Assembly (NCBI GenBank): GCA_963838215.1
Contig: CAWIQG010000003.1
Coordinates: 320,240 to 384,239, forward strand
Length of the DNA stretch: 64,000 nt
Direction of reading: 5' to 3'
DNA from: an uncultured Bacteroidales bacterium
Lineage (GTDB): Bacteria; Bacteroidota; Bacteroidia; Bacteroidales; VadinHA17
The position numbers and the translations under genes are program-made. Numbering within the stretch: position 1 is the stretch's first letter; every line of letters begins with the position of its first letter. The notes beneath the pieces were generated by a model. The model saw nothing but the letters and a program-made list of their open reading frames with translations, ran no database searches and was not told the DNA's origin. Positions 1 through 64,000 of this stretch are shown here, piece after piece.

Positions 1-1
1 A

Positions 2-361
2 AAGGAGCTGAAATCCACTCTTGATAATATAAATAAATTCACACAGATGCTTTCGGATAATTCCGGAAAGATGAGCAGTACATTTACCAGCCTTAAAACG
101 ATTACGGATACTCTTGCGGCAGCTGATGTCTATGCCTCTGTTTCGAATCTGAAGAAAAGTCTTGAAAAAACCGCTCTTATGATAGATAATATTAACAACG
201 GAAAAGGATCTGCCGGTAAATTCCTGACAAATGACTCTCTTTATACGAATCTGACCAATAGTCTGCAGAGTTTAAATGTACTTTTACAGGATATGAAGGC
301 AAATCCAAAAAGATATGTTCACTTTTCATTATTTGGTAAAAAAAGTCCTCCGTCCAAATAG
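2..361 (+). CDS. MlaD/MCE-family protein, C-terminal part (5' end lies left of the window)
   Basis: The frame of ORF 47..361 stays open back to nt 2 (KELKSTLDNINKFTQ...). The tail GKGSAGKFLTNDSLY...ANPKRYVHFSLFGKK resembles MCE/MlaD C-termini. Confidence 0.45.
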   Translation, partial: KELKSTLDNINKFTQMLSDNSGKMSSTFTSLKTITDTLAAADVYASVSNLKKSLEKTALMIDNINNGKGSAGKFLTNDSLYTNLTNSLQSLNVLLQDMKANPKRYVHFSLFGKKSPPSK

Positions 362-700
362 TGTTTTTCTAAAATTCAGAGTATCTTGATCTTAAAAAAG
401 ATATCTGAATCAATGACAAAATAGTCCTCATTTTAACCAGACAATGTTGAATTTTGAGTAAGGATTCATAATGAGTTGTAATACACCAACAAACCAGTGT
501 TATTATTCATATATCATTGATATTTAACGTTTTAAACAAAATAAAAAAAAATATTTTCATAAGTTGCTGATGTTTAAAAACATATACTTTTTTTGAGAAA
601 GTCAAGCAAAAAAAATTTTTTTTATTAGTTTTTTTTTTACAAATATTGCTATACGAATCGGCTTGATTCTAACCTTTAATTTTTAAAAAAACCAACTTAC

Positions 701-2131
701 ATGAATAAGTCACATAATGACGTTTGGAATAATTGTCTGCAAATAATAAAAGATATTATTCCATCCATCAGTTACAAGACCTGGTTTGAACCGATCATCC
801 CCTTAAAACTTGAAAACAATGTTCTTACAATTCAGGTGCCAAGTCCATTTTTTTACGAGTACCTCGAAGAGCAGTATATTGATATACTCAGGAAAACGCT
901 AAGACGAGAGATTGGAACTGATGCGAAACTTGAATATAGCGTCGTTATGGAAAATACCAATTTTTCAGATGGTAAACCATATACTGTAAGGTATCCCTCA
1001 AGAAATAAAACGGACCTTAATAACAAGCCGGTTCAGGTCCCATTTGATGTCACCCAGCCTTCAATTAAAAACCCGTTCGTAATCCCAGGTATAAAAAAAG
1101 TTCATTTTGATCCAAAACTTAATCCTGATTACAATTTTGGCAACTACGTGGAAGGGGAATGTAACAGACTGGCACGATCAGCAGGCATTGCTGTTGGGAA
1201 TAACCCCGGGGGAACAGCTTTTAATCCGTTAATGATTTATGGTGACTCCGGACTTGGCAAAACACATCTTTCACAGGCTATCGGGATATTTGTCAAAGAA
1301 AAGCATCCCGACAAGACTGTTCTTTATGTAAATGCAAATAAGTTTCAGACACAGTTTACCGATTCAATAAGAAACAATAACAAGAACGACTTCCTTCATT
1401 TCTATCAGATGATAGATGTTCTCATCCTGGATGATGTTCATGAATTTGCCGGAAAAGAAAAAACTCAGGACATTTTCTTCCATATTTTCAACCATCTGCA
1501 TCAATCAGGAAAACAACTGATTCTTACAAGCGACAAACCTCCGGTTGAACTGCAGGGCATGGAGCAAAGAGTCTTGTCACGATTTAAGTGGGGACTTCAG
1601 GCCGATCTCCAAAGACCTGACTATGATACAAGGCTGGCTATTCTTAAGAAAAAAGCATATAACGACGGAATAGAATTACCTGAAGAGATATTCGAATTTC
1701 TGGCAATAAACATCTCAAATAATATCAGAGAGCTTGAAGCAGTATTAATATCACTTTATGCCCAGTCGACACTCAACAGGAAAGAGATAACACTCGATCT
1801 TGCAAGGCAAATGGTTGAAAAGCTTATTAGTACATCAAGACGTGAAATAACGATTGATTACATCCAGAAAATAGTTTGCGATTATTATAAGATCCCTATT
1901 GATCTTATCCAGGGGAAAACCAGAAAGAGAGAGATTGTACAGGCAAGACAAGTGTCGATGTTTTTTTCGAAAAGCATGACTAAGGCCTCTCTGGCCAGCA
2001 TTGGATCGCATATCGGAGGTAAAGATCATGCAACTGTTTTGCATGCCTGTAAAACTGTAAACAACCTTATTGACACTGATAAGCATTTCAGAAACCAGAT
2101 AAACGAAATAGAGAAAAAATTAAAAGTTTGA
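701..2131 (+). CDS. dnaA: chromosomal replication initiator DnaA
   Basis: 476 aa. AAA+ Walker A GDSGLGKTHL and Walker B VLILDDVH. C-terminal DnaA-box-binding region REIVQARQVSMFF...HATVLHACKTV. Confidence 0.95.
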   Translation: MNKSHNDVWNNCLQIIKDIIPSISYKTWFEPIIPLKLENNVLTIQVPSPFFYEYLEEQYIDILRKTLRREIGTDAKLEYSVVMENTNFSDGKPYTVRYPSRNKTDLNNKPVQVPFDVTQPSIKNPFVIPGIKKVHFDPKLNPDYNFGNYVEGECNRLARSAGIAVGNNPGGTAFNPLMIYGDSGLGKTHLSQAIGIFVKEKHPDKTVLYVNANKFQTQFTDSIRNNNKNDFLHFYQMIDVLILDDVHEFAGKEKTQDIFFHIFNHLHQSGKQLILTSDKPPVELQGMEQRVLSRFKWGLQADLQRPDYDTRLAILKKKAYNDGIELPEEIFEFLAINISNNIRELEAVLISLYAQSTLNRKEITLDLARQMVEKLISTSRREITIDYIQKIVCDYYKIPIDLIQGKTRKREIVQARQVSMFFSKSMTKASLASIGSHIGGKDHATVLHACKTVNNLIDTDKHFRNQINEIEKKLKV

Positions 2132-2133
2132 AA

Positions 2134-3297
2134 ATGGATACTAAAAACTTAACAGACAAGTTTTATGAAAAATACGGGAACAGGAACGAGAAACCTGTTC
2201 TTTTTTTCTCACCGGGAAGAGTTAATCTTATTGGTGAACATACTGATTATAACAGTGGATTTGTTTTTCCCTGTGCCTTAAATTATGGAACTTATCTTCT
2301 TATTCGTAAGATCAAGGGTAACACTCTTAAATTCAGCACAATCAACTTCAATGACGATTTACAAACCGAATTAAAAGGATTATTTGTTAACACAAGTAAA
2401 AAATGGATAAACTATCCGCTTGGAGTAATAAATGAGTTTCTGAAAAAAGGAATAGAATTAAGCGGACTTGAATTCCTTTATTATGGTGATGTTCCAAATG
2501 GAGCAGGTCTATCCTCTTCAGCTTCAATTGAAATGGTTACTGCAGTTGCTCTGAATGATTTTTTTGGCACAGGACTGAGCACTCTAGAACTGGTAAAAAT
2601 GAGTCAGAAAGCTGAAAATGAATTTGTAGGTATGAACTGTGGAATTATGGATCAGTTTGCAGTTGGTTTTGGTAAAAAAGATCATGCTATTTTCCTGAAT
2701 TGCGACACTTTATTTTTTGAAAACGTTCCTGTAATCCTTAATGGTTATTCCCTGATAATTACAAATACAAATAAGAGAAGAGGCCTTACCGATTCAAAAT
2801 ATAATGAAAGACGCTCAGAATGTGATAAAGCTGTTGAATTACTTCAGGCTTATAAGCCTATCCGCAATCTGAGTGAACTTAATACAGGCGAAATTCACAT
2901 TCTGGAAAAATATATTAAAGACCCGGTCGTAAGGAAAAGAGCAAAACATGTTATCAGTGAGAACGGAAGAGTAGTTGAAGCAGTGAAAGTACTGAAAGAC
3001 AATAATATAATTCGTTTTGGAGAGCTAATGAACCAATCTCACGACTCGCTTAAAGATGACTATGAAGTTACAGGCAATGAGCTCGATACGTTAGTTTATG
3101 AGGGGAGAAAGCTTCCCGGAGTTATTGGTACTCGTATGACCGGAGCCGGCTTTGGCGGATGCACTGTAAGTATAGTCAAAAAAACTGCCTCAGAGAACTT
3201 CATGTCCGGACTCTCTGAAGCTTACAGGAAAAAAATAGGTCTTATACCCGATTTTTACCGGCCGGAGATTGGAAATGGTGCAGGAAAAATAGAATAA
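2134..3297 (+). CDS. galK: galactokinase
   Basis: Galactokinase signature GRVNLIGEHTDYNSGFVFPCA and GHMP kinase motif PNGAGLSSSASIE. The ORF track starts at TTG 2128; ATG 2134 is more likely. Confidence 0.9.
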   Translation: MDTKNLTDKFYEKYGNRNEKPVLFFSPGRVNLIGEHTDYNSGFVFPCALNYGTYLLIRKIKGNTLKFSTINFNDDLQTELKGLFVNTSKKWINYPLGVINEFLKKGIELSGLEFLYYGDVPNGAGLSSSASIEMVTAVALNDFFGTGLSTLELVKMSQKAENEFVGMNCGIMDQFAVGFGKKDHAIFLNCDTLFFENVPVILNGYSLIITNTNKRRGLTDSKYNERRSECDKAVELLQAYKPIRNLSELNTGEIHILEKYIKDPVVRKRAKHVISENGRVVEAVKVLKDNNIIRFGELMNQSHDSLKDDYEVTGNELDTLVYEGRKLPGVIGTRMTGAGFGGCTVSIVKKTASENFMSGLSEAYRKKIGLIPDFYRPEIGNGAGKIE

Positions 3298-3452
3298 GAC
3301 AACTTGCTTAAACGCAAGCCCTTCTTTCTATGGTGCCTTCAATGACTGCGTTTTATATACGACGAAGTCTAATGTCATAATATAGATAATTCAGCTATTT
3401 TTTTCTTATTAGAAAAATATGTCGTATTTTTAGGAAAGATTCAAAAGAAGAT

Positions 3453-3662
3453 GTGATAATGTCTAAAACGGTTAAAATATTAAAGTTAATTTCCATCTTT
3501 TTTCTAATTGCGATATTTACAGCCTGTGCACCCTCAAGAAAGAATACCTACTTTGCAAAAAGGAAGAAAAGTTCCCAGGTAAATGCTTCACAACTGGGAA
3601 GAAACAAATTCTATTTTTCTTCAGGCTATCAGAAGAAACTGAATAAAAATTATAAAAAATAG
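3453..3662 (+). CDS. small putative lipoprotein (hypothetical)
   Basis: 69 aa with a hydrophobic signal and a lipobox-like IFTAC, followed by a basic tail. No recognisable family. Confidence 0.35.
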   Translation: MIMSKTVKILKLISIFFLIAIFTACAPSRKNTYFAKRKKSSQVNASQLGRNKFYFSSGYQKKLNKNYKK

Positions 3663-3674
3663 AAATCTGAATTT

Positions 3675-4481
3675 TTATTCATTACAAAAAAAACTCAGCC
3701 CATCGTATGCAAGCATAATTTCAGAAGGTAATTCTTTTGATACTTCAGCATGCAAGCCCATCTGGTGGCTTATATGAGTAATGAACGCTTTTTTTGGTGA
3801 AATCTCTCTTATAAAATCGACGGCTTCTCTTAAACTAAAATGAGAAATGTGCTTTTCTTTTCTGAGTGCATTAATTATCAGGTACTTAACACCAAACAGT
3901 TTTTCTTTACTCTCTTCAGGAATGTAATTAGCATCAGTAATATATGCAAAACTACCAACACGGAATCCATAAACAGGAAGCCTGTAATGGAAAACTCTTA
4001 TTGGAATTATCTGAATCCCTTTAATATCGAAACTATGTTCAGGAATATCATTAAGTCTCATTTTAGGAATTCCGGGATATTGATATTCTGAAAATACATA
4101 GGAATATTCTTTTTTAATACACTTCTGCACCCTTTCTTCTGCATAAATATCTATTGCATCCTGACTTTTATAGTTGAAGGCCCTTACATCATCCATACCC
4201 GATATATGATCCTTATGCTCATGTGTCAATAGAATTGAATCAAGCTTCATGACATGCTCACTGAGCATCTGCTGGCGGAAATCAGGACCTGCATCAAAAA
4301 GTAATGTAGTCTCATCCGTTTCAAGAAGAAGAGAAGTTCTTAATCTCTTATCATGTGAATCGGTCGAAAGACAAGTATTACATTCGCAGGCTATAACTGG
4401 TACACCCTGCGATGTTCCTGTACCCAGAAAAGTAATTTTCACTTTAGAAATATTTCCTGACAAACCTATATTAAAAATCAA
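3675..4481 (-). CDS. MBL-fold metallo-hydrolase
   Basis: 268 aa with the HxHxDH motif LTHEHKDHISG and later His/Asp ligands typical of the metallo-beta-lactamase fold. Confidence 0.8.
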   Translation of the reverse strand: MIFNIGLSGNISKVKITFLGTGTSQGVPVIACECNTCLSTDSHDKRLRTSLLLETDETTLLFDAGPDFRQQMLSEHVMKLDSILLTHEHKDHISGMDDVRAFNYKSQDAIDIYAEERVQKCIKKEYSYVFSEYQYPGIPKMRLNDIPEHSFDIKGIQIIPIRVFHYRLPVYGFRVGSFAYITDANYIPEESKEKLFGVKYLIINALRKEKHISHFSLREAVDFIREISPKKAFITHISHQMGLHAEVSKELPSEIMLAYDGLSFFCNE

Positions 4482-4564
4482 TAATAGGCAACAGGCGGGT
4501 AATTTTTTATCGATACAATCTACAGTAGTATATTTGCTATATTTGAGTGAACAAACTTAACGAT

Positions 4565-5263
4565 ATGACGGGCAGGATTTATCTTATACCTGTAACTTTA
4601 GGAGGTGATGATTTTTTAAAAGTGATCCCCGAGAAAGTAATTAGTCAGACCAGACTTCTGCGATACTTTATTGTTGAGGATATAAGAAGCGCCAGAAGGT
4701 TCTTAAGACTCATTGACAACGCGTTTCCCATAGATGATACAATCTTCTTTGAATTAAATGAACATACTGGGGAATCAGATATAACACATTATCTTGAACC
4801 GGTTTTTGAAGGATCGGATATTGGAGTTATGAGTGAAGCAGGGCTCCCTTGCATTGCTGATCCGGGTGCCATGATTACCGCTTTAGCCCATCAAAAGAAT
4901 ATCACAGTTACTCCATTATCCGGACCTTCCTCAATCGTGCTGGCTCTTATTTCTTCAGGACTGAACGGACAAAATTTTACATTTAACGGGTATCTTCCTG
5001 TCAAACCCGCTGAACGTTCCGCAAAACTCAAAGAACTTGAAAGAAAGAGTGATGATGGATATGCACAGATTTTTATGGAGACTCCATACCGGAACCAGAA
5101 AATGCTGGAATCAATAATAAAGACATGTCACGATGATACAAAACTTTGTATTGCAACTGACATAACTCTTCCTACAGAAGTGATAAAAACCATGAAAGTC
5201 TCGGAATGGAAAAGAGATTTGCCGATGTTAAATGATAAACTTGTGGTCTTTGTAATGCAGTAA
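4565..5263 (+). CDS. SAM-dependent methyltransferase, tetrapyrrole-methylase fold (RsmI-like)
   Basis: N-terminus MTGRIYLIPVTLGG and the segment GVMSEAGLPCIADPG...PLSGPSS resemble the TP-methylase/RsmI family. ATG 4565 is preferred over GTG 4547. Confidence 0.55.
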   Translation: MTGRIYLIPVTLGGDDFLKVIPEKVISQTRLLRYFIVEDIRSARRFLRLIDNAFPIDDTIFFELNEHTGESDITHYLEPVFEGSDIGVMSEAGLPCIADPGAMITALAHQKNITVTPLSGPSSIVLALISSGLNGQNFTFNGYLPVKPAERSAKLKELERKSDDGYAQIFMETPYRNQKMLESIIKTCHDDTKLCIATDITLPTEVIKTMKVSEWKRDLPMLNDKLVVFVMQ

Positions 5264-5265
5264 TT

Positions 5266-5763
5266 CTACTCCCCGGAGCCAGATTTTACATGAACAAGAT
5301 AAACATCATATACTAATGGTGTATAACCTGGTATTGTAAGATATCCTACGGGCCCATAAGCCAGCTTCGAAGGAATGAGGAACATAGCTTTCCCTCCGGC
5401 TTTCATATACGTGATCCCTTCATCAAATCCGGCAATCATATATCCTTCAGCTACAGGAAATATCAGAGTATCGCTTGTCCCGACATTTGTGCCAATAATA
5501 GTCCCGTCAGTGGTTTTAACAGTATATTCCACATAAGCAGTATCACCCATGACAGGTGTGCGTCCAGTACCTACCTGAACATCATAATAATACAAACCGC
5601 TGGGTTTCAAAACAAAATTAATGCTGCTATTACTGCTAAGGAATGTCTTTATCTTAGCGTTCTCTTCCTTTTCATATTTCGCAGAAGGATCGCATGACCA
5701 GAGTGAAATCAGCAAAAGCACCGTCAGTAGAGCAAGTATTCCGGAATTGTATTTTTTTATCAT
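5266..5763 (-). CDS. FKBP-type peptidyl-prolyl cis-trans isomerase, lipoprotein
   Basis: Signal peptide with Cys (LISLWSC). FKBP core GYMIAGFDEGITYMKAGGKAMFLIPSKLAYG. Confidence 0.8.
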   Translation of the reverse strand: MIKKYNSGILALLTVLLLISLWSCDPSAKYEKEENAKIKTFLSSNSSINFVLKPSGLYYYDVQVGTGRTPVMGDTAYVEYTVKTTDGTIIGTNVGTSDTLIFPVAEGYMIAGFDEGITYMKAGGKAMFLIPSKLAYGPVGYLTIPGYTPLVYDVYLVHVKSGSGE

Positions 5764-5826
5764 AGATTTAATTTTTAAGTTTTAGGTACGATCAATAGTT
5801 TAACAACGCAAAAACTATTCCAAATA

Positions 5827-6378
5827 TTATTTGGTCCGCAAGATATTAACATTATAAACAATTATGGCTCTTGAAGGGACCATTTTTCTGTCTCCAATCA
5901 GCCCATATCCTAAAAATGGTGGTATAATAAAAACAGCTTCTGCCCCCGGTTTGAGCATCCGCAGACCTTCATTCAATCCTTGTTCCATTTCACTCTTTCC
6001 TAAAAAAAGTTCCTTTGGACCCAGGTCTTTGGATGAATAACATTTTGTTCCGTCAAGAAGCGAACACTCGTAATCAAAGGTTATTTTATCGCTTTCAACG
6101 AACTTATTCCCTTCTCCCTCCTTTAAAATCTGGTACCACAGACCTGTGGGAGATTCGACCATTTTAAGATTTTTCCGTTCTATATAATTCAATATTCTTT
6201 CCCTGTCTTTCTGTACAAAATACCTGTTCAGATCGGCCATCTCATTTTTTCCCGGTCCAGGTCTTGAAATGGTTTTCTCAGAACTGTTTTTGCATGAAAT
6301 GATTACGAACAATAAGATCGTAAATAAAATATATCTTATTGTCAGATAATTACATCTTATCTTCAAATTTCCAGACAT
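5827..6378 (-). CDS. FKBP-type peptidyl-prolyl cis-trans isomerase, lipoprotein
   Basis: Lipobox FVIISC. FKBP core LNEGLRMLKPGAEAVFIIPPFLGYG. Overlaps the stop of the upstream DHH gene by 29 nt. Confidence 0.8.
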   Translation of the reverse strand: MSGNLKIRCNYLTIRYILFTILLFVIISCKNSSEKTISRPGPGKNEMADLNRYFVQKDRERILNYIERKNLKMVESPTGLWYQILKEGEGNKFVESDKITFDYECSLLDGTKCYSSKDLGPKELFLGKSEMEQGLNEGLRMLKPGAEAVFIIPPFLGYGLIGDRKMVPSRAIIVYNVNILRTK

Positions 6379-7375
6379 TCTCTTTAAGGGCTTTCAGGAA
6401 GTAGTCGATTGTTTTGTCTAATGTACCAGGATATTCGCCACCGGAAGCATTCAGATGGCCCCCACCGGAAAAATATTTTGCGGCAAATTCATTTGAAGGG
6501 AATTGACCTTTTGACCGGAAAGAAAGTTTTATAAACCCATCTTTTTCAATAAACAGGGCTGAGAAATTTATTCCTCTGATAGATAAAGGCAAATTAACAA
6601 ATCCTTCGGTATCTCCTTTAACGTGGTTAAAATCTTTTAAATCATTTTTTGTGAGAAAAATATAAGCGGTTTTATATTCCGGAATCACAACCATTCGCTT
6701 ATTAAGAGCATATCCCTGAAGCCTGATCCTGCCGGAAGAGAAATTATTGTAGATCAGGTTCAGTATTTTTTCCTTTTCAATCCCTGTATCAAGGAGGTCA
6801 GCAACAATACGGAATGTTCTTGAAGAATAGGACCCATGTTCAAAGTTGCCGGTATCTGTAATGATCCCCACATAAAGAGCTTCTGCGTAAGGTCTGCTCA
6901 TAAACTGGTCTTCATTCATTTCACATAAAAGTTCATGAATAAGTTCTGATGTGGAACATTTCGAAGGTTCAGAAATGATCAGATCTGCAAAATTCGCCGG
7001 ATTAAGGTGATGATCAATAACAACTTTCTTCGCATGGGATGCTCTGACTAACTCCTCTGCTTCTCCCAGCCTGTTCGACTGATTAAAATCGAGCATGATG
7101 ATCAGATCAGCCTTTTCAATCAGTTTACTGCATTTTTTTCTCTCTTTTATAAAAATATGTATCAGATCGGCTCCATCCATCCATTTCAGAAACTCCTGCA
7201 GGTAATTTGGTGCCATCATTCCGACATTTCTGCCTCGATTTTTGAGATAATGATATAGCGCTAACTGTGAGCCTATTGCATCACCGTCAGGATTAAGGTG
7301 AGCGATCAGAAGTATATTCTCAGAAGAGGAAAAATGTTTTGATAATTCTTTTGTATATTTGGATAAATCTATCAC
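6350..7375 (-). CDS. DHH-family phosphoesterase (NrnA-like oligoribonuclease/pAp phosphatase)
   Basis: DHH motifs HLNPDGDAIGS, DFNQ, VIDHH and DHHA1 GGGH. GTG start. Confidence 0.8.
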   Translation of the reverse strand: MIDLSKYTKELSKHFSSSENILLIAHLNPDGDAIGSQLALYHYLKNRGRNVGMMAPNYLQEFLKWMDGADLIHIFIKERKKCSKLIEKADLIIMLDFNQSNRLGEAEELVRASHAKKVVIDHHLNPANFADLIISEPSKCSTSELIHELLCEMNEDQFMSRPYAEALYVGIITDTGNFEHGSYSSRTFRIVADLLDTGIEKEKILNLIYNNFSSGRIRLQGYALNKRMVVIPEYKTAYIFLTKNDLKDFNHVKGDTEGFVNLPLSIRGINFSALFIEKDGFIKLSFRSKGQFPSNEFAAKYFSGGGHLNASGGEYPGTLDKTIDYFLKALKENVWKFEDKM

Positions 7376-7460
7376 TTTTGCAATTGTTTTTTCAAGTGGT
7401 TAAAGATAAAAAATATTCCCGAAGAGCAATCCGTTAGTTAAATACCAAAAACAATATTAT

Positions 7461-7901
7461 ATGAATAGTGATTTTACTTTCTCGATTATTAAGCCAAACT
7501 CCGTCAGAACCGGAAAAATCGGACCTATTCTTGCTATGATCAATGAAGGGGGATTCGAAATAGTTGCAATGCGGATGGTCAAAATGACGCTCCAACAGGC
7601 AGAATCATTTTATTCCATCCATAAAGGTAAACCTTTCTTTGACGGACTTGTAGAGTTTATGACATCGGGCCCGGTTGTGGTGATGATATTAAAGCACGAA
7701 AATGCTGTTGATGAATTCAGAAAGCTGATCGGAGCAACAGATCCGGCCAAAGCAGAACCAGGTACTATCAGAAAGATCTTTGCCGTATCGGTGCAGATGA
7801 ATGCGGTTCATGGATCCGATAGTGTTGAAAATGCAAAAAAAGAGGCTGATTTTTTCTTTTCAGAGATTGAGAGATTTTATTCACATGATACTTGCTGTTA
7901 A
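7461..7901 (+). CDS. ndk: nucleoside-diphosphate kinase
   Basis: 146 aa. N-terminus FSIIKPNSV and active-site region NAVHGSDS. Confidence 0.95.
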   Translation: MNSDFTFSIIKPNSVRTGKIGPILAMINEGGFEIVAMRMVKMTLQQAESFYSIHKGKPFFDGLVEFMTSGPVVVMILKHENAVDEFRKLIGATDPAKAEPGTIRKIFAVSVQMNAVHGSDSVENAKKEADFFFSEIERFYSHDTCC

Positions 7902-8032
7902 CAATCTTTTCGCCTAAGCAGGATGGTTGATTTTTTGACAATTCTGTAACCATTAAATACTTTCTTTTTTGTTAAAAGGGAACTTTATATCACCTTTCGT
8001 GTTATTAGCTTTGTAGAATTATAATACATTAT

Positions 8033-9781
8033 ATGGGTTCAAATTTCAGTCAGGACTTTTCCGATAAAAAAACTCTTGAAAAATTTTCATCTGCTTTTAC
8101 ACTTTCGGATATGGAGATTTTCATATTCCCAGAGCTGTTTTATCCTCTTATTCTTGCAGATATAATGTCGCCGGAATTATGGGCATGGAGAGACAATCAA
8201 TGGTTTAAGGACATAGAAAAGAAGAGCTTCACAAATAAAGTCAACAGGATAAAACAGTATATTATTCAGAACTATGTTTTCAATCTTGATCTCTCGACCT
8301 GGGGACTTACCTCAAAAAGCACGGAAATTGCAAGGTTTAGTGATTTTTTCGATATGGAAATGTTAAAACAGTCAAATGCACTGTTTGGATATGAGGGCGA
8401 TAAATACTATTTCGATATTGACATAAGGAAACATTTTGGTCTCGATAAATATGATTCTGATATCATTCCATATTGGAAAACAGAAACCATTGAAGCAATG
8501 TCAGCCTTCAGATATAAAGAGAATTTCACGTCTGGAGCTGGCGAGTGTGTTTCATTATCAGCTCTTTATGCTGCAGCCATGTTTGTTGTTGGAAGAGTGC
8601 CTCTGGAGAAAATCTTCCTTATAGCCACTCCCCTTCATTCACAGGATTTTATAATAGAAAAAGATGGATTAATAACAAACAACCGCAGAATTGTTACAAA
8701 AAATATGTGGTACAACGGAACATCTCTGTCAGAAAAGGCAAGAAGGGCAATGGAAAACGAAAAGGTGACTATTGTTTCGCATATTTCAGGTTATATCCAT
8801 ACTTTGTATAATGAGGCGACAATCGACAGGGAAGCCTATAACCTGTTTTCAACAAAGCTGAGGGACTTTCTGACAACAGATTTAAATAATCTCATTTTCA
8901 TAAATTTTCTTCGTTTTAAATCGAAGTACAAGAATCTCTTCCAGTATGGTTGCGATTTTTCGGGTAAACAACGATATATTTCACTTGAAAAAATGTTTGA
9001 ATATGAACATACCAGCAAGTTCAACGTATCAGCTGAGACGCGTTGTTCTCTTTTAAAAGAAATTGAAGGAGATGAATTTCATCTGAGTCCGATACAGGGG
9101 AAGATCATGCTGAATGATATTGAGGTATTATTGGAAACACATGATGGGAAGAGCCTGAATGAGATTGAGAATGAATTTATCAAAGTTGCGGGTATAATAT
9201 CTGAAGAAATCATTCATGAGATGTTTAAAGAACTGAAAGATTTCATTTTTGTTGACCCGAAAATACCTGATTTTAATAAAAATTACATCCCTGCACCCAA
9301 GCTTCATATAACAAATGAAGACAGCCGCGAAAAAATAATGAACATAATTACCAGGAATACAGATAATTCAGAATTGGCTTTACTTTCACTTTATGTGTAC
9401 AGGCAGATGGATAAAATCGACTGGCGTCCATTCATTAAGGCTGCAATTGAGCGAAACCCTGTCTGCTTCACAGATCTGAACGGAAAAAGTGCCTCAGAAG
9501 TTTTTCATATCCTCAAAACTATGCCTGACGAATCTATATATGACGGCAAGAGGCTGGCTTTACCTGATGAGGTCTGGAATTTCGGGCGCGGAGACGGGAT
9601 CGAAAAAGCTCTGCTACTTTCTGATTTTCTTTTGCATAAAGACAATTCTTCAAAAATTAGCATAGAGATAGACAACAAAAAAGTTCTCCTGACAGTTGAC
9701 GGAATTGATTTTCATTTTGTCTCCCATAAAAACTTCCGGAAGTCGATTCAGATAACCGAAGAGAAATATAAAATAGAGTGA
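8033..9781 (+). CDS. hypothetical protein (582 aa), possible transglutaminase-like Cys-His core
   Basis: Long clean ORF. The only family hint is SGAGECVSLSALYAAAMFVVGRVP...TPLHSQDFI, a Cys...His spacing like transglutaminase-fold proteases. Ends about 130 nt before the CRISPR array. Confidence 0.6.
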   Translation: MGSNFSQDFSDKKTLEKFSSAFTLSDMEIFIFPELFYPLILADIMSPELWAWRDNQWFKDIEKKSFTNKVNRIKQYIIQNYVFNLDLSTWGLTSKSTEIARFSDFFDMEMLKQSNALFGYEGDKYYFDIDIRKHFGLDKYDSDIIPYWKTETIEAMSAFRYKENFTSGAGECVSLSALYAAAMFVVGRVPLEKIFLIATPLHSQDFIIEKDGLITNNRRIVTKNMWYNGTSLSEKARRAMENEKVTIVSHISGYIHTLYNEATIDREAYNLFSTKLRDFLTTDLNNLIFINFLRFKSKYKNLFQYGCDFSGKQRYISLEKMFEYEHTSKFNVSAETRCSLLKEIEGDEFHLSPIQGKIMLNDIEVLLETHDGKSLNEIENEFIKVAGIISEEIIHEMFKELKDFIFVDPKIPDFNKNYIPAPKLHITNEDSREKIMNIITRNTDNSELALLSLYVYRQMDKIDWRPFIKAAIERNPVCFTDLNGKSASEVFHILKTMPDESIYDGKRLALPDEVWNFGRGDGIEKALLLSDFLLHKDNSSKISIEIDNKKVLLTVDGIDFHFVSHKNFRKSIQITEEKYKIE

Positions 9782-9817
9782 TTTTTACGAAGAGAAGTAT
9801 TTATGAGCTTCTTCCAT

Positions 9818-9902
9818 TTCGCCCGCTATGGGGCTTTATGGGTAGCTTTCTTTATAAGCAGGGCGATGCCCATGCTTTAAAATAAATCAGGCCTACGGCC
9901 TG
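9818..9902. repeat. REP-like GC-rich hairpin cluster, copy a (modules M1-M2-M3)
   Basis: TTCGCCCGCTATGGGGCTT ... CAGGGCGATGCCCATG ... CAGGCCTACGGCCTG. Three short GC hairpins in an AT-rich background, with the same module order as copies at 12761 and 18871. Confidence 0.7.
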
Positions 9903-9913
9903 ATTTATTCCCT

Positions 9914-12009
9914 GTTGTGAATTGCTTTGGCTTCGCCGGGCTTCGCTTCGCTCCGGTTCAGTTTGTATCTTTGATATATTGAGCACAACATCGGCTCATG
10001 AGACTGCCGGATGGACTTCGTTGTGAATTGCTTTGGCTTCGCCGAGCTCCGCTTCGCTCCGGTTCAGTTTGTATCTTTGATATATTGAGCACAACGTTTG
10101 GTTTGTACTGCCATCGGTATTCAATGTTGTGAATTGCTTTCAGTTTGTATCTTTGATATATTGAGCACAACGCCTGTTGTTCCCTGTGAGCCACTCATGG
10201 CGTTGTGAATTGCTTTCAGTTTGTATCTTTGATATATTGAGCACAACTTTAATATATAGATAAAATCTACATATTGTGTTGTGAATTGCTTTCAGTTTGT
10301 ATCTTTGATATATTGAGCACAACTCTCCGGGAAATTGTACTTCCCAGTTTCAAGTTGTGAATTGCTTTCAGTTTGTATCTTTGATATATTGAGCACAACA
10401 ATCCGGGACAAAGAATGCTGCACTTTTTGGTTGTGAATTGCTTTCAGTTTGTATCTTTGATATATTGAGCACAACGGTTTCTAGAAGATGTTACGTTAAG
10501 TTTCGGCTGTTGTGAATTGCTTTCAGTTTGTATCTTTGATATATTGAGCACAACGCTGATTCCAAAGGAAGTACACGTTCATCTGTTGTGAATTGCTTTC
10601 AGTTTGTATCTTTGATATATTGAGCACAACAGCAGTTATGGAAGGTAATGCAGTTAGACTGTTGTGAATTGCTTTCAGTTTGTATCTTTGATATATTGAG
10701 CACAACTATTATATTCAGCATACCTTGGAGCATAACTGTTGTGAATTGCTTTCAGTTTGTATCTTTGATATATTGAGCACAACTCTATTGGTGGTTGTAC
10801 AACACCAGCACAGGTTGTGAATTGCTTTCAGTTTGTATCTTTGATATATTGAGCACAACTATGGTATCACTATCCCCGATGATAAAGTAGTTGTGAATTG
10901 CTTTCAGTTTGTATCTTTGATATATTGAGCACAACACTAGGAAGCTTATGAAACTGAGTTCCTTGGTTGTGAATTGCTTTCAGTTTGTATCTTTGATATA
11001 TTGAGCACAACCGTCAATGCGTAGGAAGTGCTTCATAGCGCGTTGTGAATTGCTTTCAGTTTGTATCTTTGATATATTGAGCACAACTCCGTCAGCGCTT
11101 ACGTGCAGCTGCACAACAGGTTGTGAATTGCTTTCAGTTTGTATCTTTGATATATTGAGCACAACTATATATTCAGCATACCTTGGAGCATAACAGTTGT
11201 GAATTGCTTTCAGTTTGTATCTTTGATATATTGAGCACAACAGCATTTGCAACTGGATTACTAGAATACGTAGTTGTGAATTGCTTTCAGTTTGTATCTT
11301 TGATATATTGAGCACAACTCAGTTGATGATTATATCCGAGGTGCAATGGTTGTGAATTGCTTTCAGTTTGTATCTTTGATATATTGAGCACAACTTTTAA
11401 ATTCATTTTCATTATTTCCGAATTGTTGTGAATTGCTTTCAGTTTGTATCTTTGATATATTGAGCACAACATGCTGGTGGAAGATCTAAGTTGCATTGAT
11501 TGTTGTGAATTGCTTTCAGTTTGTATCTTTGATATATTGAGCACAACTGAACTATCTCGTTACACGAATGATATGATAGTTGTGAATTGCTTTCAGTTTG
11601 TATCTTTGATATATTGAGCACAACTTTACACGATACAAGCAAAGGTAAGATATAGTTGTGAATTGCTTTCAGTTTGTATCTTTGATATATTGAGCACAAC
11701 TGATGGTGCGGCTTTAAATAACGATAGCTACGTTGTGAATTGCTTTCAGTTTGTATCTTTGATATATTGAGCACAACTGATGTGGCTATTGGTATGATGC
11801 GACGATATGTTGTGAATTGCTTTCAGTTTGTATCTTTGATATATTGAGCACAACGCACACAACCCTGACTCCTTCGACCTCGCAGTTGTGAATTGCTTTC
11901 AGTTTGTATCTTTGATATATTGAGCACAACTATGCAACATATAGGATCAGTTATTTCAAATTAGTTGTGAATTGCTTTCAGTTTGTATCTTTGATATATT
12001 GAGCACAAC
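9914..12009 (+). CRISPR. CRISPR array, type II-C-like: 27 repeats and 26 spacers
   Basis: The 46-nt repeat GTTGTGAATTGCTTTCAGTTTGTATCTTTGATATATTGAGCACAAC occurs 25 times. Repeats 1-2 (9914-9989, 10020-10095) are 76 nt because of a 30-nt insertion. Spacers are 30-33 nt. The plus-strand orientation is inferred from the tracrRNA anti-repeats and the terminator at 12085. Confidence 0.97.
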
Positions 12010-12084
12010 ATACCAGGTATTAAGTGGCTTAAAACGTGTTCTTTAATATCAAAAGCAGAAAATAAAAAATTGTGCTCTGAAATT

Positions 12085-12114
12085 GCTCCGGAATAACTAC
12101 TTCGGAGCTTTTTT
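12085..12114 (+). terminator. rho-independent terminator downstream of the CRISPR array
   Basis: GCTCCGGA-ATAACTAC-TTCGGAGC gives an 8-bp stem, followed by TTTTTT. Confidence 0.7.
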
Positions 12115-12133
12115 CATTCCTGTGGCCAGGTAA

Positions 12134-12222
12134 TTCGCCCCGTCAGGGGCAGAATAGATAAAACAGGGCAACGCCCTGTCTATAATGAAAACATATCAAT
12201 GTAGCCCCGTAGAGGGCGAAAT
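12134..12222. repeat. REP-like hairpin cluster, copy b
   Basis: TTCGCCCCGTCAGGGGC, CAGGGCAACGCCCTG (perfect hairpin) and an inverted M1, GTAGCCCCGTAGAGGGCGAAAT. Confidence 0.65.
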
Positions 12223-12303
12223 AAAATTCATATTTACGTAAAATTCCGGTAAAAGAATCATCAGTTAAAAATGATTTTGTAAATTAGTGAAAAACGAATA
12301 ATT

Positions 12304-12750
12304 ATGTCGCAGTCTTTTGTCCAATTCTATGCCCATATTGTTTTTCATACAAAGAACAATATGCAACTAATCAGACCAGAAATCGAGGTTGAATTGTATT
12401 CATACCTTGGGGGTATTCTCAAAAACTATAAATCTAATCCGATCCAGATAGGCGGAACATCTGACCACATCCATATTCTGTGTACTTTACCAAAAACTAT
12501 GGCACCTGCTGACCTGGTGGAGGAGATTAAAAAGAGTTCTTCAAAGTGGATAAAAACAAAGGGAGAAAAATACCTGAACTTCTACTGGCAGGATGGTTAT
12601 GGAGGATTCTCTGTAAGCAGTTCAGGGTTGGAAGCTGTTAAGAAGTACATATTGACTCAGAAAGAGCATCATAAGAAGCTATCAGTAATAGATGAATACA
12701 AGAATCTTCTGGATGCGTACGGTATCCATTATGAAGATAGGTACCTCTGA
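12304..12750 (+). CDS. IS200/IS605-family Y1 transposase-like protein (REP-associated tyrosine transposase, RAYT-like)
   Basis: 148 aa. N-terminus YAHIVFHTKNN, HUH motif DHIHIL, FYWQDGYGGFSV, and a C-terminal Tyr region KKYILTQKEHHKK. Confidence 0.8.
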   Translation: MSQSFVQFYAHIVFHTKNNMQLIRPEIEVELYSYLGGILKNYKSNPIQIGGTSDHIHILCTLPKTMAPADLVEEIKKSSSKWIKTKGEKYLNFYWQDGYGGFSVSSSGLEAVKKYILTQKEHHKKLSVIDEYKNLLDAYGIHYEDRYL

Positions 12751-12760
12751 TCTTCTTCTA

Positions 12761-12870
12761 TTGCGCCCACTACGGGGCTTAATGTACAGGGTTGTGCAGT
12801 CGTCGGGTTGCACCCGACTTTCATCTATGTAAGGCCTACGGTCTTACCTGCCTTAGGGTAAAACCCTTTT
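12761..12870. repeat. REP-like hairpin cluster, copy c (M1-M2-M3 plus an extra hairpin)
   Basis: TTGCGCCCACTACGGGGCTT ... GTCGGGTTGCACCCGAC ... AAGGCCTACGGTCTT ... AGGGTAAAACCCT. Confidence 0.7.
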
Positions 12871-12888
12871 AAAATGGTGTGAAAAGAG

Positions 12889-13230
12889 TTAGAACATCTC
12901 AAGTTGCTGGGGTGTTTCCGGACGTTTTGCCGGGTCTCTGCTACGAAAAAACTCCATCATACCGAACTGTTTATCGGTAAGCGTAAAGATTATTATCTCT
13001 CCTTTCGGAGCAAGAAATGACCTGACCCTTTTAATATGAACATCAGCATTTTCCCGGCTGTTACAGTGTCGTACATAAATTGAATATTGCAGCATCGTAA
13101 AACCGTCTTTCTGCAAAGACTTCCTGAATATTGTGTAGTTCTTCCGATCTTTTTTAGTTTCAGTCGGAAGATCAAAAAATACGAAAGCCCACATTATCCT
13201 GTATTGATTTAAACGAGATAGTTCTTCCAT
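12889..13230 (-). CDS. cas2: CRISPR-associated endoribonuclease Cas2
   Basis: 113 aa with the typical type II Cas2 N-terminus RIMWAFVFFDLPTETKKDRKNYTIFRKSLQKDGFTMLQYSIY. Lies directly downstream of cas1. Confidence 0.9.
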   Translation of the reverse strand: MEELSRLNQYRIMWAFVFFDLPTETKKDRKNYTIFRKSLQKDGFTMLQYSIYVRHCNSRENADVHIKRVRSFLAPKGEIIIFTLTDKQFGMMEFFRSRDPAKRPETPQQLEMF

Positions 13231-13247
13231 ATTCGTAAATCAGTTAA

Positions 13248-14153
13248 TCAGCTCATAACCGGATACATAATTTTCCGGGTCTCCCCGTCAAAACATGAAG
13301 CCAGAGAAGCCGTGGTACGTTGCACACCTACCATTAAGGGGCTGCTTTTCCCATCAATAACAACATCAATGACAGGAATCTGCAAAAGTCTTTTTTTGAT
13401 CTCAGGAGACAATTCTTCCAATTCCGGGATTTCCTGAATTATATCAAGCACCAGGGAATCAACATAGGGTCTGAATGGTTCCATAATATCGTCCGCGAGG
13501 CAATATGGATTATATTTATTCCGGTGATGAATTCCAATTGACGGAAAAAGACCTGATGCAATCAGTGACCGTGCAACTATTGCCCTAAGAACTGCATATC
13601 CATAGTTAAGAAGGTTATTTGGTGGTTCACCAAAACGGTGCCTCAAGAAAATTGCACCGCTGAAAAGATTATCCCAATAATATGCCGCAGCCCTGCCTTC
13701 GACATTTCCGGAATCTCCGCTTTTAACATCAGTAAGATAGAAATCCATTTTTTTCGTGTCAATTCCGACTCTTTTCAAGAGAGCTGCCTGGTTTTCAATT
13801 TTTGAAGTGACAGTCTGCTGCCAGAGATTCTTCATAAGAGGTTGTGATGCTTCAAGCTGAGAATACAGTTTTTCTGTAAATGCATGATGCGAAAACATGG
13901 GGAGCATTAAACCATAAGGCAAATGAGAAGTATCACAGCTTAATATGGCTGAATTATTTTCATTCAGTGCCATTATCAAAGCGTTACTGATAATTATCTG
14001 GGGATTGTCAAGTATGACCAGTCCTATGTCTTCAACCGGCACAGAATTATCTTCCTTACTTTCTTCTATAGGAAAACTGACCATCAACTGCATATCCTTT
14101 TTCCTGAGGGTACATGGATTACCGAAGTATAGTGTTCTTTTAATCATTGGCAT
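13248..14153 (-). CDS. cas1: CRISPR-associated endonuclease Cas1 (type II)
   Basis: 301 aa with Cas1 motifs GNVEGRAAAYYW, LNYGYAVLRAIVARSL, GIHHRNKYNPYCLADDIMEPFRP. Sits between cas9 and cas2. Confidence 0.93.
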   Translation of the reverse strand: MPMIKRTLYFGNPCTLRKKDMQLMVSFPIEESKEDNSVPVEDIGLVILDNPQIIISNALIMALNENNSAILSCDTSHLPYGLMLPMFSHHAFTEKLYSQLEASQPLMKNLWQQTVTSKIENQAALLKRVGIDTKKMDFYLTDVKSGDSGNVEGRAAAYYWDNLFSGAIFLRHRFGEPPNNLLNYGYAVLRAIVARSLIASGLFPSIGIHHRNKYNPYCLADDIMEPFRPYVDSLVLDIIQEIPELEELSPEIKKRLLQIPVIDVVIDGKSSPLMVGVQRTTASLASCFDGETRKIMYPVMS

Positions 14154-14243
14154 AAAGAGTTAAATTTCATGAAATGAAAAAACTATTATTACAACCGATG
14201 AGATTCATTTCTTAGCTCTAAAATACTGACGGAAAGGTTGATT

Positions 14244-17200
14244 TTATTTGAAGATAATTTCTCCGTCAGGCTTGATTTCAAAGTCTTTACCTTCAATGGC
14301 ACAAGTAAAACAACTTGCAACAAGACATAAACGGGCTTGATACTTGTTGGGGTCAAAGCTATTATCTCCATTCCCAAGTTTTTCGTTTGGTCTAGCTTCG
14401 ATGTGGTTTTGTAAATATATAAAAGGAGTACCCATTTCATTAAACTTATACACTCTGTAAATTCTTTTTAATAAATCTTGTTTTGGCATATCTTTCAATT
14501 CGTTGATATCATTTGTATAAAAAATTACTTTTGTCCCAACTTTTATTATCGCATCAACAGGGATTTCTGTCTTGATTTTACCCCGACCAACTAAAATAGT
14601 TTTATAGTAGTTATCATTCCTAATATCTTCAGTATATTTAAGTTTGAGCATTGCTAGTTCATATAATCCTACCAATCTAAATGATCTTACCGTTTTGTCA
14701 CCTGTGGTTTTTTCATAATAGAGACAAAGTGTATTATCTTCATTTTGTGCATAAACAAAATGCTTATACTCTTTATCTTTAGATAGAAATGTATGCTTTC
14801 TAATTGGAATTGCTTTATTTGGTGTGAGATAACCTCGACCAGCAACAACTTTACATCTGACTTTCTTAATATAAGCTTTACCAGACGGAAATGGGATAGG
14901 TTCTAGTTTTGCTTGATCGAAAGTTTTCCCGGATTCCATCCTCTTTTCGAGTTCGCTTCTGATAATTTCACGAACTGCCTTATCAACTATATTTTTGCAG
15001 TCATTAATACTTGTAAATGTAGATACCGGATAACGCTCTACCAAACATAGTTGATCCTCAATTTTTATGGCTCCTAATAAACTCTCTTTATGAAGTTGCC
15101 CTCTGATAGAATCCCCTTTAGCAATTAAGGGAATTTTTTTGCCCTCTTTATCTACCTTATAATTCCACTTACCATCAGTATCTATAGATTTTACATATTG
15201 TTGAATGCCACGTTTCCGTATTTTTTTTATTGCTGGGATAAGAGTACTGTTTTTCGCCTGGTAGTTTATTAATACCTCATTATGAATAGATAAGACATAA
15301 TTAGCATTGAATCCATCCCAATCCATTACTCTTTCATGGTAGGTTTCATTTGATTCATTATCTTTAAACTCATTATATTTCATTAATATTTGGTCTCTAA
15401 TAGCTGCCGGCGGTATTAAAGTAAGAATTGCAGCATCAATTGCATGATGGCTATGCTTTTCTCTGTCTTTTTTCTCAACTTTTGGTTGAATCTTATATAT
15501 TTCTCTGAAGGAGGCAGTAATACTTCCTTTTTGGACTTCAACGCTTTTGAAGATCGTTCTTAAAAAAGGTAATGCGTATTTTGTTATTACCTGAGTGTCT
15601 TTTAATTGACTATTACGCCAACCGGATTTATACTCCTTACAGGTAAATGTATCTAACTTTTTACGCCAATAATCCAATTCAAATCTGATTAAATGTCTAC
15701 GTTGAATACAAGCATCCTTAATCTCTTTAGTTGAAGCAAACTTGGTTTTGATTTTCCATTCTTCTAATAATTTCTCTAAATGCTCAACTTTTTCTTCCAT
15801 GAATTTTAAACGAGGTTTTATTGGGGAATATTCTTTCCCGTTTATCATCGCATCGTTTTCGTAATTAGAACATTCACTAGGTAAATGTTTACCTTTTATG
15901 TTTATGTTATAATCTATTTCAGCGATTGTTAGATTTTTTAACTCATTATCAAAACTCATGCTTGCAGGAATAGTATGTTCAAAATTGAACTTTGAACCAT
16001 CAAATAATTCAGTACAATTTATAGTTTTTCCCGTATATAAACATCGTTGATTTTGTTCCATCCATAAACGATATTTGGTAATTATCTTGCTATCCTCAGG
16101 GTTGATAATCATTTTTGGATTGGCTTCAGCTATTTCGCGAATCTTTACTTTATATGAATCATTTTCTTTCTCCCTCTGTCTTTGCCAGGTTTCAATTGCC
16201 TTACGCATATTTGTGTCGTTTAATTCGCGTGCTATTTCAATGACCACACGTGTATTTTCATCAATCTTACCTGACTTGAGTAGATAATTCATTAGTTTCT
16301 TAAGTTCGTGCATTGTACGTAGTGCCATTGGGTTTTTAAAACCTCTACTAATAGGACGAGGGTCTCCCAATAGTTTAGTCGTGAAACCATCTTTCTGAAC
16401 ATTTGGATACTTTTTTATGAATTCATCCACTTTTTCTACTGGAATATAGGATTCTTTCCCATTTTGGATAAATTTTTGGTAAACAGCAGCATCAGTATAA
16501 GTCTCTTGTTCAGAAGGGTGCCATAAGTATTTAATGTTTTCGGAAGGAATATTGTAATATTTTCGCAAACCCTCAAAGATTTTATCGTGTAACCTGCTTG
16601 GTTTTAAAAATAGCGTTTCTTTTTTCGCATTAATTGGCTTTCTTAAGAACGAAAGATATGCTTTCTCAATATTTTGATAAATTAAGCTCCGTTTTTCATC
16701 ATTGATTTTTCCCAACCATGTTTTATTTCCAAAAACTTCAATTATTTTATTAGAAATATCCTTTTTGTCTTCATTATCTAATTGATAATCTTTAGCCATT
16801 CCAAAACGATACTCACTATTCAGTTGATCACTTATCAAACTATTGATAACCATATTGGTATTTATTTCTGTTTTATGATCTTTAATTATTTCTGAAATAG
16901 TTTCCACAATCTTATTGGCATCATCAAGAGTTATCTCGTTATTATTGACAACTTTATGCAGATTAGCCAGATAAACGGATTCGCTATACATAAAGCCTTT
17001 TTGAAGGTAAGGCAATATTTTCTTTATTGCTGAAAGACTTAAGGTTGCATATCCTTGTTGTAGATTTATTTTTGAAAATCTCTTTGCAGATTCCTCATCC
17101 AATTTTAACTTTTGCAAACCAAATTCTTTTAATTTCTCATTACTATCAAAACTGAACAGGACATGCCAAATATCACCAATAGAATAGTTACATATTTCTG

Positions 17201-18386
17201 GTTTATTTTTATTTTGCAGAATCTCATTCCATCCAAAATCTTCTTTCCAGTTATTGCCTAATATTTTTTCAAAATTGTTTAATAAGTTGCATGAAACCAC
17301 TTTTGTATCATTCGAGAATTTCGATTCAATTATGCCTCCTACCTTTTGTACTTGCTTGAGTATTTTAGTGAGCTTAATATCTCTTGATGAATTATAAAAT
17401 AAAGGGTAAATTTCATCATGAAGATATTTAATCTTGTCAACATTTTCAGGAAGTTTGATTTTAAGGTTATTTATAAACACCCACGTCCTAAATTCTTCAT
17501 ACATTGGGTGGCTAATAGGACAGCGAGGTTTATTTTTCTCAAAGGTACAGATTCCTACTAATCCTTTCTGACTTCGTAATGGTCGTTGCCAGATAATTGC
17601 TTTCCATAGTCTTGAATAATCATCTTCTGTTATTTTCTGAATTCGACAAATCTCTGTTAGTTCACGCTCATAATCTGTTCTCAGATTGTACCTTTTTCTT
17701 ATTCTCCCTCTCGAATCTTTTTGAATATGATAAAGAGCTGCACCCAATGTTTTGTATTTTTCAATATATGGAGCAATATCATCATGCCCCTGAGTTCCAG
17801 TTTTTTTACTTCCTTCCAAAATGGTCTTAGCCTCATTCGAATCATCAGCTCTTCCCCTGTATCCTCGTCGTTGAACTAATTGGTAAAAAATCCTTCCAAT
17901 AATATGTGGATTTTTAACAAATACGCTCCTGTCCTTTTCATTCTCACTAATTGCTTTGACTCGAAATATGTAATGACTCTCACCTGGTTCTGCATTAAAT
18001 AAATGAAAATCTGGTTTCAAATCTCCATCAAAATCAAACCTTAGCCATTGAATAAATTTTTCAGATTGAGGATATTCTCTTCCTTTCCCGATTGAGTAAT
18101 GTCTCCATGAATTTAATTCATCGATAGTGAGCGGACATAAGTTTCTTTCAATTAGAAACTCCAATAACTCCCATTTTCTGTATTTCTCTGCTTGATAGTT
18201 TCTCCTTTTACCTCTACTCTCAGTTCTTTTTTTTACAATTGGTATTTCGACCCCTTTTTCTTCACCTACTCCTTTCTCAAAGGTGAGTACACCTTTGTCA
18301 ATAATTTGGTTCTTTGAAACTGAAGAATCTCTTATTGCCCATCCAATTGAGTTACTCCCTAAATCTATTCCTATAATTTTTTCCAT
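14244..18386 (-). CDS. cas9: CRISPR-associated endonuclease Cas9 (type II-C, long Bacteroidetes-like form)
   Basis: 1380 aa. RuvC-I IGIDLGSNSIGWAI, Arg-rich bridge helix RTESRGKRRNYQAEKYRK, RuvC-II VVIEIARE, HNH CLYTGKTI...FEHTIPASMSFDNELKNL...N, and RuvC-III HHAIDAAIL. No csn2 or cas4 is present nearby. Confidence 0.97.
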   Translation of the reverse strand: MEKIIGIDLGSNSIGWAIRDSSVSKNQIIDKGVLTFEKGVGEEKGVEIPIVKKRTESRGKRRNYQAEKYRKWELLEFLIERNLCPLTIDELNSWRHYSIGKGREYPQSEKFIQWLRFDFDGDLKPDFHLFNAEPGESHYIFRVKAISENEKDRSVFVKNPHIIGRIFYQLVQRRGYRGRADDSNEAKTILEGSKKTGTQGHDDIAPYIEKYKTLGAALYHIQKDSRGRIRKRYNLRTDYERELTEICRIQKITEDDYSRLWKAIIWQRPLRSQKGLVGICTFEKNKPRCPISHPMYEEFRTWVFINNLKIKLPENVDKIKYLHDEIYPLFYNSSRDIKLTKILKQVQKVGGIIESKFSNDTKVVSCNLLNNFEKILGNNWKEDFGWNEILQNKNKPEICNYSIGDIWHVLFSFDSNEKLKEFGLQKLKLDEESAKRFSKINLQQGYATLSLSAIKKILPYLQKGFMYSESVYLANLHKVVNNNEITLDDANKIVETISEIIKDHKTEINTNMVINSLISDQLNSEYRFGMAKDYQLDNEDKKDISNKIIEVFGNKTWLGKINDEKRSLIYQNIEKAYLSFLRKPINAKKETLFLKPSRLHDKIFEGLRKYYNIPSENIKYLWHPSEQETYTDAAVYQKFIQNGKESYIPVEKVDEFIKKYPNVQKDGFTTKLLGDPRPISRGFKNPMALRTMHELKKLMNYLLKSGKIDENTRVVIEIARELNDTNMRKAIETWQRQREKENDSYKVKIREIAEANPKMIINPEDSKIITKYRLWMEQNQRCLYTGKTINCTELFDGSKFNFEHTIPASMSFDNELKNLTIAEIDYNINIKGKHLPSECSNYENDAMINGKEYSPIKPRLKFMEEKVEHLEKLLEEWKIKTKFASTKEIKDACIQRRHLIRFELDYWRKKLDTFTCKEYKSGWRNSQLKDTQVITKYALPFLRTIFKSVEVQKGSITASFREIYKIQPKVEKKDREKHSHHAIDAAILTLIPPAAIRDQILMKYNEFKDNESNETYHERVMDWDGFNANYVLSIHNEVLINYQAKNSTLIPAIKKIRKRGIQQYVKSIDTDGKWNYKVDKEGKKIPLIAKGDSIRGQLHKESLLGAIKIEDQLCLVERYPVSTFTSINDCKNIVDKAVREIIRSELEKRMESGKTFDQAKLEPIPFPSGKAYIKKVRCKVVAGRGYLTPNKAIPIRKHTFLSKDKEYKHFVYAQNEDNTLCLYYEKTTGDKTVRSFRLVGLYELAMLKLKYTEDIRNDNYYKTILVGRGKIKTEIPVDAIIKVGTKVIFYTNDINELKDMPKQDLLKRIYRVYKFNEMGTPFIYLQNHIEARPNEKLGNGDNSFDPNKYQARLCLVASCFTCAIEGKDFEIKPDGEIIFK

Positions 18387-18440
18387 ATGTTTGATTAAAA
18401 TTGTTATTAATGTCTTATCTTAAAAAAAATGTTATACCTT

Positions 18441-18526
18441 TACAACATTGAAAGCTTTTCACAATAAGGCTATAAGCCGAAGAAAATCTTAAACCCTGCG
18501 TACTCCGTGGGGTTTTTATTTTTTCT
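18441..18526 (+). ncRNA. tracrRNA candidate A (cas9-proximal, divergent from cas9)
   Basis: Anti-repeat TACAACATTGAAAGCTTTTCACAAT is complementary to repeat nt 1-24, with a 2-nt internal mismatch. It is followed by the nexus AAGGCTATAAGCC and the terminator AAACCCTGCG-TACTC-CGTGGGGTTT plus a U-tract. Ends are approximate. Confidence 0.6.
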
Positions 18527-18589
18527 TTCATTGATTAACGCCCATCCAATGCTGTTGTGATTAAAATTAAGTCCAAGTGCTGTTCCCAT
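18527..18589 (-). pseudogene. decayed 5' stub of a second (older) cas9 gene
   Basis: The minus strand reads ATG GGA ACA GCA CTT GGA CTT AAT TTT AAT CAC AAC AGC ATT GGA TGG GCG TTA ATC AAT GAA, i.e. MGTALGLNFNHNSIGWALINE. This matches the Cas9 RuvC-I consensus (LGLDLGTNSIGWA), with the catalytic Asp replaced by Asn. The frame then runs into the tracr-A terminator. Confidence 0.7.
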
Positions 18590-18620
18590 TTGAATATTTT
18601 TTAATCTTTTTCGTACATCT

Positions 18621-18707
18621 GTTCCAACTGAAGCAATTCACAATAAGGATTATTCCGTTGTGAAAACATTTAGGCTGCCCTCGTCCTTCAATACGGGGGC
18701 ATTTTTT
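18621..18707 (+). ncRNA. tracrRNA candidate B (cas9-distal)
   Basis: Anti-repeat CCAACTGAAGCAATTCACAAT is complementary to repeat nt 1-14 and, past a 1-nt bulge, to nt 16-20. It is followed by the nexus AAGGATTATTCCG (compare S. pyogenes AAGGCUAGUCCG) and the terminator GCCCTCGT-CCTTCAAT-ACGGGGGC plus ATTTTTT. Ends are approximate. Confidence 0.65.
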
Positions 18708-18870
18708 CACATAATCCGTTATTTTGCAGAACAAACTAAGTTAAACAAAATAATTTAATCAGAACTTTCTAAAATGAATAAAATATTCTGCAGATGCAGT
18801 AAATGATATACCAACCGCTGCTTTATCAGGATGATATAAGTAAAAACAAGTTCATTATATACCTTATTAT

Positions 18871-18956
18871 TTCGCCCCTACGGGGCTTATTGAATTTAAG
18901 GTTGGTAGTTACCGGGCGTTGCACCCGAGTTTCAAAATATTTCAGGCCTGCGGCCT
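18871..18956. repeat. REP-like hairpin cluster, copy d (M1-M2-M3)
   Basis: TTCGCCCCTACGGGGCTT ... ACCGGGCGTTGCACCCGAGT ... CAGGCCTGCGGCCT. Same orientation and module order as copies a and c. Confidence 0.7.
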
Positions 18957-19114
18957 TAAAAACTTTCCCAAAATCACTTATTTTTAAAAAAAAATCACGA
19001 TTGTTTAAAAAAAGTCTTAAAATCCGTGTCACAAAAGTGTAGTTTCCGACATGTAGTAATATATGCTCGTGCATGTAAAATATTTATTAATTATTTACCT
19101 TAAATTTTAAGACT

Positions 19115-19861
19115 ATGACTAGTACTTCAGAAACCGGCCATGCAAAAAATGTGGCAAATTTCGATGATCTGATCTCTTTCGCTACAGGTTACGGACCATC
19201 TTTTAATCCATCAAAAGCTTCAATCAGCTTATCCGGATTACAAACTCTTTCATCAATCGCTAAAGCTGCTATTGATACGGTAAATGCAGCGCTTGCTGCT
19301 TATAGTAACGCAGTTGCAGCCAGAGAAGCCTCATTTGTTCCTTTAAGCAAACTGATTACCCGTGTTTTAAATGCCCTCAAAGCGACCGACACTTCAAAAC
19401 AGGTCGATGAAAAAGCAAAGACCCTGGCACGCAAAATACAGGGTATAAGAGCATCAGCAAAAAAGACGGAGGAAGAAAAGAAGATCCTTTTAGCAGCAGG
19501 AAATGAAGTAATCGAAATATCGTCTTCACAAATGAGTTATGATAGTCGTCTTGATAATTTCGATAAACTGATAAAACTTTTAGCCGGCATTATTCTTTAT
19601 ACTCCGAACGAAGATGACCTGAAAATAACAGCTCTTATTTCCCGTTACAACGATCTGAAAATGAAAAATGCTGATGTTGTAACCACTACTACACAATTAA
19701 GCAACGCCCGTATTTCCCGTAATGAAACTCTCTATAAGCAAAACTCGGGCCTGGTTGACATAGCATTCGACACTAAAACATATATTAAATCGATATATGG
19801 AGCAACCAGTCCCCAATTCAAACAGGTATCAAAATTAGAGTTCATTGCAATAAGGTCATAA
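19115..19861 (+). CDS. hypothetical protein (248 aa, Ala/Lys-rich, probably helical)
   Basis: Clean ORF with a downstream terminator. No motif recognised. Confidence 0.6.
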   Translation: MTSTSETGHAKNVANFDDLISFATGYGPSFNPSKASISLSGLQTLSSIAKAAIDTVNAALAAYSNAVAAREASFVPLSKLITRVLNALKATDTSKQVDEKAKTLARKIQGIRASAKKTEEEKKILLAAGNEVIEISSSQMSYDSRLDNFDKLIKLLAGIILYTPNEDDLKITALISRYNDLKMKNADVVTTTTQLSNARISRNETLYKQNSGLVDIAFDTKTYIKSIYGATSPQFKQVSKLEFIAIRS

Positions 19862-19995
19862 ATAAAGTCTGTAAAGTCCAAAGTATTCATTGTCTTTCGA
19901 CTACTGCCTCTTGGAGTTTGCACAAATTTATGGACTATCTCATCTCAGAGACTTTTCCAAACTTTGATTAAGATACATTTTTACTTCATGTTTAT

Positions 19996-20030
19996 ACTGT
20001 AGTTGCCTTTATAACAACTGCAGTTTTTTA
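19996..20030 (+). terminator. rho-independent terminator after the 19115..19861 ORF
   Basis: CTGTAGTTG-CCTTTATA-CAACTGCAG (one mismatch), followed by TTTTTT. Confidence 0.6.
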
Positions 20031-20115
20031 TATATGAACCCGGAGATTGATAAAACGAACTGTGATTTATAAATAGCTAACTGCCAGTTATAAAAGATTA
20101 ATCAGGATGTTTTGT

Positions 20116-20220
20116 TAATGAACTGGTAAACTTCAGTAATGAACTAGAAAGCTTAAGTAGCGGACTGGAAAATTTAAGTAACAAACTGAAAAATTTAATA
20201 AACGAACCAGAAAGTTTAAA
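20116..20220. repeat. imperfect 21-nt tandem repeat, 5 copies
   Basis: The copies are TAATGAACTGGTAAACTTCAG, TAATGAACTAGAAAGCTTAAG, TAGCGGACTGGAAAATTTAAG, TAACAAACTGAAAAATTTAAT and AAACGAACCAGAAAGTTTAAA, in exact 21-nt register. Confidence 0.8.
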
Positions 20221-20223
20221 GGA

Positions 20224-20517
20224 CTATCGTAGAACTATATCCTTAATTACTTCACTACCGGCTTTCTCATTCAGTTTTTGCCTGAGAGTTTCCCGGAGCA
20301 TAAGCAGTTCACTTCTGACAACAGATGAGTTCAGATGCACGTGCAGAATATGATCTTTTATATAGATTTTTGAAGTCCGCGAACTAATAGCTTTCCCAAC
20401 TATTTCTTCCCATGAATTGATGACCCCCACCTCATTCAGTTTTTCACCGAGGTTCATCTCTTTAATGTAATCATTTACTGCTTCAGCGAGTGATATTGTT
20501 TTGCTTCGTCTCATCAC
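20224..20517 (-). CDS. DUF721-domain protein (the usual small recF-downstream gene)
   Basis: 97 aa, immediately downstream of recF (1-nt gap). The sequence pattern ...SWEEIVGKAISSRTSKIYIKDHILHVHLNSSVVRSEL... is typical of DUF721. Confidence 0.7.
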   Translation of the reverse strand: MMRRSKTISLAEAVNDYIKEMNLGEKLNEVGVINSWEEIVGKAISSRTSKIYIKDHILHVHLNSSVVRSELLMLRETLRQKLNEKAGSEVIKDIVLR

Positions 20518-20518
20518 A

Positions 20519-21637
20519 TTAAAGTCCGTTATGATTTACCTCCTCCACCCCGTTTCCTGCTATTCTGAAAAGTTTATAATCGGTTTTGTGCGAAGATAGA
20601 ATATCCTGTAAACGATTTTGATGAGTATCAGTTATGAATATTTGCCCAAACCGTTCATTTCCCACTAACCTTATAATCTGTTCAACACGCTCGGCATCAA
20701 ATTTATCGAAGATATCATCGAGTAATAAAATCGGTGATAAGCCGGCTTTTCTTTTAATATAATCGAATTTTGCGAGTTTAAGAGCAACCAGATATGACTT
20801 CTGTTGTCCCTGGGAACCAATCGCTTTCACCGAAAAACCATCCATTTCCAGAAGCAGATCATCTTTATGAATGCCGATGGTCGTGTACTCCAGAAATCTG
20901 TCCTTGGTAAGAGAATTCAGAAGTGCTTCCGTGAAGTTGCTTTCTGAAAGGTGAGAATGGTACTTAAGTTTAACTATCTCCCTACCGGAAGATATCAGGT
21001 TATAATATTCCTGAAAAACCGGGATAAGTTCATCAACAAGGATATCTCTTTCGCGGAAAACAAAGCTTCCATATTTAACAAGTTGCGCATCCCATATTGC
21101 AAGCGCATCACTCTCAAATTTACCTGATGATTTGAAATCCTTCAGTAACCTGTTTCTTTGCTGAAGAGCTTTATTGTACCTGAGGACAGAATCGAGATAT
21201 TCAGCATTATACTGGCTTATAATTTTATTCATGAATTTCCTGCGGTCCTCACTTCCTTCGGAAATCAAAGCGCTGTCAGCCGGAGATATCATAACTACAG
21301 GGTATCTTCCGACATGATCAGAAAGTTTTTGATATTCTTTCCCGTTTCTTTTTAACAGTTTCTGTTTTTGCTTCTGAAACGCACAATAAATCTGATCTTC
21401 TTCACCTTCCCTGACAAATGTTCCCTGGATAATAAAATAGTCTTCACCATGCCTTATGCTGACGCTGTCGATATTATTAAAGAAGCTTTTGGTAAGCGAC
21501 AGATAATGAATTGCATCAAGAATATTCGTTTTCCCGACACCATTATTGCCAACAAAGCAGTTAATTTTGGGAGAAAACTCAAGCTCATTCAGCTCATAGT
21601 TTTTAAAATTGGTAAGGGTAAGATTTTTAAGGTGCAT
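20519..21637 (-). CDS. recF: DNA replication and repair protein RecF
   Basis: 372 aa. Walker A GNNGVGKTN, SMC-like signature GSQGQQKS and Walker B LLLDDIFDKFD. Confidence 0.93.
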   Translation of the reverse strand: MHLKNLTLTNFKNYELNELEFSPKINCFVGNNGVGKTNILDAIHYLSLTKSFFNNIDSVSIRHGEDYFIIQGTFVREGEEDQIYCAFQKQKQKLLKRNGKEYQKLSDHVGRYPVVMISPADSALISEGSEDRRKFMNKIISQYNAEYLDSVLRYNKALQQRNRLLKDFKSSGKFESDALAIWDAQLVKYGSFVFRERDILVDELIPVFQEYYNLISSGREIVKLKYHSHLSESNFTEALLNSLTKDRFLEYTTIGIHKDDLLLEMDGFSVKAIGSQGQQKSYLVALKLAKFDYIKRKAGLSPILLLDDIFDKFDAERVEQIIRLVGNERFGQIFITDTHQNRLQDILSSHKTDYKLFRIAGNGVEEVNHNGL

Positions 21638-21649
21638 GGGAAACTAATA

Positions 21650-21706
21650 AAAAGTAAAAAGTAAAAAGTAAAAAGTGAAAAGTTAAAAGTAAAAAGTAAA
21701 AAGGCA
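21650..21706. repeat. heptamer tandem array (AAAAGTA)n, about 8 units
   Basis: AAAAGTA x3, then AAAAGTG, AAAAGTT, AAAAGTA x2 and AAAAGGC. Begins 13 nt upstream of the recF start codon. Confidence 0.85.
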
Positions 21707-21948
21707 AAATGATATATTTAAATGGTTTAATACTTCAAAGTTAGAAAAAGAAACGCACAACCGGAATTGCATCTGACCTGAGATTACATTTTATCCTTCC
21801 TGTGATTCATAATATAACTACTCATATTCAGACAGATAACTATTATTTTATCTGCAATCTGATATTCATTAAATTAAATGTTTTAAAATTACCTGAAAAA
21901 AATTACTTTTGCGATGTTAAAATTTTGAAGTAACCAGTAAAGACCAGT

Positions 21949-22635
21949 ATGGCTAAGAATAAAAAGGATGTTAATCCACAGACCATTTCGAGCGTTGAGG
22001 AAACACTTACCAAAACGGAACAATATCTTGAAGAGAATTATAAAACCTTATTAATTGCATTAGCAGTAATAGTTGCATTGGTAGGAATTGTATGGCTTGG
22101 CAAGTTATATCTTGGTAAAAGAAACGATGAGGCACAGTCGCAGATGTACCAGGCAGAAAGGTATCTTGAAATGGATTCTTTAAGGCTTGCATTAAACGGC
22201 GATGGAAACTATCTTGGATTTCTTGACATATCCAGGGATTATAAATTTACAAAATCGGGGAATCTTGCCCTGTACAGTGCCGGGATCTGTTATCTCCATC
22301 TTGGTGATTACCAGAATGCAATTGATTTTCTTAACAAATATTCTAAAAAAGACAAGGTCTTAGGTTCATTGGCAATTGGAGCCACAGGTGATGCATATAT
22401 CGAAACAGGTGATCTTGATAAAGGTGTTTCAAAATACATCGAGGCTGCCGATTTTGCAAAAAACTCATTTAACACACCATTGTTCCTGATGAAAGCAGGT
22501 GAAATTTATGAACTAAACAATAAATATGCTGAAGCATTAAAAGTTTATGAAAGAATTGAGAGTGAGTATCCCGAGAGCACAGAAGGAACATCAATAGAGA
22601 AATATATTGCAAGAGTTAAGCTTCTGATAAAGTAG
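21949..22635 (+). CDS. membrane-anchored tetratricopeptide-repeat protein (YfgM-like)
   Basis: 228 aa with one N-terminal TM helix ([17 protein letters not shown]) and TPR-like repeats ([23 protein letters not shown]...). Confidence 0.65.
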
Positions 22636-22723
22636 CTCCATCAGTATATTCCATGTATTTATAAAACCACGCATTGGGCTCATTCTTTCTGAGACAGATG
22701 CGTTTCTTATTCTAAAAATTATT

Positions 22724-23212
22724 ATGAGCACTATAAATCTGTCAGTTTACGATCCGGAAAAAGTCCCTGAAGCAGGTGAAATGCGTTTTGGCATAGTGGT
22801 TTCCGATTGGAATAAAGATGTTACATGGTCTTTACTCGACGGAGCTGTCAGGACTCTTAAAAAACATGGAACAACTGATAATAATATAGTGGTTAAGCAT
22901 GTTCCCGGCAGCTTTGAACTGACGCTTGGCGCTCAATTCCTTGCAGAATACGATGATCTTGACGCTGTTATCTGTCTTGGATGTGTTATCCAGGGCGAAA
23001 CGCCTCATTTTACATATATCTGCCAGGGAGTAACACAGGGTATTACTCAACTGAATTTAGATTATAATATACCTTTTATATTCGGAGTTCTGACAACTGG
23101 CACCTATAAACAGGCAACTGACAGGGCTGGCGGGAAACTCGGTAACAAAGGTGATGAAGCAGCTATAACCGCAATCAAAATGGCTGCTTTGCAACGCGAA
23201 ATAGAAAAATAA
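22724..23212 (+). CDS. ribH: 6,7-dimethyl-8-ribityllumazine synthase
   Basis: 162 aa. [19 protein letters not shown] and [15 protein letters not shown] are typical of RibH. Confidence 0.93.
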
Positions 23213-23214
23213 GT

Positions 23215-24963
23215 TTATCTGAGCACTTTCCTTACAAAAGCAACTGTGAAATAAGACATCATAAAGACACCCATAAAGCCTTCCAGTCCTGAAACAACTC
23301 TGCTCAAACCAACCGGATAAACATCTCCGTAACCAATTGTAAAGAAAGTAACAGCACTATGGTAGAATGACTGAAGAAGTATTGATAAATGGTCTGGATT
23401 ACCTACTCCTGAGACTGTCTTTCCAAGTCCTGAGAGGTCAACAAGAAAATATACAGATCCAAAGAAGAGCCAGAACAGAACAACACTAAAAAGGACCCTA
23501 CCCGGCGAAGTCGCATAAAGACCTATCTTATCAAATACGAGCCACTGGAAACCATGTGGAACATAGCTTGCTATTTTCGTAATACCGCCTTTTTCTTTCT
23601 GTTCAGTGAGCCACGACTTTGCCTCATAACGTTTGAACATAATATATGCTTCGTCTTCATCCTCATATTTACCAGTTCCGCTGAAATTTTCTTTTAATAT
23701 TCTGAACTGTTCGGCTTTTTGTCTTAATGTGGTTCCCTCCTGATTAACAATAATCTCATCGCATTTATTATGTTTCCAGTTGATATACAACTTCCCGAGC
23801 AACCTCATACCCGACATATCCAAAGTTTTAATATTAACAGGAAAATCGTAAGGTTCGATATCCACAATATCACGGACAATAGTATCAGAAATATCGAGGA
23901 GTTCTGCTTTTGCGAGACGAAGATCAAAGTAATGATCGAGGTGGCACGATTTAAGCGAAATGGATTGGACCTTTGATTCATAAAAGCTGACATCGCCATC
24001 GCCAAATTCAGTTCTCTCAAAACTGATATCCGTATCAACCATCTCCATGAGATTAAAGTTTTTAGGACCTGACCCCATTTCTGCCTTTTTGAACTGAATC
24101 TTTCCGGCTTTGCATGTGGCACCCTCAAAATTCACCTCCCCGTTCCCGAATACTGAGCGGTTAAAATTAATTCTTCCGGAACCAAAATCCACAGTCCTGA
24201 AATCAACCCTGCTGTTCCCGAATTCAGTTCTTTCAAACATGATCTCACAATCTCCGAAAACTGAATAATGAAAATCCACTTTCCCTCCGATAATCCTTGT
24301 AACCTTGAAATTAAACCGGCCGCTATTGAAGTGAGTATTAATAAAAAGCAGCTCACCGCTGTTAAATTCCGTATTTGCAAAGCTAACCTCTCCGTTTCCA
24401 AACTGAATATCCTGAAAATCTTTAATCCCGTCTTTTACTATTGCATTTTTGAACAGAAAATCACCTTCACCAAAGACAGATCCCGTAAACTCAATATTCC
24501 CATCCCTGAAAAGCGTGTTTGAAAAAATTACATTTCCATTGCCAAATACTGATCCGTTAAAAAGAACTTTCCCTTTGGCAAAATGAGTGCCGTCGAAACT
24601 TATCTCTCCATCTGAAAATAAAGAATAAGCAAAATCGGTACATATTTTTGCTTCAAAGAATGCATTTTTTGCAGAGAACCCTTTTATGGGAACAAGCTCT
24701 TTCTTTTCAATACTATTATACCTTCTATATGATGAAAGGGAGAATTCCGGTACATATAAATTATCAAGAATAAGGTCTTTCTCCTCCTTAATCAGGTTAT
24801 AAACCTCTTTTATATCAACTGCTCCAAATAATTCAGAACCAACCTCTTCTCCTTCTTCATTAAGAAATGTTATTATAGCGGTTCTCGGACAGGTCCTGCC
24901 ATCGTCAGCAATGAACTTTACGTTTTTAACCTCAATACGGTAAGTTGAATACCCGGTAGTCAT
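23215..24963 (-). CDS. pentapeptide-repeat protein fused to a 2-TM potassium-channel pore
   Basis: 582 aa. About 250 aa of pentapeptide-type repeats (..FGNGNVIFSNTLFRDGNIEFTGSVFGEGDFLF..), and a C-terminal pore with the K+ selectivity filter TIGYGD between two hydrophobic helices. Confidence 0.8.
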   Translation of the reverse strand: MTTGYSTYRIEVKNVKFIADDGRTCPRTAIITFLNEEGEEVGSELFGAVDIKEVYNLIKEEKDLILDNLYVPEFSLSSYRRYNSIEKKELVPIKGFSAKNAFFEAKICTDFAYSLFSDGEISFDGTHFAKGKVLFNGSVFGNGNVIFSNTLFRDGNIEFTGSVFGEGDFLFKNAIVKDGIKDFQDIQFGNGEVSFANTEFNSGELLFINTHFNSGRFNFKVTRIIGGKVDFHYSVFGDCEIMFERTEFGNSRVDFRTVDFGSGRINFNRSVFGNGEVNFEGATCKAGKIQFKKAEMGSGPKNFNLMEMVDTDISFERTEFGDGDVSFYESKVQSISLKSCHLDHYFDLRLAKAELLDISDTIVRDIVDIEPYDFPVNIKTLDMSGMRLLGKLYINWKHNKCDEIIVNQEGTTLRQKAEQFRILKENFSGTGKYEDEDEAYIMFKRYEAKSWLTEQKEKGGITKIASYVPHGFQWLVFDKIGLYATSPGRVLFSVVLFWLFFGSVYFLVDLSGLGKTVSGVGNPDHLSILLQSFYHSAVTFFTIGYGDVYPVGLSRVVSGLEGFMGVFMMSYFTVAFVRKVLR

Positions 24964-25033
24964 TTAAGATATTTTAGAAAAGTGAAGCCAAATTATAAAA
25001 AAAAACGGTAATTACAGTAATTTTCGCCTATGC

Positions 25034-27931
25034 TTACCGCATACATAAAGACTTATAAGGACAATATGAACATTTTCCTCTTTTATCGCTTGTCATGAAA
25101 AATGGTTCATTGTCACTGAAAATTCTAGCAATGACTTCCTGAAGACCATTAATAAACTCTTCTCTTACTTCGTTGTACGTGTCAATTACTATCTCAGTTT
25201 TTTTATTTGTTTTCAGGACAAGTTTATCTGTTATAAAGTCTCTGTTTAATCTCTTAATCTTATATACCGATGGTCGTACGATAGTTCCGGGTTTTGTTGC
25301 CAGATAAGCTTCGCAATAAAGCAATGTCTGAAACCATCCGTCAAAATCTTTCTTCCTGTCTTCTGTAAAAAGATCCTCTAAAGAATTAATCGTATCAGCA
25401 ACTGTTCCGGTCTTGTAATCAACGATTCTTGTCTCTCCTCCTACTATATCAATACGGTCAACTTTCCCTCCTGTTAAAACTTCAATTTCAGATCCATCTG
25501 ATAAAGTGAACATTATGAAGCTAAAAGTATCCTCAAGATTGAGAATTGTAAGTGGGACAAGAGATTTGTCGGTTTTGAGTATCATCAAAAGATAAGTCAT
25601 CAGCACATCTCTGACTATAAGTTCGTTCCCACTTATAAAGCCTTCCCTGCCATCCTTAAACACTTCATTGACTGCTTCATTTATGGCTCTTGCAAGAAAT
25701 TGTCTATTCCCGATTATTGAATCGAGCATTTCTCCTGTTAAAACATGACCCAGAAAATCGTGGTAAATGCTCTTCATTATTTCATGCAGAATATTACCGA
25801 GTATAGCCGGGTCAATATCACCGGAGACCTTTTCTGGCTCCTTTAAACCATTCACATAATGATAATAAAATTTCATCCTGCAATTCAGCCAGGTATTTAT
25901 GGCCGACGGAGATAGTGGCCTAACTTTACTCTTATCGAGAAACCTTGATTTCAACAGAAGTAAATGCTCTTCTGTTCTGTCAATTCTCTCACTGACTGAA
26001 CAATGAGTTTTTATCTCAAAGTTCAGGTCAAGAAAATCGGGTTTTAATAATTTATCATACTTCATCTGGATAAGGAACCTGCTCATCTCCCCGCTTTTTA
26101 ATCCATCAGAGTTGGAATTGTATGTGAATGTTACATTTTTAGCCCGTTGAAGAAGGCGATAAAAGTGATAAGCATATATCGACTCCTGGTGATTGACTGA
26201 CGGAAGACCAAAGGCATCGCGCAAGCTAAACGGGATGAATGATGATCCCGCAGAAACAGCAGGTAAGACACCCTCATTCACCGACAGAATGATCAGATTT
26301 TTAAAATCAAGGGCCCGTGTCTCAAGTATTCCCATAATCTGAATACCGGATAATGGTTCTCCGGAGAACGGAACTGATTGAATTCTTAACATCCTGTCAA
26401 GTATTCTTATGTAAGTATCTGTTGTAAAACTGACGTCCGGACTATTTACAATTGCCTCAAGCCTGTTTATCGAAAGAGTCACTCTGTAAATAAATTCATT
26501 CATTATGTTTTGTTGAACCGGGTTTTTATCAGAATTATCACGTTTTTCTTCTTCATTTAAAGCAATCCATGAAAGGATATCTTTAAAATAACCGGAAAGC
26601 GATGCAGGATTCAATGGCTTCGCAAATAGCCTGACAAGATTTTCCGATTGCGCAAAACGATAAGAAGGGACCCAGATAAGATTAGCTTTTATTATTTCAT
26701 TAATTGCCTCATTATCCGATTCACTCATTAATCCTGATATTAATGTATGTTTAAGGATGGTGATTACCTCCCTGTGACTGAACCGGACAACTCCATCAGC
26801 CAGACCGGCAGTTCTCTGGAGTTCCATAAGACTCTTTACGAGACTGTAGATCAGGGTCTGTTTAAGCGGATAACCCATTGTTATATTGATATCTCCGATA
26901 TTCTCCGGAAGGCTCGTCAGAACAGGTATTAACAGGTTTTCGTCGGCCAGTACAACAGCAGTATGATGAGCATTATCTGCAGTCAGATCAGGCAACTCTT
27001 CAATCAAGCCTGAAATAAGCTTAACCTGGGCCACGTCTGAGGAGCAGTCTATCACACGGCGGTGGATAAGCGGGTCTACGGATGAAAGAATTGTATCGAA
27101 ACTCCAGTCGGATGGCATATCATTGCCAAATATTTTCAGGTTATCCTTTAAAAAAAAGCCGGCAGAATTAAGTTTACCTTCTTTGATATAGGAATTATCA
27201 TAATCCCAGTAAAATCGGGCTTTCCCTGCCTTTTTATAACTGCTCATCAGCACTTTTTCACATTCATTCAAAGCATTGAATCCAATGAAATGAACTATAT
27301 CCCAGCGCGTTCCCATAACATAGCTCTTATCATGGCTTTCAGCCACTTCTCTGAATATCATGCCTTCGTATGCCAGATTCTGTCTTTTTAGTGAGTTTCT
27401 GAAGCCGGAATAGAGATCATTAAGAATTGACCAGATATTGATGAACCCCGATTTTTCGTCAGTGATTTTATCTATATTAAAATTTACCCAGAATCTTCTG
27501 ATGATTTCTACCTGAGCTTCTGTCAGACCACCAAACTGCTGATCGATGTTTTTTATATCCAGAACATTACGGAACAATAATGAGGCATTCACCAGGTACT
27601 TGTCGACATCATCAAAATCGTTCAAAAGCATATCACCCCAAAAATAGAAATCGTCAAAGCTTTCTGATGATTTTTTTAACTTCCTGTAAACTTTATATAA
27701 TTCAAAAAGCAGTATTTCGTTGCCGGCTGTCTGAAGATGTGAATATGATCTGAACAATTCATTTATTGTAAAAATTGATGGTGACCACACCGGTTTATCA
27801 ATCCTCGCTGCCATGTATTTAAGAAAATACAATCCGGCCCGTCGGTTTGGAAAGACAAGGCAGTGTTTGTTCAGATGATCATGGTATTGTTCATCCAGCA
27901 AAGCAGCTATTCTTTCAAGAAAGTAGGTCAT
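25034..27931 (-). CDS. PD-(D/E)XK nuclease family protein, AddB-like
   Basis: 965 aa. C-terminal nuclease motif RIDIVGGETRIVDYKTG and Cys cluster ...LLYCEAYL...CSYCPYKSLC, like the AddB Fe-S domain. Lies in one gene string with the AddA-like helicase. Confidence 0.75.
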   Translation of the reverse strand: MTYFLERIAALLDEQYHDHLNKHCLVFPNRRAGLYFLKYMAARIDKPVWSPSIFTINELFRSYSHLQTAGNEILLFELYKVYRKLKKSSESFDDFYFWGDMLLNDFDDVDKYLVNASLLFRNVLDIKNIDQQFGGLTEAQVEIIRRFWVNFNIDKITDEKSGFINIWSILNDLYSGFRNSLKRQNLAYEGMIFREVAESHDKSYVMGTRWDIVHFIGFNALNECEKVLMSSYKKAGKARFYWDYDNSYIKEGKLNSAGFFLKDNLKIFGNDMPSDWSFDTILSSVDPLIHRRVIDCSSDVAQVKLISGLIEELPDLTADNAHHTAVVLADENLLIPVLTSLPENIGDINITMGYPLKQTLIYSLVKSLMELQRTAGLADGVVRFSHREVITILKHTLISGLMSESDNEAINEIIKANLIWVPSYRFAQSENLVRLFAKPLNPASLSGYFKDILSWIALNEEEKRDNSDKNPVQQNIMNEFIYRVTLSINRLEAIVNSPDVSFTTDTYIRILDRMLRIQSVPFSGEPLSGIQIMGILETRALDFKNLIILSVNEGVLPAVSAGSSFIPFSLRDAFGLPSVNHQESIYAYHFYRLLQRAKNVTFTYNSNSDGLKSGEMSRFLIQMKYDKLLKPDFLDLNFEIKTHCSVSERIDRTEEHLLLLKSRFLDKSKVRPLSPSAINTWLNCRMKFYYHYVNGLKEPEKVSGDIDPAILGNILHEIMKSIYHDFLGHVLTGEMLDSIIGNRQFLARAINEAVNEVFKDGREGFISGNELIVRDVLMTYLLMILKTDKSLVPLTILNLEDTFSFIMFTLSDGSEIEVLTGGKVDRIDIVGGETRIVDYKTGTVADTINSLEDLFTEDRKKDFDGWFQTLLYCEAYLATKPGTIVRPSVYKIKRLNRDFITDKLVLKTNKKTEIVIDTYNEVREEFINGLQEVIARIFSDNEPFFMTSDKRGKCSYCPYKSLCMR

Positions 27932-27961
27932 GGTAGTGTCTGGGTGTCTTGTGTTTTATTA

Positions 27962-27989
27962 ATTTCTGATTTCTGATTTCTGATTTCTA
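27962..27989. repeat. heptamer tandem array (ATTTCTG) x4
   Basis: ATTTCTGATTTCTGATTTCTGATTTCTA, between the radical-SAM stop (27991) and the addB-like start (27931). Confidence 0.85.
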
Positions 27990-27990
27990 A

Positions 27991-28953
27991 TTAATATAGT
28001 CTTCCCTGCCAGGTATCAAACTCTTCAAGACGTTTTTCAATAAATTTAACGATCTGGTCGGAACGTATTCTGCCCCAGCCTTCTCCAGCCAGAAAACGTG
28101 GAGGTGCTTCACCTGTAAAACGTTCTACAATAATGGAAGGATTTAATCTTTCAAGGAATCTTACAAAGAAATCGAGATACTCTTCCATTGTAAAAAGCTC
28201 AAAATCGCCTGGATTGCTCTGAAATTCCTTTTCCATCATTGTCCCTTTCATAATCTGAAGCTGATGAAATTTTATTGTTCTGAGAGGCAACCGGGAGATA
28301 ATTGCAGCCTCATCAGACATTTCCTGTTTTGTTTCGCCAGGCAAGCCGAAAATAAAATGGGCACCGGTATTTATTCCAAGTTCAGCTGTTCGTTCAACGG
28401 CCCTTACTGCATCTTCAAATGAATGTCCACGATTGATCCGCTTTAGTGTTTTGTTGTAACACGATTCTATCCCATATTCAAGAACAAGGTAACAAGTTTT
28501 GGACAGCTCTCTTAAATATTCAAGCTTTTCTTCATCAATGCAATCCGGCCTTGTCCCGATTATCAGACCTTTCACTCCCGGATAATTCAATGCTTCCTTA
28601 TAAAGTTTTTTTAATGTCTCAAGTGAAGCATAAGTATTGGAGTATGCCTGAAAATAAGCCAGGTACGAAACAGCCCCGTTATATCTCCATCTGTGAAATT
28701 CAATTCCTTCCTCAATCTGTTGAGAAACTGATTTTGAAGGAGCGCAATACGAAGGATTAAATGCATCATTGTTACAATATGTACAGCCACCCGATCCTTT
28801 TGTTCCATCGCGATTAGGGCAGGTGAAACCGGCGTCAATGGAAACCTTCTGAACCCTGGCTCCATAGGTGTTTCTGAAATAATCGGAATAGGCATTGAAT
28901 CTTCGTTCATGGCCCCATGGATACACCATTTTCTCTTTCTTAACTGCCGGCAT
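27991..28953 (-). CDS. radical SAM protein (TIGR01212/YhcC-like)
   Basis: 320 aa. A Cys-rich segment FTCPNRDGTKGSGGCTYCNN near the N-terminus, and a TIM-barrel-like remainder typical of this radical SAM subfamily. Confidence 0.75.
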   Translation of the reverse strand: MPAVKKEKMVYPWGHERRFNAYSDYFRNTYGARVQKVSIDAGFTCPNRDGTKGSGGCTYCNNDAFNPSYCAPSKSVSQQIEEGIEFHRWRYNGAVSYLAYFQAYSNTYASLETLKKLYKEALNYPGVKGLIIGTRPDCIDEEKLEYLRELSKTCYLVLEYGIESCYNKTLKRINRGHSFEDAVRAVERTAELGINTGAHFIFGLPGETKQEMSDEAAIISRLPLRTIKFHQLQIMKGTMMEKEFQSNPGDFELFTMEEYLDFFVRFLERLNPSIIVERFTGEAPPRFLAGEGWGRIRSDQIVKFIEKRLEEFDTWQGRLY

Positions 28954-31900
28954 TTACAGATACAATTATATTCTTGTCAACATACCAGATAAAAGCTTCA
29001 ATATTACTATATCCCATATTGGAGAGTAAACGACGATACTGATCAACCTGTCCGGCATAATGAGGATTCTCCTCCCCAAACTTAAAATCAATAATTATAG
29101 CCTTACCATCTTTAAATATAACCCTGTCGGGACGACGTGTAACACCTGATGGTAATAATATACCTGCTTCAGTCATCACTTCATTACCGGACATAAACCA
29201 ATCTGCAACCTGAGGTATCCTGATCAGTGAGTTTACTCTTTTTTCAATGTCAGAGGATTCTTCTTCAGGCAGCTTGCCTTCAAGAACCAGTTTCCTTACA
29301 GCGGATGGAATATCGGATGGAGTATTAATTCCTTCAAAAACCTCGTGCATCAGTTTTCCATAGTTGATCTTTTTTCTTACCGCAATTTTATCTGTTGAAA
29401 AATAATTTTCACCGTGAAGCTTCAGCTTAAGCGACTCCATCTCGCGGCTGACGGAATATCCTGAAGAGATAAGATTCAAATTATCTTTTTTCTCCCTGCT
29501 TTTCACCGGTATTTTCCCAAATTCGAATAATCGTTTTTCACTGCTGTAAAAACTATTCAGCTTAAATCGTGAAAGTTCCGGAACTTCCGAATCAAGAATA
29601 ACAGCATTCTTTAGCACTCCGGCAATAGTGCTTTCAGACCTGGGATTATCTACTGAAAATCCATAAATAGCGTCTTTTGCTCTGGTAAGTGCAACATATA
29701 GCAGGTTAATATTATCGAGGTAAACCGAATATTTTTCTTCCTTAAAATCATCAGCAAAGATAGTGTTGGACAACTCCTTTCTATACTTCACAGGAACTAT
29801 ACCCAGTTCATTGAAAGGAGGTGCTGACGGTTTAACCCACAGAATGGGTTGTTTAGATGAAATATGATCGAGGTTCCAGGAGAGAAAAGGCAGAATAACC
29901 ACTTTGAATTCGAGTCCCTTCGACTTATGAATGGTCAGAATTCTCATTGCATCCTGGTTCCCCGGCAGGACGACAGATTTTTTTGTTCCGGTTGATTCCC
30001 ACCAGTCGAGGAATGATTGAATATCAGTATTTTTATTCCCGGTAAAACTCAAAATATGATCCTGAAAAGTATTCAGGTAAGCTACGTTCCAGGAATATTC
30101 TCCAAGATCAAAGAACCTTATAATGCTTTCAGTTGCTTCAAAAAGAGGCATTTGCCTAATCCCTTCGAGAAAAACTTCATAACCTTCCGGGAAATAAAGC
30201 TGTGACAGTTCAATCAGTTTATCACTTACCAGAGGCACTTTATCAGCCTCTTCATCTCCTTTTGCCAGAAGAAAGAATCTTAACATCAGGGCCCGGCTTA
30301 TCATATCTGCAGGATCATTTACCACTGAGATCACAGCAATAATGAAGTTAATTGCGGGAGAGTTTGAAAGCAGCAGTGAATCGTTTGATACTGCAGTAAA
30401 ATTATAAGCGCTCTTCTTTTCGGACGAACAGTTATTACTGTAGTCAATCAATGTCTTCAGAACCTGTGCCCCCTCCTTCCCATCGCGAACAATAATTCCA
30501 ATATCCGATGCATTATAACCTTTTCCTGTAGAGATTCAATTATAGCAGGAAGTCTCTCAAGTACAACTTCCTCCCACTTCTGTTCCTTCTCATTTTCTAT
30601 GAACTCCAGTCTTACATATCCGCCACTGCTGTTACCGGGATCGCCCTGAACAGCTTCAGAATAAAGTCTTCTGAAGCTCACCGGAAGTGTTTCACCTGCA
30701 AGTGTTTCATCAATCTGAAAAGGAATAATTGTAAAGAGCGAGTTATTGAATCTGATAATATTTGAACGGCTCCTCCAGTTTGTTGTCAATGGCTCACTAA
30801 TGAACCTGTCGTTGTCAACCATGCTGTTGAGTATTGAACCCAGAATCCGCCAGTCGCTGTTTCTCCACCTGTAAATTGATTGTTTCACGTCGCCCACAAC
30901 CAGGTTATCGAAACCCTCTGCCATGCTGTTTTCGATCAATGGCCTGAAATTATTCCACTGCATTATTGACGTATCCTGAAACTCATCGATCATGAAATTT
31001 TCATAAATATTGCCCACCTTTTCATAAATAAAAGGAGATTGATCCCCCCGGGTTATGAGGCTAAGTAATTCACCTGCATCGGATAAAAGAAAACTGTTTT
31101 CAGAATTGGTAATAAGATGAACATTGTGTAAAACGTCCGATAAGATTCCAAGGGCATAGATGTTAGACATAACAGCATCTGCACTTTTACAGCGGACTAT
31201 ATTATCATCATAAAAATGAATGGCTTCTTTCAATACTTTCTCCAGTCCGTTATTAATAGCATCCTGAAGTTGCGATGCAATTGAACCAGTTGACCACCTG
31301 GGAGGGTCATTTTCAATTTCACGGACATATCTGTTGGGCTCATTTACACTGCCGGAAGCAAGCGACCTGATAAAACGGGGCACTCCCTGACCCTTCCGAT
31401 AAAACAGATCATCGGACAATCCGAATTCTGAAAATAATCCTTCAGCTCTCTTACCATAATCAAGCAACTGTTTCTTAAATGAAGAAGATACAGATCTGAT
31501 CTTTTCAATATATTCGACAAGAAATTTTTTATTTTCAAGATTTGAACGCTCCCCGGTCGAAAGAATCCTGAATTTTTCCCTGAACAGTTCCTCTGCAAGT
31601 TTAATTATGCCGTCTTTCAGGTTCCAGCTTTTTTCTTCATCTATATTAGACATTGCATAAGAAATCAGCCAGTTTTTCAGCTGAGCATCAGAAGCAGCGG
31701 ATGCAATCATTTCATCAACAGCTGAAGATAATATTGTACTATGGTCCAGTTCAATATTAAATCCGGAATGAAGTCCGACCTCCCTGGCAAAGGCCCGCAA
31801 TATCTTCTGGAAAAAACTATCTATTGTAGAAACAGAGAACCGGGAAAAATCGTGCAGGATAGAATGCAGTATTTCTTTAGCTTCTGCCCTTATCCACTCT

Positions 31901-32148
31901 TCTGTTTTATTACAGGCATTAACCAGTTCCGGCAAATATTCTGAGTTCTCCCCGACAGCGAGTTTCTGAAGATTATCAAGGATTCTGGATTTCATTTCAG
32001 CAGTGGCTTTGTTGGTGAATGTCACTGCAAGTATCTTCCTGTAGTTGTATCTCGATTTGAATAGCCTTGTAAGATAAATGCCTGTCAGTTTATAAGTTTT
32101 TCCTGATCCTGCTGAAGCGCTGTATATGGTTAGAGTTCCTTGTTCCAT
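28940..32148 (-). pseudogene. UvrD/AddA-like helicase-nuclease, split by a 1-nt frameshift (or a sequencing error) near 30517-30528
   Basis: ORF 30457..32148 has Walker A SASAGSGKTY and UvrD motifs. ORF 28940..30451 has ILTIHKSKGLEFKVVILPF, VALTRAKDA and a C-terminal PD-(D/E)XK-like RPDRVIF...IIDFKFG. The frame-B reading GYNASDIGIIVRDGKEGAQVLKTLIDYSNN continues frame A directly if one A is added to the run CAGGAAAAGG. Confidence 0.75.
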
Positions 32149-32216
32149 TGTGGGTTAAAGTTACCGAATTTTACGCATTAGATTTTGCAAGGCTAAATAA
32201 AATTTGTCTTGCAGGT

Positions 32217-32277
32217 CCTTTAGTCCCTTCGTCTCTTAGTCCCTTAGTCCCTTAGTCCCTTAGTCCCTTAGTCCCTT
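32217..32277. repeat. octamer tandem array (CCTTAGTC)n, about 7.5 units
   Basis: CCTTAGTC CCTTCGTC TCTTAGTC, then CCTTAGTC x4. Located in the divergent region between the addA-like start and mnmA. Confidence 0.9.
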
Positions 32278-32313
32278 AAAAGGATCAATAGCCTTTTTAA
32301 CTATCTTTGCGTT

Positions 32314-33513
32314 GTGAAAAAGAGGGTCGTAATAGGGCTATCAGGGGGCGTGGATTCCAGCGTTGCAGCATGGGCACTAAAGGAACAAGGGTATGATGTT
32401 ATAGGCTTATTCATGAAAAACTGGCACGACACTACAGGGTTGCTTCAGAGCGACTGCCATTGGGAAGATGACCTTATGTTTGCGGAGATGGTTGCCAAAA
32501 AGCTTAAAATACCTTTTCATCAGGTTGACCTCAGTGGTCCTTATCGTCAGCGGGTAGTTGATTACATGTTTGCTGAATATGAAAAGGGCCGTACTCCAAA
32601 TCCTGACATCTTATGCAACAGGGAAATAAAATTTGATTCATTTGCTGAAGAGGCGCATAAACTTGGCGGAGACTTTGTTGCTACCGGTCATTACTGCAGG
32701 AAAGAAAGTATAAGTGTTAATAATACACTTATATACAGACTTCTTGCAGGAAAAGACAAAAACAAAGATCAGAGCTATTTTCTTTGCCAGGTCAGTCAGA
32801 AGCAGCTTGCAGCTTCACTTTTTCCTGTTGGTGATCTGACAAAACCTGAAGTTCGCAAAATAGCTGACAAACTGGGGCTGGCTACAGCTCATCGAAAAGA
32901 TTCGCAGGGTATATGTTTCGTCGGGAAGGTGCATCTGCCGACTTTCCTTCAGCAGAAGCTGGAAGCGAAAAAAGGGAATATAATTGAAATAGTTGAATCA
33001 ATTTATTTTCGGAAGATAGCAGAAGGATTGCCCGATGGAGAAGTGTCAGAAAAGTTGTTGTTATCCCTTGCAGAGCCCTATAAATATCACCCAACTAACG
33101 GACAAATTATCGGGACACATAACGGAGCACATTTCTTTACAATCGGTCAGAGAAAAGGAATGAATGTCGGGGGGCATAAAGAAGCTTTGTTTGTAATAGG
33201 GATAGATGTTGAAAAAAACATCGTTTATGTCGGTGAAGGTCAGTCTCATCCGGGCCTTAACAGAAAAGGATTATTTGTAAGGCATGACGAGACACATTGG
33301 ATCAGAACAGATTTACGGATGATTGCCGGGGAGAGTCGCGATTATATGGTCAGGATAAGATATCGGCAGCCATTGCAGAGCGCCAGGCTTTTTTGCCTCG
33401 AAAAAGGAATATACATCATATTTGATAAGCCTCAGCGTGGCATCGCCCCTGGTCAGTTTGCAGCATGGTATGATGGGGATGAGGTTATCGGTTCGGGGGT
33501 GATTGACAGGTGA
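32314..33513 (+). CDS. mnmA: tRNA 2-thiouridine(34) synthase MnmA
   Basis: 399 aa. PP-loop GLSGGVDSSV, NPDILCN and DSQGICF are catalytic-Cys motifs. GTG start. Confidence 0.93.
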   Translation: MKKRVVIGLSGGVDSSVAAWALKEQGYDVIGLFMKNWHDTTGLLQSDCHWEDDLMFAEMVAKKLKIPFHQVDLSGPYRQRVVDYMFAEYEKGRTPNPDILCNREIKFDSFAEEAHKLGGDFVATGHYCRKESISVNNTLIYRLLAGKDKNKDQSYFLCQVSQKQLAASLFPVGDLTKPEVRKIADKLGLATAHRKDSQGICFVGKVHLPTFLQQKLEAKKGNIIEIVESIYFRKIAEGLPDGEVSEKLLLSLAEPYKYHPTNGQIIGTHNGAHFFTIGQRKGMNVGGHKEALFVIGIDVEKNIVYVGEGQSHPGLNRKGLFVRHDETHWIRTDLRMIAGESRDYMVRIRYRQPLQSARLFCLEKGIYIIFDKPQRGIAPGQFAAWYDGDEVIGSGVIDR

Positions 33514-33663
33514 TAGCTGGGACGAAGAGACGAAGAGACAAAAGACGCACGACTCACGGTACAGGACGCAAGTTGAAGAACAAATTAACCATGATAAGAT
33601 ATTGCAAATATCTTTTAGATAATAGTGAGTGCGGCAATATTATTTACCAGTTGCAGATCTCTA

Positions 33664-35676
33664 TTATTTGGTTCCGCTAGGCTCAACCTGCGCTGCTATC
33701 TGTTCAATCTTTTCCTTAAGTAAACCAAGTTCAGATTTAAGTTGCTGGTTCTCCAGTTTTGTGGCTTCGATCTGTTGCTGCTGTTCTTTGATGGCTTCAA
33801 CCAGTACCGGTACAACATCGCCATAAGCAACTGATTTTGTTTGCATTTTATCAGTGGCCGTACTTACAACCTGGGGCAATACTTTTTCAATATCCTGGGC
33901 TGCAAAACCGATATGGTTTCTGTCATCAACATTTAGTTCCGGGTTTACGGTTTTATCCCAATAAAAGGTAATACCCTGTAAAGCCATTACTTTGTCAAGT
34001 GCTCCGATAATTGGTTGGATGTCTTTCTTTAGACGTATATCGGAAGTATTAGCATATGGACTTGTTCCAGCTACGCTGCCCTTTACCTCAAGAGTATAGC
34101 TGGGAGAAGCAGTTCCTATACCGACTTGTTTTGCAGAAAAATCGCCATAAATCAGAGGAGTTGAAATATTTGTTGAGTTTTCAATGAAGAGTTTATTATC
34201 ACCCGCGTATTGCTGACCAGCCTGATAACCTATAAGGACATTACCTAGTCCCTGGCAATTATAGCCACTACCGTATCCAATGAAAACATTATTATTCCCA
34301 TAATTAAATCTCCCGGACATGTCACCCAGAAAAACGTTGTAATTCGGATTATTGTTTGGATATACTGATTCCTGCCCCTCCCCTGCCTGGGAACCAATCA
34401 TGGTGTTGCCTACACCAATCTTATTGTAATAACCGGCATAGTACCCCAGAAATATATTTTCGACTCCTGATGTATTATAATAACCTGAAGAATATCCAAG
34501 AAAAGTATTAAAATCAGCATCATTATTAGCTCCTGCATCAGATCCTATAAAGGTGTTTGTACCGCCTGATATATTATTAAGCCCGCTTCCATATCCAATG
34601 AATGTGTTACCTGTTCCGCTCTGATTGCTATATCCGCTTGCATCGCCTAAAAACACATTATCATAACCTCCAATATTACTATAGCCTGCACGATTTCCAA
34701 TAAAGACATTCGTAAAACCTGATATATTTCCTGAACCTGCCTGATAGCCCATAAAACAGTTTTGATAACCGCTGACATTGTTTAGACCTGCCTGGTAACC
34801 AATAAATGAGTTATATATCCCATTAAGACCTCCCGATGGAACAGTTTTTAAACCTGCCTGTTCCCCGATAAATACATTGAGCGGGGTAAGATTTAAATAA
34901 TTCACTTTCCCGGCTGCGACAGTATCAGTCTGTACCTTAAGATAACTATCATATTTCCCTTTTGATGTGCCGAAGCCACCTATTGCAAATCCACCCTTTG
35001 CTCCTTTGTCAGTGTCATCAATATATACTCTTACAGTATCGGACTTTACATAAAAATACTTCTGGGAAACACTTTTACCGGTTCCAAAACCTCCAATGGC
35101 AAAACCACCTTTAGCACCTTTGGAACCATTGTCGACATATACTCTTACTGCTTCATTATATACTGCGAAGACGGTATCGCCGGCTGCGTTTCTGACTGCA
35201 AATAGAGCCGGGTCTTTGGTTGTTGTCGTACCATCCACTTCGAGCTGGCTAAGTGACCCTTTCAAATTTCCTGCAACCAACGAATATGGTACCGACCAGA
35301 GTTGTGTTGTCCCCATTACTGTAAAGTCAGGAATAGAAGGAGGATTTTCGATTTCTGTTTTCAGATACAAAGTCTGGCTTCCCCATGGAATATCTGAAAA
35401 AACACCTGCTGATCCTCCCGTCTTTGAACCGTTGCCTATAACTAATACCATTACTCCAAACTTATCAGTAATTATTGAATGTGTTTCTATCCAGAATTCA
35501 TTACCACTTGCTAATGCCGGTTGGATGGAAATTCTTACAGTAAGACCCTGATTGGGTAAAACTGCTCCGGTTCCATCGCGGGCAATAGCCTGGTAATTGA
35601 AACCCTGGGGTACCTGGGAAGGCAAAAGACAAAAGTAAAAAGACAAAAGAACAGAGAGGAGGAATTTTGTTTTCAT
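33664..35676 (-). CDS. secreted fibre/adhesin-like protein with a C-terminal peptidase S74 (tail-fibre intramolecular chaperone) domain
   Basis: The start is set at MKTKFLLSVLLSFYFCLLPSQ (signal peptide); the upstream ORF extension is not credible. About 14-15-aa repeats NxFxGYxAGxxN. C-terminus SDIRLKKDIQPIIGALDKVMALQGITFYWDK...IGFAAQDIEKVLPQVV...VEAIKEQQQQIEATKLEN matches the S74 domain plus a coiled coil. Confidence 0.8.
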   Translation of the reverse strand: MKTKFLLSVLLSFYFCLLPSQVPQGFNYQAIARDGTGAVLPNQGLTVRISIQPALASGNEFWIETHSIITDKFGVMVLVIGNGSKTGGSAGVFSDIPWGSQTLYLKTEIENPPSIPDFTVMGTTQLWSVPYSLVAGNLKGSLSQLEVDGTTTTKDPALFAVRNAAGDTVFAVYNEAVRVYVDNGSKGAKGGFAIGGFGTGKSVSQKYFYVKSDTVRVYIDDTDKGAKGGFAIGGFGTSKGKYDSYLKVQTDTVAAGKVNYLNLTPLNVFIGEQAGLKTVPSGGLNGIYNSFIGYQAGLNNVSGYQNCFMGYQAGSGNISGFTNVFIGNRAGYSNIGGYDNVFLGDASGYSNQSGTGNTFIGYGSGLNNISGGTNTFIGSDAGANNDADFNTFLGYSSGYYNTSGVENIFLGYYAGYYNKIGVGNTMIGSQAGEGQESVYPNNNPNYNVFLGDMSGRFNYGNNNVFIGYGSGYNCQGLGNVLIGYQAGQQYAGDNKLFIENSTNISTPLIYGDFSAKQVGIGTASPSYTLEVKGSVAGTSPYANTSDIRLKKDIQPIIGALDKVMALQGITFYWDKTVNPELNVDDRNHIGFAAQDIEKVLPQVVSTATDKMQTKSVAYGDVVPVLVEAIKEQQQQIEATKLENQQLKSELGLLKEKIEQIAAQVEPSGTK

Positions 35677-35897
35677 AACAATAAGTTTTAACGGTTGAAA
35701 GACGCTAAGATTTAACGGCACAACGGCACAATGGCGCAATGGTAATAAGAATATTACATAGTCGAAATCTATTAATTTCAGAGGAAAGTTAGAATAAAAG
35801 ATATTACAAATCAAGTTTTTTTTGATGAATAGGTAAGGATTTAACATTTGAGGCGGGTTATAGGCGACAGGGGATGACTGAGGGTGAGGAACTGAGG

Positions 35898-35980
35898 GAC
35901 TTAGTGACGAAGAGACTTAGAGACTTAGTGACGAAGAGACTTAGAGACTTAGTGACGAAGAGACTTAGAGACTTAGTGAT
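35898..35980. repeat. 24-nt compound tandem repeat (3 x 8-mers), about 3.5 copies
   Basis: GACTTAGTGACGAAGAGACTTAGA x3, plus GACTTAGTGAT. Immediately downstream of the M1 peptidase stop. Confidence 0.9.
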
Positions 35981-35989
35981 AATATTTCA

Positions 35990-37573
35990 CTATTGAAACA
36001 AGAGGTTTACATGTGGATCGGGAATAATTGTAACATCACCGGTTAAAGGCACGTTGATTTTTGTAGTTTTCTCTTTTACAGAAACATTTACTATTTTCTC
36101 TTCTGAAGGACTTTTAATTAAAAGTTCCAGGTTAAATTCAAAAAGATTCTCCTGTTTCTGTTCAATATATACTTCGATTGTTCCTTTTTTCTTTCCTGGC
36201 ACTTGCCATATACTGAGTTCCGGCTGACCGGCTGTGTATAGCCATTGTTGGAAGAATTTGCCGAGGTTCTTTCCACTGACCTCCTCCATTATATTCTCAA
36301 AATCTTTAGTGAGGACATTGGAATTGCAGAAGCGTTCATAATATAACCGCAATCCTTTCATGAAAACATCATCGCCAAGATCGTGCCTGAGCATGTGAAG
36401 TACCCACGCACCTTTCTGATAAGAATTGGGATTGAGCAGATCCATCAGGTTTGTCAAAGTAGTATCTATCACAGGTTTTGACTTTTGTTTATCGTATCTC
36501 AAAATTGTTTCCCTTGCCGATCTCATATCTGATTCAAGCCTTTTTTTTCCCTGTAACGACTCAAAATAGAGCGAAGTCATATATGTTGCAAACCCTTCAC
36601 TCAGCCATATATGATACCAGTCAGCCTCTGTAACACAATCACCAAACCACTGATGAGCTATCTCGTGAGCCATAAGTCCTTCTGCCCTACCCAACCCGGT
36701 CACGGAGTTTTCAGAATAAAAAATTGTACCAGCATTCTCAAGTCCTCCGTAAATTGTTTTTGACTGAACATTTGCCAGTTTTTCGTAGGGATAATTTCCA
36801 ATTACGGTGCTGTAATATTTAAGTGGTCCGACAGCCACTGAATAATCCGAAAAACCCTCTTTACGATTTTCAGGAAATACCCACGTCCATACCGGAATAT
36901 TATTGATGCTGCCAACTGATTGTGTAGCGAATGCGGCTGTGCCGAAAGTCATTACCTTGGTTGGAATCGGAACAGGTTCGCTCCAATGTGTAAGGGTCAG
37001 ATTACCCGGAAGAGCCGACTCTTCAACAAGGAGACCGTTTGCCACAACTTTGTACCTGTCAGGAGCTGTAATGATAAAATCGACAGATGCTTTATCATAA
37101 GGATGGTCGATACAGGGAAGATAACAATGAGCCCTGTCGGGCCAGTGATCAGCAAAAAATGTGCGGTCACCGAATTTGTTTTTCGAAATAATGAGACCGT
37201 CGGACGGAACGCCCCGGTATTCAATCACAAATTCCAGAGTATCATTCTGCTTAGCCTGATTACCAAAAAGAACGGTCAACCTTTCTTCACTTTGTCTCCA
37301 TTTTGCTTTATCATTTCTTAATAATACTTCTTTTACGATCATTCCCTTACCTTCATTATTTGGACCTTTCAGATCGAAGGAGATTGAATCAGCCTCATTA
37401 ATGAATCTTACTTTTATTAAAGCTCTTCCCACAATCATATCGGTTGAGTCATTAAGGGTCAGGGCAAATTCATAATGTAGCACATCAGCATTTTTATTAC
37501 GAGGATATCTGTCGTTTGCTGAGACAACACATAATGCTATGAAGAGGAAACAGATACAAAAAAATCTTCTCAT
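35990..37573 (-). CDS. M1-family zinc aminopeptidase, secreted
   Basis: The start is set at MRRFFCICFLFIALCVVSAN (signal peptide). Exopeptidase motif GGLENAG, zinc motif HEIAHQWFGD and the downstream Glu in WLSEGFATY. Confidence 0.88.
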   Translation of the reverse strand: MRRFFCICFLFIALCVVSANDRYPRNKNADVLHYEFALTLNDSTDMIVGRALIKVRFINEADSISFDLKGPNNEGKGMIVKEVLLRNDKAKWRQSEERLTVLFGNQAKQNDTLEFVIEYRGVPSDGLIISKNKFGDRTFFADHWPDRAHCYLPCIDHPYDKASVDFIITAPDRYKVVANGLLVEESALPGNLTLTHWSEPVPIPTKVMTFGTAAFATQSVGSINNIPVWTWVFPENRKEGFSDYSVAVGPLKYYSTVIGNYPYEKLANVQSKTIYGGLENAGTIFYSENSVTGLGRAEGLMAHEIAHQWFGDCVTEADWYHIWLSEGFATYMTSLYFESLQGKKRLESDMRSARETILRYDKQKSKPVIDTTLTNLMDLLNPNSYQKGAWVLHMLRHDLGDDVFMKGLRLYYERFCNSNVLTKDFENIMEEVSGKNLGKFFQQWLYTAGQPELSIWQVPGKKKGTIEVYIEQKQENLFEFNLELLIKSPSEEKIVNVSVKEKTTKINVPLTGDVTIIPDPHVNLLFQ

Positions 37574-37587
37574 GACCTGGTTATTTA

Positions 37588-37791
37588 TTACAATAATGAA
37601 TTCGTCGCTAAGTTGTTTTTTTGCCGGCTTACAACAAAAACACCTGCAAAAATAAGCAAAGCAGAGATTACCATCACAAGGTTTATATGGTCCGGCATTA
37701 CAACTTTGGCATTGGAAAAATTGACTCCATATATAATGTTGGCAGCCAGAAGTGAAAAGTGAGCCCATGTTTTAACCATGCTTTTATGCAT
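37588..37791 (-). pseudogene. possible internally deleted remnant of an EamA/DMT transporter gene
   Basis: The 67-aa ORF joins an EamA-like N-terminus (WAHFSLLAANIIYGVNFSNAKVVMPDHI) directly to an EamA-like C-terminal helix (VISALLIFAGVFVVSRQK). This is far too short for a 10-TM DMT protein. Confidence 0.35.
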
Positions 37792-37912
37792 ACCCGGAAT
37801 TTGAGTCGCAAAAATAGTAAAAGCCGGATACCAAGCAAATTCTGGAAGGAGTATCCGGCGTTGCTATAAAATGACAGTTTAAAAATAATAATTTAAAATG
37901 AATAATTGATTA

Positions 37913-39925
37913 TTATTCTTTTTTCTTTCGGATCTTTTTCCCCCGTGAAATAATCTCAAGTTTTACTTTTTGGGTTTCCCCACCAGTCAGCTGAATAATC
38001 TGCTCAACTGATTCACCCTCTGTTGTTGTGGCTTTTACGCGGTAAACATCGGGGTTGATTGATTTCAGACTAAGCTCACCGTTTTTATTCACGGGAATGC
38101 TCTCATTCTGAAGGTGGTTACTCGTTTGAACAAGAATCTTTGCATCCTGAACAGGATTTCCTTTTTTATCAATTACCTTAAATAAGATATTGGCTGGTTC
38201 ATAAGTCATAATAATTGTAAAACCTGAAATCGCGGAATATTTTTCACATAAAGACCTGGCTAACGGAGGTCTCGAACCAGGGCCGCTTCTCTTATCAACC
38301 AACACTTCAACAGGAAGTCTGAGTTTCTTTAATTTAGGGTTCGGCTTAAATCCAAATTCTCCCATTATATTTTTTGCCTCACCACTTTTAAGAATGAAAT
38401 TTACTCCCTTGAATCCATTTTCAATCTTTTCAAATTTCAATCTTTTCCATTTATTCCCATCAACTGCAAGCCACCAGTTCATTACAGCTGAATTAATTGA
38501 TGCCTGGTATTCCGGAATGGTTGTTATAATAAATTCATGAATCTCCTTAAATGGATTATGTATCGAATATAAATGCTTCCTGTTTCCCCTGAATTCATCC
38601 CCTGGTTTAACCCTTGCTCCTTTTTTAAGAGGATCTGAACTGACATCAGTATTACGCTGGGCCTGTGCATCATTTGCAAGTATATCCCAGGTGAAATCAA
38701 TCGGGACAGATGGAAGCTGAACCATAGCACGGATACACTCGTGGGTTATTCCGCTATAAAAAGGTGTCGGCCATTGATAAGTCTGCTTACTGGTATTTGA
38801 GAAAATTTTATACGACACAAGATTTGTGGGCTTAAGAACTGTACCAGTGTCGATGCCTGTTACTGCCAGAGTGATGTCTGAAGCACCCATCGGGGTCCGG
38901 ATTATAATCTGTATTCCAAGATTATAACAACGTACAGGATGTGAACCGATATTTCTGAAATCTACATTGATTGTGTTATTGTATGGCCCGGTTGTATTCG
39001 ATGGATCATCGGGAATATACAGATCATCAATCTTTCCCGGAAACAAATAATGGGTCAGGTAAATATCAGGACTTTCCCACCAGCCTACCGACATGTTGTC
39101 TCCATCCTGAATAAGGAATGACGGCCTCCCAAGGAATGCAGTTTCACCGCTTATTGTAAAGCTGTAAGTTTCAGAGTTCTTTATCTGCGCAAATTCCTTT
39201 GCCTGTTCAAGCGAAATGAGGTATGGTTCGGGAACAGTCAAAAGCTGGTCAGCGTACATTGATGATCCGGAGACCATAACAGTGTCGGTCTGTTGCAAAG
39301 CAGAAATCCAGCCTTTTGTAAAGTTACCGCCGGTGGAATCGCCATGAGAGCTCTGGTTTCCGTTTACATTTGTTACGGTTTTATCTGTTGAAGTTATTGC
39401 ATTTGTATATATATCCGAAACAAATTTATCTGCATAATCCTGCTGCATAACAAGGTTTATCATGCTCTGAAGAAACAGAGGACTTGAAAAAACGTTACTC
39501 AACTCCTGAGTATCCAGCGTTGTATCAGGAGGGCCGGTTTTAATTACTAATTTGGCTTTGTCACCAGGAATGGATGTGTTCGCATCAATACCCACCCCCG
39601 TTAAATAAATAACAGCAACATTTTTAGAGTCAGCGATTGCCGGATCGGGCGTATTGGCATTTACTGCATTGCCAAAAACTGTGTAAGCATCAGTAAGCGC
39701 CGTTTCAGGATCAGAGGCAGAATAAATTGAAATTGCATTGGCTCCGGCAAAATTTGCTGACAGGTCGGTTGAACCACCCCAAACCACCCAGATATTTGAG
39801 GCCGGGTAATTATAGTATTCTGTAAGTGTAACATATACATTCAACAGGTCGTTCTGATATTTCTGATCAGTGGAGCCTGAAAAAAGGAATGCAAATTTGT
39901 CCTGAGGTCTTGATGTGACTGGCAT
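37913..39925 (-). CDS. hypothetical protein (670 aa), no signal peptide recognised
   Basis: Long clean ORF. The N-terminal about 170 aa has a pattern faintly like clan CD peptidases but without the His/Cys dyad. The C-terminal about 90 aa looks like a carboxypeptidase-regulatory-like beta sandwich (FKVIDKKGNPVQDAKILV...). Confidence 0.6.
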   Translation of the reverse strand: MPVTSRPQDKFAFLFSGSTDQKYQNDLLNVYVTLTEYYNYPASNIWVVWGGSTDLSANFAGANAISIYSASDPETALTDAYTVFGNAVNANTPDPAIADSKNVAVIYLTGVGIDANTSIPGDKAKLVIKTGPPDTTLDTQELSNVFSSPLFLQSMINLVMQQDYADKFVSDIYTNAITSTDKTVTNVNGNQSSHGDSTGGNFTKGWISALQQTDTVMVSGSSMYADQLLTVPEPYLISLEQAKEFAQIKNSETYSFTISGETAFLGRPSFLIQDGDNMSVGWWESPDIYLTHYLFPGKIDDLYIPDDPSNTTGPYNNTINVDFRNIGSHPVRCYNLGIQIIIRTPMGASDITLAVTGIDTGTVLKPTNLVSYKIFSNTSKQTYQWPTPFYSGITHECIRAMVQLPSVPIDFTWDILANDAQAQRNTDVSSDPLKKGARVKPGDEFRGNRKHLYSIHNPFKEIHEFIITTIPEYQASINSAVMNWWLAVDGNKWKRLKFEKIENGFKGVNFILKSGEAKNIMGEFGFKPNPKLKKLRLPVEVLVDKRSGPGSRPPLARSLCEKYSAISGFTIIMTYEPANILFKVIDKKGNPVQDAKILVQTSNHLQNESIPVNKNGELSLKSINPDVYRVKATTTEGESVEQIIQLTGGETQKVKLEIISRGKKIRKKKE

Positions 39926-39932
39926 AGTAATA

Positions 39933-39995
39933 GATTTAAGATTGAAGATTGAAGATTGAAGATTGGAGATTAAAGATTGAAGATTGAAGATTAAA
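39933..39995. repeat. heptamer tandem array (GATTGAA)n, 9 units
   Basis: GATTTAA, GATTGAA x3, GATTGGA, GATTAAA, GATTGAA x2, GATTAAA. Ends 8 nt upstream of the start codon at 39925 and reads AATCTTC on the coding strand. Confidence 0.9.
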
Positions 39996-40002
39996 ATATT
40001 AA

Positions 40003-41643
40003 CTAATTAAGTGATGTCCAGATTGTTCCATTATAGTAATACAAGTGATGATCTGTTTTTGCATAAATCATTCCTTCCACTGCTGGAGTCGGATCAGTAG
40101 TTAATAGCGGTAATTGCAAAACAGCATTAATTGTAAATCTCTGATTTGCCACTGTAGCATCAAATACTCCATAAACAAGGGCTTTTGTTCTTGCATCAGC
40201 TTCACTTGCCCTTTTCTGATTATCAATAAATAACTTATTGGAGCCGGTTTCATAATAACCTGACAGATAACCAATGAACAGGTTTCCAGATCCGGTCAAA
40301 TTTGAGGCTCCGGATTGAAATCCAATAAAAACATTATTTGAAGCTTTATTCGCAACCCCTGCCTGAGCTCCTATACAAAGTTCATTGCTGCCATGCTGAT
40401 TTACTTTTCCTGCTTCATAACCGAGATAAGTATTCAGGTTTCCGTCTATATTACTATTCCCTGCCTCGGCTGCTAGAAACATATTCTGATACCCGCTGGT
40501 GTTTGCGTTTCCTGCACTAGTACCAATGAAGACATTAGTGTTTCCACCAAGGTTAGCGGATCCACTGTTATATCCTATAAATATGTTATTGCTGCTGGTA
40601 GTATTTAGACCGCTGTTGTATCCTATAAATACGTTATAGTTCAAATTTCCTGAAGCTAAGTACCCAGCTCCATAGCCAAGAAACACATTATCAGTACCTA
40701 TTGTGTTGGTATAACCGGCTTTATATCCTATAAACAAATTATATGAAGGAGTTGTTATTTTACTATTATAGCCTGCCTGGTACCCAATAAATGTGTTGTA
40801 TGTAGAGTCAATAACCGGATTAGCATTACCTGCCTGATATCCAATGAAAATATTATTGTCTGAAAATTGCATATATTCATTTTTCCCGGCATTTATTTTA
40901 TCCTGATCCACATTAAGGTAATTTAGCCCTTTTCCTGTACCAAAACCACCTATTGAAAATCCACCCTTTGCTCCTTTTTCTTGTGTATCATCGATATACA
41001 TGTTTATAATGCCAGGATTTACGACCAGATAATCCTGTCCGGTCGGTGGAGGGTTGTCTTTACCAGAAGTGCCAAAACCGCCAATAGCGAAACCACCTTT
41101 TGCTCCTTTTGAACCATTGTCGACATACATTCTTACTGCTTCATTATAAACTGCAAATACGGTATTACCTGCTGTGTTTTTAACTTCAAAGAGAGCAGGA
41201 TCGTTGTCAGCTGACTTGCCATCCACTTCAAGCTGATCGAGTGAGCCGTTTAAATCTCCTGCCACCATTGAATAGGGAACCGACCAGAGCTGAGACGTTC
41301 CCATATCTACATAACCGGAACTTACCGGATATGCGATTTCTGTTTTCAGATAAAGAGTTTGAGCCCCCCATTCAATTGTTGAAAAAGTACCTGATGTTGG
41401 AGTACCGGTACCAATAACTAATTCCATTACTCCGAAATTATCGGTTTTAACCGTATTTGTTTCCTGATAGATAACGCTACCTGTAACTGTCTGGATAGTA
41501 ACTCTTATCCCCACCCAATCCTGGCTAATAACACCATTTTCATTCCGTGCAATAGCCTGGTAATTGAAACCCTGAGGAACCTGAGAAGATAAAAGACAAA
41601 AGTAGAAAGATAAAAGTGCAGAGAGGAGAAGTTTTGTTTTCAT
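40003..41643 (-). CDS. secreted fibre/adhesin-like protein, paralog of 33664..35676 without the S74 domain
   Basis: 546 aa. The first about 200 aa are nearly collinear with the paralog (MKTKLLLSALLSFYFCLLSSQVPQGFNYQAIAR..., QLWSVPYSMVAGDLNGSLDQLEVDG, TVFAVYNEAVRMYVDNGSKGAKGGFAIGGFGT). Carries the same NxFIGYxAGxxN repeats. Confidence 0.8.
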   Translation of the reverse strand: MKTKLLLSALLSFYFCLLSSQVPQGFNYQAIARNENGVISQDWVGIRVTIQTVTGSVIYQETNTVKTDNFGVMELVIGTGTPTSGTFSTIEWGAQTLYLKTEIAYPVSSGYVDMGTSQLWSVPYSMVAGDLNGSLDQLEVDGKSADNDPALFEVKNTAGNTVFAVYNEAVRMYVDNGSKGAKGGFAIGGFGTSGKDNPPPTGQDYLVVNPGIINMYIDDTQEKGAKGGFSIGGFGTGKGLNYLNVDQDKINAGKNEYMQFSDNNIFIGYQAGNANPVIDSTYNTFIGYQAGYNSKITTPSYNLFIGYKAGYTNTIGTDNVFLGYGAGYLASGNLNYNVFIGYNSGLNTTSSNNIFIGYNSGSANLGGNTNVFIGTSAGNANTSGYQNMFLAAEAGNSNIDGNLNTYLGYEAGKVNQHGSNELCIGAQAGVANKASNNVFIGFQSGASNLTGSGNLFIGYLSGYYETGSNKLFIDNQKRASEADARTKALVYGVFDATVANQRFTINAVLQLPLLTTDPTPAVEGMIYAKTDHHLYYYNGTIWTSLN

Positions 41644-41903
41644 AACTAATAAAATTTGAAAATTCAGTAATTTGAAATCTTAAAAAACACACTGACATAA
41701 CTGTTAAAAAACATAAAATCAGCTGTAAGTTATGTTAAAAAACATTTCCTGTCAAATTTTTTTGATGAATAATAGTAAAACAATTATGAAATTGACAATG
41801 AAAAGGGCAATTCAGGAGTATTGGATATATTGGAAAGACAAAAGACAAAAGGAAAAGGAACATAAGACCACAAGACCTTCAAGACCCGTAGTACCATCAT
41901 TTT

Positions 41904-43043
41904 TTAAGACAACCGGTTTTTATAGTCTTCGTAGCCAAATTCCCTTATCATTTTGAATTTGCCATTTTTCGTCCGGATGCCAATAGATGGGTGATGAACT
42001 CCATTAAATGTGGTGGTCTTTACCATGGTATAGTGGATCATATCACGAAAGACTATCCTGTCGCCGGGTTTTAGTTCCCTGTCAAATGACCATTCCCCGA
42101 TGTAATCACCCGCTAAACATGAATTCCCTCCAATCCTGTATGTTGGTTTTCCTGTAACCGGATTAGTTGCACCCTCTATTTCAGGTTTATATGGCATCTC
42201 AAGACAATCGGGCATGTGTGCAGTAAAAGAGACATCTAAAATAGCAGTCTTAATTCCCTGGTTTTCAATAATATCTTCAACAGTAGAAACCAATTCCCCT
42301 GTTTCCCATGCAAATGCACTTCCCGGTTCAAGAATAATATGAAGACCGGATTTTTCGTGGAACCTTTTCAGAATTTTAATAAGGTGATTCGTGTCATAGT
42401 TTCTTCTTGTTATCAGATGCCCGCCACCCATATTGATCCATTTCAGATCAGGAAAAAATTTCCCAAATTTAGTTTCCACAACCTGCAGAACTTTTTCAAG
42501 CGCATAAGAGTCTGATTCAAAAAGAACATGAAAATGAAGTCCTTCGATTCCTTCAGGTAAACCATTCTTCAGATCATCTGCGATTATTCCCAGCCTCGAC
42601 CCGGGAGAACACGGATTATATAGTCCGTGACTTACCTCTGAATACTCTGGATTAATTCTTAATCCGGCTGAAATTTTTTTAGAATGCTTTTGTAACCTTG
42701 TCGAATATTTTATATACTGGTTCAGAGAGTTAAAGGTGACATGGGAACTGTACTTCAGAATCGTAGGAAACTCACTTTCCTTATAGACAGGCGAATACGT
42801 ATGAGCCGGAGAACCAATTTCTTCTAAACAAAGACGTGCTTCATCCGGAGAGCTTGCAGCTGCACCTGAAACATATTCTCTCAGAATCGGAAAAACTCCC
42901 CACATGGCAAATCCTTTAAACGCCAGAATTATCTCAGCTCCGGATTTCTCAGCTACCTGTTTGATTAACAAAAGGTTTTTACGGAATCTTTCCTCGTCAA
43001 TTACAAAACAGGGAGATGGCATTTTAGAATAATCTATTGACAC
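41904..43043 (-). CDS. nspC: carboxynorspermidine/carboxyspermidine decarboxylase
   Basis: 379 aa. N-terminus PSPCFVIDEERFRKNL and the alanine-racemase-fold PLP decarboxylase pattern typical of NspC. Adjacent to the CANSDH gene. Confidence 0.85.
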   Translation of the reverse strand: MSIDYSKMPSPCFVIDEERFRKNLLLIKQVAEKSGAEIILAFKGFAMWGVFPILREYVSGAAASSPDEARLCLEEIGSPAHTYSPVYKESEFPTILKYSSHVTFNSLNQYIKYSTRLQKHSKKISAGLRINPEYSEVSHGLYNPCSPGSRLGIIADDLKNGLPEGIEGLHFHVLFESDSYALEKVLQVVETKFGKFFPDLKWINMGGGHLITRRNYDTNHLIKILKRFHEKSGLHIILEPGSAFAWETGELVSTVEDIIENQGIKTAILDVSFTAHMPDCLEMPYKPEIEGATNPVTGKPTYRIGGNSCLAGDYIGEWSFDRELKPGDRIVFRDMIHYTMVKTTTFNGVHHPSIGIRTKNGKFKMIREFGYEDYKNRLS

Positions 43044-43063
43044 TTTGAATCGTTATTTTATTT

Positions 43064-43141
43064 CAGTTATGGCGTTATGCCATTATGCCGTTATGCCGTT
43101 ATGCCGTTATGCCGTTATGCCGTTATGCCGTTGAGCCGTTA
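43064..43141. repeat. octamer tandem array (CCGTTATG)n, about 10 units
   Basis: CAGTTATG, GCGTTATG, CCATTATG, CCGTTATG x5, CCGTTGAG, CCGTTAT. Fills the gap between the CANSDH stop and the nspC start. Confidence 0.9.
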
Positions 43142-44335
43142 TTAAAGTTCCAGATCCACATCGTGAAGCTCTACCCACGGTAAACCCAACCTGTTCAATT
43201 CGCTCATAAACGGATCGGGATCAAATTCTTCTACATTGAACACACCGGGTTTCTTCCATATTCCTTTCAGGTACATCATGGCTCCGATTGCTGCAGGTAC
43301 ACCTGTTGTATAGCTTACTCCCTGTGCTCCTGTTTCTGCATAAGCTGCCTCGTGACTGCAATTATTATAAATATAGTATGTTTTTTCCTTACCGTTCTTT
43401 ATTCCCTTAATGCGGCATCCAATCGAAGTCTGACCTTTATAGTTTTCTCCCAGCCCGCCCGGATCAGGAAGCACGGCTTTCAGGAACTGGATCGGTATTA
43501 TCTCTCTGCCTTCAAACATAATGGGTTCAATGCCGGCCATTCCAATATTCTGGATCACACGCAGATGGGTAAGATATTCCTGCCCGAATGTCATCCAGAA
43601 CCTGGCCCGTTTAAGAGAAGGATAATTCACGACAAGCGATTCAAGTTCCTCATGATAAATTATATAGGATTCTTTTGGGCCAATCCCGGGATAATTCAAT
43701 GGTTTATGTATTTCATGTGGTTTGGTCATTACCCATTCACCATTTTCCCAGTATTTACCCTTTTGTGTTACCTCCCTGATATTAATCTCAGGATTGAAGT
43801 TTGTGGCAAACGGTTTTCCATGATCCCCGGCATTGCAATCGACAATATCAAGGTAATGCAACTCATCGAAATGATGTTTAGCGGCATAAGCTGTAAAGAT
43901 TGAAGTAACTCCGGGATCAAAACCGCAACCAAGTATCGCCGTAATGCCTGCTTTTTTATATCTGTCGCGATAAGCCCACTGCCAGCTGTATTCAAATTTA
44001 GCCTCTTCAAGCGGTTCATAATTAGCGGTATCAAGATAAGCTACACCTGTTTCAAGGCATGCATCCATAATATGAAGATCCTGGTAAGGCAATGCAACAT
44101 TTACCACAATATCAGGTTCATAAGTTCTGATCAGTCTGACAAGCTGCGGAACATTATCAGCATCAACCTGTGCAGTTTTTATCCTATCTTTCCCAATTCT
44201 GTCAGCAAGAGCATCGCATTTGGATTTCGTCCGGCTGGCTAACATAATTTCAGCAAAAACCTCCGGCAGAGAAGCCATTTTATGAACAACAACCGATCCG
44301 ACCCCACCGGCACCAATTACCAAAACTTTTCCCAT
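43142..44335 (-). CDS. saccharopine dehydrogenase-family carboxynorspermidine synthase (CANSDH)
   Basis: 397 aa. Rossmann N-terminus KVLVIGAGGVGSVV. The size and the pairing with nspC are typical of the alternative (nor)spermidine pathway. Confidence 0.8.
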   Translation of the reverse strand: MGKVLVIGAGGVGSVVVHKMASLPEVFAEIMLASRTKSKCDALADRIGKDRIKTAQVDADNVPQLVRLIRTYEPDIVVNVALPYQDLHIMDACLETGVAYLDTANYEPLEEAKFEYSWQWAYRDRYKKAGITAILGCGFDPGVTSIFTAYAAKHHFDELHYLDIVDCNAGDHGKPFATNFNPEINIREVTQKGKYWENGEWVMTKPHEIHKPLNYPGIGPKESYIIYHEELESLVVNYPSLKRARFWMTFGQEYLTHLRVIQNIGMAGIEPIMFEGREIIPIQFLKAVLPDPGGLGENYKGQTSIGCRIKGIKNGKEKTYYIYNNCSHEAAYAETGAQGVSYTTGVPAAIGAMMYLKGIWKKPGVFNVEEFDPDPFMSELNRLGLPWVELHDVDLEL

Positions 44336-44523
44336 ATTTCAAATATTATTAATAAAGTACTCTGATTTGTCTTAAATCAATTTATCATTTAATGACATTC
44401 CTGATAAATAATATTACCAGCACATTAACATATTATCAATTACCTGATCCAAATATAAGACATAAATATGACCAATCAATGAACTTTTCAGAATATGAAA
44501 TCAGCAACCAGAAACATATTTTT

Positions 44524-45246
44524 CTATTTCTTTGAATTTAGTAATTTCCTGATAAATTCAAGGCTTTCCGGGGTTCCAATATCTGCCCAATAACCACTGT
44601 CATCTCTGAAAGTATATATTCTGTGAGATTCAGCAAGCTCAAGATAAAGGGTTGTCATTGTATAAACACCCTCATTCATATAATTAAATATCTCAGGTTC
44701 AACAATATGCATACTTGAGAACGCTATCTCTGAAAGTTCCACTGAGGACGCTCCTGCAAGTATCTGTTCACCGGATGCTTTGTTGCGCCAGCCCCTTATC
44801 AGTCCTGATTTATCTATAAGGTAGAATCTGGTTCCCGGACGGTTTCTTACTGCAAGTGTTGCAAGTCCTTTTTTTTCAATATGGAATTTGAAGAGAGCTG
44901 AAAGATCCAGATCAGATATTATGTCTACGTTATAGATCAGGAAAGGATCCTTATCAAAAAATCCCCTGGCTTTATGCAAACCGCCACCGGTTTCAAGAAG
45001 CATCTCTCTTTCATCTGAAACAGAGATTCTGAATCCGATTTTATTCAGCTTTTTTACCTCATCTTCAACCATATCAGCAAAATGGTGGACATTTATTATA
45101 ATATCTTCAAAACCATGTTCGGTGCATTTCTCAACTGCCAGCTGAAGTGCGGTTTTCCCATTAATATCAATGAGAGCTTTTGGAATATTATCTGTTATTT
45201 TCCCCAGTCGTTTGCCCAGTCCTGCAGCAAATATCATCGCCTTCAT
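44524..45246 (-). CDS. sugar-1-phosphate nucleotidyltransferase (MurU-like)
   Basis: 240 aa. N-terminal motif MIFAAGLGKRLG. Directly downstream of an AmgK-like kinase gene. Confidence 0.65.
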   Translation of the reverse strand: MKAMIFAAGLGKRLGKITDNIPKALIDINGKTALQLAVEKCTEHGFEDIIINVHHFADMVEDEVKKLNKIGFRISVSDEREMLLETGGGLHKARGFFDKDPFLIYNVDIISDLDLSALFKFHIEKKGLATLAVRNRPGTRFYLIDKSGLIRGWRNKASGEQILAGASSVELSEIAFSSMHIVEPEIFNYMNEGVYTMTTLYLELAESHRIYTFRDDSGYWADIGTPESLEFIRKLLNSKK

Positions 45247-45346
45247 ATTATGCTGAATTAGGTTTTGTTTAGATAATGAGCCGTTATTCCTGTTACAGAT
45301 GTCTTGTAATTTTTTTCACTTTTGCCTTTTACTTTTATCTTTTATC

Positions 45347-46387
45347 TTAATCTATCGACTTTCCACTCTCTAATTTTTCATATATCTGAACTCCGGGTAT
45401 CAGTCTGACTGTCTGAAATAATTCAGGAAGTGACACAGGAAGTTGTTCTGAATCAATCAACTGAATTAAAAGTTTAACCGCAAGAACGATACTGCCTGTA
45501 AAGGTCGGTTTCTTTTCGTACAATCCTCTGAATCCGAATGCACCAAGAGCCTGCATAAGCCTTATTATACTGAATCCGGCATAATAACCTCTGAACTTTT
45601 CCTGATCTTCGCCTGAAACCGTGCAGAAATTATTTACATGATAATCAAGAAGGTTTTGACGGGCAGTCAATGGTATATGAGCTTTTGCATCATACAGGAG
45701 CGACGCAACATCGTACTGAGGAGCACCTTTTCTTCCACCCTGATAATCAATAAACCATGGTTCTCCTTCAATTATCATGACATTTGCCGACTGGAAATCC
45801 CGATAGAGGAAATAATCCTGTCCGGTTTCAAGTAAAAAATCAGCAAGCATGTTAAAATTGTGTTCGAGCCTCCTCTCATTAAAAGGAACTGCAACAAGCT
45901 TAAGAAACATATATTTGAAATAATTCATATCCCACATCATCGATTGCCTGTCGAAACTTCTGTGCGGATAACAAAGATCAAGGTTCAGTCCTTCAATACC
46001 ATTTATCTGGAACTGAATCAGTTTATCAAGTATTTTCCGGTATATTATTTCAGCTTCCATATCAAAGCCGTTGCCTTCATGTTTTTTCTGAAGAAAAATA
46101 AACAGGTTCATATCGCCCAGATCCTGAAGAAAATAGATGTATTTTTCAGGAAAGTAACCAAATATTTCAGGGACAGGGAGATCTTTTGAAATGAAATGTT
46201 TTGTAAAACCTATAAAAGCTTCGTTCTCTTCAAAATTTGAATTATGAGCCCCGATTACGCTTTTAATACCGGCAGTTATTCTGAAATATTTTCTGTCGGA
46301 ACCTGATTGTGGCAAGGGTACTATTTTAAAATCTGATTCTCCTGATAATTCTTTGTATCCGTCTGATACAATGTCTATTTCACTCAT
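45347..46387 (-). CDS. aminoglycoside-phosphotransferase-fold sugar kinase (AmgK-like)
   Basis: 346 aa. Catalytic loop YRDFQSANVMI and metal-binding FIDYQGG, as in the APH/choline-kinase fold. Confidence 0.6.
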   Translation of the reverse strand: MSEIDIVSDGYKELSGESDFKIVPLPQSGSDRKYFRITAGIKSVIGAHNSNFEENEAFIGFTKHFISKDLPVPEIFGYFPEKYIYFLQDLGDMNLFIFLQKKHEGNGFDMEAEIIYRKILDKLIQFQINGIEGLNLDLCYPHRSFDRQSMMWDMNYFKYMFLKLVAVPFNERRLEHNFNMLADFLLETGQDYFLYRDFQSANVMIIEGEPWFIDYQGGRKGAPQYDVASLLYDAKAHIPLTARQNLLDYHVNNFCTVSGEDQEKFRGYYAGFSIIRLMQALGAFGFRGLYEKKPTFTGSIVLAVKLLIQLIDSEQLPVSLPELFQTVRLIPGVQIYEKLESGKSID

Positions 46388-46476
46388 TCACTAAATAATT
46401 ATCTTTTGTCTTGCGGCTTTGCGGTCCCATTACTTTTGTCTTTTTCCTTTTGTCATTTGTCTTATAACTTACAGTT

Positions 46477-47586
46477 TTACAACCTGATAAACACTTTCTT
46501 CTTATAAAGGATCATCGCAACTCCCCAAATCAGCAACATCTGTATTATTGCGAACATCAGGCTGCCGTTGAGATTGCCTGCAACCGGTACACAAATCTTA
46601 CTGTAAAGCCAATCATAGAGATTTATTGCATTATCGCCCGATGATATTTTTATTATCAACATCAGCCTTGTCCAGATTCCTGAAAGAATGTAGGCAAAAA
46701 TAGCATTAGTACCAAATACTGCGAAAAACGTTCCCCATATCTGGAATTTTAAAACATCTGCAATCAGATAGATAATAGCAAAAACACCCATGGCAATTCC
46801 CGCGGAATAGAGTACATAAGAACTTGTCCATAAAGGCTTATTAATAGGGAAAATCAGGTTCCATAATAAACCGAGTCCCGCTGATGCAATGCCAAATAAT
46901 AGAAGTTTAATTACAGTTTTTCCGCTGGCAGATCCTTTTCCTACTGTTTCTCCTATAAAATAACCTATAACAACTGTACCGATTGTGGGTAAAGTGCTCA
47001 ATAATCCTTCAGGTTCAAAAGAAATTCCAAATCCTTTGTAAAGATGAGCTTTCCCTAGAATGGCAATGTCAGCCTTAAGCACAAAGTTCCCTTCAAGACT
47101 ATAAGGATCAGCACCGCCAAATAATAACAATAAGCCCCAGTAAAGAAGCAATAAGACTGTGACAACGATCCATAAGTATTGCCTTCTGACTGACAGACAT
47201 ATAATTGCACCCAATCCATAAGCAAGTGCTATTCGTTGCAGAACGCCCATTATTCTGACCGTGGAATAATCTCTTCCAAAGTAAGGAAAGATATTAAGAA
47301 ACAGACCTATTGCGAAAATAGCCACAATCCGCCTGAAAATCCTGATAAGGGAACTTCCATTGAGTTTGCCTCCGTATTTCTTAAGAGAGTACCAGGTTGA
47401 TATTCCAACGATGAAAAGGAAAAAAGGGTAAACAAGATCTGTAGGAGTGCATCCGTTCCATTTTGAATGCTCCAAAGGAGAATAAATATATTGCCAGCTC
47501 CCGGGAGTATTGACGATTATCATAAATGCTAACGTCAATCCTCTGAAGATATCAAGGGAAACCAATCTGCTGCTGTTTTTTGCCAT
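46477..47586 (-). CDS. multi-pass membrane protein, HGSNAT/DUF5009-like acyltransferase family
   Basis: 369 aa. N-terminus RLVSLDIFRGLTLAFMIIVNTPGSW and about 10 predicted TM helices. Confidence 0.55.
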   Translation of the reverse strand: MAKNSSRLVSLDIFRGLTLAFMIIVNTPGSWQYIYSPLEHSKWNGCTPTDLVYPFFLFIVGISTWYSLKKYGGKLNGSSLIRIFRRIVAIFAIGLFLNIFPYFGRDYSTVRIMGVLQRIALAYGLGAIICLSVRRQYLWIVVTVLLLLYWGLLLLFGGADPYSLEGNFVLKADIAILGKAHLYKGFGISFEPEGLLSTLPTIGTVVIGYFIGETVGKGSASGKTVIKLLLFGIASAGLGLLWNLIFPINKPLWTSSYVLYSAGIAMGVFAIIYLIADVLKFQIWGTFFAVFGTNAIFAYILSGIWTRLMLIIKISSGDNAINLYDWLYSKICVPVAGNLNGSLMFAIIQMLLIWGVAMILYKKKVFIRL

Positions 47587-47721
47587 GAATCAGATCATAT
47601 AATATCTGGTAAAAATAATAATTAAAGCTGAAACACAAAGGTTATCATTAAGGCACACAAAGGAGCAATGCTTTTCGATCACAATAATTATTACTTTTGA
47701 ATTTGAAGTTTTTATTATAAG

Positions 47722-50670
47722 ATGCAATTAAAAAACCTTTTATCAGCCCTGATTCTGACAATGATTTCCTTTATTCCTGTCAGATCACAAAATATGGATC
47801 CTCCATTTCTAAAATATTTGAACAATCCATGGGTTGATTCGGTCATGAAGACTCTTACACCCGATCAGCAGATAGCACAATGCATTTGGATTGCAGAATA
47901 TTCCAACAGTGATGTATCTCATGAAGTTGAAGTAAGCGACATAATCAGAAAATTTGGAATCGGCGGTATAGTTTTCTTCCAGGGAACAGCCTCAAAACAG
48001 GCAGAATTGACAAATTATTACCAGAAAATCTCAAAAGTGCCATTGCTTATATCGCTTGACGCGGAATGGGGAGCCGGAATGAGGATTGAGAATGTTGATA
48101 AGTTTCCTTATCAGATGACATTGGGAGCAATACATAATGATACACTCATCTATTTGTTTGGCAAAGCAGTAGCATTGCAGTTTAAAAGACTCGGAATACA
48201 GATTAATTTCGCCCCTGTTCTGGACATAAATATCAATTCTCAGAACCCGGTAATAAACTACCGGTCATTTGGTGAAAACAGGGAAAAGGTGACTGAAAAA
48301 AGCATCATGTACATGAAAGGAATGCAGGATAATGGCATTTTAGCTACAGGGAAACATTTTCCGGGCCATGGGGATACCAATGTTGATTCTCATCTTGATT
48401 TGCCACTGATAACTCATTCCCGTGCAAGATTGGACAGTGTTGAATTATACCCCTTCAGAAAGCTGATTGCAAAAGGGATCGGAAGTATAATGGTTGCCCA
48501 TCTTAACCTGCCTTCGCTCGATACTGCAACCGGCCTGCCTTCTACCCTTTCGCACGTCATTATTACCAATCTTCTTAAGAATGAACTGGGATTCAGAGGA
48601 TTAGTGGTTACAGATGCAATGATGATGAAGGCAGTGACTAAATATTTCAAACCCGGCGAGGCCGATGCCAAAGCTCTTGAAGCCGGAAACGATGTAGCGG
48701 AGTTTGTTACAGATGTTGAAGCCACCATCAGGGAAACAATGAACTATATTTCTCAGAAAAAACTGACCACTGATGATATCGCTCTGAAATGCAGGAAAAT
48801 AATTGCACTTAAATACTGGTCGGGGCTGAATAAACTGCATGCAATAAATCCGGAAAATATTAACAAGGAGTTATCTCCGATGACCTCCAAAGCATTGATA
48901 CGTGAATTATATGCAAATGCGTTGACCATTCTGAATAACGATCAGAATTTAATTCCGGTAAAAAATCTTCAAAAAATCAGGATAGCTACTATAGGAATTA
49001 ACAGGAATAATATCTCATTGTTCCAGAAAAGAATTGCTGACTATCTTCCTTCTGATCAGTATTTCATTGATCCTTACGATACTATAGACTGCAGAAAATT
49101 GTTAAAGAAGCTTTCAGCTTACGACTTAGTAATAGCAGGAGTATTTGATCTGGACCAGAGGCCCAATTTGGATTTCGGAATAAAACCTGAGCTGATTGGG
49201 TTCCTTGAAAAAATGATTAAAAATAACAAAACTATTATAACCTGGTTTGGCAACCCTTATGGAATAGATAAGGTAAAAATCCTTCAGAGCGCAAACGGAC
49301 TCATTTTGGCTTTCCAGGAAAATGAATACACTGAGGATCTTTCGGCCCAGCTAATTTTCGGAGGTATCGGTGCAAAAGGGACACTTCCTGTCACAATAAA
49401 TGAGAAATGGCCTTATGACTATGGAATTGGGACTCAGGGTAATTTAAGACTCCAATATGGAATACCTGAAAGTGTGGGCATGTCGTCAGGAATTCTTAAC
49501 AGCAGAATTGATTCTATTGTCAGTGCCGGTCTTAAAGCGAACGCATTCCCGGGATGTGTGGTAATGGCTGCAAGAAAAGGTGTTGTAGTGTTCCGGAAAG
49601 CTTATGGTTATCAGACTTATGACGACCGTTTAGCAGTCAGGGACGATGATTTGTATGACCTCGCATCGGTTACCAAGATTTCTTCCACCTTACCAGGATT
49701 AATGCTTCTCAACACTGCCGGGAAATTCTCCCCTGATAAAACTCTTGGTTTTTATCTGCCCGATTTCAGAAGAACCAATAAGGGGAATATTGTCATGAGA
49801 GATTTTCTTACTCATCAGGCCGGACTTACACCATTTATACCATTCTGGAAAGAAACAATTAAGAAAAACGGGAAATTTAAAAGGAACGTTTTTAATTCTG
49901 AATACAGTAAAAGATTTCCTTTTGAAGTAGCCCCAGGGCTATTCATTAACAGGAACTACAGGGAAAAAATGTTCAGGGAAATAAAAAAGAGTCCTCTTGG
50001 TGAGAAAAAATATGTCTATTCAGATCTGACATTTATTATCGCACCTGAAATCATTGAAAGATTAACAGGACAAAAATGGTATAATTATATTACAGACAGC
50101 ATTTATAAGAAAATAGGTGCTTTTGAGACAGGGTTCAATCCTTATAAAAAATTTCCATTGAGCAGGATTGTTCCTACTGAGTACGACTCTCTTTTCAGAA
50201 AACAGCTGTTACACGGAACTGTCCATGATGAAGGCGCCGCTATGTTAGGTGGAATATCGGGACATGCAGGTTTGTTTTCAGATGCCAATGATCTGATGAA
50301 ATTAATGGAGCTTTATCGAAGGATGGGAGAATATGGAGGGGAACAGCTCATTGGAAAAGATGTTATGGAAGAATACACTAAGGTTCAGTATCCGGAGAAT
50401 AATAACAGAAGAGGTCTCGGGTTTGATAAGCCACTTCTGAATAATTCCCAGCTATCTCAAAAAGATGCTTACCCGGCAAAGAGTGCGTCATCTTCAAGTT
50501 TTGGACATTCGGGTTATACGGGAACATTTGTATGGGTTGATCCTGAGTATGGAATAACCTATGTTTTCCTGTGCAATAGGGTTTATCCGACAAGAAATAA
50601 TAATCAGTTATCTGATCTGAATATCAGATCGGATATACTCCAGGCTGTTTATGATTCGATAGAAAAATAG
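47722..50670 (+). CDS. fusion of a glycoside hydrolase family 3 domain (NagZ-like beta-N-acetylhexosaminidase) with a serine beta-lactamase/PBP-like hydrolase
   Basis: 982 aa with a signal peptide. GH3 motifs KHFPGHGDT and VVTDAMMM. The C-terminal half has the S-x-x-K motif ASVTKISS and YVYSDLTF. Confidence 0.8.
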   Translation: MQLKNLLSALILTMISFIPVRSQNMDPPFLKYLNNPWVDSVMKTLTPDQQIAQCIWIAEYSNSDVSHEVEVSDIIRKFGIGGIVFFQGTASKQAELTNYYQKISKVPLLISLDAEWGAGMRIENVDKFPYQMTLGAIHNDTLIYLFGKAVALQFKRLGIQINFAPVLDININSQNPVINYRSFGENREKVTEKSIMYMKGMQDNGILATGKHFPGHGDTNVDSHLDLPLITHSRARLDSVELYPFRKLIAKGIGSIMVAHLNLPSLDTATGLPSTLSHVIITNLLKNELGFRGLVVTDAMMMKAVTKYFKPGEADAKALEAGNDVAEFVTDVEATIRETMNYISQKKLTTDDIALKCRKIIALKYWSGLNKLHAINPENINKELSPMTSKALIRELYANALTILNNDQNLIPVKNLQKIRIATIGINRNNISLFQKRIADYLPSDQYFIDPYDTIDCRKLLKKLSAYDLVIAGVFDLDQRPNLDFGIKPELIGFLEKMIKNNKTIITWFGNPYGIDKVKILQSANGLILAFQENEYTEDLSAQLIFGGIGAKGTLPVTINEKWPYDYGIGTQGNLRLQYGIPESVGMSSGILNSRIDSIVSAGLKANAFPGCVVMAARKGVVVFRKAYGYQTYDDRLAVRDDDLYDLASVTKISSTLPGLMLLNTAGKFSPDKTLGFYLPDFRRTNKGNIVMRDFLTHQAGLTPFIPFWKETIKKNGKFKRNVFNSEYSKRFPFEVAPGLFINRNYREKMFREIKKSPLGEKKYVYSDLTFIIAPEIIERLTGQKWYNYITDSIYKKIGAFETGFNPYKKFPLSRIVPTEYDSLFRKQLLHGTVHDEGAAMLGGISGHAGLFSDANDLMKLMELYRRMGEYGGEQLIGKDVMEEYTKVQYPENNNRRGLGFDKPLLNNSQLSQKDAYPAKSASSSSFGHSGYTGTFVWVDPEYGITYVFLCNRVYPTRNNNQLSDLNIRSDILQAVYDSIEK

Positions 50671-50820
50671 GACACAAAGCTCACGACTCAGGACTCAGGG
50701 AAAAATGTTGTTTTAGTTATTTCGTATGTCGTGCATCGCGAGTTGTGCATCGTGCATCGTGTGTAGTGTGTCGTGTGTCGTGTGTCGATAATCGTGATGA
50801 CGGTATATTATAAAAACAGA

Positions 50821-50854
50821 AACCAGACTGCAGATTACAATCTGGTTTTTTTTT
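50821..50854. terminator. bidirectional terminator hairpin
   Basis: AACCAGA-CTGCAGATTACAA-TCTGGTT, flanked by an A-run upstream and a T-run downstream. Lies between the GH3-fusion gene (+) and tRNA-Leu (-). Confidence 0.6.
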
Positions 50855-50855
50855 G

Positions 50856-50939
50856 TGCCCAGAACAAGACTCGAACTTGCATACCGTTACCGGCACCAGC
50901 CCCTCAAGCTGGCGTGTCTACCAATTTCACCATCTGGGC
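50856..50939 (-). tRNA. tRNA-Leu (anticodon GAG)
   Basis: 84 nt: GCCCAGATGGTGAAATTGGTAGACACGCCAGCTTGAGGGGCTGGTGCCGGTAACGGTATGCAAGTTCGAGTCTTGTTCTGGGCA. The cloverleaf folds with a long variable arm. The anticodon loop is TTGAGGG. No CCA is encoded. Confidence 0.9.
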
Positions 50940-51011
50940 GTAATAGCTCAGGGCTTGGAGCTCAGGGCCTCCTGCCCTGCGCTCTGTGCTCTACGCACTG
51001 CGCCAACACTG

Positions 51012-51095
51012 TGCCCAGAACAGGACTCGAACCTGCACATCATTACTGACACTAGTCCCTGAAACTAGCGCGTCTACCAATTTCGCCATCTGGGC
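51012..51095 (-). tRNA. tRNA-Leu (anticodon CAG)
   Basis: 84 nt: GCCCAGATGGCGAAATTGGTAGACGCGCTAGTTTCAGGGACTAGTGTCAGTAATGATGTGCAGGTTCGAGTCCTGTTCTGGGCA. The anticodon loop is TTCAGGG and there is a long variable arm. Confidence 0.9.
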
Positions 51096-51202
51096 TAAAA
51101 AAGGATTAAGCCGTTGGGCCTTTTAGCGGCTGCAAAAATAAAAATAAAAATGAAATATAAGAAAAAAGATTCAAAAAGGTTTAAATCATATTTTGCACCT
51201 GA

Positions 51203-51604
51203 TCATCTGTCGAAGTTCAGAAGTTTAACATGATTTGTCTCTTCAAAATATTTGAAATAGTAATAGAGTCTGTAATTAATATCAATTCCGTAGTCAGTAT
51301 TTGGATTATAATCTATATAATTCTCATACAGGCCATTATTGTTCGACGTCATATACCTCTGGTTCCATTCTGAAACGTAGAAACGGTTTTTTTGTATATA
51401 ATAATCATTTGAGTAAAAACTCTTTGGCGGTTTGGTTAAAAGCCATGTTTCAAAACCCGGATCCAGAATAATTAACCTGTACTCAAGGCTATCGACGGTA
51501 ATAGTGTCAGGTTTCGCTTTATAGCTATCCTTTTTTTTCTGGCTGAATCCATCTGTCCTGATTGCTACAAGAATAACCAGTATAACAAAAACAAATTTCT
51601 TCAT
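51203..51604 (-). CDS. hypothetical secreted protein
   Basis: 133 aa with a signal peptide (MKKFVFVILVILVAI) and a Tyr/Asn-rich mature part. The family is not identified with confidence. Confidence 0.55.
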   Translation of the reverse strand: MKKFVFVILVILVAIRTDGFSQKKKDSYKAKPDTITVDSLEYRLIILDPGFETWLLTKPPKSFYSNDYYIQKNRFYVSEWNQRYMTSNNNGLYENYIDYNPNTDYGIDINYRLYYYFKYFEETNHVKLLNFDR

Positions 51605-51814
51605 TTTATATCTTTTTCATTAATACTGTTAAATATTTTATATAAACACAAAAAATATACCAATTAAATATTCCGTATTAATTAAAAGTTTATTTTTGCT
51701 CCCTGATTATAAATAAATGAACAAACAGATAAAAAAACTATTGTGGTATATGAAGCATCTTGATTACAGGTCGGCACTATCTTCATTTGAGAATTCCTGA
51801 TAAAGATATAACGG

Positions 51815-51842
51815 ACCTGCGTAAAGATGCAGGTTTTTTTTT
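51815..51842 (+). terminator. terminator-like hairpin in the lysC leader (candidate attenuator)
   Basis: ACCTGC-GTAAAGAT-GCAGGT followed by T9, ending 17 nt before the lysC ATG. A second GCAGGT lies directly before the ATG. Confidence 0.5.
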
Positions 51843-51858
51843 AATTTAAATTGCAGGT

Positions 51859-53187
51859 ATGAAAATAATGAAATTCGGAGGAACATCAGTAGGAAATCCC
51901 GACAGGATGAAAGCGCTGATACCATTAATTGATGACGATGAAAGGAAAATTGTGGTTTTATCTGCAATGGCCGGAACAACGAATAGCCTTGTAGAGATAA
52001 CTGATCTGCTGTATGCCGGTGATATAAACATGGCATCTCAAAAGAATGAGGAGCTAAAAGCAAAATATCATCAGGTAGTTGAGGAACTTTTTGATACAGA
52101 TACTTTCAAAAGAACAGGTAATGAGCTGATTGATTCTCATTTCGAATATATAAGGAATTTCACGCTGAGAGTGTTTACAAAGCTCCAGGAGAAAGCGATA
52201 CTTGCTCAGGGAGAACTCATATCTACTTCATTGTTCCATCTTCTGCTTCAGGAAAAGAAAATTAAATCACTTCTTTTACCGGCTCTGAGTTTCATGCGTA
52301 TTGACAAGGATGGAGAACCTGACTCGTTTTACATTGAAGAAAACATCAAAAGAGAACTTGAAAATCATACTTCTGAAAAAATAATAATTACACAGGGGTT
52401 CATTTGCCGCAATGCTTATGGTGAAATCGATAATCTGAAGCGTGGAGGCAGTGATTTTACAGCATCATTAATAGGTGCAGCAATAAAAGCATCAGAAATT
52501 CAGATATGGACAGATATAAATGGCTTTCATAATAACGATCCAAGATATGTTGAGAACACTGAGGTGATTCGTGAATTATCGTTCGATGAAGCAGCTGAGC
52601 TGGCATATTTCGGGGCTAAAATTCTGCATCCATCAAGTGTTAATCCAGCCCATGAGAAGAATATCCCTGTCAGGCTTAAAAACACAATGGAGCCTGAAGA
52701 TGTTGGTACTTTGATAACATCAGAATCAGTTCTTCAGGATTACAAAGCAGTAGCTGCAAAAGACGGGATATCAGTACTGAGAATAAGATCCGACAGGATG
52801 TTAATGGCTTATGGATTCCTGAGAAAGGTTTTCGAGATTTTTGAGGCTTACAGGACACCAATTGACATGATAACAACATCCGAAGTTGCAGTATCCATCA
52901 CCATAGATAATTCCCAGTTCCTCGAGCAGATTGCAAAAGATCTGAAGGAACTTGGCACTGTTGAGGTTGAAAAAAATCAAACAATTGTGTGTGTAGTCGG
53001 TGATTTTCGTACTGAGCGCACCGGTTCGGCTCCTGAAATTTTTGAAGCATTGAACACCATACCTCTCAAAATGATTTCGTACGGTGGAAGCCCAAACAGC
53101 CTTTCGCTTCTTATTGATTCAACAAACAAGAAAGAAGCTTTAAGATTACTAAGTAAACATCTTTTTAATAAGAAAAATGATAAATAA
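51859..53187 (+). CDS. lysC: aspartate kinase
   Basis: 442 aa. N-terminus MKFGGTSVG, the amino-acid-kinase fold, and C-terminal ACT-like repeats. Confidence 0.9.
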   Translation: MKIMKFGGTSVGNPDRMKALIPLIDDDERKIVVLSAMAGTTNSLVEITDLLYAGDINMASQKNEELKAKYHQVVEELFDTDTFKRTGNELIDSHFEYIRNFTLRVFTKLQEKAILAQGELISTSLFHLLLQEKKIKSLLLPALSFMRIDKDGEPDSFYIEENIKRELENHTSEKIIITQGFICRNAYGEIDNLKRGGSDFTASLIGAAIKASEIQIWTDINGFHNNDPRYVENTEVIRELSFDEAAELAYFGAKILHPSSVNPAHEKNIPVRLKNTMEPEDVGTLITSESVLQDYKAVAAKDGISVLRIRSDRMLMAYGFLRKVFEIFEAYRTPIDMITTSEVAVSITIDNSQFLEQIAKDLKELGTVEVEKNQTIVCVVGDFRTERTGSAPEIFEALNTIPLKMISYGGSPNSLSLLIDSTNKKEALRLLSKHLFNKKNDK

Positions 53188-54325
53188 TAAAATCACAGAA
53201 AAATTCAGAGAAATTGAAACTCCATTCTATTACTACGATCTTGATGTTTTAAGATCGACTCTTGATATTGTTAAAAAAGAGTCAGATAATTCAGGATACC
53301 AGATACATTATGCAGTAAAGGCTAATCACAATCCAAAAATCCTTAAAATCATATCTTCGTATGGATTCGGAGCCGATTGTGTCTGCTGGAATGAAATAGC
53401 AGCTGCAATAAATGTAGGCTTTACTCCTTCCACAATAGTTTTTGCGGGAGTCGGGAAAACTGATAAGGATATAAAAGCCGCGCTGAAAGCAGATATTTTT
53501 TGTTTCAATTGCGAATCAATGCCAGAAATTGAAGTCATAGATAAACTTGCATCGGAACAGAATAAAATAGCCCGGATAGCTTTGCGTATAAATCCTTATA
53601 TTGATGCTCATACTCACAAATATATAACTACAGGCATTGAAGAAAGCAAGTTTGGAATTAATACCTGGGAGATCGACGAAATTGTAAAAAAACTGTCAGT
53701 ACTGAAAAATATCAGGCTTATAGGTATACATTTTCATATCGGTTCCCAGATAACAAGCATGTCGGTATTTAAGAGCCTGTGTTCCCGCATTAATGAATTA
53801 CAGGAATGGTTTACATCGCACAATATTAACCTGGAGATCATTAATGTTGGCGGGGGCTTAGGGATTGATTATGAAAATCCTGAAAAAACGCCATTATTCC
53901 AGGAATATTTCTCATTGCTGAACGAATTTATTGATCTTTTACCCGGACAGAAACTTCATCTTGAACCTGGCCGTTCTATAATAGGACAGTGTGGCAGCCT
54001 GATATCCAGGGTTCTGTTCATCAAGAATGGCAGTAACACTTTGTTTGCGATCATTGATGCAGGAATGACCGATCTGATCAGACCGGCTCTTTACCAGGCT
54101 TATCACAAAATAGAGAACCTCACCTCCGAAGGAAATATCTATAGGTATGATGTCGTAGGACCGGTTTGTGAATCCTCCGATACCTTCGCTAAATTTATCG
54201 AACTTCCTGAAACCAAAAGAGGAGATTTTATAGCAATACGATCAGCCGGAGCCTATGGAGAAGCAATGGCATCCAGATATAATCTGAGGGATCTGCCAAA
54301 ATCTGTATTTTCAGACGAGATATAA
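53177..54325 (+). CDS. lysA: diaminopimelate decarboxylase
   Basis: 382 aa. PLP-Lys motif YAVKANHNP, plus GGGLGIDY, EPGRSI and CESSD. Overlaps the lysC stop by 11 nt. Confidence 0.9.
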   Translation: MINNKITEKFREIETPFYYYDLDVLRSTLDIVKKESDNSGYQIHYAVKANHNPKILKIISSYGFGADCVCWNEIAAAINVGFTPSTIVFAGVGKTDKDIKAALKADIFCFNCESMPEIEVIDKLASEQNKIARIALRINPYIDAHTHKYITTGIEESKFGINTWEIDEIVKKLSVLKNIRLIGIHFHIGSQITSMSVFKSLCSRINELQEWFTSHNINLEIINVGGGLGIDYENPEKTPLFQEYFSLLNEFIDLLPGQKLHLEPGRSIIGQCGSLISRVLFIKNGSNTLFAIIDAGMTDLIRPALYQAYHKIENLTSEGNIYRYDVVGPVCESSDTFAKFIELPETKRGDFIAIRSAGAYGEAMASRYNLRDLPKSVFSDEI

Positions 54326-54390
54326 ATTTTCACCTTCCATTATTGCCCTTCATTCCCGGAACAGAATCTCTTTAATCAAGCCTGGAGACA

Positions 54391-55986
54391 TTATTCTTTC
54401 GGTGTACCCAGTCTTATCTTGCTATGCTTAACACCGTAAAAGAAATAGATAAAGAACCCTATAGCCATCCAGATAATCAGCCTTAACCATGTATCGAGCG
54501 GCAACGACGCCATCTGAAGAAAACAAATTGATGCTCCTAAAATAGGAACAACTGGCACCCATGGCGTTTTAAAAGGTCTTTCTATATCGGGTTTCGATTT
54601 TCTTAAAACAAGGACACTGATACATACAATTATAAAAGCAAGTAGTGTACCAATCGAAACCAGTTCTCCAAGAATACTTATTGGCAGAATACCTGCAATG
54701 ATCATTGCCACCGTACCGGTAATGACCGTACTTATATAAGGAGTTTTGAATCTTGGATGAACTTTTGAAAAAACCGGAGGCAACAGACCATCTTTTGACA
54801 TTGAATAAAAGATTCTCGGCTGGCCGAGTAGCATAACTAGAATAACCGAACTTAATCCGGCAATAGCGGCCACCTTTACAATTGGCCGGAGCCAGAACAT
54901 CCCTTTGCCCATGGCATCAACGCCAACTGCTACAGGATCGGCAACATTTAAAGTGGTATAACTAACAATACCTGTAAGTACTATTGCAACAAGAATATAA
55001 AGAATAGTAGAAATCCCCAGAGAGCCGAGAATACCTACAGGCATATCGCGCTGGGGATTTTTAGCCTCCTGTGCTGCAGTTGAAACAGCATCAAATCCTA
55101 TATATGCGAAGAATATAACACCGGCCCCCCTCAGAACACCACTTATTCCGTATTTACCAAATTCGTGGCTGTAAGCTCTCAACCAGCCCCAGAACGATCC
55201 ATATTGTGAAATCGGGGTAACTTCGACTTTGTTTGCAGGGATAAACGGATGCCAGTTTACTGATTTGACAAACATAAAACCAATAGCTATAAATAATATT
55301 ATTACCGATACTTTGGTTATAACCATGACGTTGTTAAAATTTGCCGATTCTTTTATTCCGATAACCAAAAGTGTCGTAAGAAGTGCCACGATGAACATTG
55401 CAGGAAGATTCAAAACACATGTAACATGAGCCAGAGAATCAATATGAACCCCCGTGGATGCTAATGTCTGTGCAAAAGTATCAGTCAGAGGTTTCCATCC
55501 CATGTCAGGAACGTTAACCAGCACAGAGCCCGAAGCACCAATAAACTGAGGTGGTATAAAAATATGAAGATCCTTCAGGAAGCTCACAACATACCCTGAC
55601 CATCCTACTGCAACTGTAGATGCTGCAAACAAGTACTCAAGTATCAGGTCCCAGCCAATGATCCATGCTAAAAATTCACCCAAAGTGGCATACGAATAGG
55701 TATAAGCGCTTCCTGCAATAGGTATCATTGAAGCAAATTCTGCATAACATAAACCAGCAAAACCGCAGGCAAGACCAGAAACAATAAAAGATAAAACGAT
55801 TGCGGGACCTGCGTACTGTGCGGCAGCCTGACCTGTAATAACAAAAATACCTGCGCCAATAATGGCTCCGATTCCTAAAGTTGTAAGATTCAGTGGTGTA
55901 AGCGTTCTTTTTAAACCATCTGATTCCTTTGATTCACTGAATAACTGGGGAAGTGGTTTAGTGATGAATAACCTGTTTTTTGACAT
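54391..55986 (-). CDS. APC-superfamily amino-acid permease (cationic amino acid transporter-like)
   Basis: 531 aa with about 13-14 TM helices. N-terminus LTTLGIGAIIGAGIFVITG is typical of APC/CAT transporters. Confidence 0.8.
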   Translation of the reverse strand: MSKNRLFITKPLPQLFSESKESDGLKRTLTPLNLTTLGIGAIIGAGIFVITGQAAAQYAGPAIVLSFIVSGLACGFAGLCYAEFASMIPIAGSAYTYSYATLGEFLAWIIGWDLILEYLFAASTVAVGWSGYVVSFLKDLHIFIPPQFIGASGSVLVNVPDMGWKPLTDTFAQTLASTGVHIDSLAHVTCVLNLPAMFIVALLTTLLVIGIKESANFNNVMVITKVSVIILFIAIGFMFVKSVNWHPFIPANKVEVTPISQYGSFWGWLRAYSHEFGKYGISGVLRGAGVIFFAYIGFDAVSTAAQEAKNPQRDMPVGILGSLGISTILYILVAIVLTGIVSYTTLNVADPVAVGVDAMGKGMFWLRPIVKVAAIAGLSSVILVMLLGQPRIFYSMSKDGLLPPVFSKVHPRFKTPYISTVITGTVAMIIAGILPISILGELVSIGTLLAFIIVCISVLVLRKSKPDIERPFKTPWVPVVPILGASICFLQMASLPLDTWLRLIIWMAIGFFIYFFYGVKHSKIRLGTPKE

Positions 55987-56239
55987 CTGGTTTATTTGAA
56001 AGGTTGGATAAAACTATAATCATTACAAACCTAACTTTTTTTTATAAAATATATTATATGAATATCAGATAATAATAAAAAGAACTTAGGAAATTCTTCG
56101 CTGATTCTCAGGAATGAAATAACCAATTTACAGAGAAATCTGACAGGGATCATGAGATAAGGGGTGCAGGCTATCGGAAATCAGAGCCACGATACTTCTG
56201 CGCCCTGACTTTTTGATCTTCAGAATAAAAAAAAATATT

Positions 56240-56247
56240 TATCTTTG
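56240..56247 (+). promoter_or_regulatory. Bacteroidetes-type -7 promoter box TATCTTTG upstream of thrS
   Basis: Exact match to the TAnnTTTG consensus, 26 nt upstream of the likely thrS ATG (56273). Confidence 0.5.
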
Positions 56248-56272
56248 CACACTTATTATAAGAGTGTTCAGA

Positions 56273-58213
56273 ATGATAAAGATAACTTTCCCTGATGGAT
56301 CTGCGAGAGAATATAAAAAAGGGATCAACAGTCTCGAAATAGCAGAACAGATAAGTCCACGACTGGCAAAAGAGATATACGCTGCCACCGTTAATAATGA
56401 AATCCTGGATCTTACAAGACTTATCGAAACTGATGCAACACTTAAACTTCACAAATGGGAAGATGAAGCAGCAAAGCATGCATTCTGGCACTCTTCAGCT
56501 CACCTTATGGCTGAAGCTCTGGAATCTTTATATCCCGGGATAAAATTTGGTATTGGTCCGGCTATTGAGAACGGGTTTTATTATGATGTGGACCCCGGCG
56601 AAGGAAAGGTGATCACTGAAGCTGACCTTCAGACTATTGAGAACAGGATGAAAGAGCTGGCATCCAAAAATCTTACTTTTAACAGAAGAGATGTTAGCAA
56701 AAAAGAGGCTCTTGATATTTTTTCAAAGAAAGGAGATGAATATAAAACAGAGCTTATAAGTGAACTTGTGGACGGAACGATTTCTTTATATACACAGGGC
56801 AATTTTATCGATCTCTGCAGGGGGCCGCATCTTCCGTCAACAGAACCCATAAAAGCCATCAAGCTACTGAGTGTCGCGGGAGCTTATTGGCGAGGTAATG
56901 AGAAGCGCAGAATGTTAACAAGGATATACGGTATTACATTCCCTAAACAAAAGATGCTGGATGATTATCTGGTTTTTCTTGAAGAAGCAAAAAGAAGGGA
57001 TCACCGCAGGATCGGGAAAGAGCTTGAATTGTTCACATTTTCAGCAAAAGTCGGAATGGGTCTTCCATTATGGATGCCTAAAGGTTCCGATTTAAGACAG
57101 AATCTTATCAATTTTCTTACCGGTCTGCTCAGGAAAAGAGGTTATAAGATTGTCACTACACCGCATATCGGAAATGTAAACCTGTATAAGACTTCAGGCC
57201 ATTTTGAAAAATATGGGGTGGACTCCTTTCAACCTATTTCGACACCTCAGGAGGGCGAACAATTTATGCTCAAACCTATGAACTGCCCACACCACTGTGA
57301 GATTTATAATGCTACTCCTCACTCTTATAAAGAGATGCCAATCAGGATGGCGGAATTTGGAACGGTGTACAGATATGAGCAGAGTGGTGAACTTCATGGA
57401 CTTACAAGGGTCAGAAGCTTTACTCAGGATGATGCTCATCTCTTTTGCAGACCTGACCAGTTAAGAGAAGAGTTTAAAGGTATTATCGACCTTATATTAT
57501 ATATCTTTAAAATCCTAAATTTCAATGATTTTACTGCCCAGGTTTCGCTGCGAGACCCTGAAAACAAACAAAAGTATATCGGATCTGATGAAAACTGGGA
57601 AAAGGCTGAACGCGATATTATTGAAGCCGCTGCTGAAAAAAAACTTAAAACGACAGTTGTTAAAGGTGAGGCAGCATTTTATGGTCCAAAACTCGATTTT
57701 ATGGTGAAAGATGCCATTGGAAGAAAATGGCAGCTGGGTACAATTCAGGTTGACTACAATCTACCTGAAAGGTTTGATCTTACGTACAATGGCAGTGACA
57801 ATCAGAAACACAGACCGGTTATGATCCACAGGACAATCTTTGGATCTATGGAACGATTTGTTGCAGTTCTGATTGAGAATACAGAAGGAAAATTTCCCCT
57901 CTGGCTTGCACCGGAAAAAGCCGTTATTTTACCAATAAGCGAAAAATTCAATGATTATGCAGGAAAAGTTTTGGAAATCCTAAATAATTCCGATATTTGC
58001 ACACTGATTGATGACAGAAGTGAAAAGATAGGTAAAAAGATCAGGGATAATGAATTAAAGAGGATTCCCTACCTTCTTATAATAGGTGAAAAAGAAGTTG
58101 AAAACGGAACAATTGCTGTCCGTAAGCAGGGTGAGGGCGATAAAGGGAGCATGAAAATTGAAGAATTTGTGAGTTTTATTAACTCTGAAATTAAGAAGGA
58201 AATTGCATTTTGA
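56273..58213 (+). CDS. thrS: threonine--tRNA ligase
   Basis: The start is set at [10 protein letters not shown] (TGS domain). Class II aaRS core with [16 protein letters not shown] and [12 protein letters not shown], plus a C-terminal anticodon-binding domain. Confidence 0.93.
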
Positions 58214-58261
58214 TGCACGATAAGTAATTTTAGTACTAACAAAAATAAGGAGGAAAGAGCT

Positions 58262-58810
58262 ATAGCTTTACCAATCAGGCGAAGCCCGGCAAGGGTTACC
58301 CAGCCGGCTCATAAAATTAACCACAGGATCACTGCAAAAGTGGTCAGAGTTGTCGGTGAAGAAATAGAAGCAGATGTTATGAGTATTCAGGATGCTCTAA
58401 GGTTGGCTGACAACCTGGAACTGGATCTCGTCGAAATTTCTCCTAATGCGGATCCCCCTGTTTGTAAAATTGTTGATTATCAGAAATTTCTTTATCAGCA
58501 GAAGAAAAAGCAGAAAGAAATAAAAGCTAAAGCATCAAAAGTTATTGTGAAAGAGATAAGGTTCGGGCCTAACACAGATGAACACGATTATAATTTTAAG
58601 CTTAAGCATGCAATGAGGTTCCTCGAAGAGGGAGCAAAAGTAAGAGCTTATGTGTTTTTTAAAGGGAGATCAATTTTATTCAAGGAGCAGGGTGAAGTAT
58701 TGTTATTACGCTTTGCAAACGACCTTGAAGAGTACGGTAAGGTCGAACAGCTGCCAAGGCTTGAAGGGAAACGTATGATAGTATCTTTTTCACCAAAAAA
58801 GAAAAAATAG
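58262..58810 (+). CDS. infC: translation initiation factor IF-3 (probable non-AUG start upstream of GTG 58340)
   Basis: The frame is open from 58235. The conserved IF-3 N-terminus ...[18 protein letters not shown] lies upstream of the ORF-track GTG start. Candidate starts are ATA 58262, ATC 58274 and ATT 58316. The 5' end is uncertain. Confidence 0.8.
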
Positions 58811-58836
58811 TTTATTAATATATTTGATAGATAGAA

Positions 58837-59034
58837 ATGCCAAAAATGAAAACCAATCCCGGGGCAAAGAAAAGATTTTCTCTTACCGGAACAGGAAAAA
58901 TCAAGCGTAAACATGCATTTAAAAGTCACATCCTGACAAAAAAAGCAACAAAACGTAAGAGAAATCTTACCTATGGAGGTCTGGTTCATAAAACAGATCT
59001 TAAAAATGTCAAGTTGATGCTCGCGATGAAATAA
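58837..59034 (+). CDS. rpmI: 50S ribosomal protein L35
   Basis: 65 aa. [14 protein letters not shown]... is the typical L35 N-terminus. Follows the infC-rpmI-rplT gene order. Confidence 0.93.
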
Positions 59035-59131
59035 TCGTTAAACGCATTGATAAAATTAATTATAGTATTAACAGATTGTTCAGCAACTAAGAGTCTTTAA
59101 CCCGACCGCTGACATTCAAAAATGATGAGTT

Positions 59132-59476
59132 ATGCCAAGATCAGTAAATTCAGTCGCTTCAAGAGCCAGGAGAAAAAAGGTTCTTAAGCTTGCAAAAGGA
59201 AACTTCGGATCAAGAAGAAATGTAATAACAGTTGCAAAAAATACCCTCGACAAAGGGATGGGGTATGCGTACCGCGACAGAAAGAAAAAGAAAGGTCTGT
59301 TCAGGGCTTTATGGATTCAAAGGATTAATGCAGGTGTACGTCAGTATGATATGAGCTATTCTGAGTTTATCGGGAAAGTAGCAAAAAAAGGGATCACTCT
59401 TAACAGAAAAACCCTTGCCGACCTTGCGATGAACCACCCTGAAGCTTTCAAAGCTGTTGTTGAGAAAGTTAAATGA
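59132..59476 (+). CDS. rplT: 50S ribosomal protein L20
   Basis: 114 aa. [23 protein letters not shown]... is the typical L20 N-terminus. Confidence 0.93.
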
Positions 59477-59490
59477 AATATTGCTTCATA

Positions 59491-59526
59491 AAAAAAGCTG
59501 ACCCGGAAAGAGTCAGCTTTTTTTTA
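59491..59526. terminator. bidirectional rho-independent terminator between rplT (+) and lepB (-)
   Basis: AAAAAAGCTGAC-CCGGAAAGA-GTCAGCTTTTTTTT. Confidence 0.75.
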
Positions 59527-60900
59527 TCTTGCTTTCATGAACATCCTGCTCCACCTGATCTTTTTAAGACCTTTTGCCTCTTTGTCGAGCGATAGCCAGA
59601 TGAACTTTGGTGTGCCGACAATGTGATCCTCCGGTACAAAACCCCAGTACCTCGAATCGGCAGAATTATGCCGGTTATCTCCCATCATCCAGTAATAATC
59701 CATTTTAAATGTATAACTGTCAGCCGGGACATTATTTATAAAAATAGTACTTCCTTCAACTCGCAAATTATTCTTCTCATAGACCTCTATAACACGCTCA
59801 TAAAGGCAAAGATTTGATGTATCAAGTTTTACAGTAGCGCCTTTGACTGGCATCCATATCGGCCCATAATTATCTTCGTTCCATCCATAAACAGGATTAT
59901 ATGGAAATATATACGGTTCATATTTGCCTTTGCCTGAATAAATAGGCGACACTTCTGAAACATTTGTAAACTTTGATATTGACTCAGCATTAGCTTTTGT
60001 CAGAGGCAAAAGATAATCTGATCCGGAAATCATGTTCTGATCAGATCTGGATATATCAAGACGTTCAAAAGCTTTCGGATTGATTGTTGTTCCGTTTGTG
60101 CGGACAACATAGGTTGTTTGCTGTGTATTATTATCAGGAACAATTTTCCCGTTAACGTAAATCACCCCTGATTTGATCGTTACGGTATCTCCCGGAATAG
60201 CAATGCATCTTTTTACATAATTATCTCTCCGGTCAACGGGTCGGTATATTACAGTATATTTTTCCCAGATTTCCTTTCTCGCCATCTGAAGATAGTATTT
60301 GTCCGGTTTCGGTGCAGCATCCCTCATTTTCATTTCTCTTGCGGTACTTCTTACAATTTCATAATAGCTGGTAGATTGCTGTTCCACCACAACTGTATCT
60401 CCTGCAGGGAAGTTGAAAACAATCGGATCGTTATTCTTCACCTTACCTAAACCTGCCAGGCGCTTGTAAGGCCAGATAATCAGATTCGACCAGGATCTGC
60501 CATTTGTAAGAGGCATTGTATGCTGGGTGAACGGAAATGCAATGGGAGTATTCGGCATTCTCGGGCCATAGGCAAGCTTGCTTACAAAAAGATGATCACC
60601 TACCAGCAGGGATTTCTCCATAGATGGAGTCGGAATACGATAATTCTGGAAAAGGAATATATTAATAAGGGTAACAGCAATAACTGCGAAAATTAACGCA
60701 TCAAGCCATTCGATAAAAGCATTGTTCTTCCCGTTTCTCTTTTTCCAGAAAGTCCAGTTAACCTTTTCACTTATGTACAGATCATAGATAACCCCAAGAC
60801 CAATAAGAAACCAATAATTCCCGATCCAGATAACCACCAGGATATAAAGAATCGCTGCTATTGCAAACTTTACGTATTTTTTTGAAAAGAATTCATTCAT
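59524..60900 (-). CDS. lepB: signal peptidase I
   Basis: 458 aa. S26 motifs [14 protein letters not shown] (Ser), KRCIAIPGD (Lys) and [16 protein letters not shown]. Confidence 0.9.
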
Positions 60901-60942
60901 GATAAATCTATTTTTTAGAAGCGGTAAAAGTATGAATAATTA

Positions 60943-61659
60943 TCAGAATCCCATCACATCGTTCATTGTGAAGATTCCTTGTTTAGAAGATATAAATTCA
61001 GCGGCAACAACTGCCCCCAGTGCTAACCCTTTCCTGTTCCTGGCTTCATGTTTCAGACTTATTGTATCGATCTCCGAATCCCATGTCACAATATGGGTTC
61101 CCGGAACTTCTCCTTCGCGAACAGAACGTATTGGGATACAATTATTTGATTTATCATTCTCAAAACACCAGGTTTTATAATCCTGATGATTTTTCTCGAT
61201 ACCTGCAGCAAGCGTTATTGCAGTTCCGCTTGGTGCATCGAGCTTTTTGACATGATGAATCTCCTCAATAGAGACTTTATAGTCATGATAACGGTCCATC
61301 TGTTTTGCCAGTTCGGTATTCAGTCTGAAAAGCAGATTAACTCCTATACTGAAATTTGAAGAGTGAATAAAAGAGGTTTTATTCTTCTTACAGATATCAA
61401 CAACCTTTTCATAATTGTCCAGCCATCCGGTGGTGCCGGAAACAACAGGAACTTTTTCTCCTAAACACTTTATAATATTATTAAATGCTGCAGTAGGGAA
61501 TGAAAACTCAATGGCTACATCAATCCCCTTAAGTTTAGCCTCATTCAGATCATTAGTATTATCCTGATCTACAATAAGTTTGATAATATGACCTCTTTTA
61601 ATGGCTATGGATTCAATCTCATGGCCCATACGACCGTACCCGATAATTGCTATGTTCAT
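60943..61659 (-). CDS. dapB: 4-hydroxy-tetrahydrodipicolinate reductase
   Basis: The start is set at MNIAIIGYGRMG (NAD(P) binding). Signature EEIHHVKKLDAPSGTA. Confidence 0.9.
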   Translation of the reverse strand: MNIAIIGYGRMGHEIESIAIKRGHIIKLIVDQDNTNDLNEAKLKGIDVAIEFSFPTAAFNNIIKCLGEKVPVVSGTTGWLDNYEKVVDICKKNKTSFIHSSNFSIGVNLLFRLNTELAKQMDRYHDYKVSIEEIHHVKKLDAPSGTAITLAAGIEKNHQDYKTWCFENDKSNNCIPIRSVREGEVPGTHIVTWDSEIDTISLKHEARNRKGLALGAVVAAEFISSKQGIFTMNDVMGF

Positions 61660-61909
61660 AGTTTGTTTTTCCTGCGAAATTACCTGTTTTAAAACACCAT
61701 CCATCATCAAAAATCAACAAAATTCTTAAAGAGAAGTTAAAATATGGCATGAGGTGTGAAACGTGAGGTTCTTTACTAAAAGCAACCTCTTAACTGTTCA
61801 CTGTTACTGTTCACTGCTCACTGCTCACTTTTTTCCTTTGCAATCTTAGTTCTTTAATCTTTAATCTTTGCGATCTTTGCGGATAATGGATTTATAATAA
61901 AAAATTAGT

Positions 61910-63601
61910 ATGCAAAACCTAATTATCACATTATCAATACTAACCATGACATTATCACTTTCATGTACACAGAAAGAGAAAGCCGACCTTGTAATTATAA
62001 ACGGGAAGGTTCTCACAATGGATAAAGACAATCCGACAGTTGAAGCCGTTGCAGTAAAGGGAGAGACCATAATTGCCGTGGGTACCACTAAAAAGATCTC
62101 TGAATATATTGAAAATGGGAAAACTAAAGTTATTGATGCCGCAGGAAGACTTGTAATTCCTGGGTTCAATGATGCTCACGTACACTTTGGTCCTCTTGAT
62201 CCTGATTATATTGAACTTCGCTATATAACTGATCCTTCAGTTATTACTGAAAAAGTTAAAGCGCAGGTCGCCAGGGCCAGACCAGGGGAACTGATCAGGG
62301 GAGGACATTGGGAACATGAGATGTTTATTAATAAACAATGGCCAACTAAAGAGCTTATAGATAAAGTTTCTCCGGATAACCCCGTTATTCTCAACAGAGC
62401 AGACGGTCATTCTGTGCTCGTTAACAGTTATGTACTTAAGGCTTCAGGTATCACAAGTAAAACTCCTGATCCTTTCGGAGGAGTAATTCAGAAAGATCCG
62501 TTGACAGGTGAACCTACAGGAATATTAAAGGAAAATGCTGAAGACATGATTAAAACTGGGGAAGTTAAACCGAAAAGAAGTTCTGAAGAAGACAGTTTAA
62601 GATTATGGAATGGTTATCTCCTGGCTTTGAAGGAAGCACGGGAAGTCGGTGTTACAAGCGTGCAGATCCCCGGGAGTGCAGATTTCGGAATGTATGAAAA
62701 ACTTCAGAAGGAGGGTGATCTTACCTGCCGGATCGATATCGGAAAATTTCTTACAGGCGATACTTTAGTTCTTAAAAATTACATGAAAATTGCAAAGAAA
62801 TATTCAAAAGCAGGAAACTGGATAAGATTTGGATATCTGAAAGCATTTATGGATGGCACAATAGGATCGGGCACTGCATTAATGTTTGAACCATTTACCG
62901 ATAATAAATCAACATCGGGATTAGCGTTGATCCCATACGATGATATGGAGAAAATGATTATTACTGCTGACAAGGCTGGATTCCAGGTGGGTGTTCATGC
63001 AATTGGTGATAAAGCAAATAACTGGATATTAAATGCTTATGAAAAAGCTGAAAAAGTGAACGGAAAACGCGACAGCCGTCATAGGATTGAACATGCACAG
63101 ACTCTTCAGCAATCAGATATTCCTCGCTTTGCCAAACTTGGCGTGATAGCTTCAATGCAGCCGACACACTGTATTTCCGACAAGAAATTCTGCGAAAAAC
63201 GTATTGGCCCCGAAAGAGCCAAAGGCGCTTATGAATGGAAAAGTCTGGCAGATGCAGGTGCAGCTCTGGCTTTTGGGACTGATTACCAGGTAGAACCATT
63301 GAATCCGATGGAGGGTTTGTACGCTGCAGTTACACGGAAAGACAGATTGGGAGAAGAGGGAAACGGATGGTACGCGGAACAAAAGATTTCGATGGAAGAT
63401 GCGATCAGGTACTATACTCTTGGTTCTTCTTATGCCCAGTTCATGGAAAACCGGAAAGGTATCATAAAACCCGGTTACCTTGCTGATATTGTAATTACTG
63501 ACAAAGACTTGCTGACAATTCCTGAGAATGAAATAATGAAGACTAAGGTGGAATGTACAATTATCGGTGGAAAAATCGTATACTATTCAGGAGGTTTGTG
63601 A
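61910..63601 (+). CDS. amidohydrolase-family metal-dependent hydrolase (YtcJ-like), lipoprotein
   Basis: 563 aa. Lipobox LSLSC and metal motif PGFNDAHVHF. The later His/Asp ligands (HAIGD, EHAQ, GTDY) fit the amidohydrolase 3 family. Confidence 0.8.
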   Translation: MQNLIITLSILTMTLSLSCTQKEKADLVIINGKVLTMDKDNPTVEAVAVKGETIIAVGTTKKISEYIENGKTKVIDAAGRLVIPGFNDAHVHFGPLDPDYIELRYITDPSVITEKVKAQVARARPGELIRGGHWEHEMFINKQWPTKELIDKVSPDNPVILNRADGHSVLVNSYVLKASGITSKTPDPFGGVIQKDPLTGEPTGILKENAEDMIKTGEVKPKRSSEEDSLRLWNGYLLALKEAREVGVTSVQIPGSADFGMYEKLQKEGDLTCRIDIGKFLTGDTLVLKNYMKIAKKYSKAGNWIRFGYLKAFMDGTIGSGTALMFEPFTDNKSTSGLALIPYDDMEKMIITADKAGFQVGVHAIGDKANNWILNAYEKAEKVNGKRDSRHRIEHAQTLQQSDIPRFAKLGVIASMQPTHCISDKKFCEKRIGPERAKGAYEWKSLADAGAALAFGTDYQVEPLNPMEGLYAAVTRKDRLGEEGNGWYAEQKISMEDAIRYYTLGSSYAQFMENRKGIIKPGYLADIVITDKDLLTIPENEIMKTKVECTIIGGKIVYYSGGL

Positions 63602-63844
63602 GCAATCCGATAAAGAACAAAGTATCTTCATCGCCTCGTCCCTGTTTGAACCGCAAAATTCAGTTTCGGCCTTAAAATCAGTACATACCTTTGGTTTGAA
63701 AGAATTAGTGTATATAGCACACTTATAATTATCCAGCAAATGAATGCATCTGACACCCGCCGGCTTTCCATCAGGCATACCGGGCAATGGAGAAGAGATT
63801 GACAATGCAATGCAACAGGCACCACAATCAGAACGACAATCCAT
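63587..63844 (-). CDS. YkgJ-family cysteine-cluster protein
   Basis: 85 aa. CxxCxxCC-type motif DCGACCI plus later Cys residues (RCIHL, YKCAIY, KVCTDF). Confidence 0.7.
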   Translation of the reverse strand: MDCRSDCGACCIALSISSPLPGMPDGKPAGVRCIHLLDNYKCAIYTNSFKPKVCTDFKAETEFCGSNRDEAMKILCSLSDCSQTS

Positions 63845-64000
63845 AAGTGATGTATTAAATGGCGTTTTGCGAATCGACGTAACTTTTTAAAGAGAGAAAA
63901 AACATATTGACTGTTATAATTTATACAAATATATTAAATCAGTGGAAATAAAATATTTCCGCTGACTTTGCCCGTTGCGCCGTTGTGCCGTTGCGCCGTT

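Follow-up and report, generated by a model that had tools for sequence, protein, structure and literature searches.

In the window, by which we mean the whole stretch of 64,000 nucleotides analysed here, we found a CRISPR array of 27 repeats on the + strand (9914-12009), together with a leader-like region, a RAYT-like transposase gene, cas2, cas1 and cas9, and two tracrRNA-like genes (Table 1). Pfam identifies Cas2, Cas1 and, in a 1380-aa protein, HNH_4 and RuvC_III, and the list of open reading frames shows no additional cas gene in the interval from cas9 to the array. The arrangement cas9-cas1-cas2 without csn2 or cas4, the position of the array beside cas2 and the presence of a tracrRNA with an anti-repeat assign the system to type II-C, and the repeat belongs to the 46-47-nt class of Bacteroidota type II-C arrays.

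Table 1. Features of the CRISPR locus, in window coordinates.
Feature	Position	Strand	Remark
Repeat 1, leader-distal terminal	9914..9989	+	76 nt: nt 1-15 + 30-nt module + nt 16-46
Module copy 1, GGCTTCGCCGGGCTTCGCTTCGCTCCGGTT	9929..9958	+	Flanking TT allows a shift to 9927-9956
Spacer 1, oldest spacer, ordinary 30-mer	9990..10019	+	Sole spacer with a split 3' handle (repeat 2)
Repeat 2	10020..10095	+	76 nt, module at same site as in repeat 1
Module copy 2, GGCTTCGCCGAGCTCCGCTTCGCTCCGGTT	10035..10064	+	Canonical family form (GAGCTC)
Normal 46-nt repeats 3-27 and spacers 3-26	10126..12009	+	Newest end at 12009
Leader-like region with terminator-like hairpin (gctccggaataactacttcggagc + T-run)	12010..12120	+	Conserved beside the single remaining repeat in G209
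RAYT-like Y1 (IS200-like) transposase gene, REP-like hairpins on either side	12304..12750	+	
cas2 (12889-13230), cas1 (13248-14153), cas9 (14244-18386)	12889..18386	-	
Two tracrRNA-like genes	18441..18707	+	Anti-repeats 18441-18512 and 18620-18707

Repeats 3 to 27 are identical copies of the 46-mer GTTGTGAATTGCTTTCAGTTTGTATCTTTGATATATTGAGCACAAC. The two cas-distal repeats, as a previous sequence-only reading of this DNA had noticed, are 76 nt long instead of 46, with a 30-nt insert after repeat nt 15, and the 15 and 31 nt that flank the insert correspond exactly to the consensus repeat. The two inserts differ at 2 positions (a match expected by chance 0.00 times), they are GC-rich (21/30, 70%), the TT on their flanks leaves the boundary ambiguous, and the spacer that lies between the split repeats is an ordinary one, all in agreement with that earlier description. 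Repeat 1 was also recovered, identical and 76 nt long, from an independently assembled ENA metagenome contig of 746 kb (L013), the sole other strain-level contig found; an assembly artefact of the window's genome, a fair concern for CRISPR arrays, which are prone to misassembly, is therefore extremely improbable, and the occurrence of the same architecture in 7 other genomes speaks against it as well. Among other metagenomic data, the Logan contigs with Cas2 end short of the array, and a search of the JGI metagenomes with the trailer junction TTTATTCCCTGTTGTGAATTG returned one chance match only, in an unrelated GC-rich contig (L029). Exact-protein look-ups of the small open reading frames across the split repeats gave nothing on record, and spacers 1 and 2 have no genomic match, so that self-targeting as a reason for silencing them is unsupported.

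We place the module-bearing end of the array at its old, leader-distal and transcription-upstream end, because the comparison of strains, the layout of the locus and the complementarity of the tracrRNA all point in this direction. L013 and the window, whose flanks are 99.6-99.7% identical, have spacers 1-11 in common and in the same order and unrelated spacers from 12 onward, an argument that leans on alignment scores and not on identities, the spacer sequences of L013 being noisy; spacer 1 has a noisy homologue at the same position in L013 and is otherwise unmatched in the genome. On the cas side, the leader is also preserved in another genome (G209), and a further one (G496) has the same layout. 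In published II-C arrays the repeat promoters drive transcription toward the leader, and GTTGT lies at the leader-distal end (PMC8092290). Finally, both anti-repeats pair with nt 1-20 of the repeat in a + strand crRNA, which puts the insert, as had been proposed, in the part of the repeat that pairs with the tracrRNA, at the boundary between the U-bulge and the upper stem. The accompanying expectation that the two units probably cannot form normal duplexes was overstated: of the two, only repeat 2 is the 3' handle of a spacer on the crRNA strand, so that the spacer-1 crRNA is the only one to use a split repeat, and in cofold predictions the pairing of nt 1-15 with the tracrRNA is kept despite the insert.

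The insert is a copy of a family of discrete, small, non-coding insertion modules of 28-41 nt, with the consensus 5' G(G/A)CTTCG(C/T)CGAGCTC - variable middle - (C/T)CGGTT 3'. Its 5' 15-mer, GRCTTCGYCGAGCTC, for which the reversed control gave 0-1 occurrences, occurs 9 times in the window's genome; 26/37 genomes of the genus have it, in up to 27 copies, versus 1/24 other genera. The search for further genomic copies of the 30-mer, which the sequence-only reading had suggested, did tie it to dispersed repeats of its genome: insert 2 matches pieces of a dispersed element of ~177 nt and has a free-standing 27/30 copy at C3:388006-387977, and in other species non-CRISPR DNA holds 30-nt members up to 28/30 identical to it. 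The boundaries of the module stay fixed from one context to another, as befits a discrete unit: its two ends are constant across the CRISPR repeats, the 177-nt element, a second element described below (element X) and the free-standing copies. It differs from a MITE in that it has no terminal inverted repeats, only the ambiguous TT at its junctions and a fixed orientation; its halves are direct, not inverted, repeats of GCTTCGC (TRF period 10). As single-stranded DNA the two 30-mers form no significant hairpin (z = 0.12 and 0.88), and a 39-nt subtype in G209 is the only one that folds (z = -3.45). Rfam searches of four module or element loci and of the window gave nothing except two tRNAs. The window also contains many tandem arrays of 7-8 nt, whose units differ from the module.

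Filled and empty sites of the module exist among paralogous copies of the same element. Element X, which is MITE-like and ~90 nt long, is empty (..AAATTGATTTT^CTTCGCTCC.., the caret marking the insertion point) at C3:136k, C3:1033k and C6:152k, whereas at C6:171k, C3:1684k and C3:1332k the same point is occupied by a 35-37-nt module, flanked by TT on each side exactly as in the CRISPR repeats. For the CRISPR repeats, ~230 empty copies in the genus stand against 12 filled copies in 8 genomes. The insertion site in the repeat is GCTTT^CA, between nt 15 and 16, with the target GAATTGCTTT^CAG and the longer context GTGAATTGCTTT^CAGTTTG. Repeat nt 7-15 (AATTGCTTT^C) resemble the favoured site of the module in element X (AATTGATTTT^C), and this likeness may be the reason for recurrent insertion at this point, the shared target motif AATTGNTTT being limited to these two contexts while other copies show just ATT/TTT upstream. 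The boundary between nt 15 and 16 also recurs in orphan repeats of the genome G200, in which the first 15 nt are duplicated, which is consistent with a hot spot for nicking.

In the same orientation and at the same nucleotide, the module was found in leader-distal or orphan type II-C repeats of 7 other Bacteroidota genomes, which belong to at least 5 genera, bringing to 8 the genomes that share site and orientation. Three arrays begin with two module-bearing repeats (M M) followed by normal repeats (N). In G385 (M M N...) repeat 1 is degraded, in G388 (M M N...) the module copies are truncated, G237 reads M..M N M, and G496 reads M N x17, with cas2/cas1/cas9 beyond the leader. Orphan repeats with the module occur in G104 and in G236 (contig L092, labelled 'Alkalitalea sp.'), and in G209 a single repeat with the hairpin subtype of the module lies beside a homologous leader and RAYT. 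The L092 case is the one real case that remained after filtering of a contig scan with the 17-mer TTGCTTTGRCTTCGYCG, which was unspecific and gave at least 120 chance matches, and a class-level sample outside the order contained no case of the repeat-specific pattern. With the same site occupied in 7 other genomes, the earlier suggestion that the module was inserted twice at one site becomes a live option, and from these sequences we lean towards considering GCTTT^CA a recurrent landing site in the repeat and not the scene of a one-off accident.

The reading that we consider, on balance, the probable one is that of a site- and orientation-specific mini-insertion, similar to the small dispersed repeats (SDRs) of cyanobacteria, which would survive only where crRNAs are dispensable. 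The module would enter in one orientation, directly 3' of a short T-run, leaving TT at both junctions, which could be a target duplication of 2 bp or else belong to the element as its end. Since spacers are added at the cas-proximal leader and each repeat has its own promoter, the cas-distal repeats serve only the oldest crRNAs; insertions in them would be effectively neutral and persist, while those in working repeats would be lost. We infer that the module passed from repeat 1 to repeat 2, most likely via gene conversion between repeats or a second insertion, and such a spread to the neighbouring repeat would give rise to the 'M M N N N ...' pattern. The geometry fits both a single-strand 'peel and paste' of HUH/Y1 type and template switching during replication. 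What counts against our reading is that a significant hairpin is absent from the 30-nt subtype (z 0.1 to 0.9), in which it differs from the substrates of known Y1 enzymes.

Among the other explanations, the sequence-only reading had suggested a collapsed REP hairpin (M1) and a link with the adjoining RAYT, which would have placed it in the repeat. A RAYT-like gene and REP hairpins do adjoin the array in the window's genome and what remains of the array in G209, insert 1 does read TTCGCC-GGGCTT, and the junctions (target ..TT ^ element ..TT ^, in a single orientation and without a long duplication) would be compatible with a Y1 'peel and paste'. However, the GGGCTT of insert 1 corresponds to two derived transitions from GAGCTC, the family consensus found in insert 2 and in >100 copies in the genus, the REP M1 hairpins belong to another family of sequences, and the 30-nt form has no hairpin. 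Moreover, Y1 transposase genes, six of which (RAYT-like) are in the window's genome, are present in 50/61 relatives, genera without the module included, and show no clear correlation with its occurrence among these 61: one relative with a 66%-identical RAYT orthologue (G019) has 0 copies of the module 15-mer, and another that has the 15-mer (G044) has no Y1 match. Neither the hairpin nor the RAYT link found support, and a REP/RAYT product is in our opinion very unlikely. That Cas1-Cas2 aberrantly integrated a self-derived prespacer of 30 nt within the repeat would be in line with the position of the insert and with its length, which is indeed exactly that of a spacer, but the significance given to this length did not hold, since members of the family range from 28 to 41 nt, 30-nt members are common outside CRISPR, and there is no duplication of repeat length around the insert, only TT. 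Furthermore, a unit with the same ends lies inside non-CRISPR elements that have empty paralogues, and one sequence family at the site in 8 genomes is not expected of random prespacers. The missing repeat duplication, the non-CRISPR copies and the recurrence effectively refute an origin as a spacer, to which we give next to no chance.

More serious, although still improbable in our judgement, is a single ancient insertion in the terminal repeat of an ancestral II-C array, after which the M repeat would have moved with the locus, vertically and horizontally; on the same improbable account, its flanks would have been kept repeat-like by gene conversion while the middle of the module diverged freely. 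This would suit the CRISPR copy of G496, the only type-b module of that genome, better explained by inheritance along with the locus than by a local insertion, as well as the pairing of the GATTTC...CCAATT module variant with the CAAATTG repeat variant in G104, G236, G237 and G496, which hints at co-descent of module and repeat; both points count against our own reading. It would also suit the fact that no part of an array is better conserved than its terminal units (PMC12839519). Against it, at least 4 different, unrelated middle segments (CGCTTCGCTC, CACTACGTTC, GCAAAAAAAGTT and the hairpin ATCCCGCATCTGCGGGAT) occupy the same site across arrays, and CGCTTCGCTC and the hairpin segment are also found in non-CRISPR copies; in G237, G388 and the window's genome the CRISPR-borne copy resembles a dispersed copy of the same genome, in G237 and G388 most closely. 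In addition, most complete arrays of this type lack an M repeat, the genera do not share a conserved spacer 1, and the flanks of M repeats equal the current repeat of their own array. In the window's genome and G496 the identity of these halves with the current repeat would not be expected of very old relics, and this counts against our own reading. It is also rather doubtful that the module is a selected 'array cap', a 30-nt heterology that would block the repeat-repeat recombination by which the anchor end is deleted or, in a variant no less doubtful, would silence the oldest units by moving the -33 element away from the -7 box and breaking the upper stem. In its favour, 4/5 arrays, from different genera, carry the module in their first one or two repeats, mutations of terminal repeats have been proposed to lower recombinational deletion (PMC12839519), and the TTG of repeat nt 2-4, the -33 element of the repeat promoter (PMC8092290), is 30 nt further from the -7 box when the repeat carries the module. 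Yet most arrays of this type have no module, M repeats also occur as orphans without an array (G104, G236, G209), M copies decay (G385, G388), and the module is also found in unrelated intergenic elements. A speculative extension, which we think unlikely, is that the module is a mini-element homing to CRISPR repeats, or else a footprint left by site-specific nicking at GCTTT^CA, and that a single-strand (HUH-type) enzyme of the host or the element would recognise AATTGNTTT^C, each insertion turning a working repeat into a recombination-proof, promoter-weakened 'cap'.

The module most resembles the SDRs of Nostoc and Anabaena, which Elhai et al. are said to have described in 2008 as non-coding repeats of ~21-27 nt, present as discrete insertions in other repeats and in intergenic DNA, and which reportedly show filled and empty sites in related sequences, several subfamilies and no long target duplication; we know of no enzyme that moves them. 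Both are tens of nucleotides long and non-coding, with filled and empty sites, several subfamilies and no long target duplication, but the module belongs to Bacteroidota, has another sequence and a length of 28-41 nt, and is distinguished by its strict orientation, by the TT at its two junctions and by a site in CRISPR repeats at which it recurs. Mobile non-coding DNA that interrupts an array and usually leaves the rest intact is also known from a MITE that splits arrays of Anabaena PCC 7120 (bioRxiv 10.1101/2020.04.14.041012) and from mobile elements in Sulfolobus arrays (PMC4390879). Those elements, however, measure 100-1500 bp, have inverted terminal repeats and lie at idiosyncratic sites, whereas the module has 30 nt and no inverted repeats, and is found at the same repeat nucleotide in 8 genomes, without exception either at the array's old end or in an orphan repeat. 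Degenerate terminal repeats (PMC12839519) likewise are leader-distal repeats that deviate, in the units most conserved between strains; here the deviation is a defined insertion and not point mutation, the 46 repeat positions being perfect, and that survey has 0 mentions of 'insertion' or 'indel'. With REP/REPIN-RAYT systems (PMC3116915) and IS200/IS605 the module has in common short GC-rich intergenic units and a Y1 gene beside the locus, and its single orientation, its position 3' of a short target word and the lack of a long duplication would fit Y1 chemistry, but its 30-nt form lacks a REP hairpin, REP units in inverted pairs are absent, and no clear correlation with Y1 genes was seen.

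What appeared as a single oddity in one array is a pattern, in which a non-coding module of 30-40 nt without inverted repeats occupies one fixed nucleotide of a Cas9-type repeat in several genera and persists at the end of the array that holds the oldest memories. To our knowledge, the movement of very small dispersed repeats has awaited an explanation ever since the SDRs of cyanobacteria, and the module, with a defined target (GAATTGCTTT^CAG) and both filled and empty sites, offers a tractable model for it. In practice, software for array calling and orientation will miss or mis-score terminal repeats of 76 nt. Our analysis also suggests that Cas9 guide RNAs of this type may tolerate a 30-nt insertion after repeat nt 15, a possible tolerance that would have a bearing on guide design. 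The finding provides a concrete, testable idea on the unusual stability of terminal CRISPR units and, if the module does home to CRISPR repeats, such an element would shape which end of a II-C array freezes as long-term memory.

The window carries a type II-C CRISPR-Cas locus with cas9, cas1, cas2 and an array in which repeats 3-27 are all one identical 46-mer, GTTGTGAATTGCTTTCAGTTTGTATCTTTGATATATTGAGCACAAC. Repeats 1 and 2 reach 76 nt each through extra sequence placed after nt 15, the other 15 + 31 positions being perfect; the two inserts differ from each other at 2 positions, and a search of the window gave no further match at <=3 mismatches. What the sequence-only reading described of the finding is correct throughout, including the ambiguity of the insert boundary by TT, and its interpretation was supported in part. 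The inserts are members of a dispersed family of mini-insertions (modules), which in this order recur between nt 15 and 16 of type II-C repeats that are old or orphaned.

A search of the whole genome (G000) showed insert 2 to be constructed like the pieces of a dispersed intergenic family, with a 5' end G(G/A)CTTCG(C/T)CGAGCTC, a 3' end (C/T)CGGTT and a variable middle, which either resembles CGCTTCGCTC or is a small hairpin (for example TCCCGCTTAGGCGGGA). Looking for other copies of the 30-mer, as had been advised, thus yielded a dispersed family with a free-standing close relative, together with a ~177-nt composite element present in about ten copies; the family copies in this genome are intergenic without exception, and an Rfam search of the module and element loci, the ~177-nt element included, matched no family. 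What had been taken for a collapsed REP M1 hairpin, the TTCGCC-GGGCTT look of insert 1, amounts to two transitions from the family's GAGCTC. The commonest host of the module is a ~90-nt MITE-like element, element X (GAAAATCAATTTATTTACCCC...GGGGTAAA.GAAGAAAATCAAT, two GC hairpins). Decisively, element X is empty at three loci and filled at three with the same junctions, which makes the unit a discrete insertion module; in the filled copies TT lies on each side of the unit, as in the CRISPR repeats (GCTTT/unit...GGTT/CAG, slashes marking junctions). The copy at C3:1684k holds two more nested insertions, one of them a reverse-oriented module at the opposite end. The module 5' 15-mer occurs in 26/37 sampled genomes of the genus, in up to 27 copies, and in 1/24 other genera of the order, with a reversed control essentially at zero. 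Modules of other species are 28-41 nt long, and several are 30-mers that lie in X-like elements and match insert 2 at up to 28/30 positions; since the family spans these lengths and has 30-mers outside CRISPR, the spacer size stressed earlier is coincidental. Many intergenic gaps of the window also hold tandem arrays of 7-8-nt units that differ from the module units and resemble cyanobacterial heptamer repeats; cyanobacteria have small dispersed repeats as well.

Features of the locus, of the module family and of split repeats (M, module-bearing repeat; N, normal repeat; C2, C3, C4 and C6, contigs of G000; other G-numbers, comparison genomes)
Feature	Position	Strand	Remarks
cas9	14244-18386	minus	
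cas1	13248-14153	minus	
cas2	12889-13230	minus	
RAYT-like Y1 transposase gene	12304-12750	plus	
CRISPR array	9914-12009		27 repeats
Insert 1	9929-9958		repeat 1; GGCTTCGCCGGGCTTCGCTTCGCTCCGGTT
Insert 2	10035-10064		repeat 2; GGCTTCGCCGAGCTCCGCTTCGCTCCGGTT
Spacers 10 and 16	10707-10737, 11166-11195		TATTATATTCAGCATACCTTGGAGCATAACT vs TATATATTCAGCATACCTTGGAGCATAACA
Spacer 19	11396-11425		
tracrRNA-like gene 1	18441-18512		anti-repeat complementary to plus-strand repeat nt 1-20
tracrRNA-like gene 2	18620-18707		anti-repeat complementary to plus-strand repeat nt 1-20
Tandem arrays	21648-21703, 32215-32278, 35891-35979, 39932-39992, 43066-43142, others		units TAAAAAG, GTCCCTTA, GACTTAGA, AGATTGA, GTTATGCC
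Free-standing 30-mer	C3:388006-387977		27/30 identical to insert 2
~177-nt composite dispersed element	C6:257288-257464, C3:233273-233451, C3:1665269-1665450		two module copies, TTGAA...TTCAA ends; about 10 further partial copies
Element X, empty	C3:136240-136350, C3:1033160-1033275, C6:152860-152975		...GTAAATTGATTTT/CTTCGCTCC...
Element X, filled	C6:171720-171866, C3:1684295-1684500, C3:1332330-1332466		35-37-nt unit at the same point
Y1/RAYT-like paralogues	C3:332543, C3:41308, C2:32385, C3:1438029, C2:17179, C3:1795884		
Split repeat, G104 (same genus)			orphan; normal six-repeat array elsewhere in genome; GTTGTGATTTGCTTT[GGCTTCGCCGATTTCCGCTGCGCTCCATT]CAAATTG...
Split repeat, G209 (same genus; locus L057)	G209:C1:1279500-1286500	minus	one repeat left, beside homologous leader, REPs and RAYT; no cas genes; module a 39-nt hairpin subtype
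Split repeat, G236 (record labelled Alkalitalea sp.)			orphan
Split repeat, G496			cas layout as in window; M N x17
Split repeats, G385			M (decayed) M N...
Split repeats, G388			M M N..., both M partly truncated
Split repeats, G237			array ended by contig edge; isolated M, then M N M

Repeats of the window's type split after GCTTT were sought at three levels, genus (212 genomes), order (401) and class (401), with a filtered collection scan as an additional source, and were found in seven further genomes; these counts are from samples of species representatives, placed only at the level of same genus, order or class. The module points the same way in each of the twelve split repeats and lies after the T-run at repeat nt 13-15, with its TT end before CA. 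Unsplit intact repeats of this type number about 230, in 25 genomes of the genus, M repeats are absent from most complete arrays of the type, and the repeat-specific pattern revealed no split repeat in about 385 genomes of other orders of the class. The G209 locus is a cas-less relic, where the split repeat, the conserved leader, the REP hairpins and a RAYT gene of 72% identity give way to unrelated genes. In the G385 array (L189, G385:C14, minus strand), two normal repeats are separated by ~2.3 kb of non-repeat DNA (locus positions about 5480-7760), which is probably an insertion such as an IS element. In another genome, an orphan repeat directly upstream of a gene (L051, G200:C127:23833-23900) is preceded, 22 nt upstream, by a second copy of its first 15 nt (GTTGTGAATTGCTTT-TGCGATG-GTTGTGAATTGCTTTCAG...); the break is once more between repeat nt 15 and 16, and the structure may reflect a site prone to nicking or a repeat promoter that has been domesticated.

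The same locus lies on a 746-kb contig of an independent ENA metagenome (L013/L014; ENA ERZ25039473 contig_17701), with flanks 99.6-99.7% identical. Its repeat 1 is a 76-mer identical to that of the window, and its repeat 2 is 64 nt, above normal length and of other sequence, a difference given no weight here in view of the noisy consensus described below; as far as can be told, the split repeats are not an artefact. When the arrays are compared (L013:7890-10140, 29 repeats, vs 27 in the window), spacers 1-6, 8, 9 and 11 are recognisable in the same order, and from spacer 12 onward the two are unrelated, which marks the cas-distal end as old and the cas-proximal end as the site of additions. 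The shared L013 spacers look like a noisy consensus, being 10-50% divergent with indels although the repeats are perfect and the flanks near-identical; several 'spacers' contain repeat fragments and cas9 is broken into four ORFs, so that a consensus artefact of long-read metagenome assembly is probable but not proven. In the window, spacers 10 and 16 are near-identical, and spacer 19 matches C4:1117251-1117275 at 23/25 positions, which may be a partial self-target or prophage target.

The ~110 nt after repeat 27, with a terminator-like hairpin, are conserved beside the lone repeat of G209 (another species), as expected of a leader. Since both anti-repeats are complementary to the plus-strand repeat, crRNAs are read from the plus strand toward the leader, the arrangement already published for II-C arrays of Bacteroidota whose promoters are embedded in the repeats (PMC8092290). 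It follows that repeat 1 serves no spacer as 3' handle and that split repeat 2 is used by the spacer-1 crRNA only. The earlier suggestion that the split units probably cannot form normal duplexes with tracrRNA was too strong, since the short upper stem (CAGUU/AACUG) is all that cofold prediction has them lose; repeat nt 1-15 are predicted to keep pairing to either tracrRNA. The insert also pushes TTG (repeat nt 2-4) thirty bases from the -7 box (nt 23-30), and this separation may weaken the promoters of repeats 1 and 2.

Inheritance from a single origin could in principle explain all split repeats, and is compatible with the pairing of module variant GATTTC...CCAATT with repeat variant CAAATTG in four genomes and with the lack of any other type-b module in the G496 genome. 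We nevertheless consider it unlikely, because four unrelated middle segments (CGCTTCGCTC, CACTACGTTC, GCAAAAAAAGTT and a hairpin) are found at the same site, depending on the array, the CRISPR-borne module is nearest to its own genome's dispersed copy in G237, G388 and G000, the repeat halves around each module are that array's current variant, and spacer 1 differs between genera. The CGCTTCGCTC and hairpin middles are also found in non-CRISPR copies. Probably there were several insertions and some co-descent. The M copies within an array are near-identical (28/30 in the window, 29/30 in G388, identical in G237), from which it follows that the second copy arose locally, possibly by gene conversion from a neighbouring repeat, by another insertion of the same origin, or by copying at acquisition with precise leader-proximal loss; this last, as sole route, is hard to reconcile with the M N M order in G237. 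Tolerance is the best explanation for the bias towards leader-distal and orphan repeats, since only in these would a split do no harm. That M repeats are selected as a recombination-proof 'cap' of the array (compare PMC12839519) seems to us improbable, even more so than a single origin. We favour, with some confidence, a discrete small insertion module that enters in one orientation, recurrently between repeat nt 15 and 16, and is tolerated at the old end and in orphans.

As for mechanism, AATTGNTTT ahead of the junction is common to the insertion site in element X (AAATTGATTTT/C) and to that in the repeat (GAATTGCTTT/C), and the remaining contexts share only ATT/TTT upstream, so that a target motif is suggestive, not established. 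Fixed orientation, no inverted termini and a duplication of <=2 bp speak against a classical MITE and fit either a single-strand HUH/Y1-type reaction, in which target word and element end would both end in TT, or template switching via short homologies. A fold test of the 30-nt subtype gave no significant hairpin. RAYT-like genes, emphasised by the sequence-only reading, are almost ubiquitous in the order (50/61 genomes), and their occurrence did not track that of the module in this sample. The window's genome has six Y1/RAYT-like paralogues.

In concept, the module comes closest to cyanobacterial small dispersed repeats, tiny units reportedly inserted in other repeats (Elhai, 2008), for which we know of no enzyme. 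MITE and IS insertions in CRISPR arrays are known; unlike the module, they are large and idiosyncratic. In our literature search, no account turned up of type II-C terminal repeats that carry a conserved insertion of ~30 nt at one set position, and a survey of terminal-repeat degeneration reports substitutions only (PMC12839519). The finding involves two known kinds of phenomenon, small dispersed repeats and mobile DNA in CRISPR arrays, and the well-defined target of the module makes its mechanism open to testing.

Follow-up and report, generated by a model that had tools for sequence, protein, structure and literature searches.

A putative cas9 stub and two tracrRNA genes from different families beside one intact cas9: probable traces of effector replacement in a type II-C CRISPR-Cas locus of Bacteroidota

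In the type II-C model that Zhang and colleagues reportedly drew in 2013 from Neisseria meningitidis and Campylobacter jejuni, the tracrRNA gene is divergent and promoters are embedded in the repeats. A more general principle, due to Makarova, Koonin and colleagues, is the modular shuffling of the adaptation and effector modules of CRISPR-Cas systems. Within the Bacteroidota, the canonical II-C arrangement is exemplified by Riemerella anatipestifer, in which a 16-nt anti-repeat, TGAAAGCAATTCACAA, lies upstream of cas9 (PMC5006608), and CoCas9 of Capnocytophaga ochracea belongs to another characterised II-C system (PMC10521337). Two further repeat-related RNAs deserve mention: the scaRNA of Francisella, which joins a repeat-like part to a targeting part, and tracr-L, the long tracrRNA of S. 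pyogenes, whose 5′ extension folds with the anti-repeat into a natural single guide directed at the cas promoter (10.1101/2020.05.21.102756; reviewed in 10.1101/2023.03.03.530964).

The locus considered here lies within a 64-kb stretch of DNA, analysed as a whole and referred to below as the window. Its only cas genes are cas9, cas1 and cas2, with no csn2 or cas4, as expected of type II-C; the Cas9 scores 315 bits against the model TIGR01865 (cut-off 100), and the sole additional gene inside the locus encodes an IS200-like transposase. The gene order is cas9-cas1-cas2-array, and the array is read toward the cas genes. A sequence-only reading had placed two tracrRNA-like genes, here A and B, on the plus strand upstream of the minus-strand cas9, each with an anti-repeat, an AAGG nexus hairpin and an intrinsic terminator; both their positions (18441-18526 and 18621-18707) and their full anatomy hold. 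That reading lacked the stub between A and B, the canonical family identity of B and the cognate status of A. The parts of the locus are as follows.

9914..12009, plus strand: CRISPR array, with 25 identical 46-nt repeats, GTTGTGAATTGCTTTCAGTTTGTATCTTTGATATATTGAGCACAAC, at 10126-12009, and two more
12889..14153, minus strand: adaptation module cas1+cas2, with a history different from that of cas9
12889-13230, minus strand: cas2 (Pfam match)
13248-14153, minus strand: cas1 (Pfam match)
14244..18386, minus strand: cas9, 1380 aa, A-type Cas9 clade
18435-18442: -7-like box of A, TACCTTTA, at the box site of most A-type loci
18441..18526, plus strand: tracrRNA A, called from its anatomy, its folds and its adjacency to A-type cas9 homologues
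18441-18465, plus strand: anti-repeat of A
18466-18478, plus strand: AAGG and nexus hairpin of A, GGCUAUAAGCC
about 18480-18490, plus strand: small hairpin of A, AAGA-AAA-UCUU
18491-18515, plus strand: terminal hairpin of A, with the U-tract running onward to 18526
18528..18590, minus strand: putative decayed 21-codon cas9 5′ stub, MGTALGLNFNHNSIGWALINE, between A and B
18614..18707, plus strand: tracrRNA B including its -7 box (B as first placed: 18621-18707), canonical family member without its own cas9
18614-18621, plus strand: -7 box of B, impaired, TACATCTG
18624-18644, plus strand: anti-repeat of B
18645-18656, plus strand: AAGG and nexus hairpin of B, GGAUUAUUCC
18657-18664, plus strand: segment of B, GUUGUGAA
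18676-18701, plus strand: terminator hairpin of B, with the U-tract running onward to 18707
18708..18757, strand unassigned: 50-nt block 3′ of the B terminator, 94% identical in L001

TAnnTTTG-type promoters are established in Bacteroidota, and each array repeat contains such a -7 box, TATCTTTG, when its sequence is read on the plus strand; the crRNA is therefore predicted to share its strand with A and B. The two cas-distal repeats of the array carry a 30-nt insertion. RNAcofold and duplexfold reproduce the pairing that had been drawn by hand: A pairs with repeat nt 1-8 and 11-24 (-25.5 kcal/mol), the duplex being interrupted at nt 9-10 by a UU/UU internal loop and having a single tracr base bulged out; in the duplex of B (-24.6 kcal/mol), repeat nt 1-14 and 16-20 are paired and U15 is bulged. 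Each RNA folds as a nexus hairpin plus a terminal hairpin, starts with UCACAAU-AAGG-hairpin-CCG, and ends in a terminator-like hairpin followed by a T-tract (five terminator-like sites occur in 1 kb against 0.7 expected). An exact 12-mer, TTCACAATAAGG, is common to A and B and occurs nowhere else in the window.

To what extent does this complementarity exceed chance? By alignment score it does not: Smith-Waterman local alignment of the anti-repeats gives 31 and 26, within the maxima of 23 to 33 from 30 shuffles of the 64 kb. Scanning the whole window for duplexes with the repeat, by duplexfold with GU pairs allowed, did not make A and B stand out either, because wobble pairs add too much noise. 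Within cas9, at about 17751, a repeat-like match (score 28) looks like chance. We did not build the case on these scores; the significance of A and B derives from context (register at repeat nt 1, correct strand, adjacency to cas9, nexus plus terminator) and, above all, from the membership of each in a large conserved RNA family. Rfam 15 holds no family matching A or B and gave only sub-threshold CRISPR-DR49 matches in the array. Both families normally lie divergent from cas9, 40-200 nt from its start, so that the position of A near the cas9 promoter, earlier taken as a regulatory hint, is by itself no pointer to regulation.

First, B belongs to the canonical Bacteroidota II-C tracrRNA family, as its profile match shows. 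A covariance model, R1, built from the canonical B genes of 80 species, matches it over its full length with 74.8 bits (E = 2.7e-13; nhmmer score 65.5), the second-best match in the window being A with just 18.1 bits (E = 0.59), and B has each feature of the family profile, namely the anti-repeat GAAAGCAAWTCACAAT, the core AAGGATTATTCCGTTGTGAAAACATTTA, the GC hairpin and the U-tract. At least 120 GTDB species share the 20-nt core of B without a change, an invariance that follows from how the matches were ascertained. Among the matches listed, cas9 is detectable at 93 of 120 loci, with the B core upstream and facing away from it, and this cas9 is usually only about 25% identical to that of the window. 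The segment GUUGUGAA, 3′ of the nexus, is the only internal repeat-like 8-mer of B and is invariant across the family. The strong self-fold of B (z = -5.35), which sequesters the 3′ end of the anti-repeat with an internal GUUGUGA, is likewise common to the canonical family and no local innovation. The family context is a divergent position 40-300 nt upstream of an intact B-type cas9; B faces just a decayed stub and, its own cas9 being so reduced, is a member by sequence and an orphan by context.

Because a sigma-70 promoter scan does not suit Bacteroidota promoters, -7 boxes were counted by the pattern TAnnTTT[GA]. Of 117 canonical B copies, 92 have such a box 28-50 nt 5′ of the nexus, as against 7 of 18 copies in tandem with A (Fisher p = 0.001). 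The window's TACATCTG stands at a proper distance, 31 nt from the nexus, with a single mismatch in its TTTG part (the mismatch-free form is TACATTTG). Given this near-consensus box, the full anti-repeat and the intact terminator, expression of the window's B is plausible.

Second, A appears to be the cognate tracrRNA of the window's Cas9 clade. It adjoins cas9 in every homologue fetched (59-86% identity), several of which have no B; it sits at the cas9 start in L001, L006, L007, L009 and L013, as well as in most metagenomic A loci, and in L008 it is inverted about 400 nt upstream of cas9. The A family comprises 104 distinct sequences, in which 5 of 13 predicted pairs show compensatory changes; in the terminal hairpin, one pair is GC in 47, AU in 44 and CG in 6, and the next is CG in 60 and UA in 42. 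The UU/UU loop might have marked A as degenerate or foreign, an idea that we reject: the mismatch at repeat nt 9-10 recurs in eight A-only loci having arrays, with the same geometry as in the window, and is a hallmark of the family.

Third, the 21 codons at 18528-18590, on the minus strand between A and B, read as the decayed 5′ end of a displaced canonical (B-type) cas9. The 57% identity over 21 aa to the N-terminus of the B-type Cas9 of L027 is weak alone (E = 0.064), and the call therefore draws on two further points: the stub fits the pattern MKKILGLDLGTNSIGWAL(I/V)(N/E) seen in 95 N-termini of B-type Cas9s, and it stands as far from B as is canonical, with 55 nt separating it from the B nexus. 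The RuvC-I motif of the stub has Asn in place of the catalytic Asp. Its DNA matches the cas9 5′ end of L014, and L138 and L236 have similar stubs, about 27 and 31 codons long. The intact Cas9 of the window is only about 24% identical to that of L027, and a tblastn search of the 64-kb window with B-type Cas9 found no second cas9, returning only the resident gene (24% identity) and the stub.

Fourth, cas9 and cas1-cas2 have discordant histories. After L001, the 86%-identity relative, the nearest Cas1/Cas2 pairs are those of L027, a B-type locus (68%/82%), and of L222 (68%/81%), an A-type locus with only 35% Cas9 identity to the window; the loci with the nearest Cas9s have Cas1/Cas2 only 52-57% identical. 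Even against L001, four-fold divergence is 0.27 for cas9, 0.53 for cas1 and 0.40 for cas2, and the cas9-cas1 spacer is unalignable. On the other side of cas9, the B scaffold is 97% identical between the two loci (74/76), as against just 53% for the stub and B-promoter region, and homology ends with the 50-nt block beyond the B terminator. With cas9 four-fold sites differing by 27%, the conservation of the B scaffold has P of about 1e-11 under neutrality, which suggests that B is under selection or that a recent recombination patch is present. This conservation, together with the full anti-repeat matched to the resident repeat and the intact terminator, speaks against B as a pure fossil.

Fifth, the arrangement recurs, and a swap of cas9 with its tracrRNA appears to have happened repeatedly across Bacteroidota. 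In a set of 88 distinct metagenomic A-type loci, the B core is intact in 12 and some B remnant survives in 19, always downstream of A on the same strand, which leaves at least 78% with no detectable remnant. The remnants start anywhere from position 3 to position 43 of the B profile, a graded 5′-truncation series, and closely related copies of A adjoin differing B subtypes. The search for loci with A only or B only, proposed at the outset, thus found both: A-only relatives, and canonical B loci, with an A relic in 0 of 118 of the latter. Two species of Chryseobacterium look like a natural before-and-after pair at one chromosomal site: Chryseobacterium sp. E1 has the 5′ end of a B-type cas9 (its frame open for just 62 codons) and B, the isolate Chryseobacterium sp. 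JK1 (NZ_JBODRU010000001.1) has an A-type cas9, A and a 5′-truncated B, and the two have a 2.1-kb flank in common at 84% identity.

Considering the family membership of the two RNAs and the stub between them, it is probable that a cas9+tracrA cassette replaced the resident cas9 and that B is left over from the displaced system. The ancestral locus would have been a canonical Bacteroidota II-C unit, in which B preceded a B-type cas9 in divergent orientation and cas1-cas2 came next, ahead of an array of GTTGTG... repeats, 46 nt each. The incoming cassette would have brought a distant cas9, about 25% identical to the B-type, and its own divergent tracrRNA, A; its left junction would lie in the cas9-cas1 spacer and its right junction within about codon 21 of the old cas9, so that the 21-codon stub, B, the adaptation genes and the array would be what remains of the old system. 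What would make the swap work is that one repeat family serves both Cas9 lineages. A fits the resident repeat in the family-typical way, with 8 bp predicted ahead of a 2x2 internal loop at nt 9-10 and about 14 bp beyond it; it is therefore most likely A:crRNA duplexes that the new Cas9 loads, and that Cas9 would thereby inherit the stored spacers. B would be primarily a fossil and, if still transcribed, could do little beyond pairing with the same crRNA repeats in competition with A. The mechanism of recombination, the use of A by this Cas9 and what B does now, whether idle or competing, are our inference, and the direction and number of the recombination events are suggested by the mosaic patterns. 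Of the options first raised, that both RNAs load, that one is a relic, or that one is regulatory, the relic is thus the best supported.

What else might account for the persistence of B? A clearly less probable but serious alternative is that B is kept by selection here, either as a second RNA partner or competitor that sets the use of the array, or because its core acts as a homology arm. In the latter variant, the ultraconserved B core would be one arm and the repeat family or the cas1 side the other, and the cas9+tracrA cassette could hop between canonical II-C loci and take over the spacer memories stored there. If B is under selection in either way, effector swapping with retention of memory would be a regular strategy of Bacteroidota and no accident.

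We think it unlikely that the one Cas9 uses both A and B, making two guide-RNA species from one array, even though the two duplexes are equally stable, the RNAs start alike and the B scaffold is conserved past the neutral expectation against L001. Beyond the nexus the scaffolds are unrelated, and the natural Cas9 partner of B is only about 25% identical to the window's. Fonfara and colleagues are said to have found in 2014 that tracrRNAs are interchangeable only among closely related Cas9s. Moreover, other tandem loci carry shortened forms of B, cut at the anti-repeat, the nexus or the 3′ end, and the absence of B from most A-type loci indicates that it is not needed.

Just as unlikely is a regulator or decoy role, in which B, unused for cleavage, would titrate crRNA repeats or Cas9 and so tune the incoming system. 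Its conservation in the window/L001 lineage and its complete anti-repeat would suit such a role, but the self-fold that hides the 3′ end of the anti-repeat is a trait of the whole canonical family, B is patchy across lineages with graded truncations, and its promoter box is lost in most tandem copies. The analogy once drawn with Francisella scaRNA and tracr-L is not supported: neither A nor B has a 5′ extension with a repeat-like and a spacer-like segment (no repeat-like segment lies 5′ of either anti-repeat in the sequences checked), nor has B a scaRNA-like targeting segment.

It is very improbable that B, intact, matched to the array and conserved beyond neutrality as it is, serves a B-type Cas9 encoded elsewhere in the genome and sharing this array, since the window holds no second cas9 and canonical B directly adjoins its own. 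Finally, origin of A and B from one tracrRNA gene by tandem duplication and divergence in place can be rejected almost outright: the common 12-mer and overall plan and the second rank of A under the B model are outweighed by the unrelated scaffolds, which had already been taken to exclude a recent duplication, the wide occurrence of the B core beside a different Cas9 lineage, the intervening stub, the Chryseobacterium replacement at one site, and the closely related copies of A beside different B subtypes.

Replacement of the resident effector, the reading we prefer, has several implications. Two Cas9 lineages about 25% identical, with separate tracrRNA scaffolds, meet on one family of 46-47-nt repeats, so that one effector could replace the other while keeping the array and probably the immune memory. 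A relic tracrRNA with a cas9 stub would be a readable footprint, present here in about one in five A-type loci, by which replacements can be counted and dated. Tandem loci offer natural test beds for the orthogonality of Cas9 and tracrRNA and for how two anti-repeats compete for a single crRNA pool. A caution applies to annotation and tool mining: choosing the best anti-repeat near cas9 would pick B, which has the longer perfect match, and hence what is probably the wrong scaffold for the window's Cas9. Limited full-text literature searches, incomplete in coverage and thus weak evidence of novelty, found no description of relic tandem tracrRNAs.

How, then, does the locus stand to the systems already described? 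It resembles the II-C loci of Neisseria and Campylobacter in its gene order, in an array read toward the cas genes with a -7-type box in each repeat, and in a tracrRNA that pairs with the 5′ part of the repeat; it differs in having two tracrRNA genes of different families with a cas9 stub between them. With the canonical Bacteroidota II-C loci, as in Riemerella anatipestifer, the window's B shares the anti-repeat consensus and the divergent position, whereas its cas9 is down to 21 decayed codons and the intact neighboring cas9 is of another lineage. Like scaRNA and tracr-L, the window has an additional repeat-related small RNA gene beside cas9, yet A and B bear neither hallmark, and B is a typical tracrRNA of its family. 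As in other cases of module shuffling, the histories of cas9 and cas1-cas2 are discordant and there is more than one tracrRNA candidate in one locus; here, however, the second tracrRNA would be the leftover of a replaced effector and not one evolved in place, and the replacement has left a footprint in the form of a gene stub and a graded series of truncations.

The window carries a type II-C CRISPR-Cas unit in which two plus-strand tracrRNA genes, A and B, lie upstream of a single cas9, separated by a short cas9-derived stub:

9914-9989 and 10020-10095: two cas-distal repeats beyond the 25-repeat array, each with a 30-nt insertion
10126-12009: CRISPR array, 25 identical 46-nt repeats (GTTGTGAATTGCTTTCAGTTTGTATCTTTGATATATTGAGCACAAC)
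12304-12750, plus strand: IS200-like Y1 transposase ORF (PF01797), between array and cas2
12889-13230, minus strand: cas2
13248-14153, minus strand: cas1
14244-18386, minus strand: cas9, 1380 aa
18441-18526, plus strand: tracrRNA gene A
18590-18528, minus strand: cas9 stub of 21 codons, translation MGTALGLNFNHNSIGWALINE
18621-18707, plus strand: tracrRNA gene B

The Cas9 scores 315 bits against TIGR01865 (cut-off 100); this intact protein starts MEKIIGIDLGSNSIGWAIRD. Every repeat, read on the plus strand, contains TATCTTTG, which matches TAnnTTTG, the Bacteroidota -7 promoter consensus; this embedded box fits with plus-strand transcription of the crRNAs, and it is as plus-strand RNAs that they could pair with both candidate anti-repeats. 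The insertions in the two cas-distal repeats (GC-rich, GGCTTCGCCGGGCTTCGCTTCGCTCCGGT, 97% alike) follow repeat nt 15 and fall within the stretch where both anti-repeats pair, which probably makes the crRNAs from these two units defective. REP-like multi-hairpin elements of ~90 nt (GCCCnCTAyGGGGC ... AGGCCTrCGGyCT) lie at 9818-9905, about 12125-12215, 12760-12846 and 18870-18960, confined within the window to the borders and interior of the CRISPR-cas island; with the Y1 transposase, they resemble a REP-associated transposase and its REP elements. In L001, a relative whose Cas9 is 86% identical, and in L002, a similar element occurs as 78-nt tandem copies between cas2 and the array. Inside cas9, 25 nt (17751-17775) are like repeat nt 18-42 in the same orientation, probably by chance, as their alignment score of 28 falls in the shuffled-control range.

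Both candidates described by the sequence-only reading are present, and its hand alignment of the two anti-repeats to the repeat is reproduced by cofolding. In the duplex with A, repeat nt 1-8 and 11-24 are paired on either side of a UU/UU internal loop and a single tracr base is bulged (-25.5 kcal/mol); in the duplex with B, pairing covers nt 1-14 and 16-20 and leaves U15 as a bulge (-24.6 kcal/mol). In A and B alike, the anti-repeat is followed by AAGG and a short nexus hairpin and then by a GC hairpin and its U-tract, and they have in common a 12-mer, TTCACAATAAGG, absent from the rest of the window. The concern that such complementarity might be mere chance holds for alignment score alone (31 and 26 over the 64 kb, against shuffle maxima of 23 to 33), and a wobble-tolerant duplex scan against the repeat was uninformative for either gene; the tracrRNA case rests instead on the register, strand and position of the two genes and most of all on the families to which they belong.

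Judged by its family, B is the canonical Bacteroidota II-C tracrRNA; its sequence makes it a member, but its surroundings leave it an orphan. Its 20-nt core, AAGGATTATTCCGTTGTGAA, scanned in one genome per GTDB species, occurs in at least 120 species, which among the matches listed belong to the Flavobacteriales, Bacteroidales, Chitinophagales, Cytophagales, Sphingobacteriales and Saprospiraceae. Among these listed matches, cas9 is detectable at 93 of 120 loci, with the core upstream and pointing away from it, is usually only ~25% identical to the window's, and starts 22-303 nt from the nexus (95 loci with a callable start). An 80-species alignment (A1) yields the consensus (T)GAAAGCAAWTCACAAT-AAGGATTATTCCGTTGTGAAAACATTTA-GC hairpin-U tract, and the covariance model from the 80-sequence alignment scores window B at 74.8 bits (E = 2.7e-13) and A at only 18.1 bits (E = 0.59). 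Membership is further supported by Riemerella anatipestifer, where the anti-repeat of B was reported upstream of cas9 (PMC5006608). In canonical B-type tracrRNAs, the anti-repeat 3' end, UCACAAU, is complementary to GUUGUGA right after the nexus hairpin (window 18637-18664), an internal copy of repeat nt 1-7; in the predicted fold, free B RNA ties up its own anti-repeat (z = -5.35), and both segments are invariant in A1, hence without covariation signal.

A, on comparative grounds, is the cognate tracrRNA of the window's Cas9 clade. An A-type gene lies upstream of cas9 in every Cas9 homologue placeable in context (n = 5; L001, 86% identity; L009, 71%; L006, 67%; L007, 61%; L008, 59%), directly adjoining the cas9 start in L001, L009, L006 and L007, and inverted ~400 nt upstream in L008 (7568-7652); intact B is missing from several of the five. 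Beside the L008 cas9 start (7930-7960) lies an orphan anti-repeat-like sequence, aataattgaaagcaaatcacaac, without nexus. A metagenome pattern scan added 117 A-type loci, whose Cas9s are ~30% to 86% identical to the window's. Across 104 distinct aligned A sequences the nexus is invariant, and the terminal hairpin shows compensatory changes (GC 47 / AU 44 / CG 6 at one pair, CG 60 / UA 42 at the next). At eight A-only loci with visible arrays, repeat nt 1-8 are paired, nt 9-10 mismatched and pairing resumes at nt 11, making the UU/UU loop singled out earlier a hallmark of the A family; it resembles the bulge in other Cas9 guide duplexes. One A-type gene (L173, 4836-4921) has a tandemly duplicated nexus segment (AAGGCTATAAGCC AAGGCTATAAGCCGAAGA).

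Four lines of evidence point to effector-module replacement as the origin of A and B side by side: a footprint that recurs at other loci, a pair of Chryseobacterium species, cas1-cas2 relationships at odds with cas9, and the match of the B anti-repeat to the resident array. The stub lying between the two genes reads, by its residues, as the RuvC-I motif from a Cas9 N-terminus, with the catalytic Asp lost. It agrees with the pattern MKKILGLDLGTNSIGWAL(I/V)(N/E), found in 95 canonical B-type cas9 genes among the matches listed, it matches, at the DNA level, the start of cas9 in a Flavobacterium locus, and its 55 nt from the B nexus lie inside the canonical range; its match to the Cas9 N-terminus of L027, a canonical B-type locus, is weak by itself (57% over 21 residues, E = 0.064). 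The unit of a leftward cas9 5' end and a rightward tracrRNA is thus present twice, intact with A and ruined with B.

The cas1-cas2 relationships of the window do not parallel those of cas9. After L001, its Cas1/Cas2 are nearest to those of L027 (68%/82%), which also has the terminator subtype of window B, and to those of L222 (68%/81%), an A-type locus with just 35% Cas9 identity to the window; for the loci whose Cas9s rank nearest, Cas1/Cas2 identity is no more than 52-57%. Differences from L001 at four-fold sites (cas9 0.27, cas1 0.53, cas2 0.40), together with an unalignable cas9-cas1 spacer, place a module boundary between cas9 and cas1. The B anti-repeat matches the repeat of the resident array, the CAGUU segment (nt 16-20) included, as would be expected of the array's original partner.

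The same footprint recurs elsewhere. Among distinct metagenomic A-type loci with enough sequence, 12/88 hold an intact B core and 19/88 some B remnant, in every case on the strand of A and downstream of it; the suggested search for loci with only A or only B found both kinds, at least 78% of A-type loci having no detectable B remnant. Remnants begin at B-profile positions 3 to 43. Full copies retain a cas9 stub in L138 (about 27 codons) and L236 (about 31 codons), and the series continues through copies cut in the intergenic region, in the anti-repeat (L013, L007) or in the nexus (L133, L142, L218) to bare terminator hairpins (L180, L223, L194, L164); L157 is cut on the 3' side. Since closely related A genes adjoin differing B subtypes (e.g., L151 versus L178 and L160, L241 and L231), replacement events appear to be multiple. 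Two Chryseobacterium species have a 2.1 kb common flank (84% identity): E1 carries B and a B-type cas9 start, whose frame is open for only 62 codons and which may therefore be disrupted, and JK1 carries A next to an A-type cas9 with 48% identity to that of the window, together with a B truncated within the anti-repeat. No A relic was seen in canonical B loci (0/118 among the matches listed). L220/L230 show a mirror order (about 2113-2450 in L220) of cas9 start, degenerate B-like tracrRNA, short cas9 stub (MKRILGLDLGINN...) and A-type tracrRNA, a hint that A, too, can be left behind by replacement as the outer relic.

Whether B is still active is a separate matter. Evidence for decay comes from the few A-type loci with a remnant, the truncations to every degree elsewhere and the lost promoter boxes: TAnnTTT[GA] stands at the canonical distance in 7/18 tandem B versus 92/117 canonical copies (among the matches listed; Fisher p = 0.001), and window B has TACATCTG, one mismatch from consensus. 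The B scaffold is nevertheless 74/76 identical between the window and L001, and the 50 AT-rich nt after its terminator (18708-18757) 47/50 (94%), against 53% for the stub and B-promoter segment and 73% for cas9 four-fold sites; under neutrality such conservation has a probability of about 1e-11. It reflects either purifying selection on B in the window/L001 lineage or a patch of recent recombination with its left border in the conserved anti-repeat of B. Around 18708-18757, neighbouring neutral sequence has diverged ~27-47%, and window-L001 homology stops exactly at this block. A transcribed B would, in the simplest case, compete with A for one and the same set of crRNA repeats.

The observation of two tandem tracrRNA-like genes is thus confirmed, and its interpretation partly supported: of the three options offered (both load, one is a relic, one is regulatory), B as a relic is best supported, and effector replacement most likely accounts for how the two genes came together. 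The mechanism would be ordinary recombination, and module shuffling in CRISPR-Cas evolution is established; in limited literature searches, nothing turned up that describes a relic tracrRNA and a cas9 stub as the trace left when cas9-tracrRNA cassettes repeatedly replace one another and the array stays. One Cas9 lineage taking over another's arrays, and the puzzle of B's conservation, are worth experiment. The analogy with Francisella scaRNA and the long S. pyogenes tracrRNA (tracr-L) behind the regulatory option finds no support, as the defining parts of both RNAs are absent from A and B; a divergent position close to where cas9 begins is usual for the A and B families alike. The locus as a whole, as far as sequence tells, would work like the II-C type of Neisseria and Campylobacter, with repeat-embedded promoters and a divergent tracrRNA.

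Follow-up and report, generated by a model that had tools for sequence, protein, structure and literature searches.

It is established that the adaptation and effector modules of CRISPR–Cas systems evolve semi-independently and are shuffled, and escape from anti-CRISPRs has been proposed as a driver (Koonin & Makarova 2019, PMC6452270). Rare recombination between CRISPR–Cas9 loci has been proposed as well, together with a call for the 'observation of ... recombination events' (Faure et al. 2018, PMC6546382), and a handful of loci with an alternative tracrRNA have been noted (Dooley et al. 2020, 10.1101/2020.09.02.279885). Type II loci may also carry extra tracr-like regulators, namely tracr-L and scaRNA (10.1101/2023.03.03.530964). 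In canonical type II-C loci of Bacteroidota, a divergent tracrRNA gene lies upstream of cas9–cas1–cas2, and the 46–47-nt repeats start with GTTGTGA (PMC10309648, PMC10521337, PMC5006608). The locus analysed here lies in a 64,000-nt stretch of DNA from an uncultured Bacteroidales bacterium (the window) and differs from the canonical loci in having two tandem tracrRNA genes of different families and an effector of another Cas9 clade. Between the two tracrRNA genes is a 63-nt stub, which is very probably the remnant of an older, B-type cas9 that was replaced, from about codon 22 to its end, by a cassette consisting of a tracrRNA gene (tracr-A) and an A-type cas9.

With cas9, cas1 and cas2, an array and a tracrRNA, and without csn2 or cas4, the locus is of type II-C, and it presumably resembles the type II-C loci of Flavobacterium, Capnocytophaga and Riemerella. 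On the minus strand, an intact cas9 (14244..18386; 1380 aa; TIGR01865, 315 bits; Pfam HNH_4 and RuvC_III) is followed, across a 96-nt gap (14148..14243), by cas1 (13248..14147, start MIKRT at 14147; TIGR03639) and cas2 (12889..13230; TIGR01573); the NCBIfam matches are Cas9, cas1_NMENI and Cas2. An in-frame ATG also lies upstream of the cas1 start, at 14153. Beyond cas2 are an ORF that resembles an IS200/Y1 transposase (12304–12750) and the CRISPR array (9914..12010, plus strand), whose crRNAs are read on the plus strand and which holds 25 identical 46-nt repeats (GTTGTGAATTGCTTTCAGTTTGTATCTTTGATATATTGAGCACAAC) besides two terminal repeats with a 30-nt insert. No further cas ORF was found between 12.9 and 18.4 kb. 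The resident Cas9 is 48–59% identical to the Cas9s of ten A-clade loci (L001–L008, L012 and L013), 32–40% identical to those of the distant A-clade loci L009, L011 and L015, and 86% identical to that of the metagenomic locus L147; to B-type Cas9s it shows only about 22–25% local identity.

Upstream of cas9 we predicted two tracrRNA genes, both on the plus strand: tracr-A (18438..18527) and tracr-B (18620..18707). The resulting order, cas9, tracr-A, stub, tracr-B, is that given by an earlier reading of the sequence without database searches (the sequence-only reading). Both RNAs contain an anti-repeat, CACAAUAAGG, a nexus hairpin (GGCUAUAAGCC in tracr-A and GGAUUAUUCC in tracr-B) and an intrinsic terminator with a T-run, its hairpin at 18491–18515 in tracr-A and at 18676–18701 in tracr-B. 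The predicted folds have energies of -23.2 kcal/mol (z=-4.2) and -22.3 kcal/mol (z=-3.5), respectively, and the tracr-B anti-repeat pairs with repeat positions 1–22 with one bulged T. In their predicted repeat pairing, nexus, terminator and conservation beside cas9, the two fit the tracrRNA architecture. An Rfam scan of 9–20 kb returned no tracrRNA family and only sub-threshold CRISPR-DR49 matches on the repeats. The presumed tracr-B promoter lies on the plus strand within the decayed 5′ UTR of the old cas9 (TTTG at 18589–18592 and TACATCTG at 18614–18621), an assignment suggested by the Bacteroidetes TTTG/TAnnTTTG consensus and by the same box (TACATTTG) in unreplaced loci.

To relate tracr-A to its Cas9 partner, we drew on 15 loci with relatives of the resident Cas9 (32–63% identity) in species-representative genomes, all of them Bacteroidota/Chitinophagales-type MAGs. 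Fourteen (L001–L014) have a tracr-A-type gene with near-invariant nexus and terminator upstream of cas9, at a distance of about 50–60 nt in most and about 215 nt in L006; the most distant locus, L015, has a diverged version. In the A-clade loci, where Cas9 starts with MEKI[IL]G[IL]DLG[ST]NSIGWAIR, the repeat starts with GTTGTGATTTGCTTTCAA and the anti-repeat is TTGAAAGCTTATCACAA, so that an internal T.T/T.T mismatch is conserved at positions 9–10 of the repeat. The window tracr-A has the same 2-nt T.T mismatch, and its position 8 covaries with the local repeat (repeat A, anti-repeat U). The conservation of tracr-A beside A-clade cas9 genes, the mismatch and the covariation thus point to tracr-A as the cognate RNA of the resident A-type Cas9 and as adapted to the local array, with which it would be expected to work.

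Metagenome contigs scanned for the tracr-B nexus motif ATAAGGATTAYTYYGTTGTGAAA yielded at least 120 loci, and in at least 89 of the 120 listed a full, divergently oriented cas9 begins 70–305 nt beyond the motif. These B-type Cas9s start with MKKILGLDLG[TS].SIGWAL[IV], as exemplified, among the matches listed, by MKRILGLDLGTNSIGWALINE in L036. Hundreds of B-type loci have a tracrRNA nearly the same as tracr-B, which, given its place beside full B-type cas9 genes, is the normal tracrRNA of a different and very common clade. The window stub starts 77 nt from the tracr-B nexus motif and stands exactly at the start position of a B-type cas9. In many metagenome B-type loci cas9 has decayed or been lost in other ways (L081, L108, L123 and L026, among the matches listed).

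The stub occupies 18527..18589 on the minus strand, where it reads ATG GGA ACA GCA CTT GGA CTT AAT TTT AAT CAC AAC AGC ATT GGA TGG GCG TTA ATC AAT GAA and translates to MGTALGLNFNHNSIGWALINE; the sequence-only reading had quoted both exactly and had recognized a mutated Cas9 RuvC-I N-terminus. We compared it with the RuvC-I N-terminal motif [ILV]G[ILV]D[ILV]Gx[NTS]S[IV]GW[AS], which begins 3–6 residues after the start codon. The stub has the start codon, LGL and NSIGWAL, and the catalytic Asp and the next three residues are NFNH, not DLGT; these changes could partly be older than the swap. When the 64 kb were translated in all six frames, the motif N[ST][IVLC]G[WYF] was found at just two places, the resident Cas9 N-terminus and the stub. 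The frame goes on as RKNKNPTEYAGFKIFFGL and is open for 39 codons, up to a TAG whose last base is 18473, and therefore passes through the tracr-A terminator hairpin, as had been pointed out; it is open that far only by accident.

The 39-aa ORF has no match in NCBIfam or Pfam: it is too short, and too heavily mutated, for such generic libraries, and a clade-specific profile was needed. We built an HMM of 32 positions from 89 Cas9 N-termini adjoining tracr-B-type RNAs and ran it on 2994 six-frame segments of the window. The highest score was that of the resident Cas9 (32.3 bits, E=1e-8), followed by the stub (29.1 bits, E=9e-8) and, at 5.7 bits (E=1.9), by the next best segment, which is not Cas9; the profile check that had been suggested thus gave a significant match. 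In tblastn searches with the B-type Cas9s of L087 and L127, residues 1–25/26 aligned at 18589–18512/18515 with 50–52% identity. The stub shares up to 13/17 aa and 36/51 nt with B-type N-termini, at most 10/17 aa with A-type N-termini, and 7/17 aa and 28/51 nt with the resident Cas9 N-terminus. By these comparisons it appears homologous to the Cas9 RuvC-I N-terminus, with a motif that would itself no longer be functional. The homology stops at codon 21, the REC lobe, HNH, RuvC-II/III and PAM-interacting domain of a full Cas9 being absent from the stub, and neither tblastn nor a C-terminal HMM found further B-type cas9 fragments in the 64 kb. The stub is thus a gene relic, a pseudogene fragment of codons 1–21, and not a Cas9.

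The unreplaced state of the locus was recovered by a protein search with the window Cas1, which found relatives up to 90% identical, whose contigs were fetched. The contig with the 90% identical Cas1, JGI Ga0373625_0017363 (L136), has the order REP-like flank, tracr-B, full cas9, cas1, cas2, Y1 transposase, first repeat, a B-type state that fits the canonical Bacteroidota II-C architecture. Its cas9 encodes 1388 aa, starts with MKKILGLDLGTNSIGWALVNEANDEKEKSS and is 72% identical to the B-type Cas9 of L087, and its first repeat is about 98% identical to the window repeat (45/46 nt). A second unreplaced locus, L144, likewise combines tracr-B with a full cas9, cas1 and cas2, a Y1 transposase gene and the repeat found in the window. 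In both, a tracr-B about 96% identical to that of the window is followed by a full-length cas9 starting with MKKILGLDLGTNSIGWALVNE, the arrangement that the sequence-only reading had proposed to look for as the unreplaced ancestor.

The window aligns with L136 by blastn in two collinear blocks. The first pairs window 18888..18609 with L136 3500..3782 (80% overall, and about 96% in tracr-B itself) and takes in the flank at 18708..18888, which consists of REP-like palindromes and a conserved element of ~50 nt and is collinear with both L136 and L147. The second pairs window 14147..11961 with L136 8001..10198 (82%) and starts exactly at the cas1 ATG. No blastn alignment was found between the blocks; window 18526..14148, which comprises tracr-A, the A-type cas9 and the 96-nt gap, therefore stands in place of L136 cas9 from codon 22 to the stop and of a short spacer before cas1. 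In a targeted alignment the stub matches L136 cas9 codons 1–21 codon for codon, in agreement with the earlier estimate of an insertion about 21 codons into an older cas9. The decayed 5′ UTR of the old gene (18590..18621, minus strand) is homologous to, but diverged from, those of L136, L144, L142 and L145; of 23 columns at which the unreplaced relatives do not vary, the window differs at 5. All loci used for comparison come from metagenome contigs or MAGs, any single one of which could in principle be a chimeric assembly, but the same architecture is found in independent samples (L147, L148 and L149; L138 and L139; L140 and L141).

These comparisons lead us to propose the following history. 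The ancestral locus would have been a canonical Bacteroidota type II-C locus with the order tracr-B, cas9, cas1, cas2 and array, its B-type cas9 lying divergently beside tracr-B. A self-contained cassette of tracr-A and an unrelated A-type cas9 would then have moved into it and replaced the old cas9 from about codon 22, leaving in place tracr-B, the old 5′ UTR, the 21-codon stub, cas1, cas2 and the array. On the left, the coding sequence of the old gene now abuts the tracr-A terminator at its T-run, and on the right the join lies within the 96 nt that precede the cas1 ATG. A cassette of this kind would fit into a II-C locus other than its own because the anti-repeats of types A, A′ and B are all able to pair with one repeat family, GTTGTGA(A/T)TTGCTTTCA; with the repeat family in common, the incoming Cas9 could use the resident array and the resident Cas1–Cas2 would keep extending it. 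Escape from anti-CRISPRs is one selective reason that may have favoured the exchange.

Both breakpoints can be placed within tens of nucleotides. On the left, the old frame (…GCG TTA ATC AAT GAA AG) meets AAAAAATAAAAACCCC, the complement of the tracr-A terminator tail, with the breakpoint at about 18526/18527. As had been suggested, the incoming DNA ends on this side with the tracr-A 3′ end, and the boundary on the A side is likewise the tracr-A T-run in five other tandem loci (L072, L012, L050, L010 and L006), in which the B side is cut at various points: at codon ~27, within the anti-repeat or the nexus, or further on. A few codons past the end of the stub, L136 cas9 is A-rich (GAAAAAGAAAAA; GAT GAA AAA GAA AAA TCA), which makes microhomology-mediated joining plausible, and the left junction likely arose by illegitimate recombination of this type.

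On the right, the sequence-only reading had suggested the REP-like clusters at 12.1–12.9 kb as a place to look for the other junction, but this region, with its Y1 transposase gene and REP-like repeats, is collinear with the unreplaced L136. A crossover inside cas1, which would have made a mosaic gene, was rejected: in every 100-nt bin, the window cas1 is nearer to that of L136 (75–90%) than to A-clade cas1 (48–67%). This uniform likeness places the right junction within the gap at 14148–14243. Searches of the gap for a 3′ relic of the old cas9, by tblastn with three full B-type Cas9s and with an HMM of 53 C-termini of ORFs from B-type loci (a few of them not Cas9), found none, and Smith–Waterman comparisons with shuffles against the L136 and L144 3′ ends and against A-clade cas9-downstream sequence gave nothing significant; the right junction is thus bounded rather than pinpointed. 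As no Cas9 closer than 71% identity was found outside this locus family, the extent of the transferred DNA is estimated from the recipient side.

The phylogenies of Cas1/Cas2 and Cas9 are incongruent, as a comparison suggested by the earlier reading confirmed. A neighbour-joining tree of Cas1, in which A-type and B-type loci are intermixed, groups the window with the B-type L087 (94% bootstrap) and, when L049 (B-type) and L050 are added, gives 96%. Window Cas1 is 65% identical to that of the B-type loci L087 and L049 and only 48–54% identical to that of A-clade loci whose Cas9s are 48–59% identical to the resident one; for Cas2 the values are 73–78% (L087, L049 and L050) and 59–66% (A-clade loci). 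The closest Cas9 in species-representative genomes (59%) adjoins a Cas1 that is only 52% identical, and, conversely, the Cas9s of the window and L136 share about 22–24% local identity although their Cas1s are 90% identical.

Replacement has also recurred. Within the close Cas1 family (83–91% identical) there are four Cas9 types with 20–38% identity between types: A (the window, L147, L148 and L149; 1378–1380 aa), A′ (L138/L139 and L140/L141; 1372–1379 aa), B1 (L136 and L144; 1388–1395 aa) and B2 (L142, L145 and L143; ~1240 aa). The B1 and B2 loci have tracr-B in common, with a near-identical 5′ UTR. The A′ loci L138 and L140 have the order tracr-B, tracr-A′, A′-type cas9 and so have kept tracr-B, yet their left junctions are other ones, and no stub was recognized in the 130-nt interval of L140. 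An unrelated metagenome contig with an A′-type cas9 (L072) does have a stub between tracr-B and tracr-A′, ATGAAAAAGATATTAGGTCTGTACTTAGACACAACAGTATCGGTAGGTACTGGTAAATGAAGTCGAGAAAGG, which is identical to a B-type 5′ end at 59/72 nt, contains frame-breaking indels and is independent of that in the window. When the N-terminal HMM was run on all fetched loci, L072 was the only further one to score, weakly (12 bits) because its stub is frameshifted. Remnants of tracr-B next to tracr-A were present in 3 of the 15 A-clade loci (L006, L010 and L012), which had been found without reference to tracr-B.

The same data bear on the polarity of the exchange. A native A-type locus could have received tracr-B and the first codons of a foreign cas9 upstream of tracr-A, and the intermixing of A-type and B-type Cas1 in the tree, which leaves no clean A-type Cas1 clade, would be compatible with such an event. 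Both flanks, however, are collinear with the B-type loci L136 and L144 (the REP-like flank and tracr-B on one side; cas1, cas2, the Y1 transposase gene and the repeat on the other), the loci with Cas1 and Cas2 83–91% identical to those of the window all carry tracr-B, and the boundary is always the tracr-A terminator on the A side and variably truncated on the B side. We therefore consider the reverse polarity very unlikely and retain the replacement of a B-type cas9 by the A-type cassette.

The fate of the stub after the replacement can be followed in a sister lineage, represented by L147, L148 and L149 from three samples, which contains the closest Cas9 relative. The L147 locus aligns to window 18757..12887 in one block (86%) and has the upstream genes of L136 (K_trans and CstA). 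Its junction is the one seen in the window, and both have the GAT->AAT (Asp->Asn) change, but in the L147 stub neither the frame nor the NSIGW motif survives. Between the window and L147, identity is 48/53 (91%) in the flank next to tracr-B, 74/77 (96%) in the tracr-B core, 21/42 (50%) in the distal anti-repeat and old 5′ UTR, 34/63 (54%) in the stub, 82/90 (91%) in tracr-A and 48% in the cas9–cas1 gap; at four-fold degenerate sites it is 66% when pooled (cas9 of type A 73%, cas1 47%, cas2 60%). Judged by these values, the stub and the gap appear to behave as neutral sequence.

This decay weighs against a function of the 39-codon ORF, or of the 63 nt, whether as a small protein, as a uORF or as a spacer that the two RNA genes need between them. 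The frame is open, it has been called as a gene in another assembly (L146), and its NSIGWALINE half is unchanged relative to L036. In L147, which carries the same swap, the frame and motif are nevertheless destroyed, at an identity (54%) below that of synonymous sites (66%); the L072 stub is frameshifted, and other tandem loci lack any stub. Such a function is extremely improbable, and, as the degenerate L147 copy shows, A-type loci do not conserve the 63 nt as an ORF or an RNA element. The stub is without function and in neutral decay.

A local tandem duplication, by which the stub and tracr-B would be decayed paralogues of the resident cas9 5′ end and tracr-A, could account for the CACAAUAAGG and overall architecture that the two tracrRNAs have in common. 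It is refuted by L136, in which a full B-type gene has the same position, and it is at odds with the lower match of the stub to the resident Cas9 (7/17 aa) than to B-type N-termini (up to 13/17) and with the near identity of tracr-B to the tracrRNA of hundreds of B-type loci, which leaves it a negligible chance. Equally negligible is a chance resemblance of AT-rich intergenic sequence to a Cas9-like peptide, for which only the short length speaks and which is refuted by the profile match (E=9e-8, next best 1.9), the correct strand, start codon and distance from tracr-B, and the nucleotide-level alignment to L136.

The B-type remnant has not decayed evenly. That the stub and tracr-B were left behind, as the sequence-only reading held, is borne out for the stub, which decays; tracr-B was not simply left, its core being 96% conserved since the swap. 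This core comprises ~12 nt of the proximal anti-repeat, the nexus and the terminator, and its conservation far exceeds that of synonymous sites (binomial P about 1e-10). In a further test, at positions where the unreplaced relatives are all alike, the window shows changes at 1/81 in tracr-B and at 10/37 in the stub (Fisher P=3e-5). L147 no longer has the distal anti-repeat or the presumed promoter box, so that the retained part is confined to the core. Since its identity of 96% compares with 66% at synonymous sites, the orphan tracrRNA core appears to have stayed under purifying selection once its cas9 had been lost. Alternatives are repeated recombinational refreshing from B-type loci and constraint on the opposite strand.

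If selection has maintained the core, the tracrRNA of the displaced system might be no fossil, and such loci might run on two different tracrRNAs, a reading that we put forward tentatively and hold to be somewhat less probable than its opposite. Candidate roles for tracr-B are use by the incoming Cas9, which would then accept both tracrRNAs, service to a B-type Cas9 encoded elsewhere in the genome, and a regulatory or crRNA-titrating role. In a broader form of the reading, tracrRNA–cas9 cassettes would be exchangeable alleles that repeatedly invade Bacteroidota II-C loci, as the cross-compatibility of the repeat families would permit.

CRISPR–Cas module shuffling has been accepted mainly from conflicting trees, to which this locus adds a physical record for a type II system: the breakpoints can be seen together with the allele that was not replaced and with a decaying scar common to sister lineages. 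The unit of exchange consists of a tracrRNA gene and cas9 and extends to the tracrRNA terminator. Four Cas9 types on one adaptation module, with Cas1 83–91% identical, indicate that effector turnover is fast relative to cas1–cas2 divergence, which fits an arms race with effector-specific anti-CRISPRs. The locus also points to natural Cas9/tracrRNA sets for one repeat and raises the question of whether A-type Cas9 and tracr-B are cross-compatible.

A limited literature search turned up no earlier account of a cas9 relic lying between two tracrRNAs, of junctions resolved at the nucleotide level, or of several Cas9 alleles within one close Cas1 family. We regard the locus as a nucleotide-level instance of known effector-module shuffling, with the retained second tracrRNA as an extra. 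As in the module shuffling described previously (PMC6452270), cas1–cas2 and an array are joined with an unrelated effector, and the Cas1 and effector phylogenies disagree; the evidence there is tree-based, whereas here it includes a stub, bounded breakpoints, an unreplaced allele and four effector alleles on one adaptation module. Neither junctions nor relics are described by Faure et al. or Dooley et al., and the second tracrRNA here is the partner of a displaced cas9 rather than newly evolved. Like tracr-L and scaRNA, tracr-B is a second tracr-related RNA gene next to cas9 that appears to be kept by selection, and by analogy a regulatory role is a possibility only; unlike them, it has no spacer-like segment and is the tracrRNA of another Cas9 clade.

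The compact B2 type of Cas9, about 1,240 amino acids long and encoded in three of the comparison loci (L142 1072–4794; L145 69–3788; L143 1–3027), shares about 35% identity with the B1 type (1,390 amino acids). The tracrRNA of the displaced B-type Cas9, tracr-B, is common to both types, their 5′ UTRs are near-identical, and the cas1 genes of B2 loci are 84–91% identical to those of B1 loci. The association of two Cas9 types with a common tracr-B and 5′ UTR and with closely related cas1 genes implies effector swaps, in which the crossover would have fallen at or close to the conserved start of cas9.

The window was also compared with L147, a sister locus that shares its cas9 replacement. At four-fold degenerate sites, cas9A (14244–18386) is 73% identical between the two loci (n = 332), whereas cas1 (13248–14147) is 47% identical (n = 112; Fisher P = 2e-6). 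Amino acid identity shows the opposite trend, at 86% for Cas9A and 91% for Cas1. This pattern would reflect either a second allelic exchange, which would give cas9A a more recent common ancestor than cas1, or strongly differing constraints on the two genes.

The whole CRISPR–Cas locus is flanked on both sides by REP-like palindromes (GGCCTACGGCC and similar), which are found in the window at 9875–9901, 12818–12844 and 18930–18956. An IS200/Y1-transposase (RAYT-like) gene (ORF 12304–12750, plus strand) lies between the array and cas2. A Y1-transposase gene also adjoins the cas genes in related loci, downstream of cas2 in L136, L137, L140, L143 and L148 and upstream of cas9 in L142, and its position beside the cas genes in these relatives indicates that it is older than the cas9 swap. 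The chromosomal neighbours of the window are unlike those (K_trans, CstA) of L147 and of L136, an unreplaced relative with a full B-type cas9, and the entire locus may therefore have been relocated.

Among the loci that encode relatives of the resident Cas9, two carry the A-type cas9 followed directly by a CRISPR array, without intervening cas1 and cas2 (L005 7235–9349; L013 14122–16447), a layout that would be a minimal tracrRNA–cas9–array unit. In a third (L006 8885–9700), a nucleotidyltransferase gene adjoins a full tracr-B, and a degenerate second copy of the 5′ end of this gene, together with a 3′ fragment of tracr-B, abuts tracr-A, the tracrRNA of the A-type Cas9; this arrangement suggests that the region around the old tracrRNA was duplicated locally. 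In many metagenome loci, tracr-B is intact and cas9 is damaged or absent, and orphan tracr-B genes occur among these loci; assembly errors may account for some of the cases. For example, cas9 is 5′-truncated in L081, lacks the RuvC-I region in L108 and has a Trp-to-stop change in the motif in L123, and cas1 directly follows tracr-B in L026 (further loci: L019, L020, L045, L067, L091 and L129). In L146 (ENA ERZ25039473), another public assembly whose strain is identical or very closely related to that of the window, cas9 is broken into four ORFs (2770–6910), with 144 gap openings relative to the window across 11 kb. These most likely represent long-read assembly indels rather than true pseudogenization. 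The segment spanning tracr-B, the cas9 stub and tracr-A is identical in the two assemblies except for one homopolymer base.

At the array end far from cas2, each of the two terminal repeats (9914–9989 and 10020–10095) contains a 30-nt GC-rich insertion (GGCTTCGCCGGGCTTCGCTTCGCTCCGGT) in the repeat portion that pairs with the tracrRNA anti-repeat, which might inactivate an 'extraneous' crRNA. Two spacers, TATTATATTCAGCATACCTTGGAGCATAACT (10707–10737) and TATATATTCAGCATACCTTGGAGCATAACA (11166–11195), are almost identical with a one-base offset, suggesting that one target was acquired from twice or that the array was partly duplicated.

Directly past the tracr-B terminator, an element of about 50 nt (18708–18760; …TGCAGAACAAACTAAGTTAAACAAAATAAT… on the plus strand) is 88–91% conserved across the window, L147 and L136, well above the remaining non-coding DNA of the locus, and could be the promoter of the cas operon or a portion of an extended tracr-B transcript. 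The Bacteroidetes −7 promoter box has the consensus TAnnTTTG. A perfect match, TATCTTTG, occupies positions 23–30 of every repeat at 10126–12009, similar boxes lie 5′ of the anti-repeats of A-type and B-type tracrRNAs in related loci, and those of the two tracrRNAs in the window (TACCTTTA and TACATCTG) have one mismatch each. The box inside the repeats would fit plus-strand transcription in the style of type II-C systems, with each crRNA starting within the preceding repeat.

Follow-up and report, generated by a model that had tools for sequence, protein, structure and literature searches.

Why do so many intergenic gaps in this part of an uncultured Bacteroidales genome hold tandem repeats of 7-8 nt, and do these repeats serve the genes beside them? 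The window analysed here is the whole 64,000-nt stretch. A preliminary description had listed 14 such arrays in it. TRF recovered 12 of these; 41834-41886 breaks into two runs with only 2.6-2.7 copies, and the array at 46395-46470 is unreported at score 30. Arrays absent from that list were seen at 45314-45353 and 50680-50699 and, within ORFs, at 35619-35650 and 41586-41616. The sites are the following.

21648..21703, plus strand: (TAAAAAG)x8 (TRF, 7 nt x8) in the divergent gap between a recF-like gene (20519..21637, minus) and a TPR gene (from 21949, plus); identical in the ENA contig, while the Logan contig L164 begins within it.
27962..27992, minus strand: (CAGAAAT)x4.4, sense being the minus strand (TRF, 7 nt x4.4); overlaps by 2 nt the stop of a radical-SAM gene (27991..28953), with 30 nt to the next start; L164 terminates within it.
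32215..32278, plus strand: (GTCCCTTA)x8, complement of the GACNNAGR family (TRF, 8 nt x8), upstream of mnmA in a divergent gap; ENA contig L163 has 15 nt more here.
33521..33571, plus strand: (GACGAAGA)x3.5 (TRF 33521-33547, 8 nt x3.5), then GACGCAC-type units; convergent gap, purine-rich sense strand, onset 7 nt past the mnmA stop.
35619..35650, minus strand: CTTTTGT-type heptamers within an ORF (TRF), coding for the signal-peptide core LLSFYFCLL of the 33664..35676 protein.
35714..35742, plus strand: (AACGGCAC)x3.2, AANGGYRY family (TRF, 8 nt x3.2), upstream of the start of a fibre-like gene.
35891..35979, minus strand: three GACNNAGR-family octamers joined into a compound repeat of 24 nt (TRF, 8 nt x9.9, equivalent to 24 nt x3.7), pyrimidine-rich on the sense (minus) strand, onset 10 nt past an M1-peptidase stop; weak predicted self-structure; 11 nt shorter in ENA contig L162.
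39932..39992, minus strand: (AATCTTC)x8.7 on sense (TRF, 7 nt x8.7), in a 77-nt same-strand gap; predicted unstructured (MFE 0 kcal/mol); 21 nt (3 units) longer in L162.
41586..41616, minus strand: heptamer-like run within an ORF (TRF), coding in the paralogue 40003..41643 for the same signal-peptide core as in the 33664..35676 protein.
41834..41886, minus strand: two short runs (TRF, 2.6 and 2.7 copies) of CTTTTGTC type on sense, 13 nt past the nspC stop; identical in L162.
43066..43142, minus strand: (AACGGCAT)x9.6 on sense (TRF, 8 nt x9.6), predicted unstructured, onset directly past the native TAA of a carboxynorspermidine dehydrogenase-like gene; in relatives the orthologous gap is either without an array or occupied by the same family, a different family or a terminator.
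45314..45353, minus strand: AAAAGAT-type heptamers on sense (TRF), overlapping the stop of an APH-like gene; the site has 0 (L004) or about 2 copies (L010) in close relatives.
46395..46470, minus strand: degenerate AAAAGAC-type heptamers on sense by the minus-strand reading (a heptamer run, not an octamer run), below TRF score-30 reporting; onset just past the stop of 46477..47586, which the same family also follows in L002, L004, L010 and L012, the empty gap being 10-12 nt (L017, L022).
50676..50787, plus strand: purine-rich GACTCAG-type run, onset 6 nt past a GH3 stop, and an imperfectly paired pyrimidine-rich (TCGTGYR)n array (TRF 50727-50787, 7 nt x4.4-4.7; also 50680-50699); predicted fold no better than shuffles (z = -0.39); two substitutions relative to the ENA contig.
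50941..51005, minus strand: CAGGGCN / GCCCTGN hairpin between two tRNA-Leu genes (predicted MFE -30.6 kcal/mol, z = -1.95).
61793..61881, plus strand: (ACTGTTC)x5.4 (TRF 61793-61829, 7 nt x5.4) and a TCTTTAA-type run (61851-61881, 7 nt x2.7 and 9 nt x2) in the divergent dapB / amidohydrolase gap; a single 1-nt difference from L165.
63968..64000, plus strand: (TTGCGCCG)x4.2, complement of the AANGGYRY family (TRF, 8 nt x4.2), extending to about 64008, past the window end.

Separately, a hairpin followed by a T-run at about 50822-50852, after the 50676..50787 array, is terminator-like by eye.

The arrays are a property of the whole genome, as the preliminary description had proposed. TRF reports 193 of them with at least 3.5 copies (117 of period 7, 76 of period 8), reaching up to 93 copies; neighbouring periods are fewer (38 arrays of period 6, 6 of period 9, 16 of period 10). 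ORFs cover 87.4% of the genome, and 161 of the 193 arrays (83%) lie in the remaining 12.6% (binomial p ~5e-111), in agreement with the earlier statement that they are mostly non-coding. The 2004 spacers contain 150 period-7/8 arrays; five dinucleotide-preserving shuffles of the same spacers gave 3.8 on average. Chance is excluded by the excess at these two periods, the avoidance of ORFs and the near-emptiness of shuffled spacers. The window is among the densest stretches: it has 13 arrays where a 64-kb bin averages 3.25, and just 5 of the 106 bins have that many.

Most arrays had been described as lying within about 70 nt upstream of a start codon, a placement that does not hold across the genome, where the median distance is 13 nt to the upstream stop and 85 nt to the next start; proximity to starts in the window is a by-product of its short gaps. 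Arrays no more than 8 nt from a stop number 49, versus 17.9 +/- 2.8 under uniform placement in the same gaps. Native stops are unaltered in orthologues and the gap without an array measures 10-12 nt; therefore the arrays are additions. Divergent, promoter-bearing gaps are array-poor (0.175 per kb, compared to 0.40-0.45 per kb elsewhere; chi-square p = 5.5e-4). The sense strand is the purine-rich one by 76:34 where the flanking genes share a strand and by 19:5 where they converge (69-79%), and the median distance from the stop is 4 nt for arrays purine-rich on sense versus 59 nt for pyrimidine-rich ones (Fisher p = 4e-5). This bias is found for leading-strand (44:24) and lagging-strand genes (32:10): array polarity tracks gene direction, not replication direction. 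Onset 0-8 nt past native stops in one polarity makes a specific insertion or seeding process, one of the mechanisms suggested initially, plausible.

The unit vocabulary is small. GACNNAGR (27 arrays), AAAAGAY (22), AANGGYRY (15), CAGRGCN and further smaller families recur genome-wide, in keeping with the limited set of related units noted at the outset, and related Bacteroidales MAGs carry arrays of the same families, occurrence across Bacteroidales being patchy. The families, at least 12, are unrelated and share no common motif; their units have fixed and variable positions, and several loci consist 100% of one unit variant. About 85% of arrays are solitary and predicted to be unstructured, and more than 90% are without any ORF. 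An inverted (complementary) partner exists for ~10-13%. In the median array 22% of the bases are predicted to pair with sequence beyond the array itself, and the median fold z-score is -0.45. Conserved non-repeat flanks of arrays were looked for and none were found.

The same vocabulary surrounds a protein family. Of eight PF05635 matches in this genome seven, all located outside the window, are flanked by arrays of the vocabulary families, and the eighth is a DGR Avd. Once 29 loci from relatives are added to these eight, 36 of the 37 PF05635 loci examined have flanking arrays. The S23p proteins here match TIGR02436 and 2GSC, an S23p structure from Xanthomonas. Each of the seven non-DGR S23p/TIGR02436 genes has arms built from the vocabulary of the solitary arrays. 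Among 38 cassettes 35 have a purine-rich 5′ arm, and the arms are clearly complementary in 22 of 43. For S23p subfamily A (>=75% identity) the arms consist of GACNNAGR units, as seen in six genomes; for a subfamily of 59-67% identity they consist of GGGRGAR units, including at the same ileS/cobB gap. GACNNAGR x4 is abundant in eight same-genus genomes (G000 and 7 of 24 others), six of which have subfamily A, and has at most one match in each of the other 17, the carriers not being one clade; this comparison is among kin and concerns the GACNNAGR family only. The motif was not found in 16 genomes of other genera. Because an S23p gene is physically linked to its arms, co-inheritance alone may account for the way they covary. 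A search for S23p remnants beside the ~177 solitary arrays yielded none, and this 98%-complete genome has no cognate cassette for the abundant AANGGYRY family.

The ~190 arrays are members of the long-known STRR/LSSR/Xanthomonas-type heptamer repeat class, itself unexplained. Xanthomonas (GGGAATC) and Nostoc (GGGGA(C/T)T) heptamers are ~90% intergenic, 28 nt from the upstream ORF end and 160 nt from the next ORF, sometimes overlapping the stop; they are rare between divergent ORFs, partly arranged in inverted pairs, variable in length and sequence among close relatives, and of unknown function (Rehm et al. 2015, PMC4692102). The arrays here resemble them in intergenic tandem heptamers near the upstream ORF end, scarcity in divergent gaps, variable length and some inverted pairs. 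The Xanthomonas/Nostoc repeats are, however, one G-rich, quadruplex-capable family with the G-rich strand about equally on either strand (30-35% each), whereas this genome has at least 12 families with units of both 7 and 8 nt, most of them A/G-rich and lacking G-runs; 69-79% of its arrays have the purine-rich strand as sense, and it is this class that abuts the stop. The STRR heptamers known from heterocystous cyanobacteria (Calothrix PCC 7601, as cited in PMC4692102) are also comparable, as are the long simple-sequence repeats of Mrazek et al. 2007, whose units measure 5-11 nt (as summarised in PMC4679880). Shared features, in those accounts, are several heptamer families per genome, many dispersed intergenic loci, heptamers as the commonest unit and sporadic phylogeny. 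Relative to the same accounts, the present phylum and units differ, octamers nearly equal heptamers (76 versus 117), and position and polarity rules and a cassette link are documented. A single heptamer, TAACTGA, forms direct repeats in marine Beggiatoaceae, in cyanobacteria and in five Bacteroidetes, including a Paludibacter; a set has 2-6 copies and in most cases lies just a few nt ahead of a start codon (MacGregor 2015, PMC4679880). These too are intergenic heptamer direct repeats in Bacteroidetes, in intergenic regions with several heptamer families, but this genome has no TAACTGA family and its arrays reach 93 copies and are stop-anchored. In Coxiella burnetii the 23S rRNA intervening sequence encloses an S23p ORF within complementary termini, with strain-variable copies of purine-rich GACAGAT heptamers 5′ of the ORF, the first of which is cleaved by RNase III (Warrier et al. 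2016, PMC4990558). The cassettes here share the four-helix-bundle S23p/TIGR02436 ORF, complementary termini and purine-rich tandem units 5′; they differ in standing between protein-coding genes, not in rRNA, with long arrays as arms, and in being a minority beside arrays that lack an ORF, the window itself holding none.

Our preferred reading, held at about even confidence, is a genome-wide STRR/LSSR-type family, anchored at stops, sharing its vocabulary with S23p cassettes, grown by slippage and made up mostly of selfish or near-neutral passengers. An alternative that we consider possible, though doubtful, is that the arrays are functional RNA elements: purine-rich unstructured stretches behind stops would be protein-binding platforms in 3′ UTRs and intercistronic regions, bound by an S23p paralogue, S1, a cold-shock protein or an RRM protein, and would thereby set how stable the mRNA is, how it is processed or how well the next cistron is translated, in a lineage whose initiation is not Shine-Dalgarno-led. 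It would accommodate polarity following gene direction rather than replication, predicted single-strandedness, retention of one family at the same gap in several species, the limited vocabulary with its fixed and variable unit positions and the co-occurrence of unit families with a cognate S23p subfamily, and a comparable post-transcriptional role was proposed for TAACTGA repeats (MacGregor 2015, PMC4679880). Against it speak the lack of a motif common to the unrelated families, related species whose 10-12-nt orthologous gaps function without an array, copy numbers that vary freely among close genomes and flanking genes of unrelated function.

In 57.5 kb common with an independent, 99.7%-identical assembly, all three indels of at least 6 nt fall within arrays (+21 nt, equal to three heptamers, +15 and -11), which make up 1.1% of the compared sequence. 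Because the second assembly has single-base indel errors, some of the differences in array length could be noise from assembly; the one of 21 nt is clean and keeps the register. Whole-unit changes between near-identical genomes, the comparison proposed at the outset, thus indicate that slipped-strand change is real. That the arrays are purely by-products of a replication or repair machinery that in this lineage favours 7-8-nt slippage, arising wherever selection permits, with S23p genes merely sharing permissive spacers, is nevertheless unlikely in our judgement. The sharp mode at periods 7-8, unit-scale indels, homogenised locus-specific variants and patchy occurrence agree with it, as does Mrazek's 2007 proposal of 7-8-nt slippage from the polymerase footprint (summarised in PMC4679880 and PMC4692102). 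Birth in situ, though, predicts unrelated units, yet one 8-mer family stands at 27 loci here and at different loci in other species, and the strict purine-first polarity at stops, the purine-rich 5′ arms of the cassettes and the family-specific co-occurrence with an S23p subfamily are left unexplained.

Slippage was also the core of the initial suggestion of contingency elements that tune promoter or 5′-UTR spacing. As contingency loci, the arrays would alter such spacing, or the reading frame, through copy number and so switch neighbours. Slippage itself stands; tuning of promoters or 5′ UTRs does not, as a general role, because arrays are anchored at stops and not starts, divergent promoter gaps are depleted and the neighbours are ordinary housekeeping genes of functions unrelated to each other, not surface or host-interaction genes. 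Haemophilus/Neisseria contingency repeats are likewise slippage-prone and differ in copy number among close strains, but have units of 1-5 nt (rarely 7) and belong to genes for surface structures, where they sit inside the ORF or between promoter elements (e.g. PMC2651432), not behind housekeeping stops. The variable copy number, arrays such as 39932-39992 and 46395-46470, which lie only a few nt ahead of a start codon where the gap is short, and the few that run into gene ends or code for a signal-peptide core are compatible with switching; steps of 7-8 nt are coarse for it and most arrays lie outside ORFs. We give it a very low probability and read the arrays as not being promoter or 5′-UTR switches. 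An assembly or sequencing artefact, which contig breaks at long arrays (end of C3, start of C6, both ends of the Logan contig) might suggest, is refuted by mostly base-identical arrays in independent ENA and Logan contigs and by the recurrence of these families in dozens of related MAGs that other projects produced.

Under the stop-anchored, S23p-linked reading, a typical array would lie in spacer DNA that is probably transcribed, beginning 0-8 nt past the native upstream stop with its purine-rich strand as sense, its unit drawn from a small lineage-specific vocabulary common to the arms of the seven S23p/TIGR02436 genes; these cassettes would be built like protein-coding 23S rRNA intervening sequences, yet placed between protein genes. 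Once seeded by a putative insertion process, an array would lengthen, shorten and homogenise in place via slipped-strand mispairing. Some 85% of copies would be single arms without an ORF, predicted to be unstructured, while about one in six may form a long stem with a complementary pyrimidine-rich array, and such paired arms might be processed by RNase III. The same family at the same gap in five species and the strong polarity could reflect selection for function; most copies are nonetheless probably selfish or near-neutral passengers, which would persist where ORFs and promoters stay undisturbed.

Tandem Repeats Finder (TRF) identified 193 arrays of at least 3.5 copies with a period of 7 nt (117 arrays) or 8 nt (76 arrays) in the 3.69 Mb genome (seven contigs, of which C3 and C6 are referred to here; 38% G+C), whose nearest public relatives are metagenome-assembled genomes (MAGs) of uncultured Bacteroidales. 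Copy numbers span 3.5 to 93. Periods of 6, 9 and 10 nt account for 38, 6 and 16 arrays, respectively. The phenomenon is genome-wide, as the preliminary description had proposed, and the scan found the intergenic excess: 161 of the 193 arrays lie mainly outside ORFs (at least 80 codons), which make up 87.4% of the DNA (binomial p ~5e-111). Spacers (2004 in total) hold 150 arrays, whereas five dinucleotide-preserving shuffles gave 3.8 on average. Few parts of the genome are as dense as the window (C3:320240-384239), which contains 13 arrays compared to a mean of 3.25 per 64 kb. Twelve of the 14 arrays listed there at the outset were recovered by TRF at the same coordinates with 2.7–9.9 copies. 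The one at 41834-41886 proved weaker, being formed by two runs of 2.6–2.7 copies each. The repeat at 46395-46470 is present as degenerate AAAAGAC-type heptamers on the minus strand but was not scored by TRF. An assembly artefact is excluded because the ENA metagenome contig ERZ25039473:contig_17701 and one Logan contig carry matching arrays; these contigs were found by exact-protein look-up (one look-up had no match). Same-species contigs sought in JGI metagenomes were not found (top match 43% identity).

The arrays are anchored to stop codons. It had been described that most lie within about 70 nt upstream of a start codon, but this holds only in the window, owing to its short gaps. Across the whole genome, arrays of same-strand gaps lie at a median distance of 13 nt from the upstream stop versus 85 nt from the next start (genes were defined by a longest-ORF caller, which gives approximate starts and exact stops). 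Forty-nine arrays begin within 8 nt after the stop versus 17.9 ± 2.8 expected from uniform placement in the same gaps. Same-strand and convergent gaps contain 0.40 and 0.45 arrays per kb, respectively, versus 0.175 per kb in divergent gaps (chi-square p = 5.5e-4). The carboxynorspermidine-dehydrogenase-like gene ends with DLEL and its stop codon in all relatives, and the array starts from the very next base. The gap 3′ of ORF 46477..47586 is just 10–12 nt long in two relatives and has AAAAGAY arrays directly behind the stop in five species. As native stops are intact and array-free gaps measure 10–12 nt, the arrays are additions to tight junctions. These positions do not support the leading initial idea, that the arrays are slipped-strand contingency elements tuning promoter or 5′-UTR spacing. 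In contingency loci the repeat occupies the 5′ portion of an ORF or separates promoter elements, so that gain or loss of units switches the gene, and the genes concerned have surface or host-interaction functions; here the arrays abut stops, are scarcer in divergent gaps and, in the window, neighbour housekeeping genes (polyamine synthesis, mnmA, dapB, a helicase/nuclease, peptidases).

The other half of that idea, length change by strand slippage, was borne out by comparison with the 99.7%-identical ENA contig. Arrays represent 1.1% of the 57.5 kb shared, yet all three indels of at least 6 nt fall within them, affecting 3 of 13 arrays:

39932-39992, +21 nt in the ENA contig, an in-register block of three whole AATCTTC units
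32215-32278, +15 nt in the ENA contig
35891-35979, −11 nt in the ENA contig

The last two are less certain than the first because the ENA contig has single-base indel errors. Behind one stop, close relatives have 0, ~2 or ~5 AAAAGAY units while the remaining spacer is conserved. The two assemblies also differ in a clustered patch at 18903-18943 and in a UvrD/AddA-like helicase-nuclease gene (28940-32148, minus strand), which is split into two ORFs in the window and is a single 1069-aa ORF in the ENA contig, which has one extra T at 30521; the split is either a frameshift error of the assembly or a pseudogene. The ends of contigs fall within arrays: C3 terminates in 93 AAGGTTC units (C3:1855779-1856431), C6 opens with two arrays (C6:1-127), and the Logan contig starts inside the 21648-21703 array and stops inside the 27962-27992 array. 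Long arrays therefore limit assembly. ORFs also extend into arrays, and heptamer-like runs encode two signal peptides. These runs, of the CTTTTGT type, lie inside ORFs at 35619-35650 and 41586-41616 (minus strand) and code for the core of the near-identical signal peptide MKTK(F/L)LLS(V/A)LLSFYFCLL... of the paralogues 33664..35676 and 40003..41643; a repeat arm may have been co-opted to encode protein. In practice, arrays break short-read assemblies, differ in length among near-identical genomes and distort ORF calls.

The arrays have a polarity relative to genes. In same-strand gaps the sense strand is purine-rich in 76 arrays versus pyrimidine-rich in 34 (p = 8e-5), and in convergent gaps the ratio relative to the nearer gene is 19 to 5. 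Purine-rich arrays lie at a median of 4 nt from the stop (57% within 8 nt) versus 59 nt for the pyrimidine-rich ones (Fisher p = 4e-5). A replication-strand bias is ruled out as the cause, because the purine excess is found for leading-strand (44:24) and lagging-strand genes (32:10) alike; polarity therefore tracks gene direction. Avoidance of Rho/rut-type polarity on a downstream gene does not account for the bias, which is no weaker in convergent gaps, where no gene lies downstream (19:5 versus 76:34).

The limited set of related units seen in the window was recovered genome-wide, the larger families recurring at 15–27 dispersed loci each. A strict rule assigned 27 arrays to GACNNAGR, 22 to AAAAGAY, 15 to AANGGYRY, 6 to CAGRGCN and 6 to AAGTTCA, and many of the arrays left unassigned are evident variants of these families. 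Arrays of one family agree at some unit positions and vary at others. Several loci consist entirely (100%) of one unit variant, which points to recent local amplification. The families recur in related MAGs at orthologous and non-orthologous sites.

The same vocabulary is found around genes coding S23p proteins. This is among the commonest uncharacterised small protein families, and its members are non-retroelement relatives of the Avd protein of diversity-generating retroelements (DGR). The genome has eight matches to PF05635, five of them confirmed as TIGR02436 (“four helix bundle protein”); the nearest solved structures are 2GSC (Xanthomonas) and 2RLD (Bacteroides thetaiotaomicron). Seven of the eight genes are bracketed by arrays, forming cassettes with the following arms:

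CAGGGAC/TGATTTC
AAGTTCA/AACCTCG
GACNNAGR
GGGGTAT/ACCCC
CAGRGCN/GCYCTGN
AAAAGRC/GYCTTTT
GATGATT/AATCATC

The eighth, and sole copy without heptamer arms, is an Avd-type four-helix-bundle gene (best NCBIfam match DivGenRetAVD) beside the reverse transcriptase of a DGR (C6:234243-235910), flanked on either side by near-repeats that resemble a VR/TR pair, with differences scattered along them. Altogether, arrays flank 36 of 37 PF05635 loci examined, of which 8 belong to this genome and 29 to about 29 Bacteroidales relatives. Purines predominate in the 5′ arm of 35 out of 38 cassettes, an asymmetry that inversion of the element cannot alter. Arms are complementary beyond controls in 22 of 43 cassettes of this genome and its relatives, weakly so in its own, and the complementary stems are ~87% Watson-Crick. 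Strand-specific RNA folding of these stems found no support, as G·U-type mismatches number 42 in sense and 42 in antisense. The cassettes of this genome sit in variable regions with capsule-type genes, AAA_14/DUF4143 ATPases, toxin-antitoxin-like pairs and a transposase. One decaying S23p ORF (C6:9988-10392) reads through its 3′ arm into ...FYFCLLPFVFYP. Another S23p gene is followed on its 3′ side (C3:1826660-1826870) by ~20 copies of the 14-mer AATCATCAATCGCC, composed of two heptamer-like halves, with a short complementary GATGATTG run between gene and array.

The arrays of the window are not cassettes, because the window has no PF05635/TIGR02436 ORF, the feature present at the seven loci elsewhere; no S23p ORF was found beside ~177 of the 193 arrays. 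The idea that solitary arrays are decayed cassettes was rejected: apart from the known cassettes, no PF05635 remnants were found within 600 nt of arrays, read-through six-frame translation included. A reverse-transcriptase origin was rejected, as the genome has two such genes (one in the DGR) and neither adjoins heptamer arms. No AANGGYRY-armed cassette was found in this 98%-complete genome, though the AANGGYRY family is abundant.

The link between arrays and cassettes is family-specific in the case followed across genomes. The S23p gene with GACNNAGR arms (C3:1814414-1814782; subfamily A) has orthologues 75–77% identical in the relatives G001, G005, G007, G010 and G018. In all of these GACNNAGR forms the 5′ arm and YCTNNGTC the 3′ arm, and at least four genomic contexts are represented. 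S23p copies of 59–67% identity have GGGRGAR/YTCYCCC arms instead; one of them lies in the ileS/cobB gap, where G007 and G010 have subfamily A. Fourfold GACNNAGR repeats are abundant (18–164 hits each) in eight same-genus genomes, namely this one and 7 of 24 others, compared to at most one hit in the 17 remaining same-genus genomes and none in 16 genomes of other genera; the reversed-pattern control gave zero in every genome. Subfamily A is present in six of the eight GACNNAGR-rich genomes, the other two having no detected cassette. The carriers do not group as one clade: their copies of a 982-aa orthologue are 86% to 58% identical to the one in this genome, with non-carriers at 83% and 76%. 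GACNNAGR thus co-occurs with its cognate S23p subfamily across genomes, in a test of one family among kin rather than independent genomes.

The ileS/cobB gap, which has an S23p cassette in G007, G010 and G013, lacks both cassette and heptamer array in this genome. Instead, it is occupied by CCCCC...GGGGG-type hairpins (C6:25713-26090) of a second small intergenic element type, the G/C-run hairpins CCCCCTTTGAAGGGGG / CCCCCCTTTTAGGGGGGG. In relatives such hairpins adjoin heptamer arrays (loci L002, L007 and L015; gap after the hyp369 orthologue).

Hairpin arms are not the general architecture of the arrays. An inverted partner within 400 nt was found beyond controls for 10–13% of them, G·U pairs allowed, and ~10–16% of all arrays have a pairing partner. 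In folds of the spacers a median of 22% of array bases pair outside the array (median z = −0.45), a share that is 60% or more in 25 of 156 arrays. No structure is predicted for two large arrays of the window (43066-43142 and 39932-39992). A 65-nt CAGGGCN/GCCCTGN hairpin, drawn from the array vocabulary, separates two tRNA-Leu genes (anticodons gag and cag; 50855-51095, minus strand). Mobile elements of the MITE or REP/BIME type, which are copied as a unit with defined ends or a palindromic core, were rejected, since no conserved non-repeat flanks were found and most arrays are unstructured. The genome has seven divergent Y1 transposase matches, none of which adjoins a listed array by position. 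One, a 148-aa ORF (PF01797; 12304-12750), adjoins a CRISPR locus comprising an array with ~25 repeats and a period of ~76 nt (10126-12009), cas2, cas1 and a 1380-aa cas9-sized ORF (12889-18386). The other six are 30–67% identical, including one 33-residue fragment and one copy ~800 nt from an S23p cassette arm (C3:1795887-1796291); the pattern resembles RAYT or domesticated copies more than an active IS.

The arrays belong to a known class, the long simple-sequence repeats (LSSR) with 5–11-nt units, which takes in STRR, the Xanthomonas and Nostoc heptamers and TAACTGA repeats (PMC4692102, PMC4679880). Like other members (Mazel 1990; Mrazek 2007; Rehm 2015) they are arranged head to tail, are in genome-wide excess with a mode near 7 nt, are mostly intergenic with one unit at many dispersed loci, and differ in length between close genomes (3 of 13 arrays relative to the ENA contig). 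The preference for upstream gene ends is likewise found for Xanthomonas heptamers (28 nt to the upstream ORF end versus 160 nt; PMC4692102). The cassette layout matches the 23S rRNA intervening sequence of Coxiella burnetii, in which strain-variable GACAGAT heptamers lie 5′ of an S23p ORF and the first repeat is the site of RNase III cleavage (PMC4990558). Intervening sequences of this kind insert into helix 25 or 45 of 23S rRNA and are excised by RNase III, but the cassettes reported here are located between protein genes and not within rRNA.

The best-supported mechanism comprises three steps. Arrays would be seeded close to stop codons from the vocabulary of cassette arms, with fixed polarity. 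They then grow, shrink and become homogenised in place via slippage, and would persist, presumably as neutral sequence, where ORFs and promoters are not disturbed. Arrays in such positions are probably transcribed, and paired arms may be processed by RNase III. The main rival to seeding and slippage is a function at the RNA level, in which the arrays are unstructured spacers bound by a putative protein; the lack of predicted structure in most arrays is compatible with it. A more specific and rather improbable proposal is that each S23p/TIGR02436 paralogue is a sequence-specific reader of one 7–8-nt repeat family. Stop-proximal arrays would be paralogue-specific marks on transcript or DNA, making up small post-transcriptional regulons or sites of processing, and the cassette arms would be the autoregulatory copy.

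Tandem heptamers have been recorded for decades in cyanobacteria, Xanthomonas, Beggiatoaceae and a few Bacteroidetes and, to our knowledge, have been without explanation since 1990. The genome described here is a clean quantitative case in an uncultured Bacteroidales bacterium that turns an old descriptive puzzle into one testable at the bench. Any mechanism has to account for three rules: the array begins at the native stop codon, its purine-first polarity follows the direction of the gene and not that of replication, and a small unit vocabulary is common to arrays and S23p cassette arms. If paralogue-specific reading were true, it would give a function both to heptamer repeats and to the S23p family.
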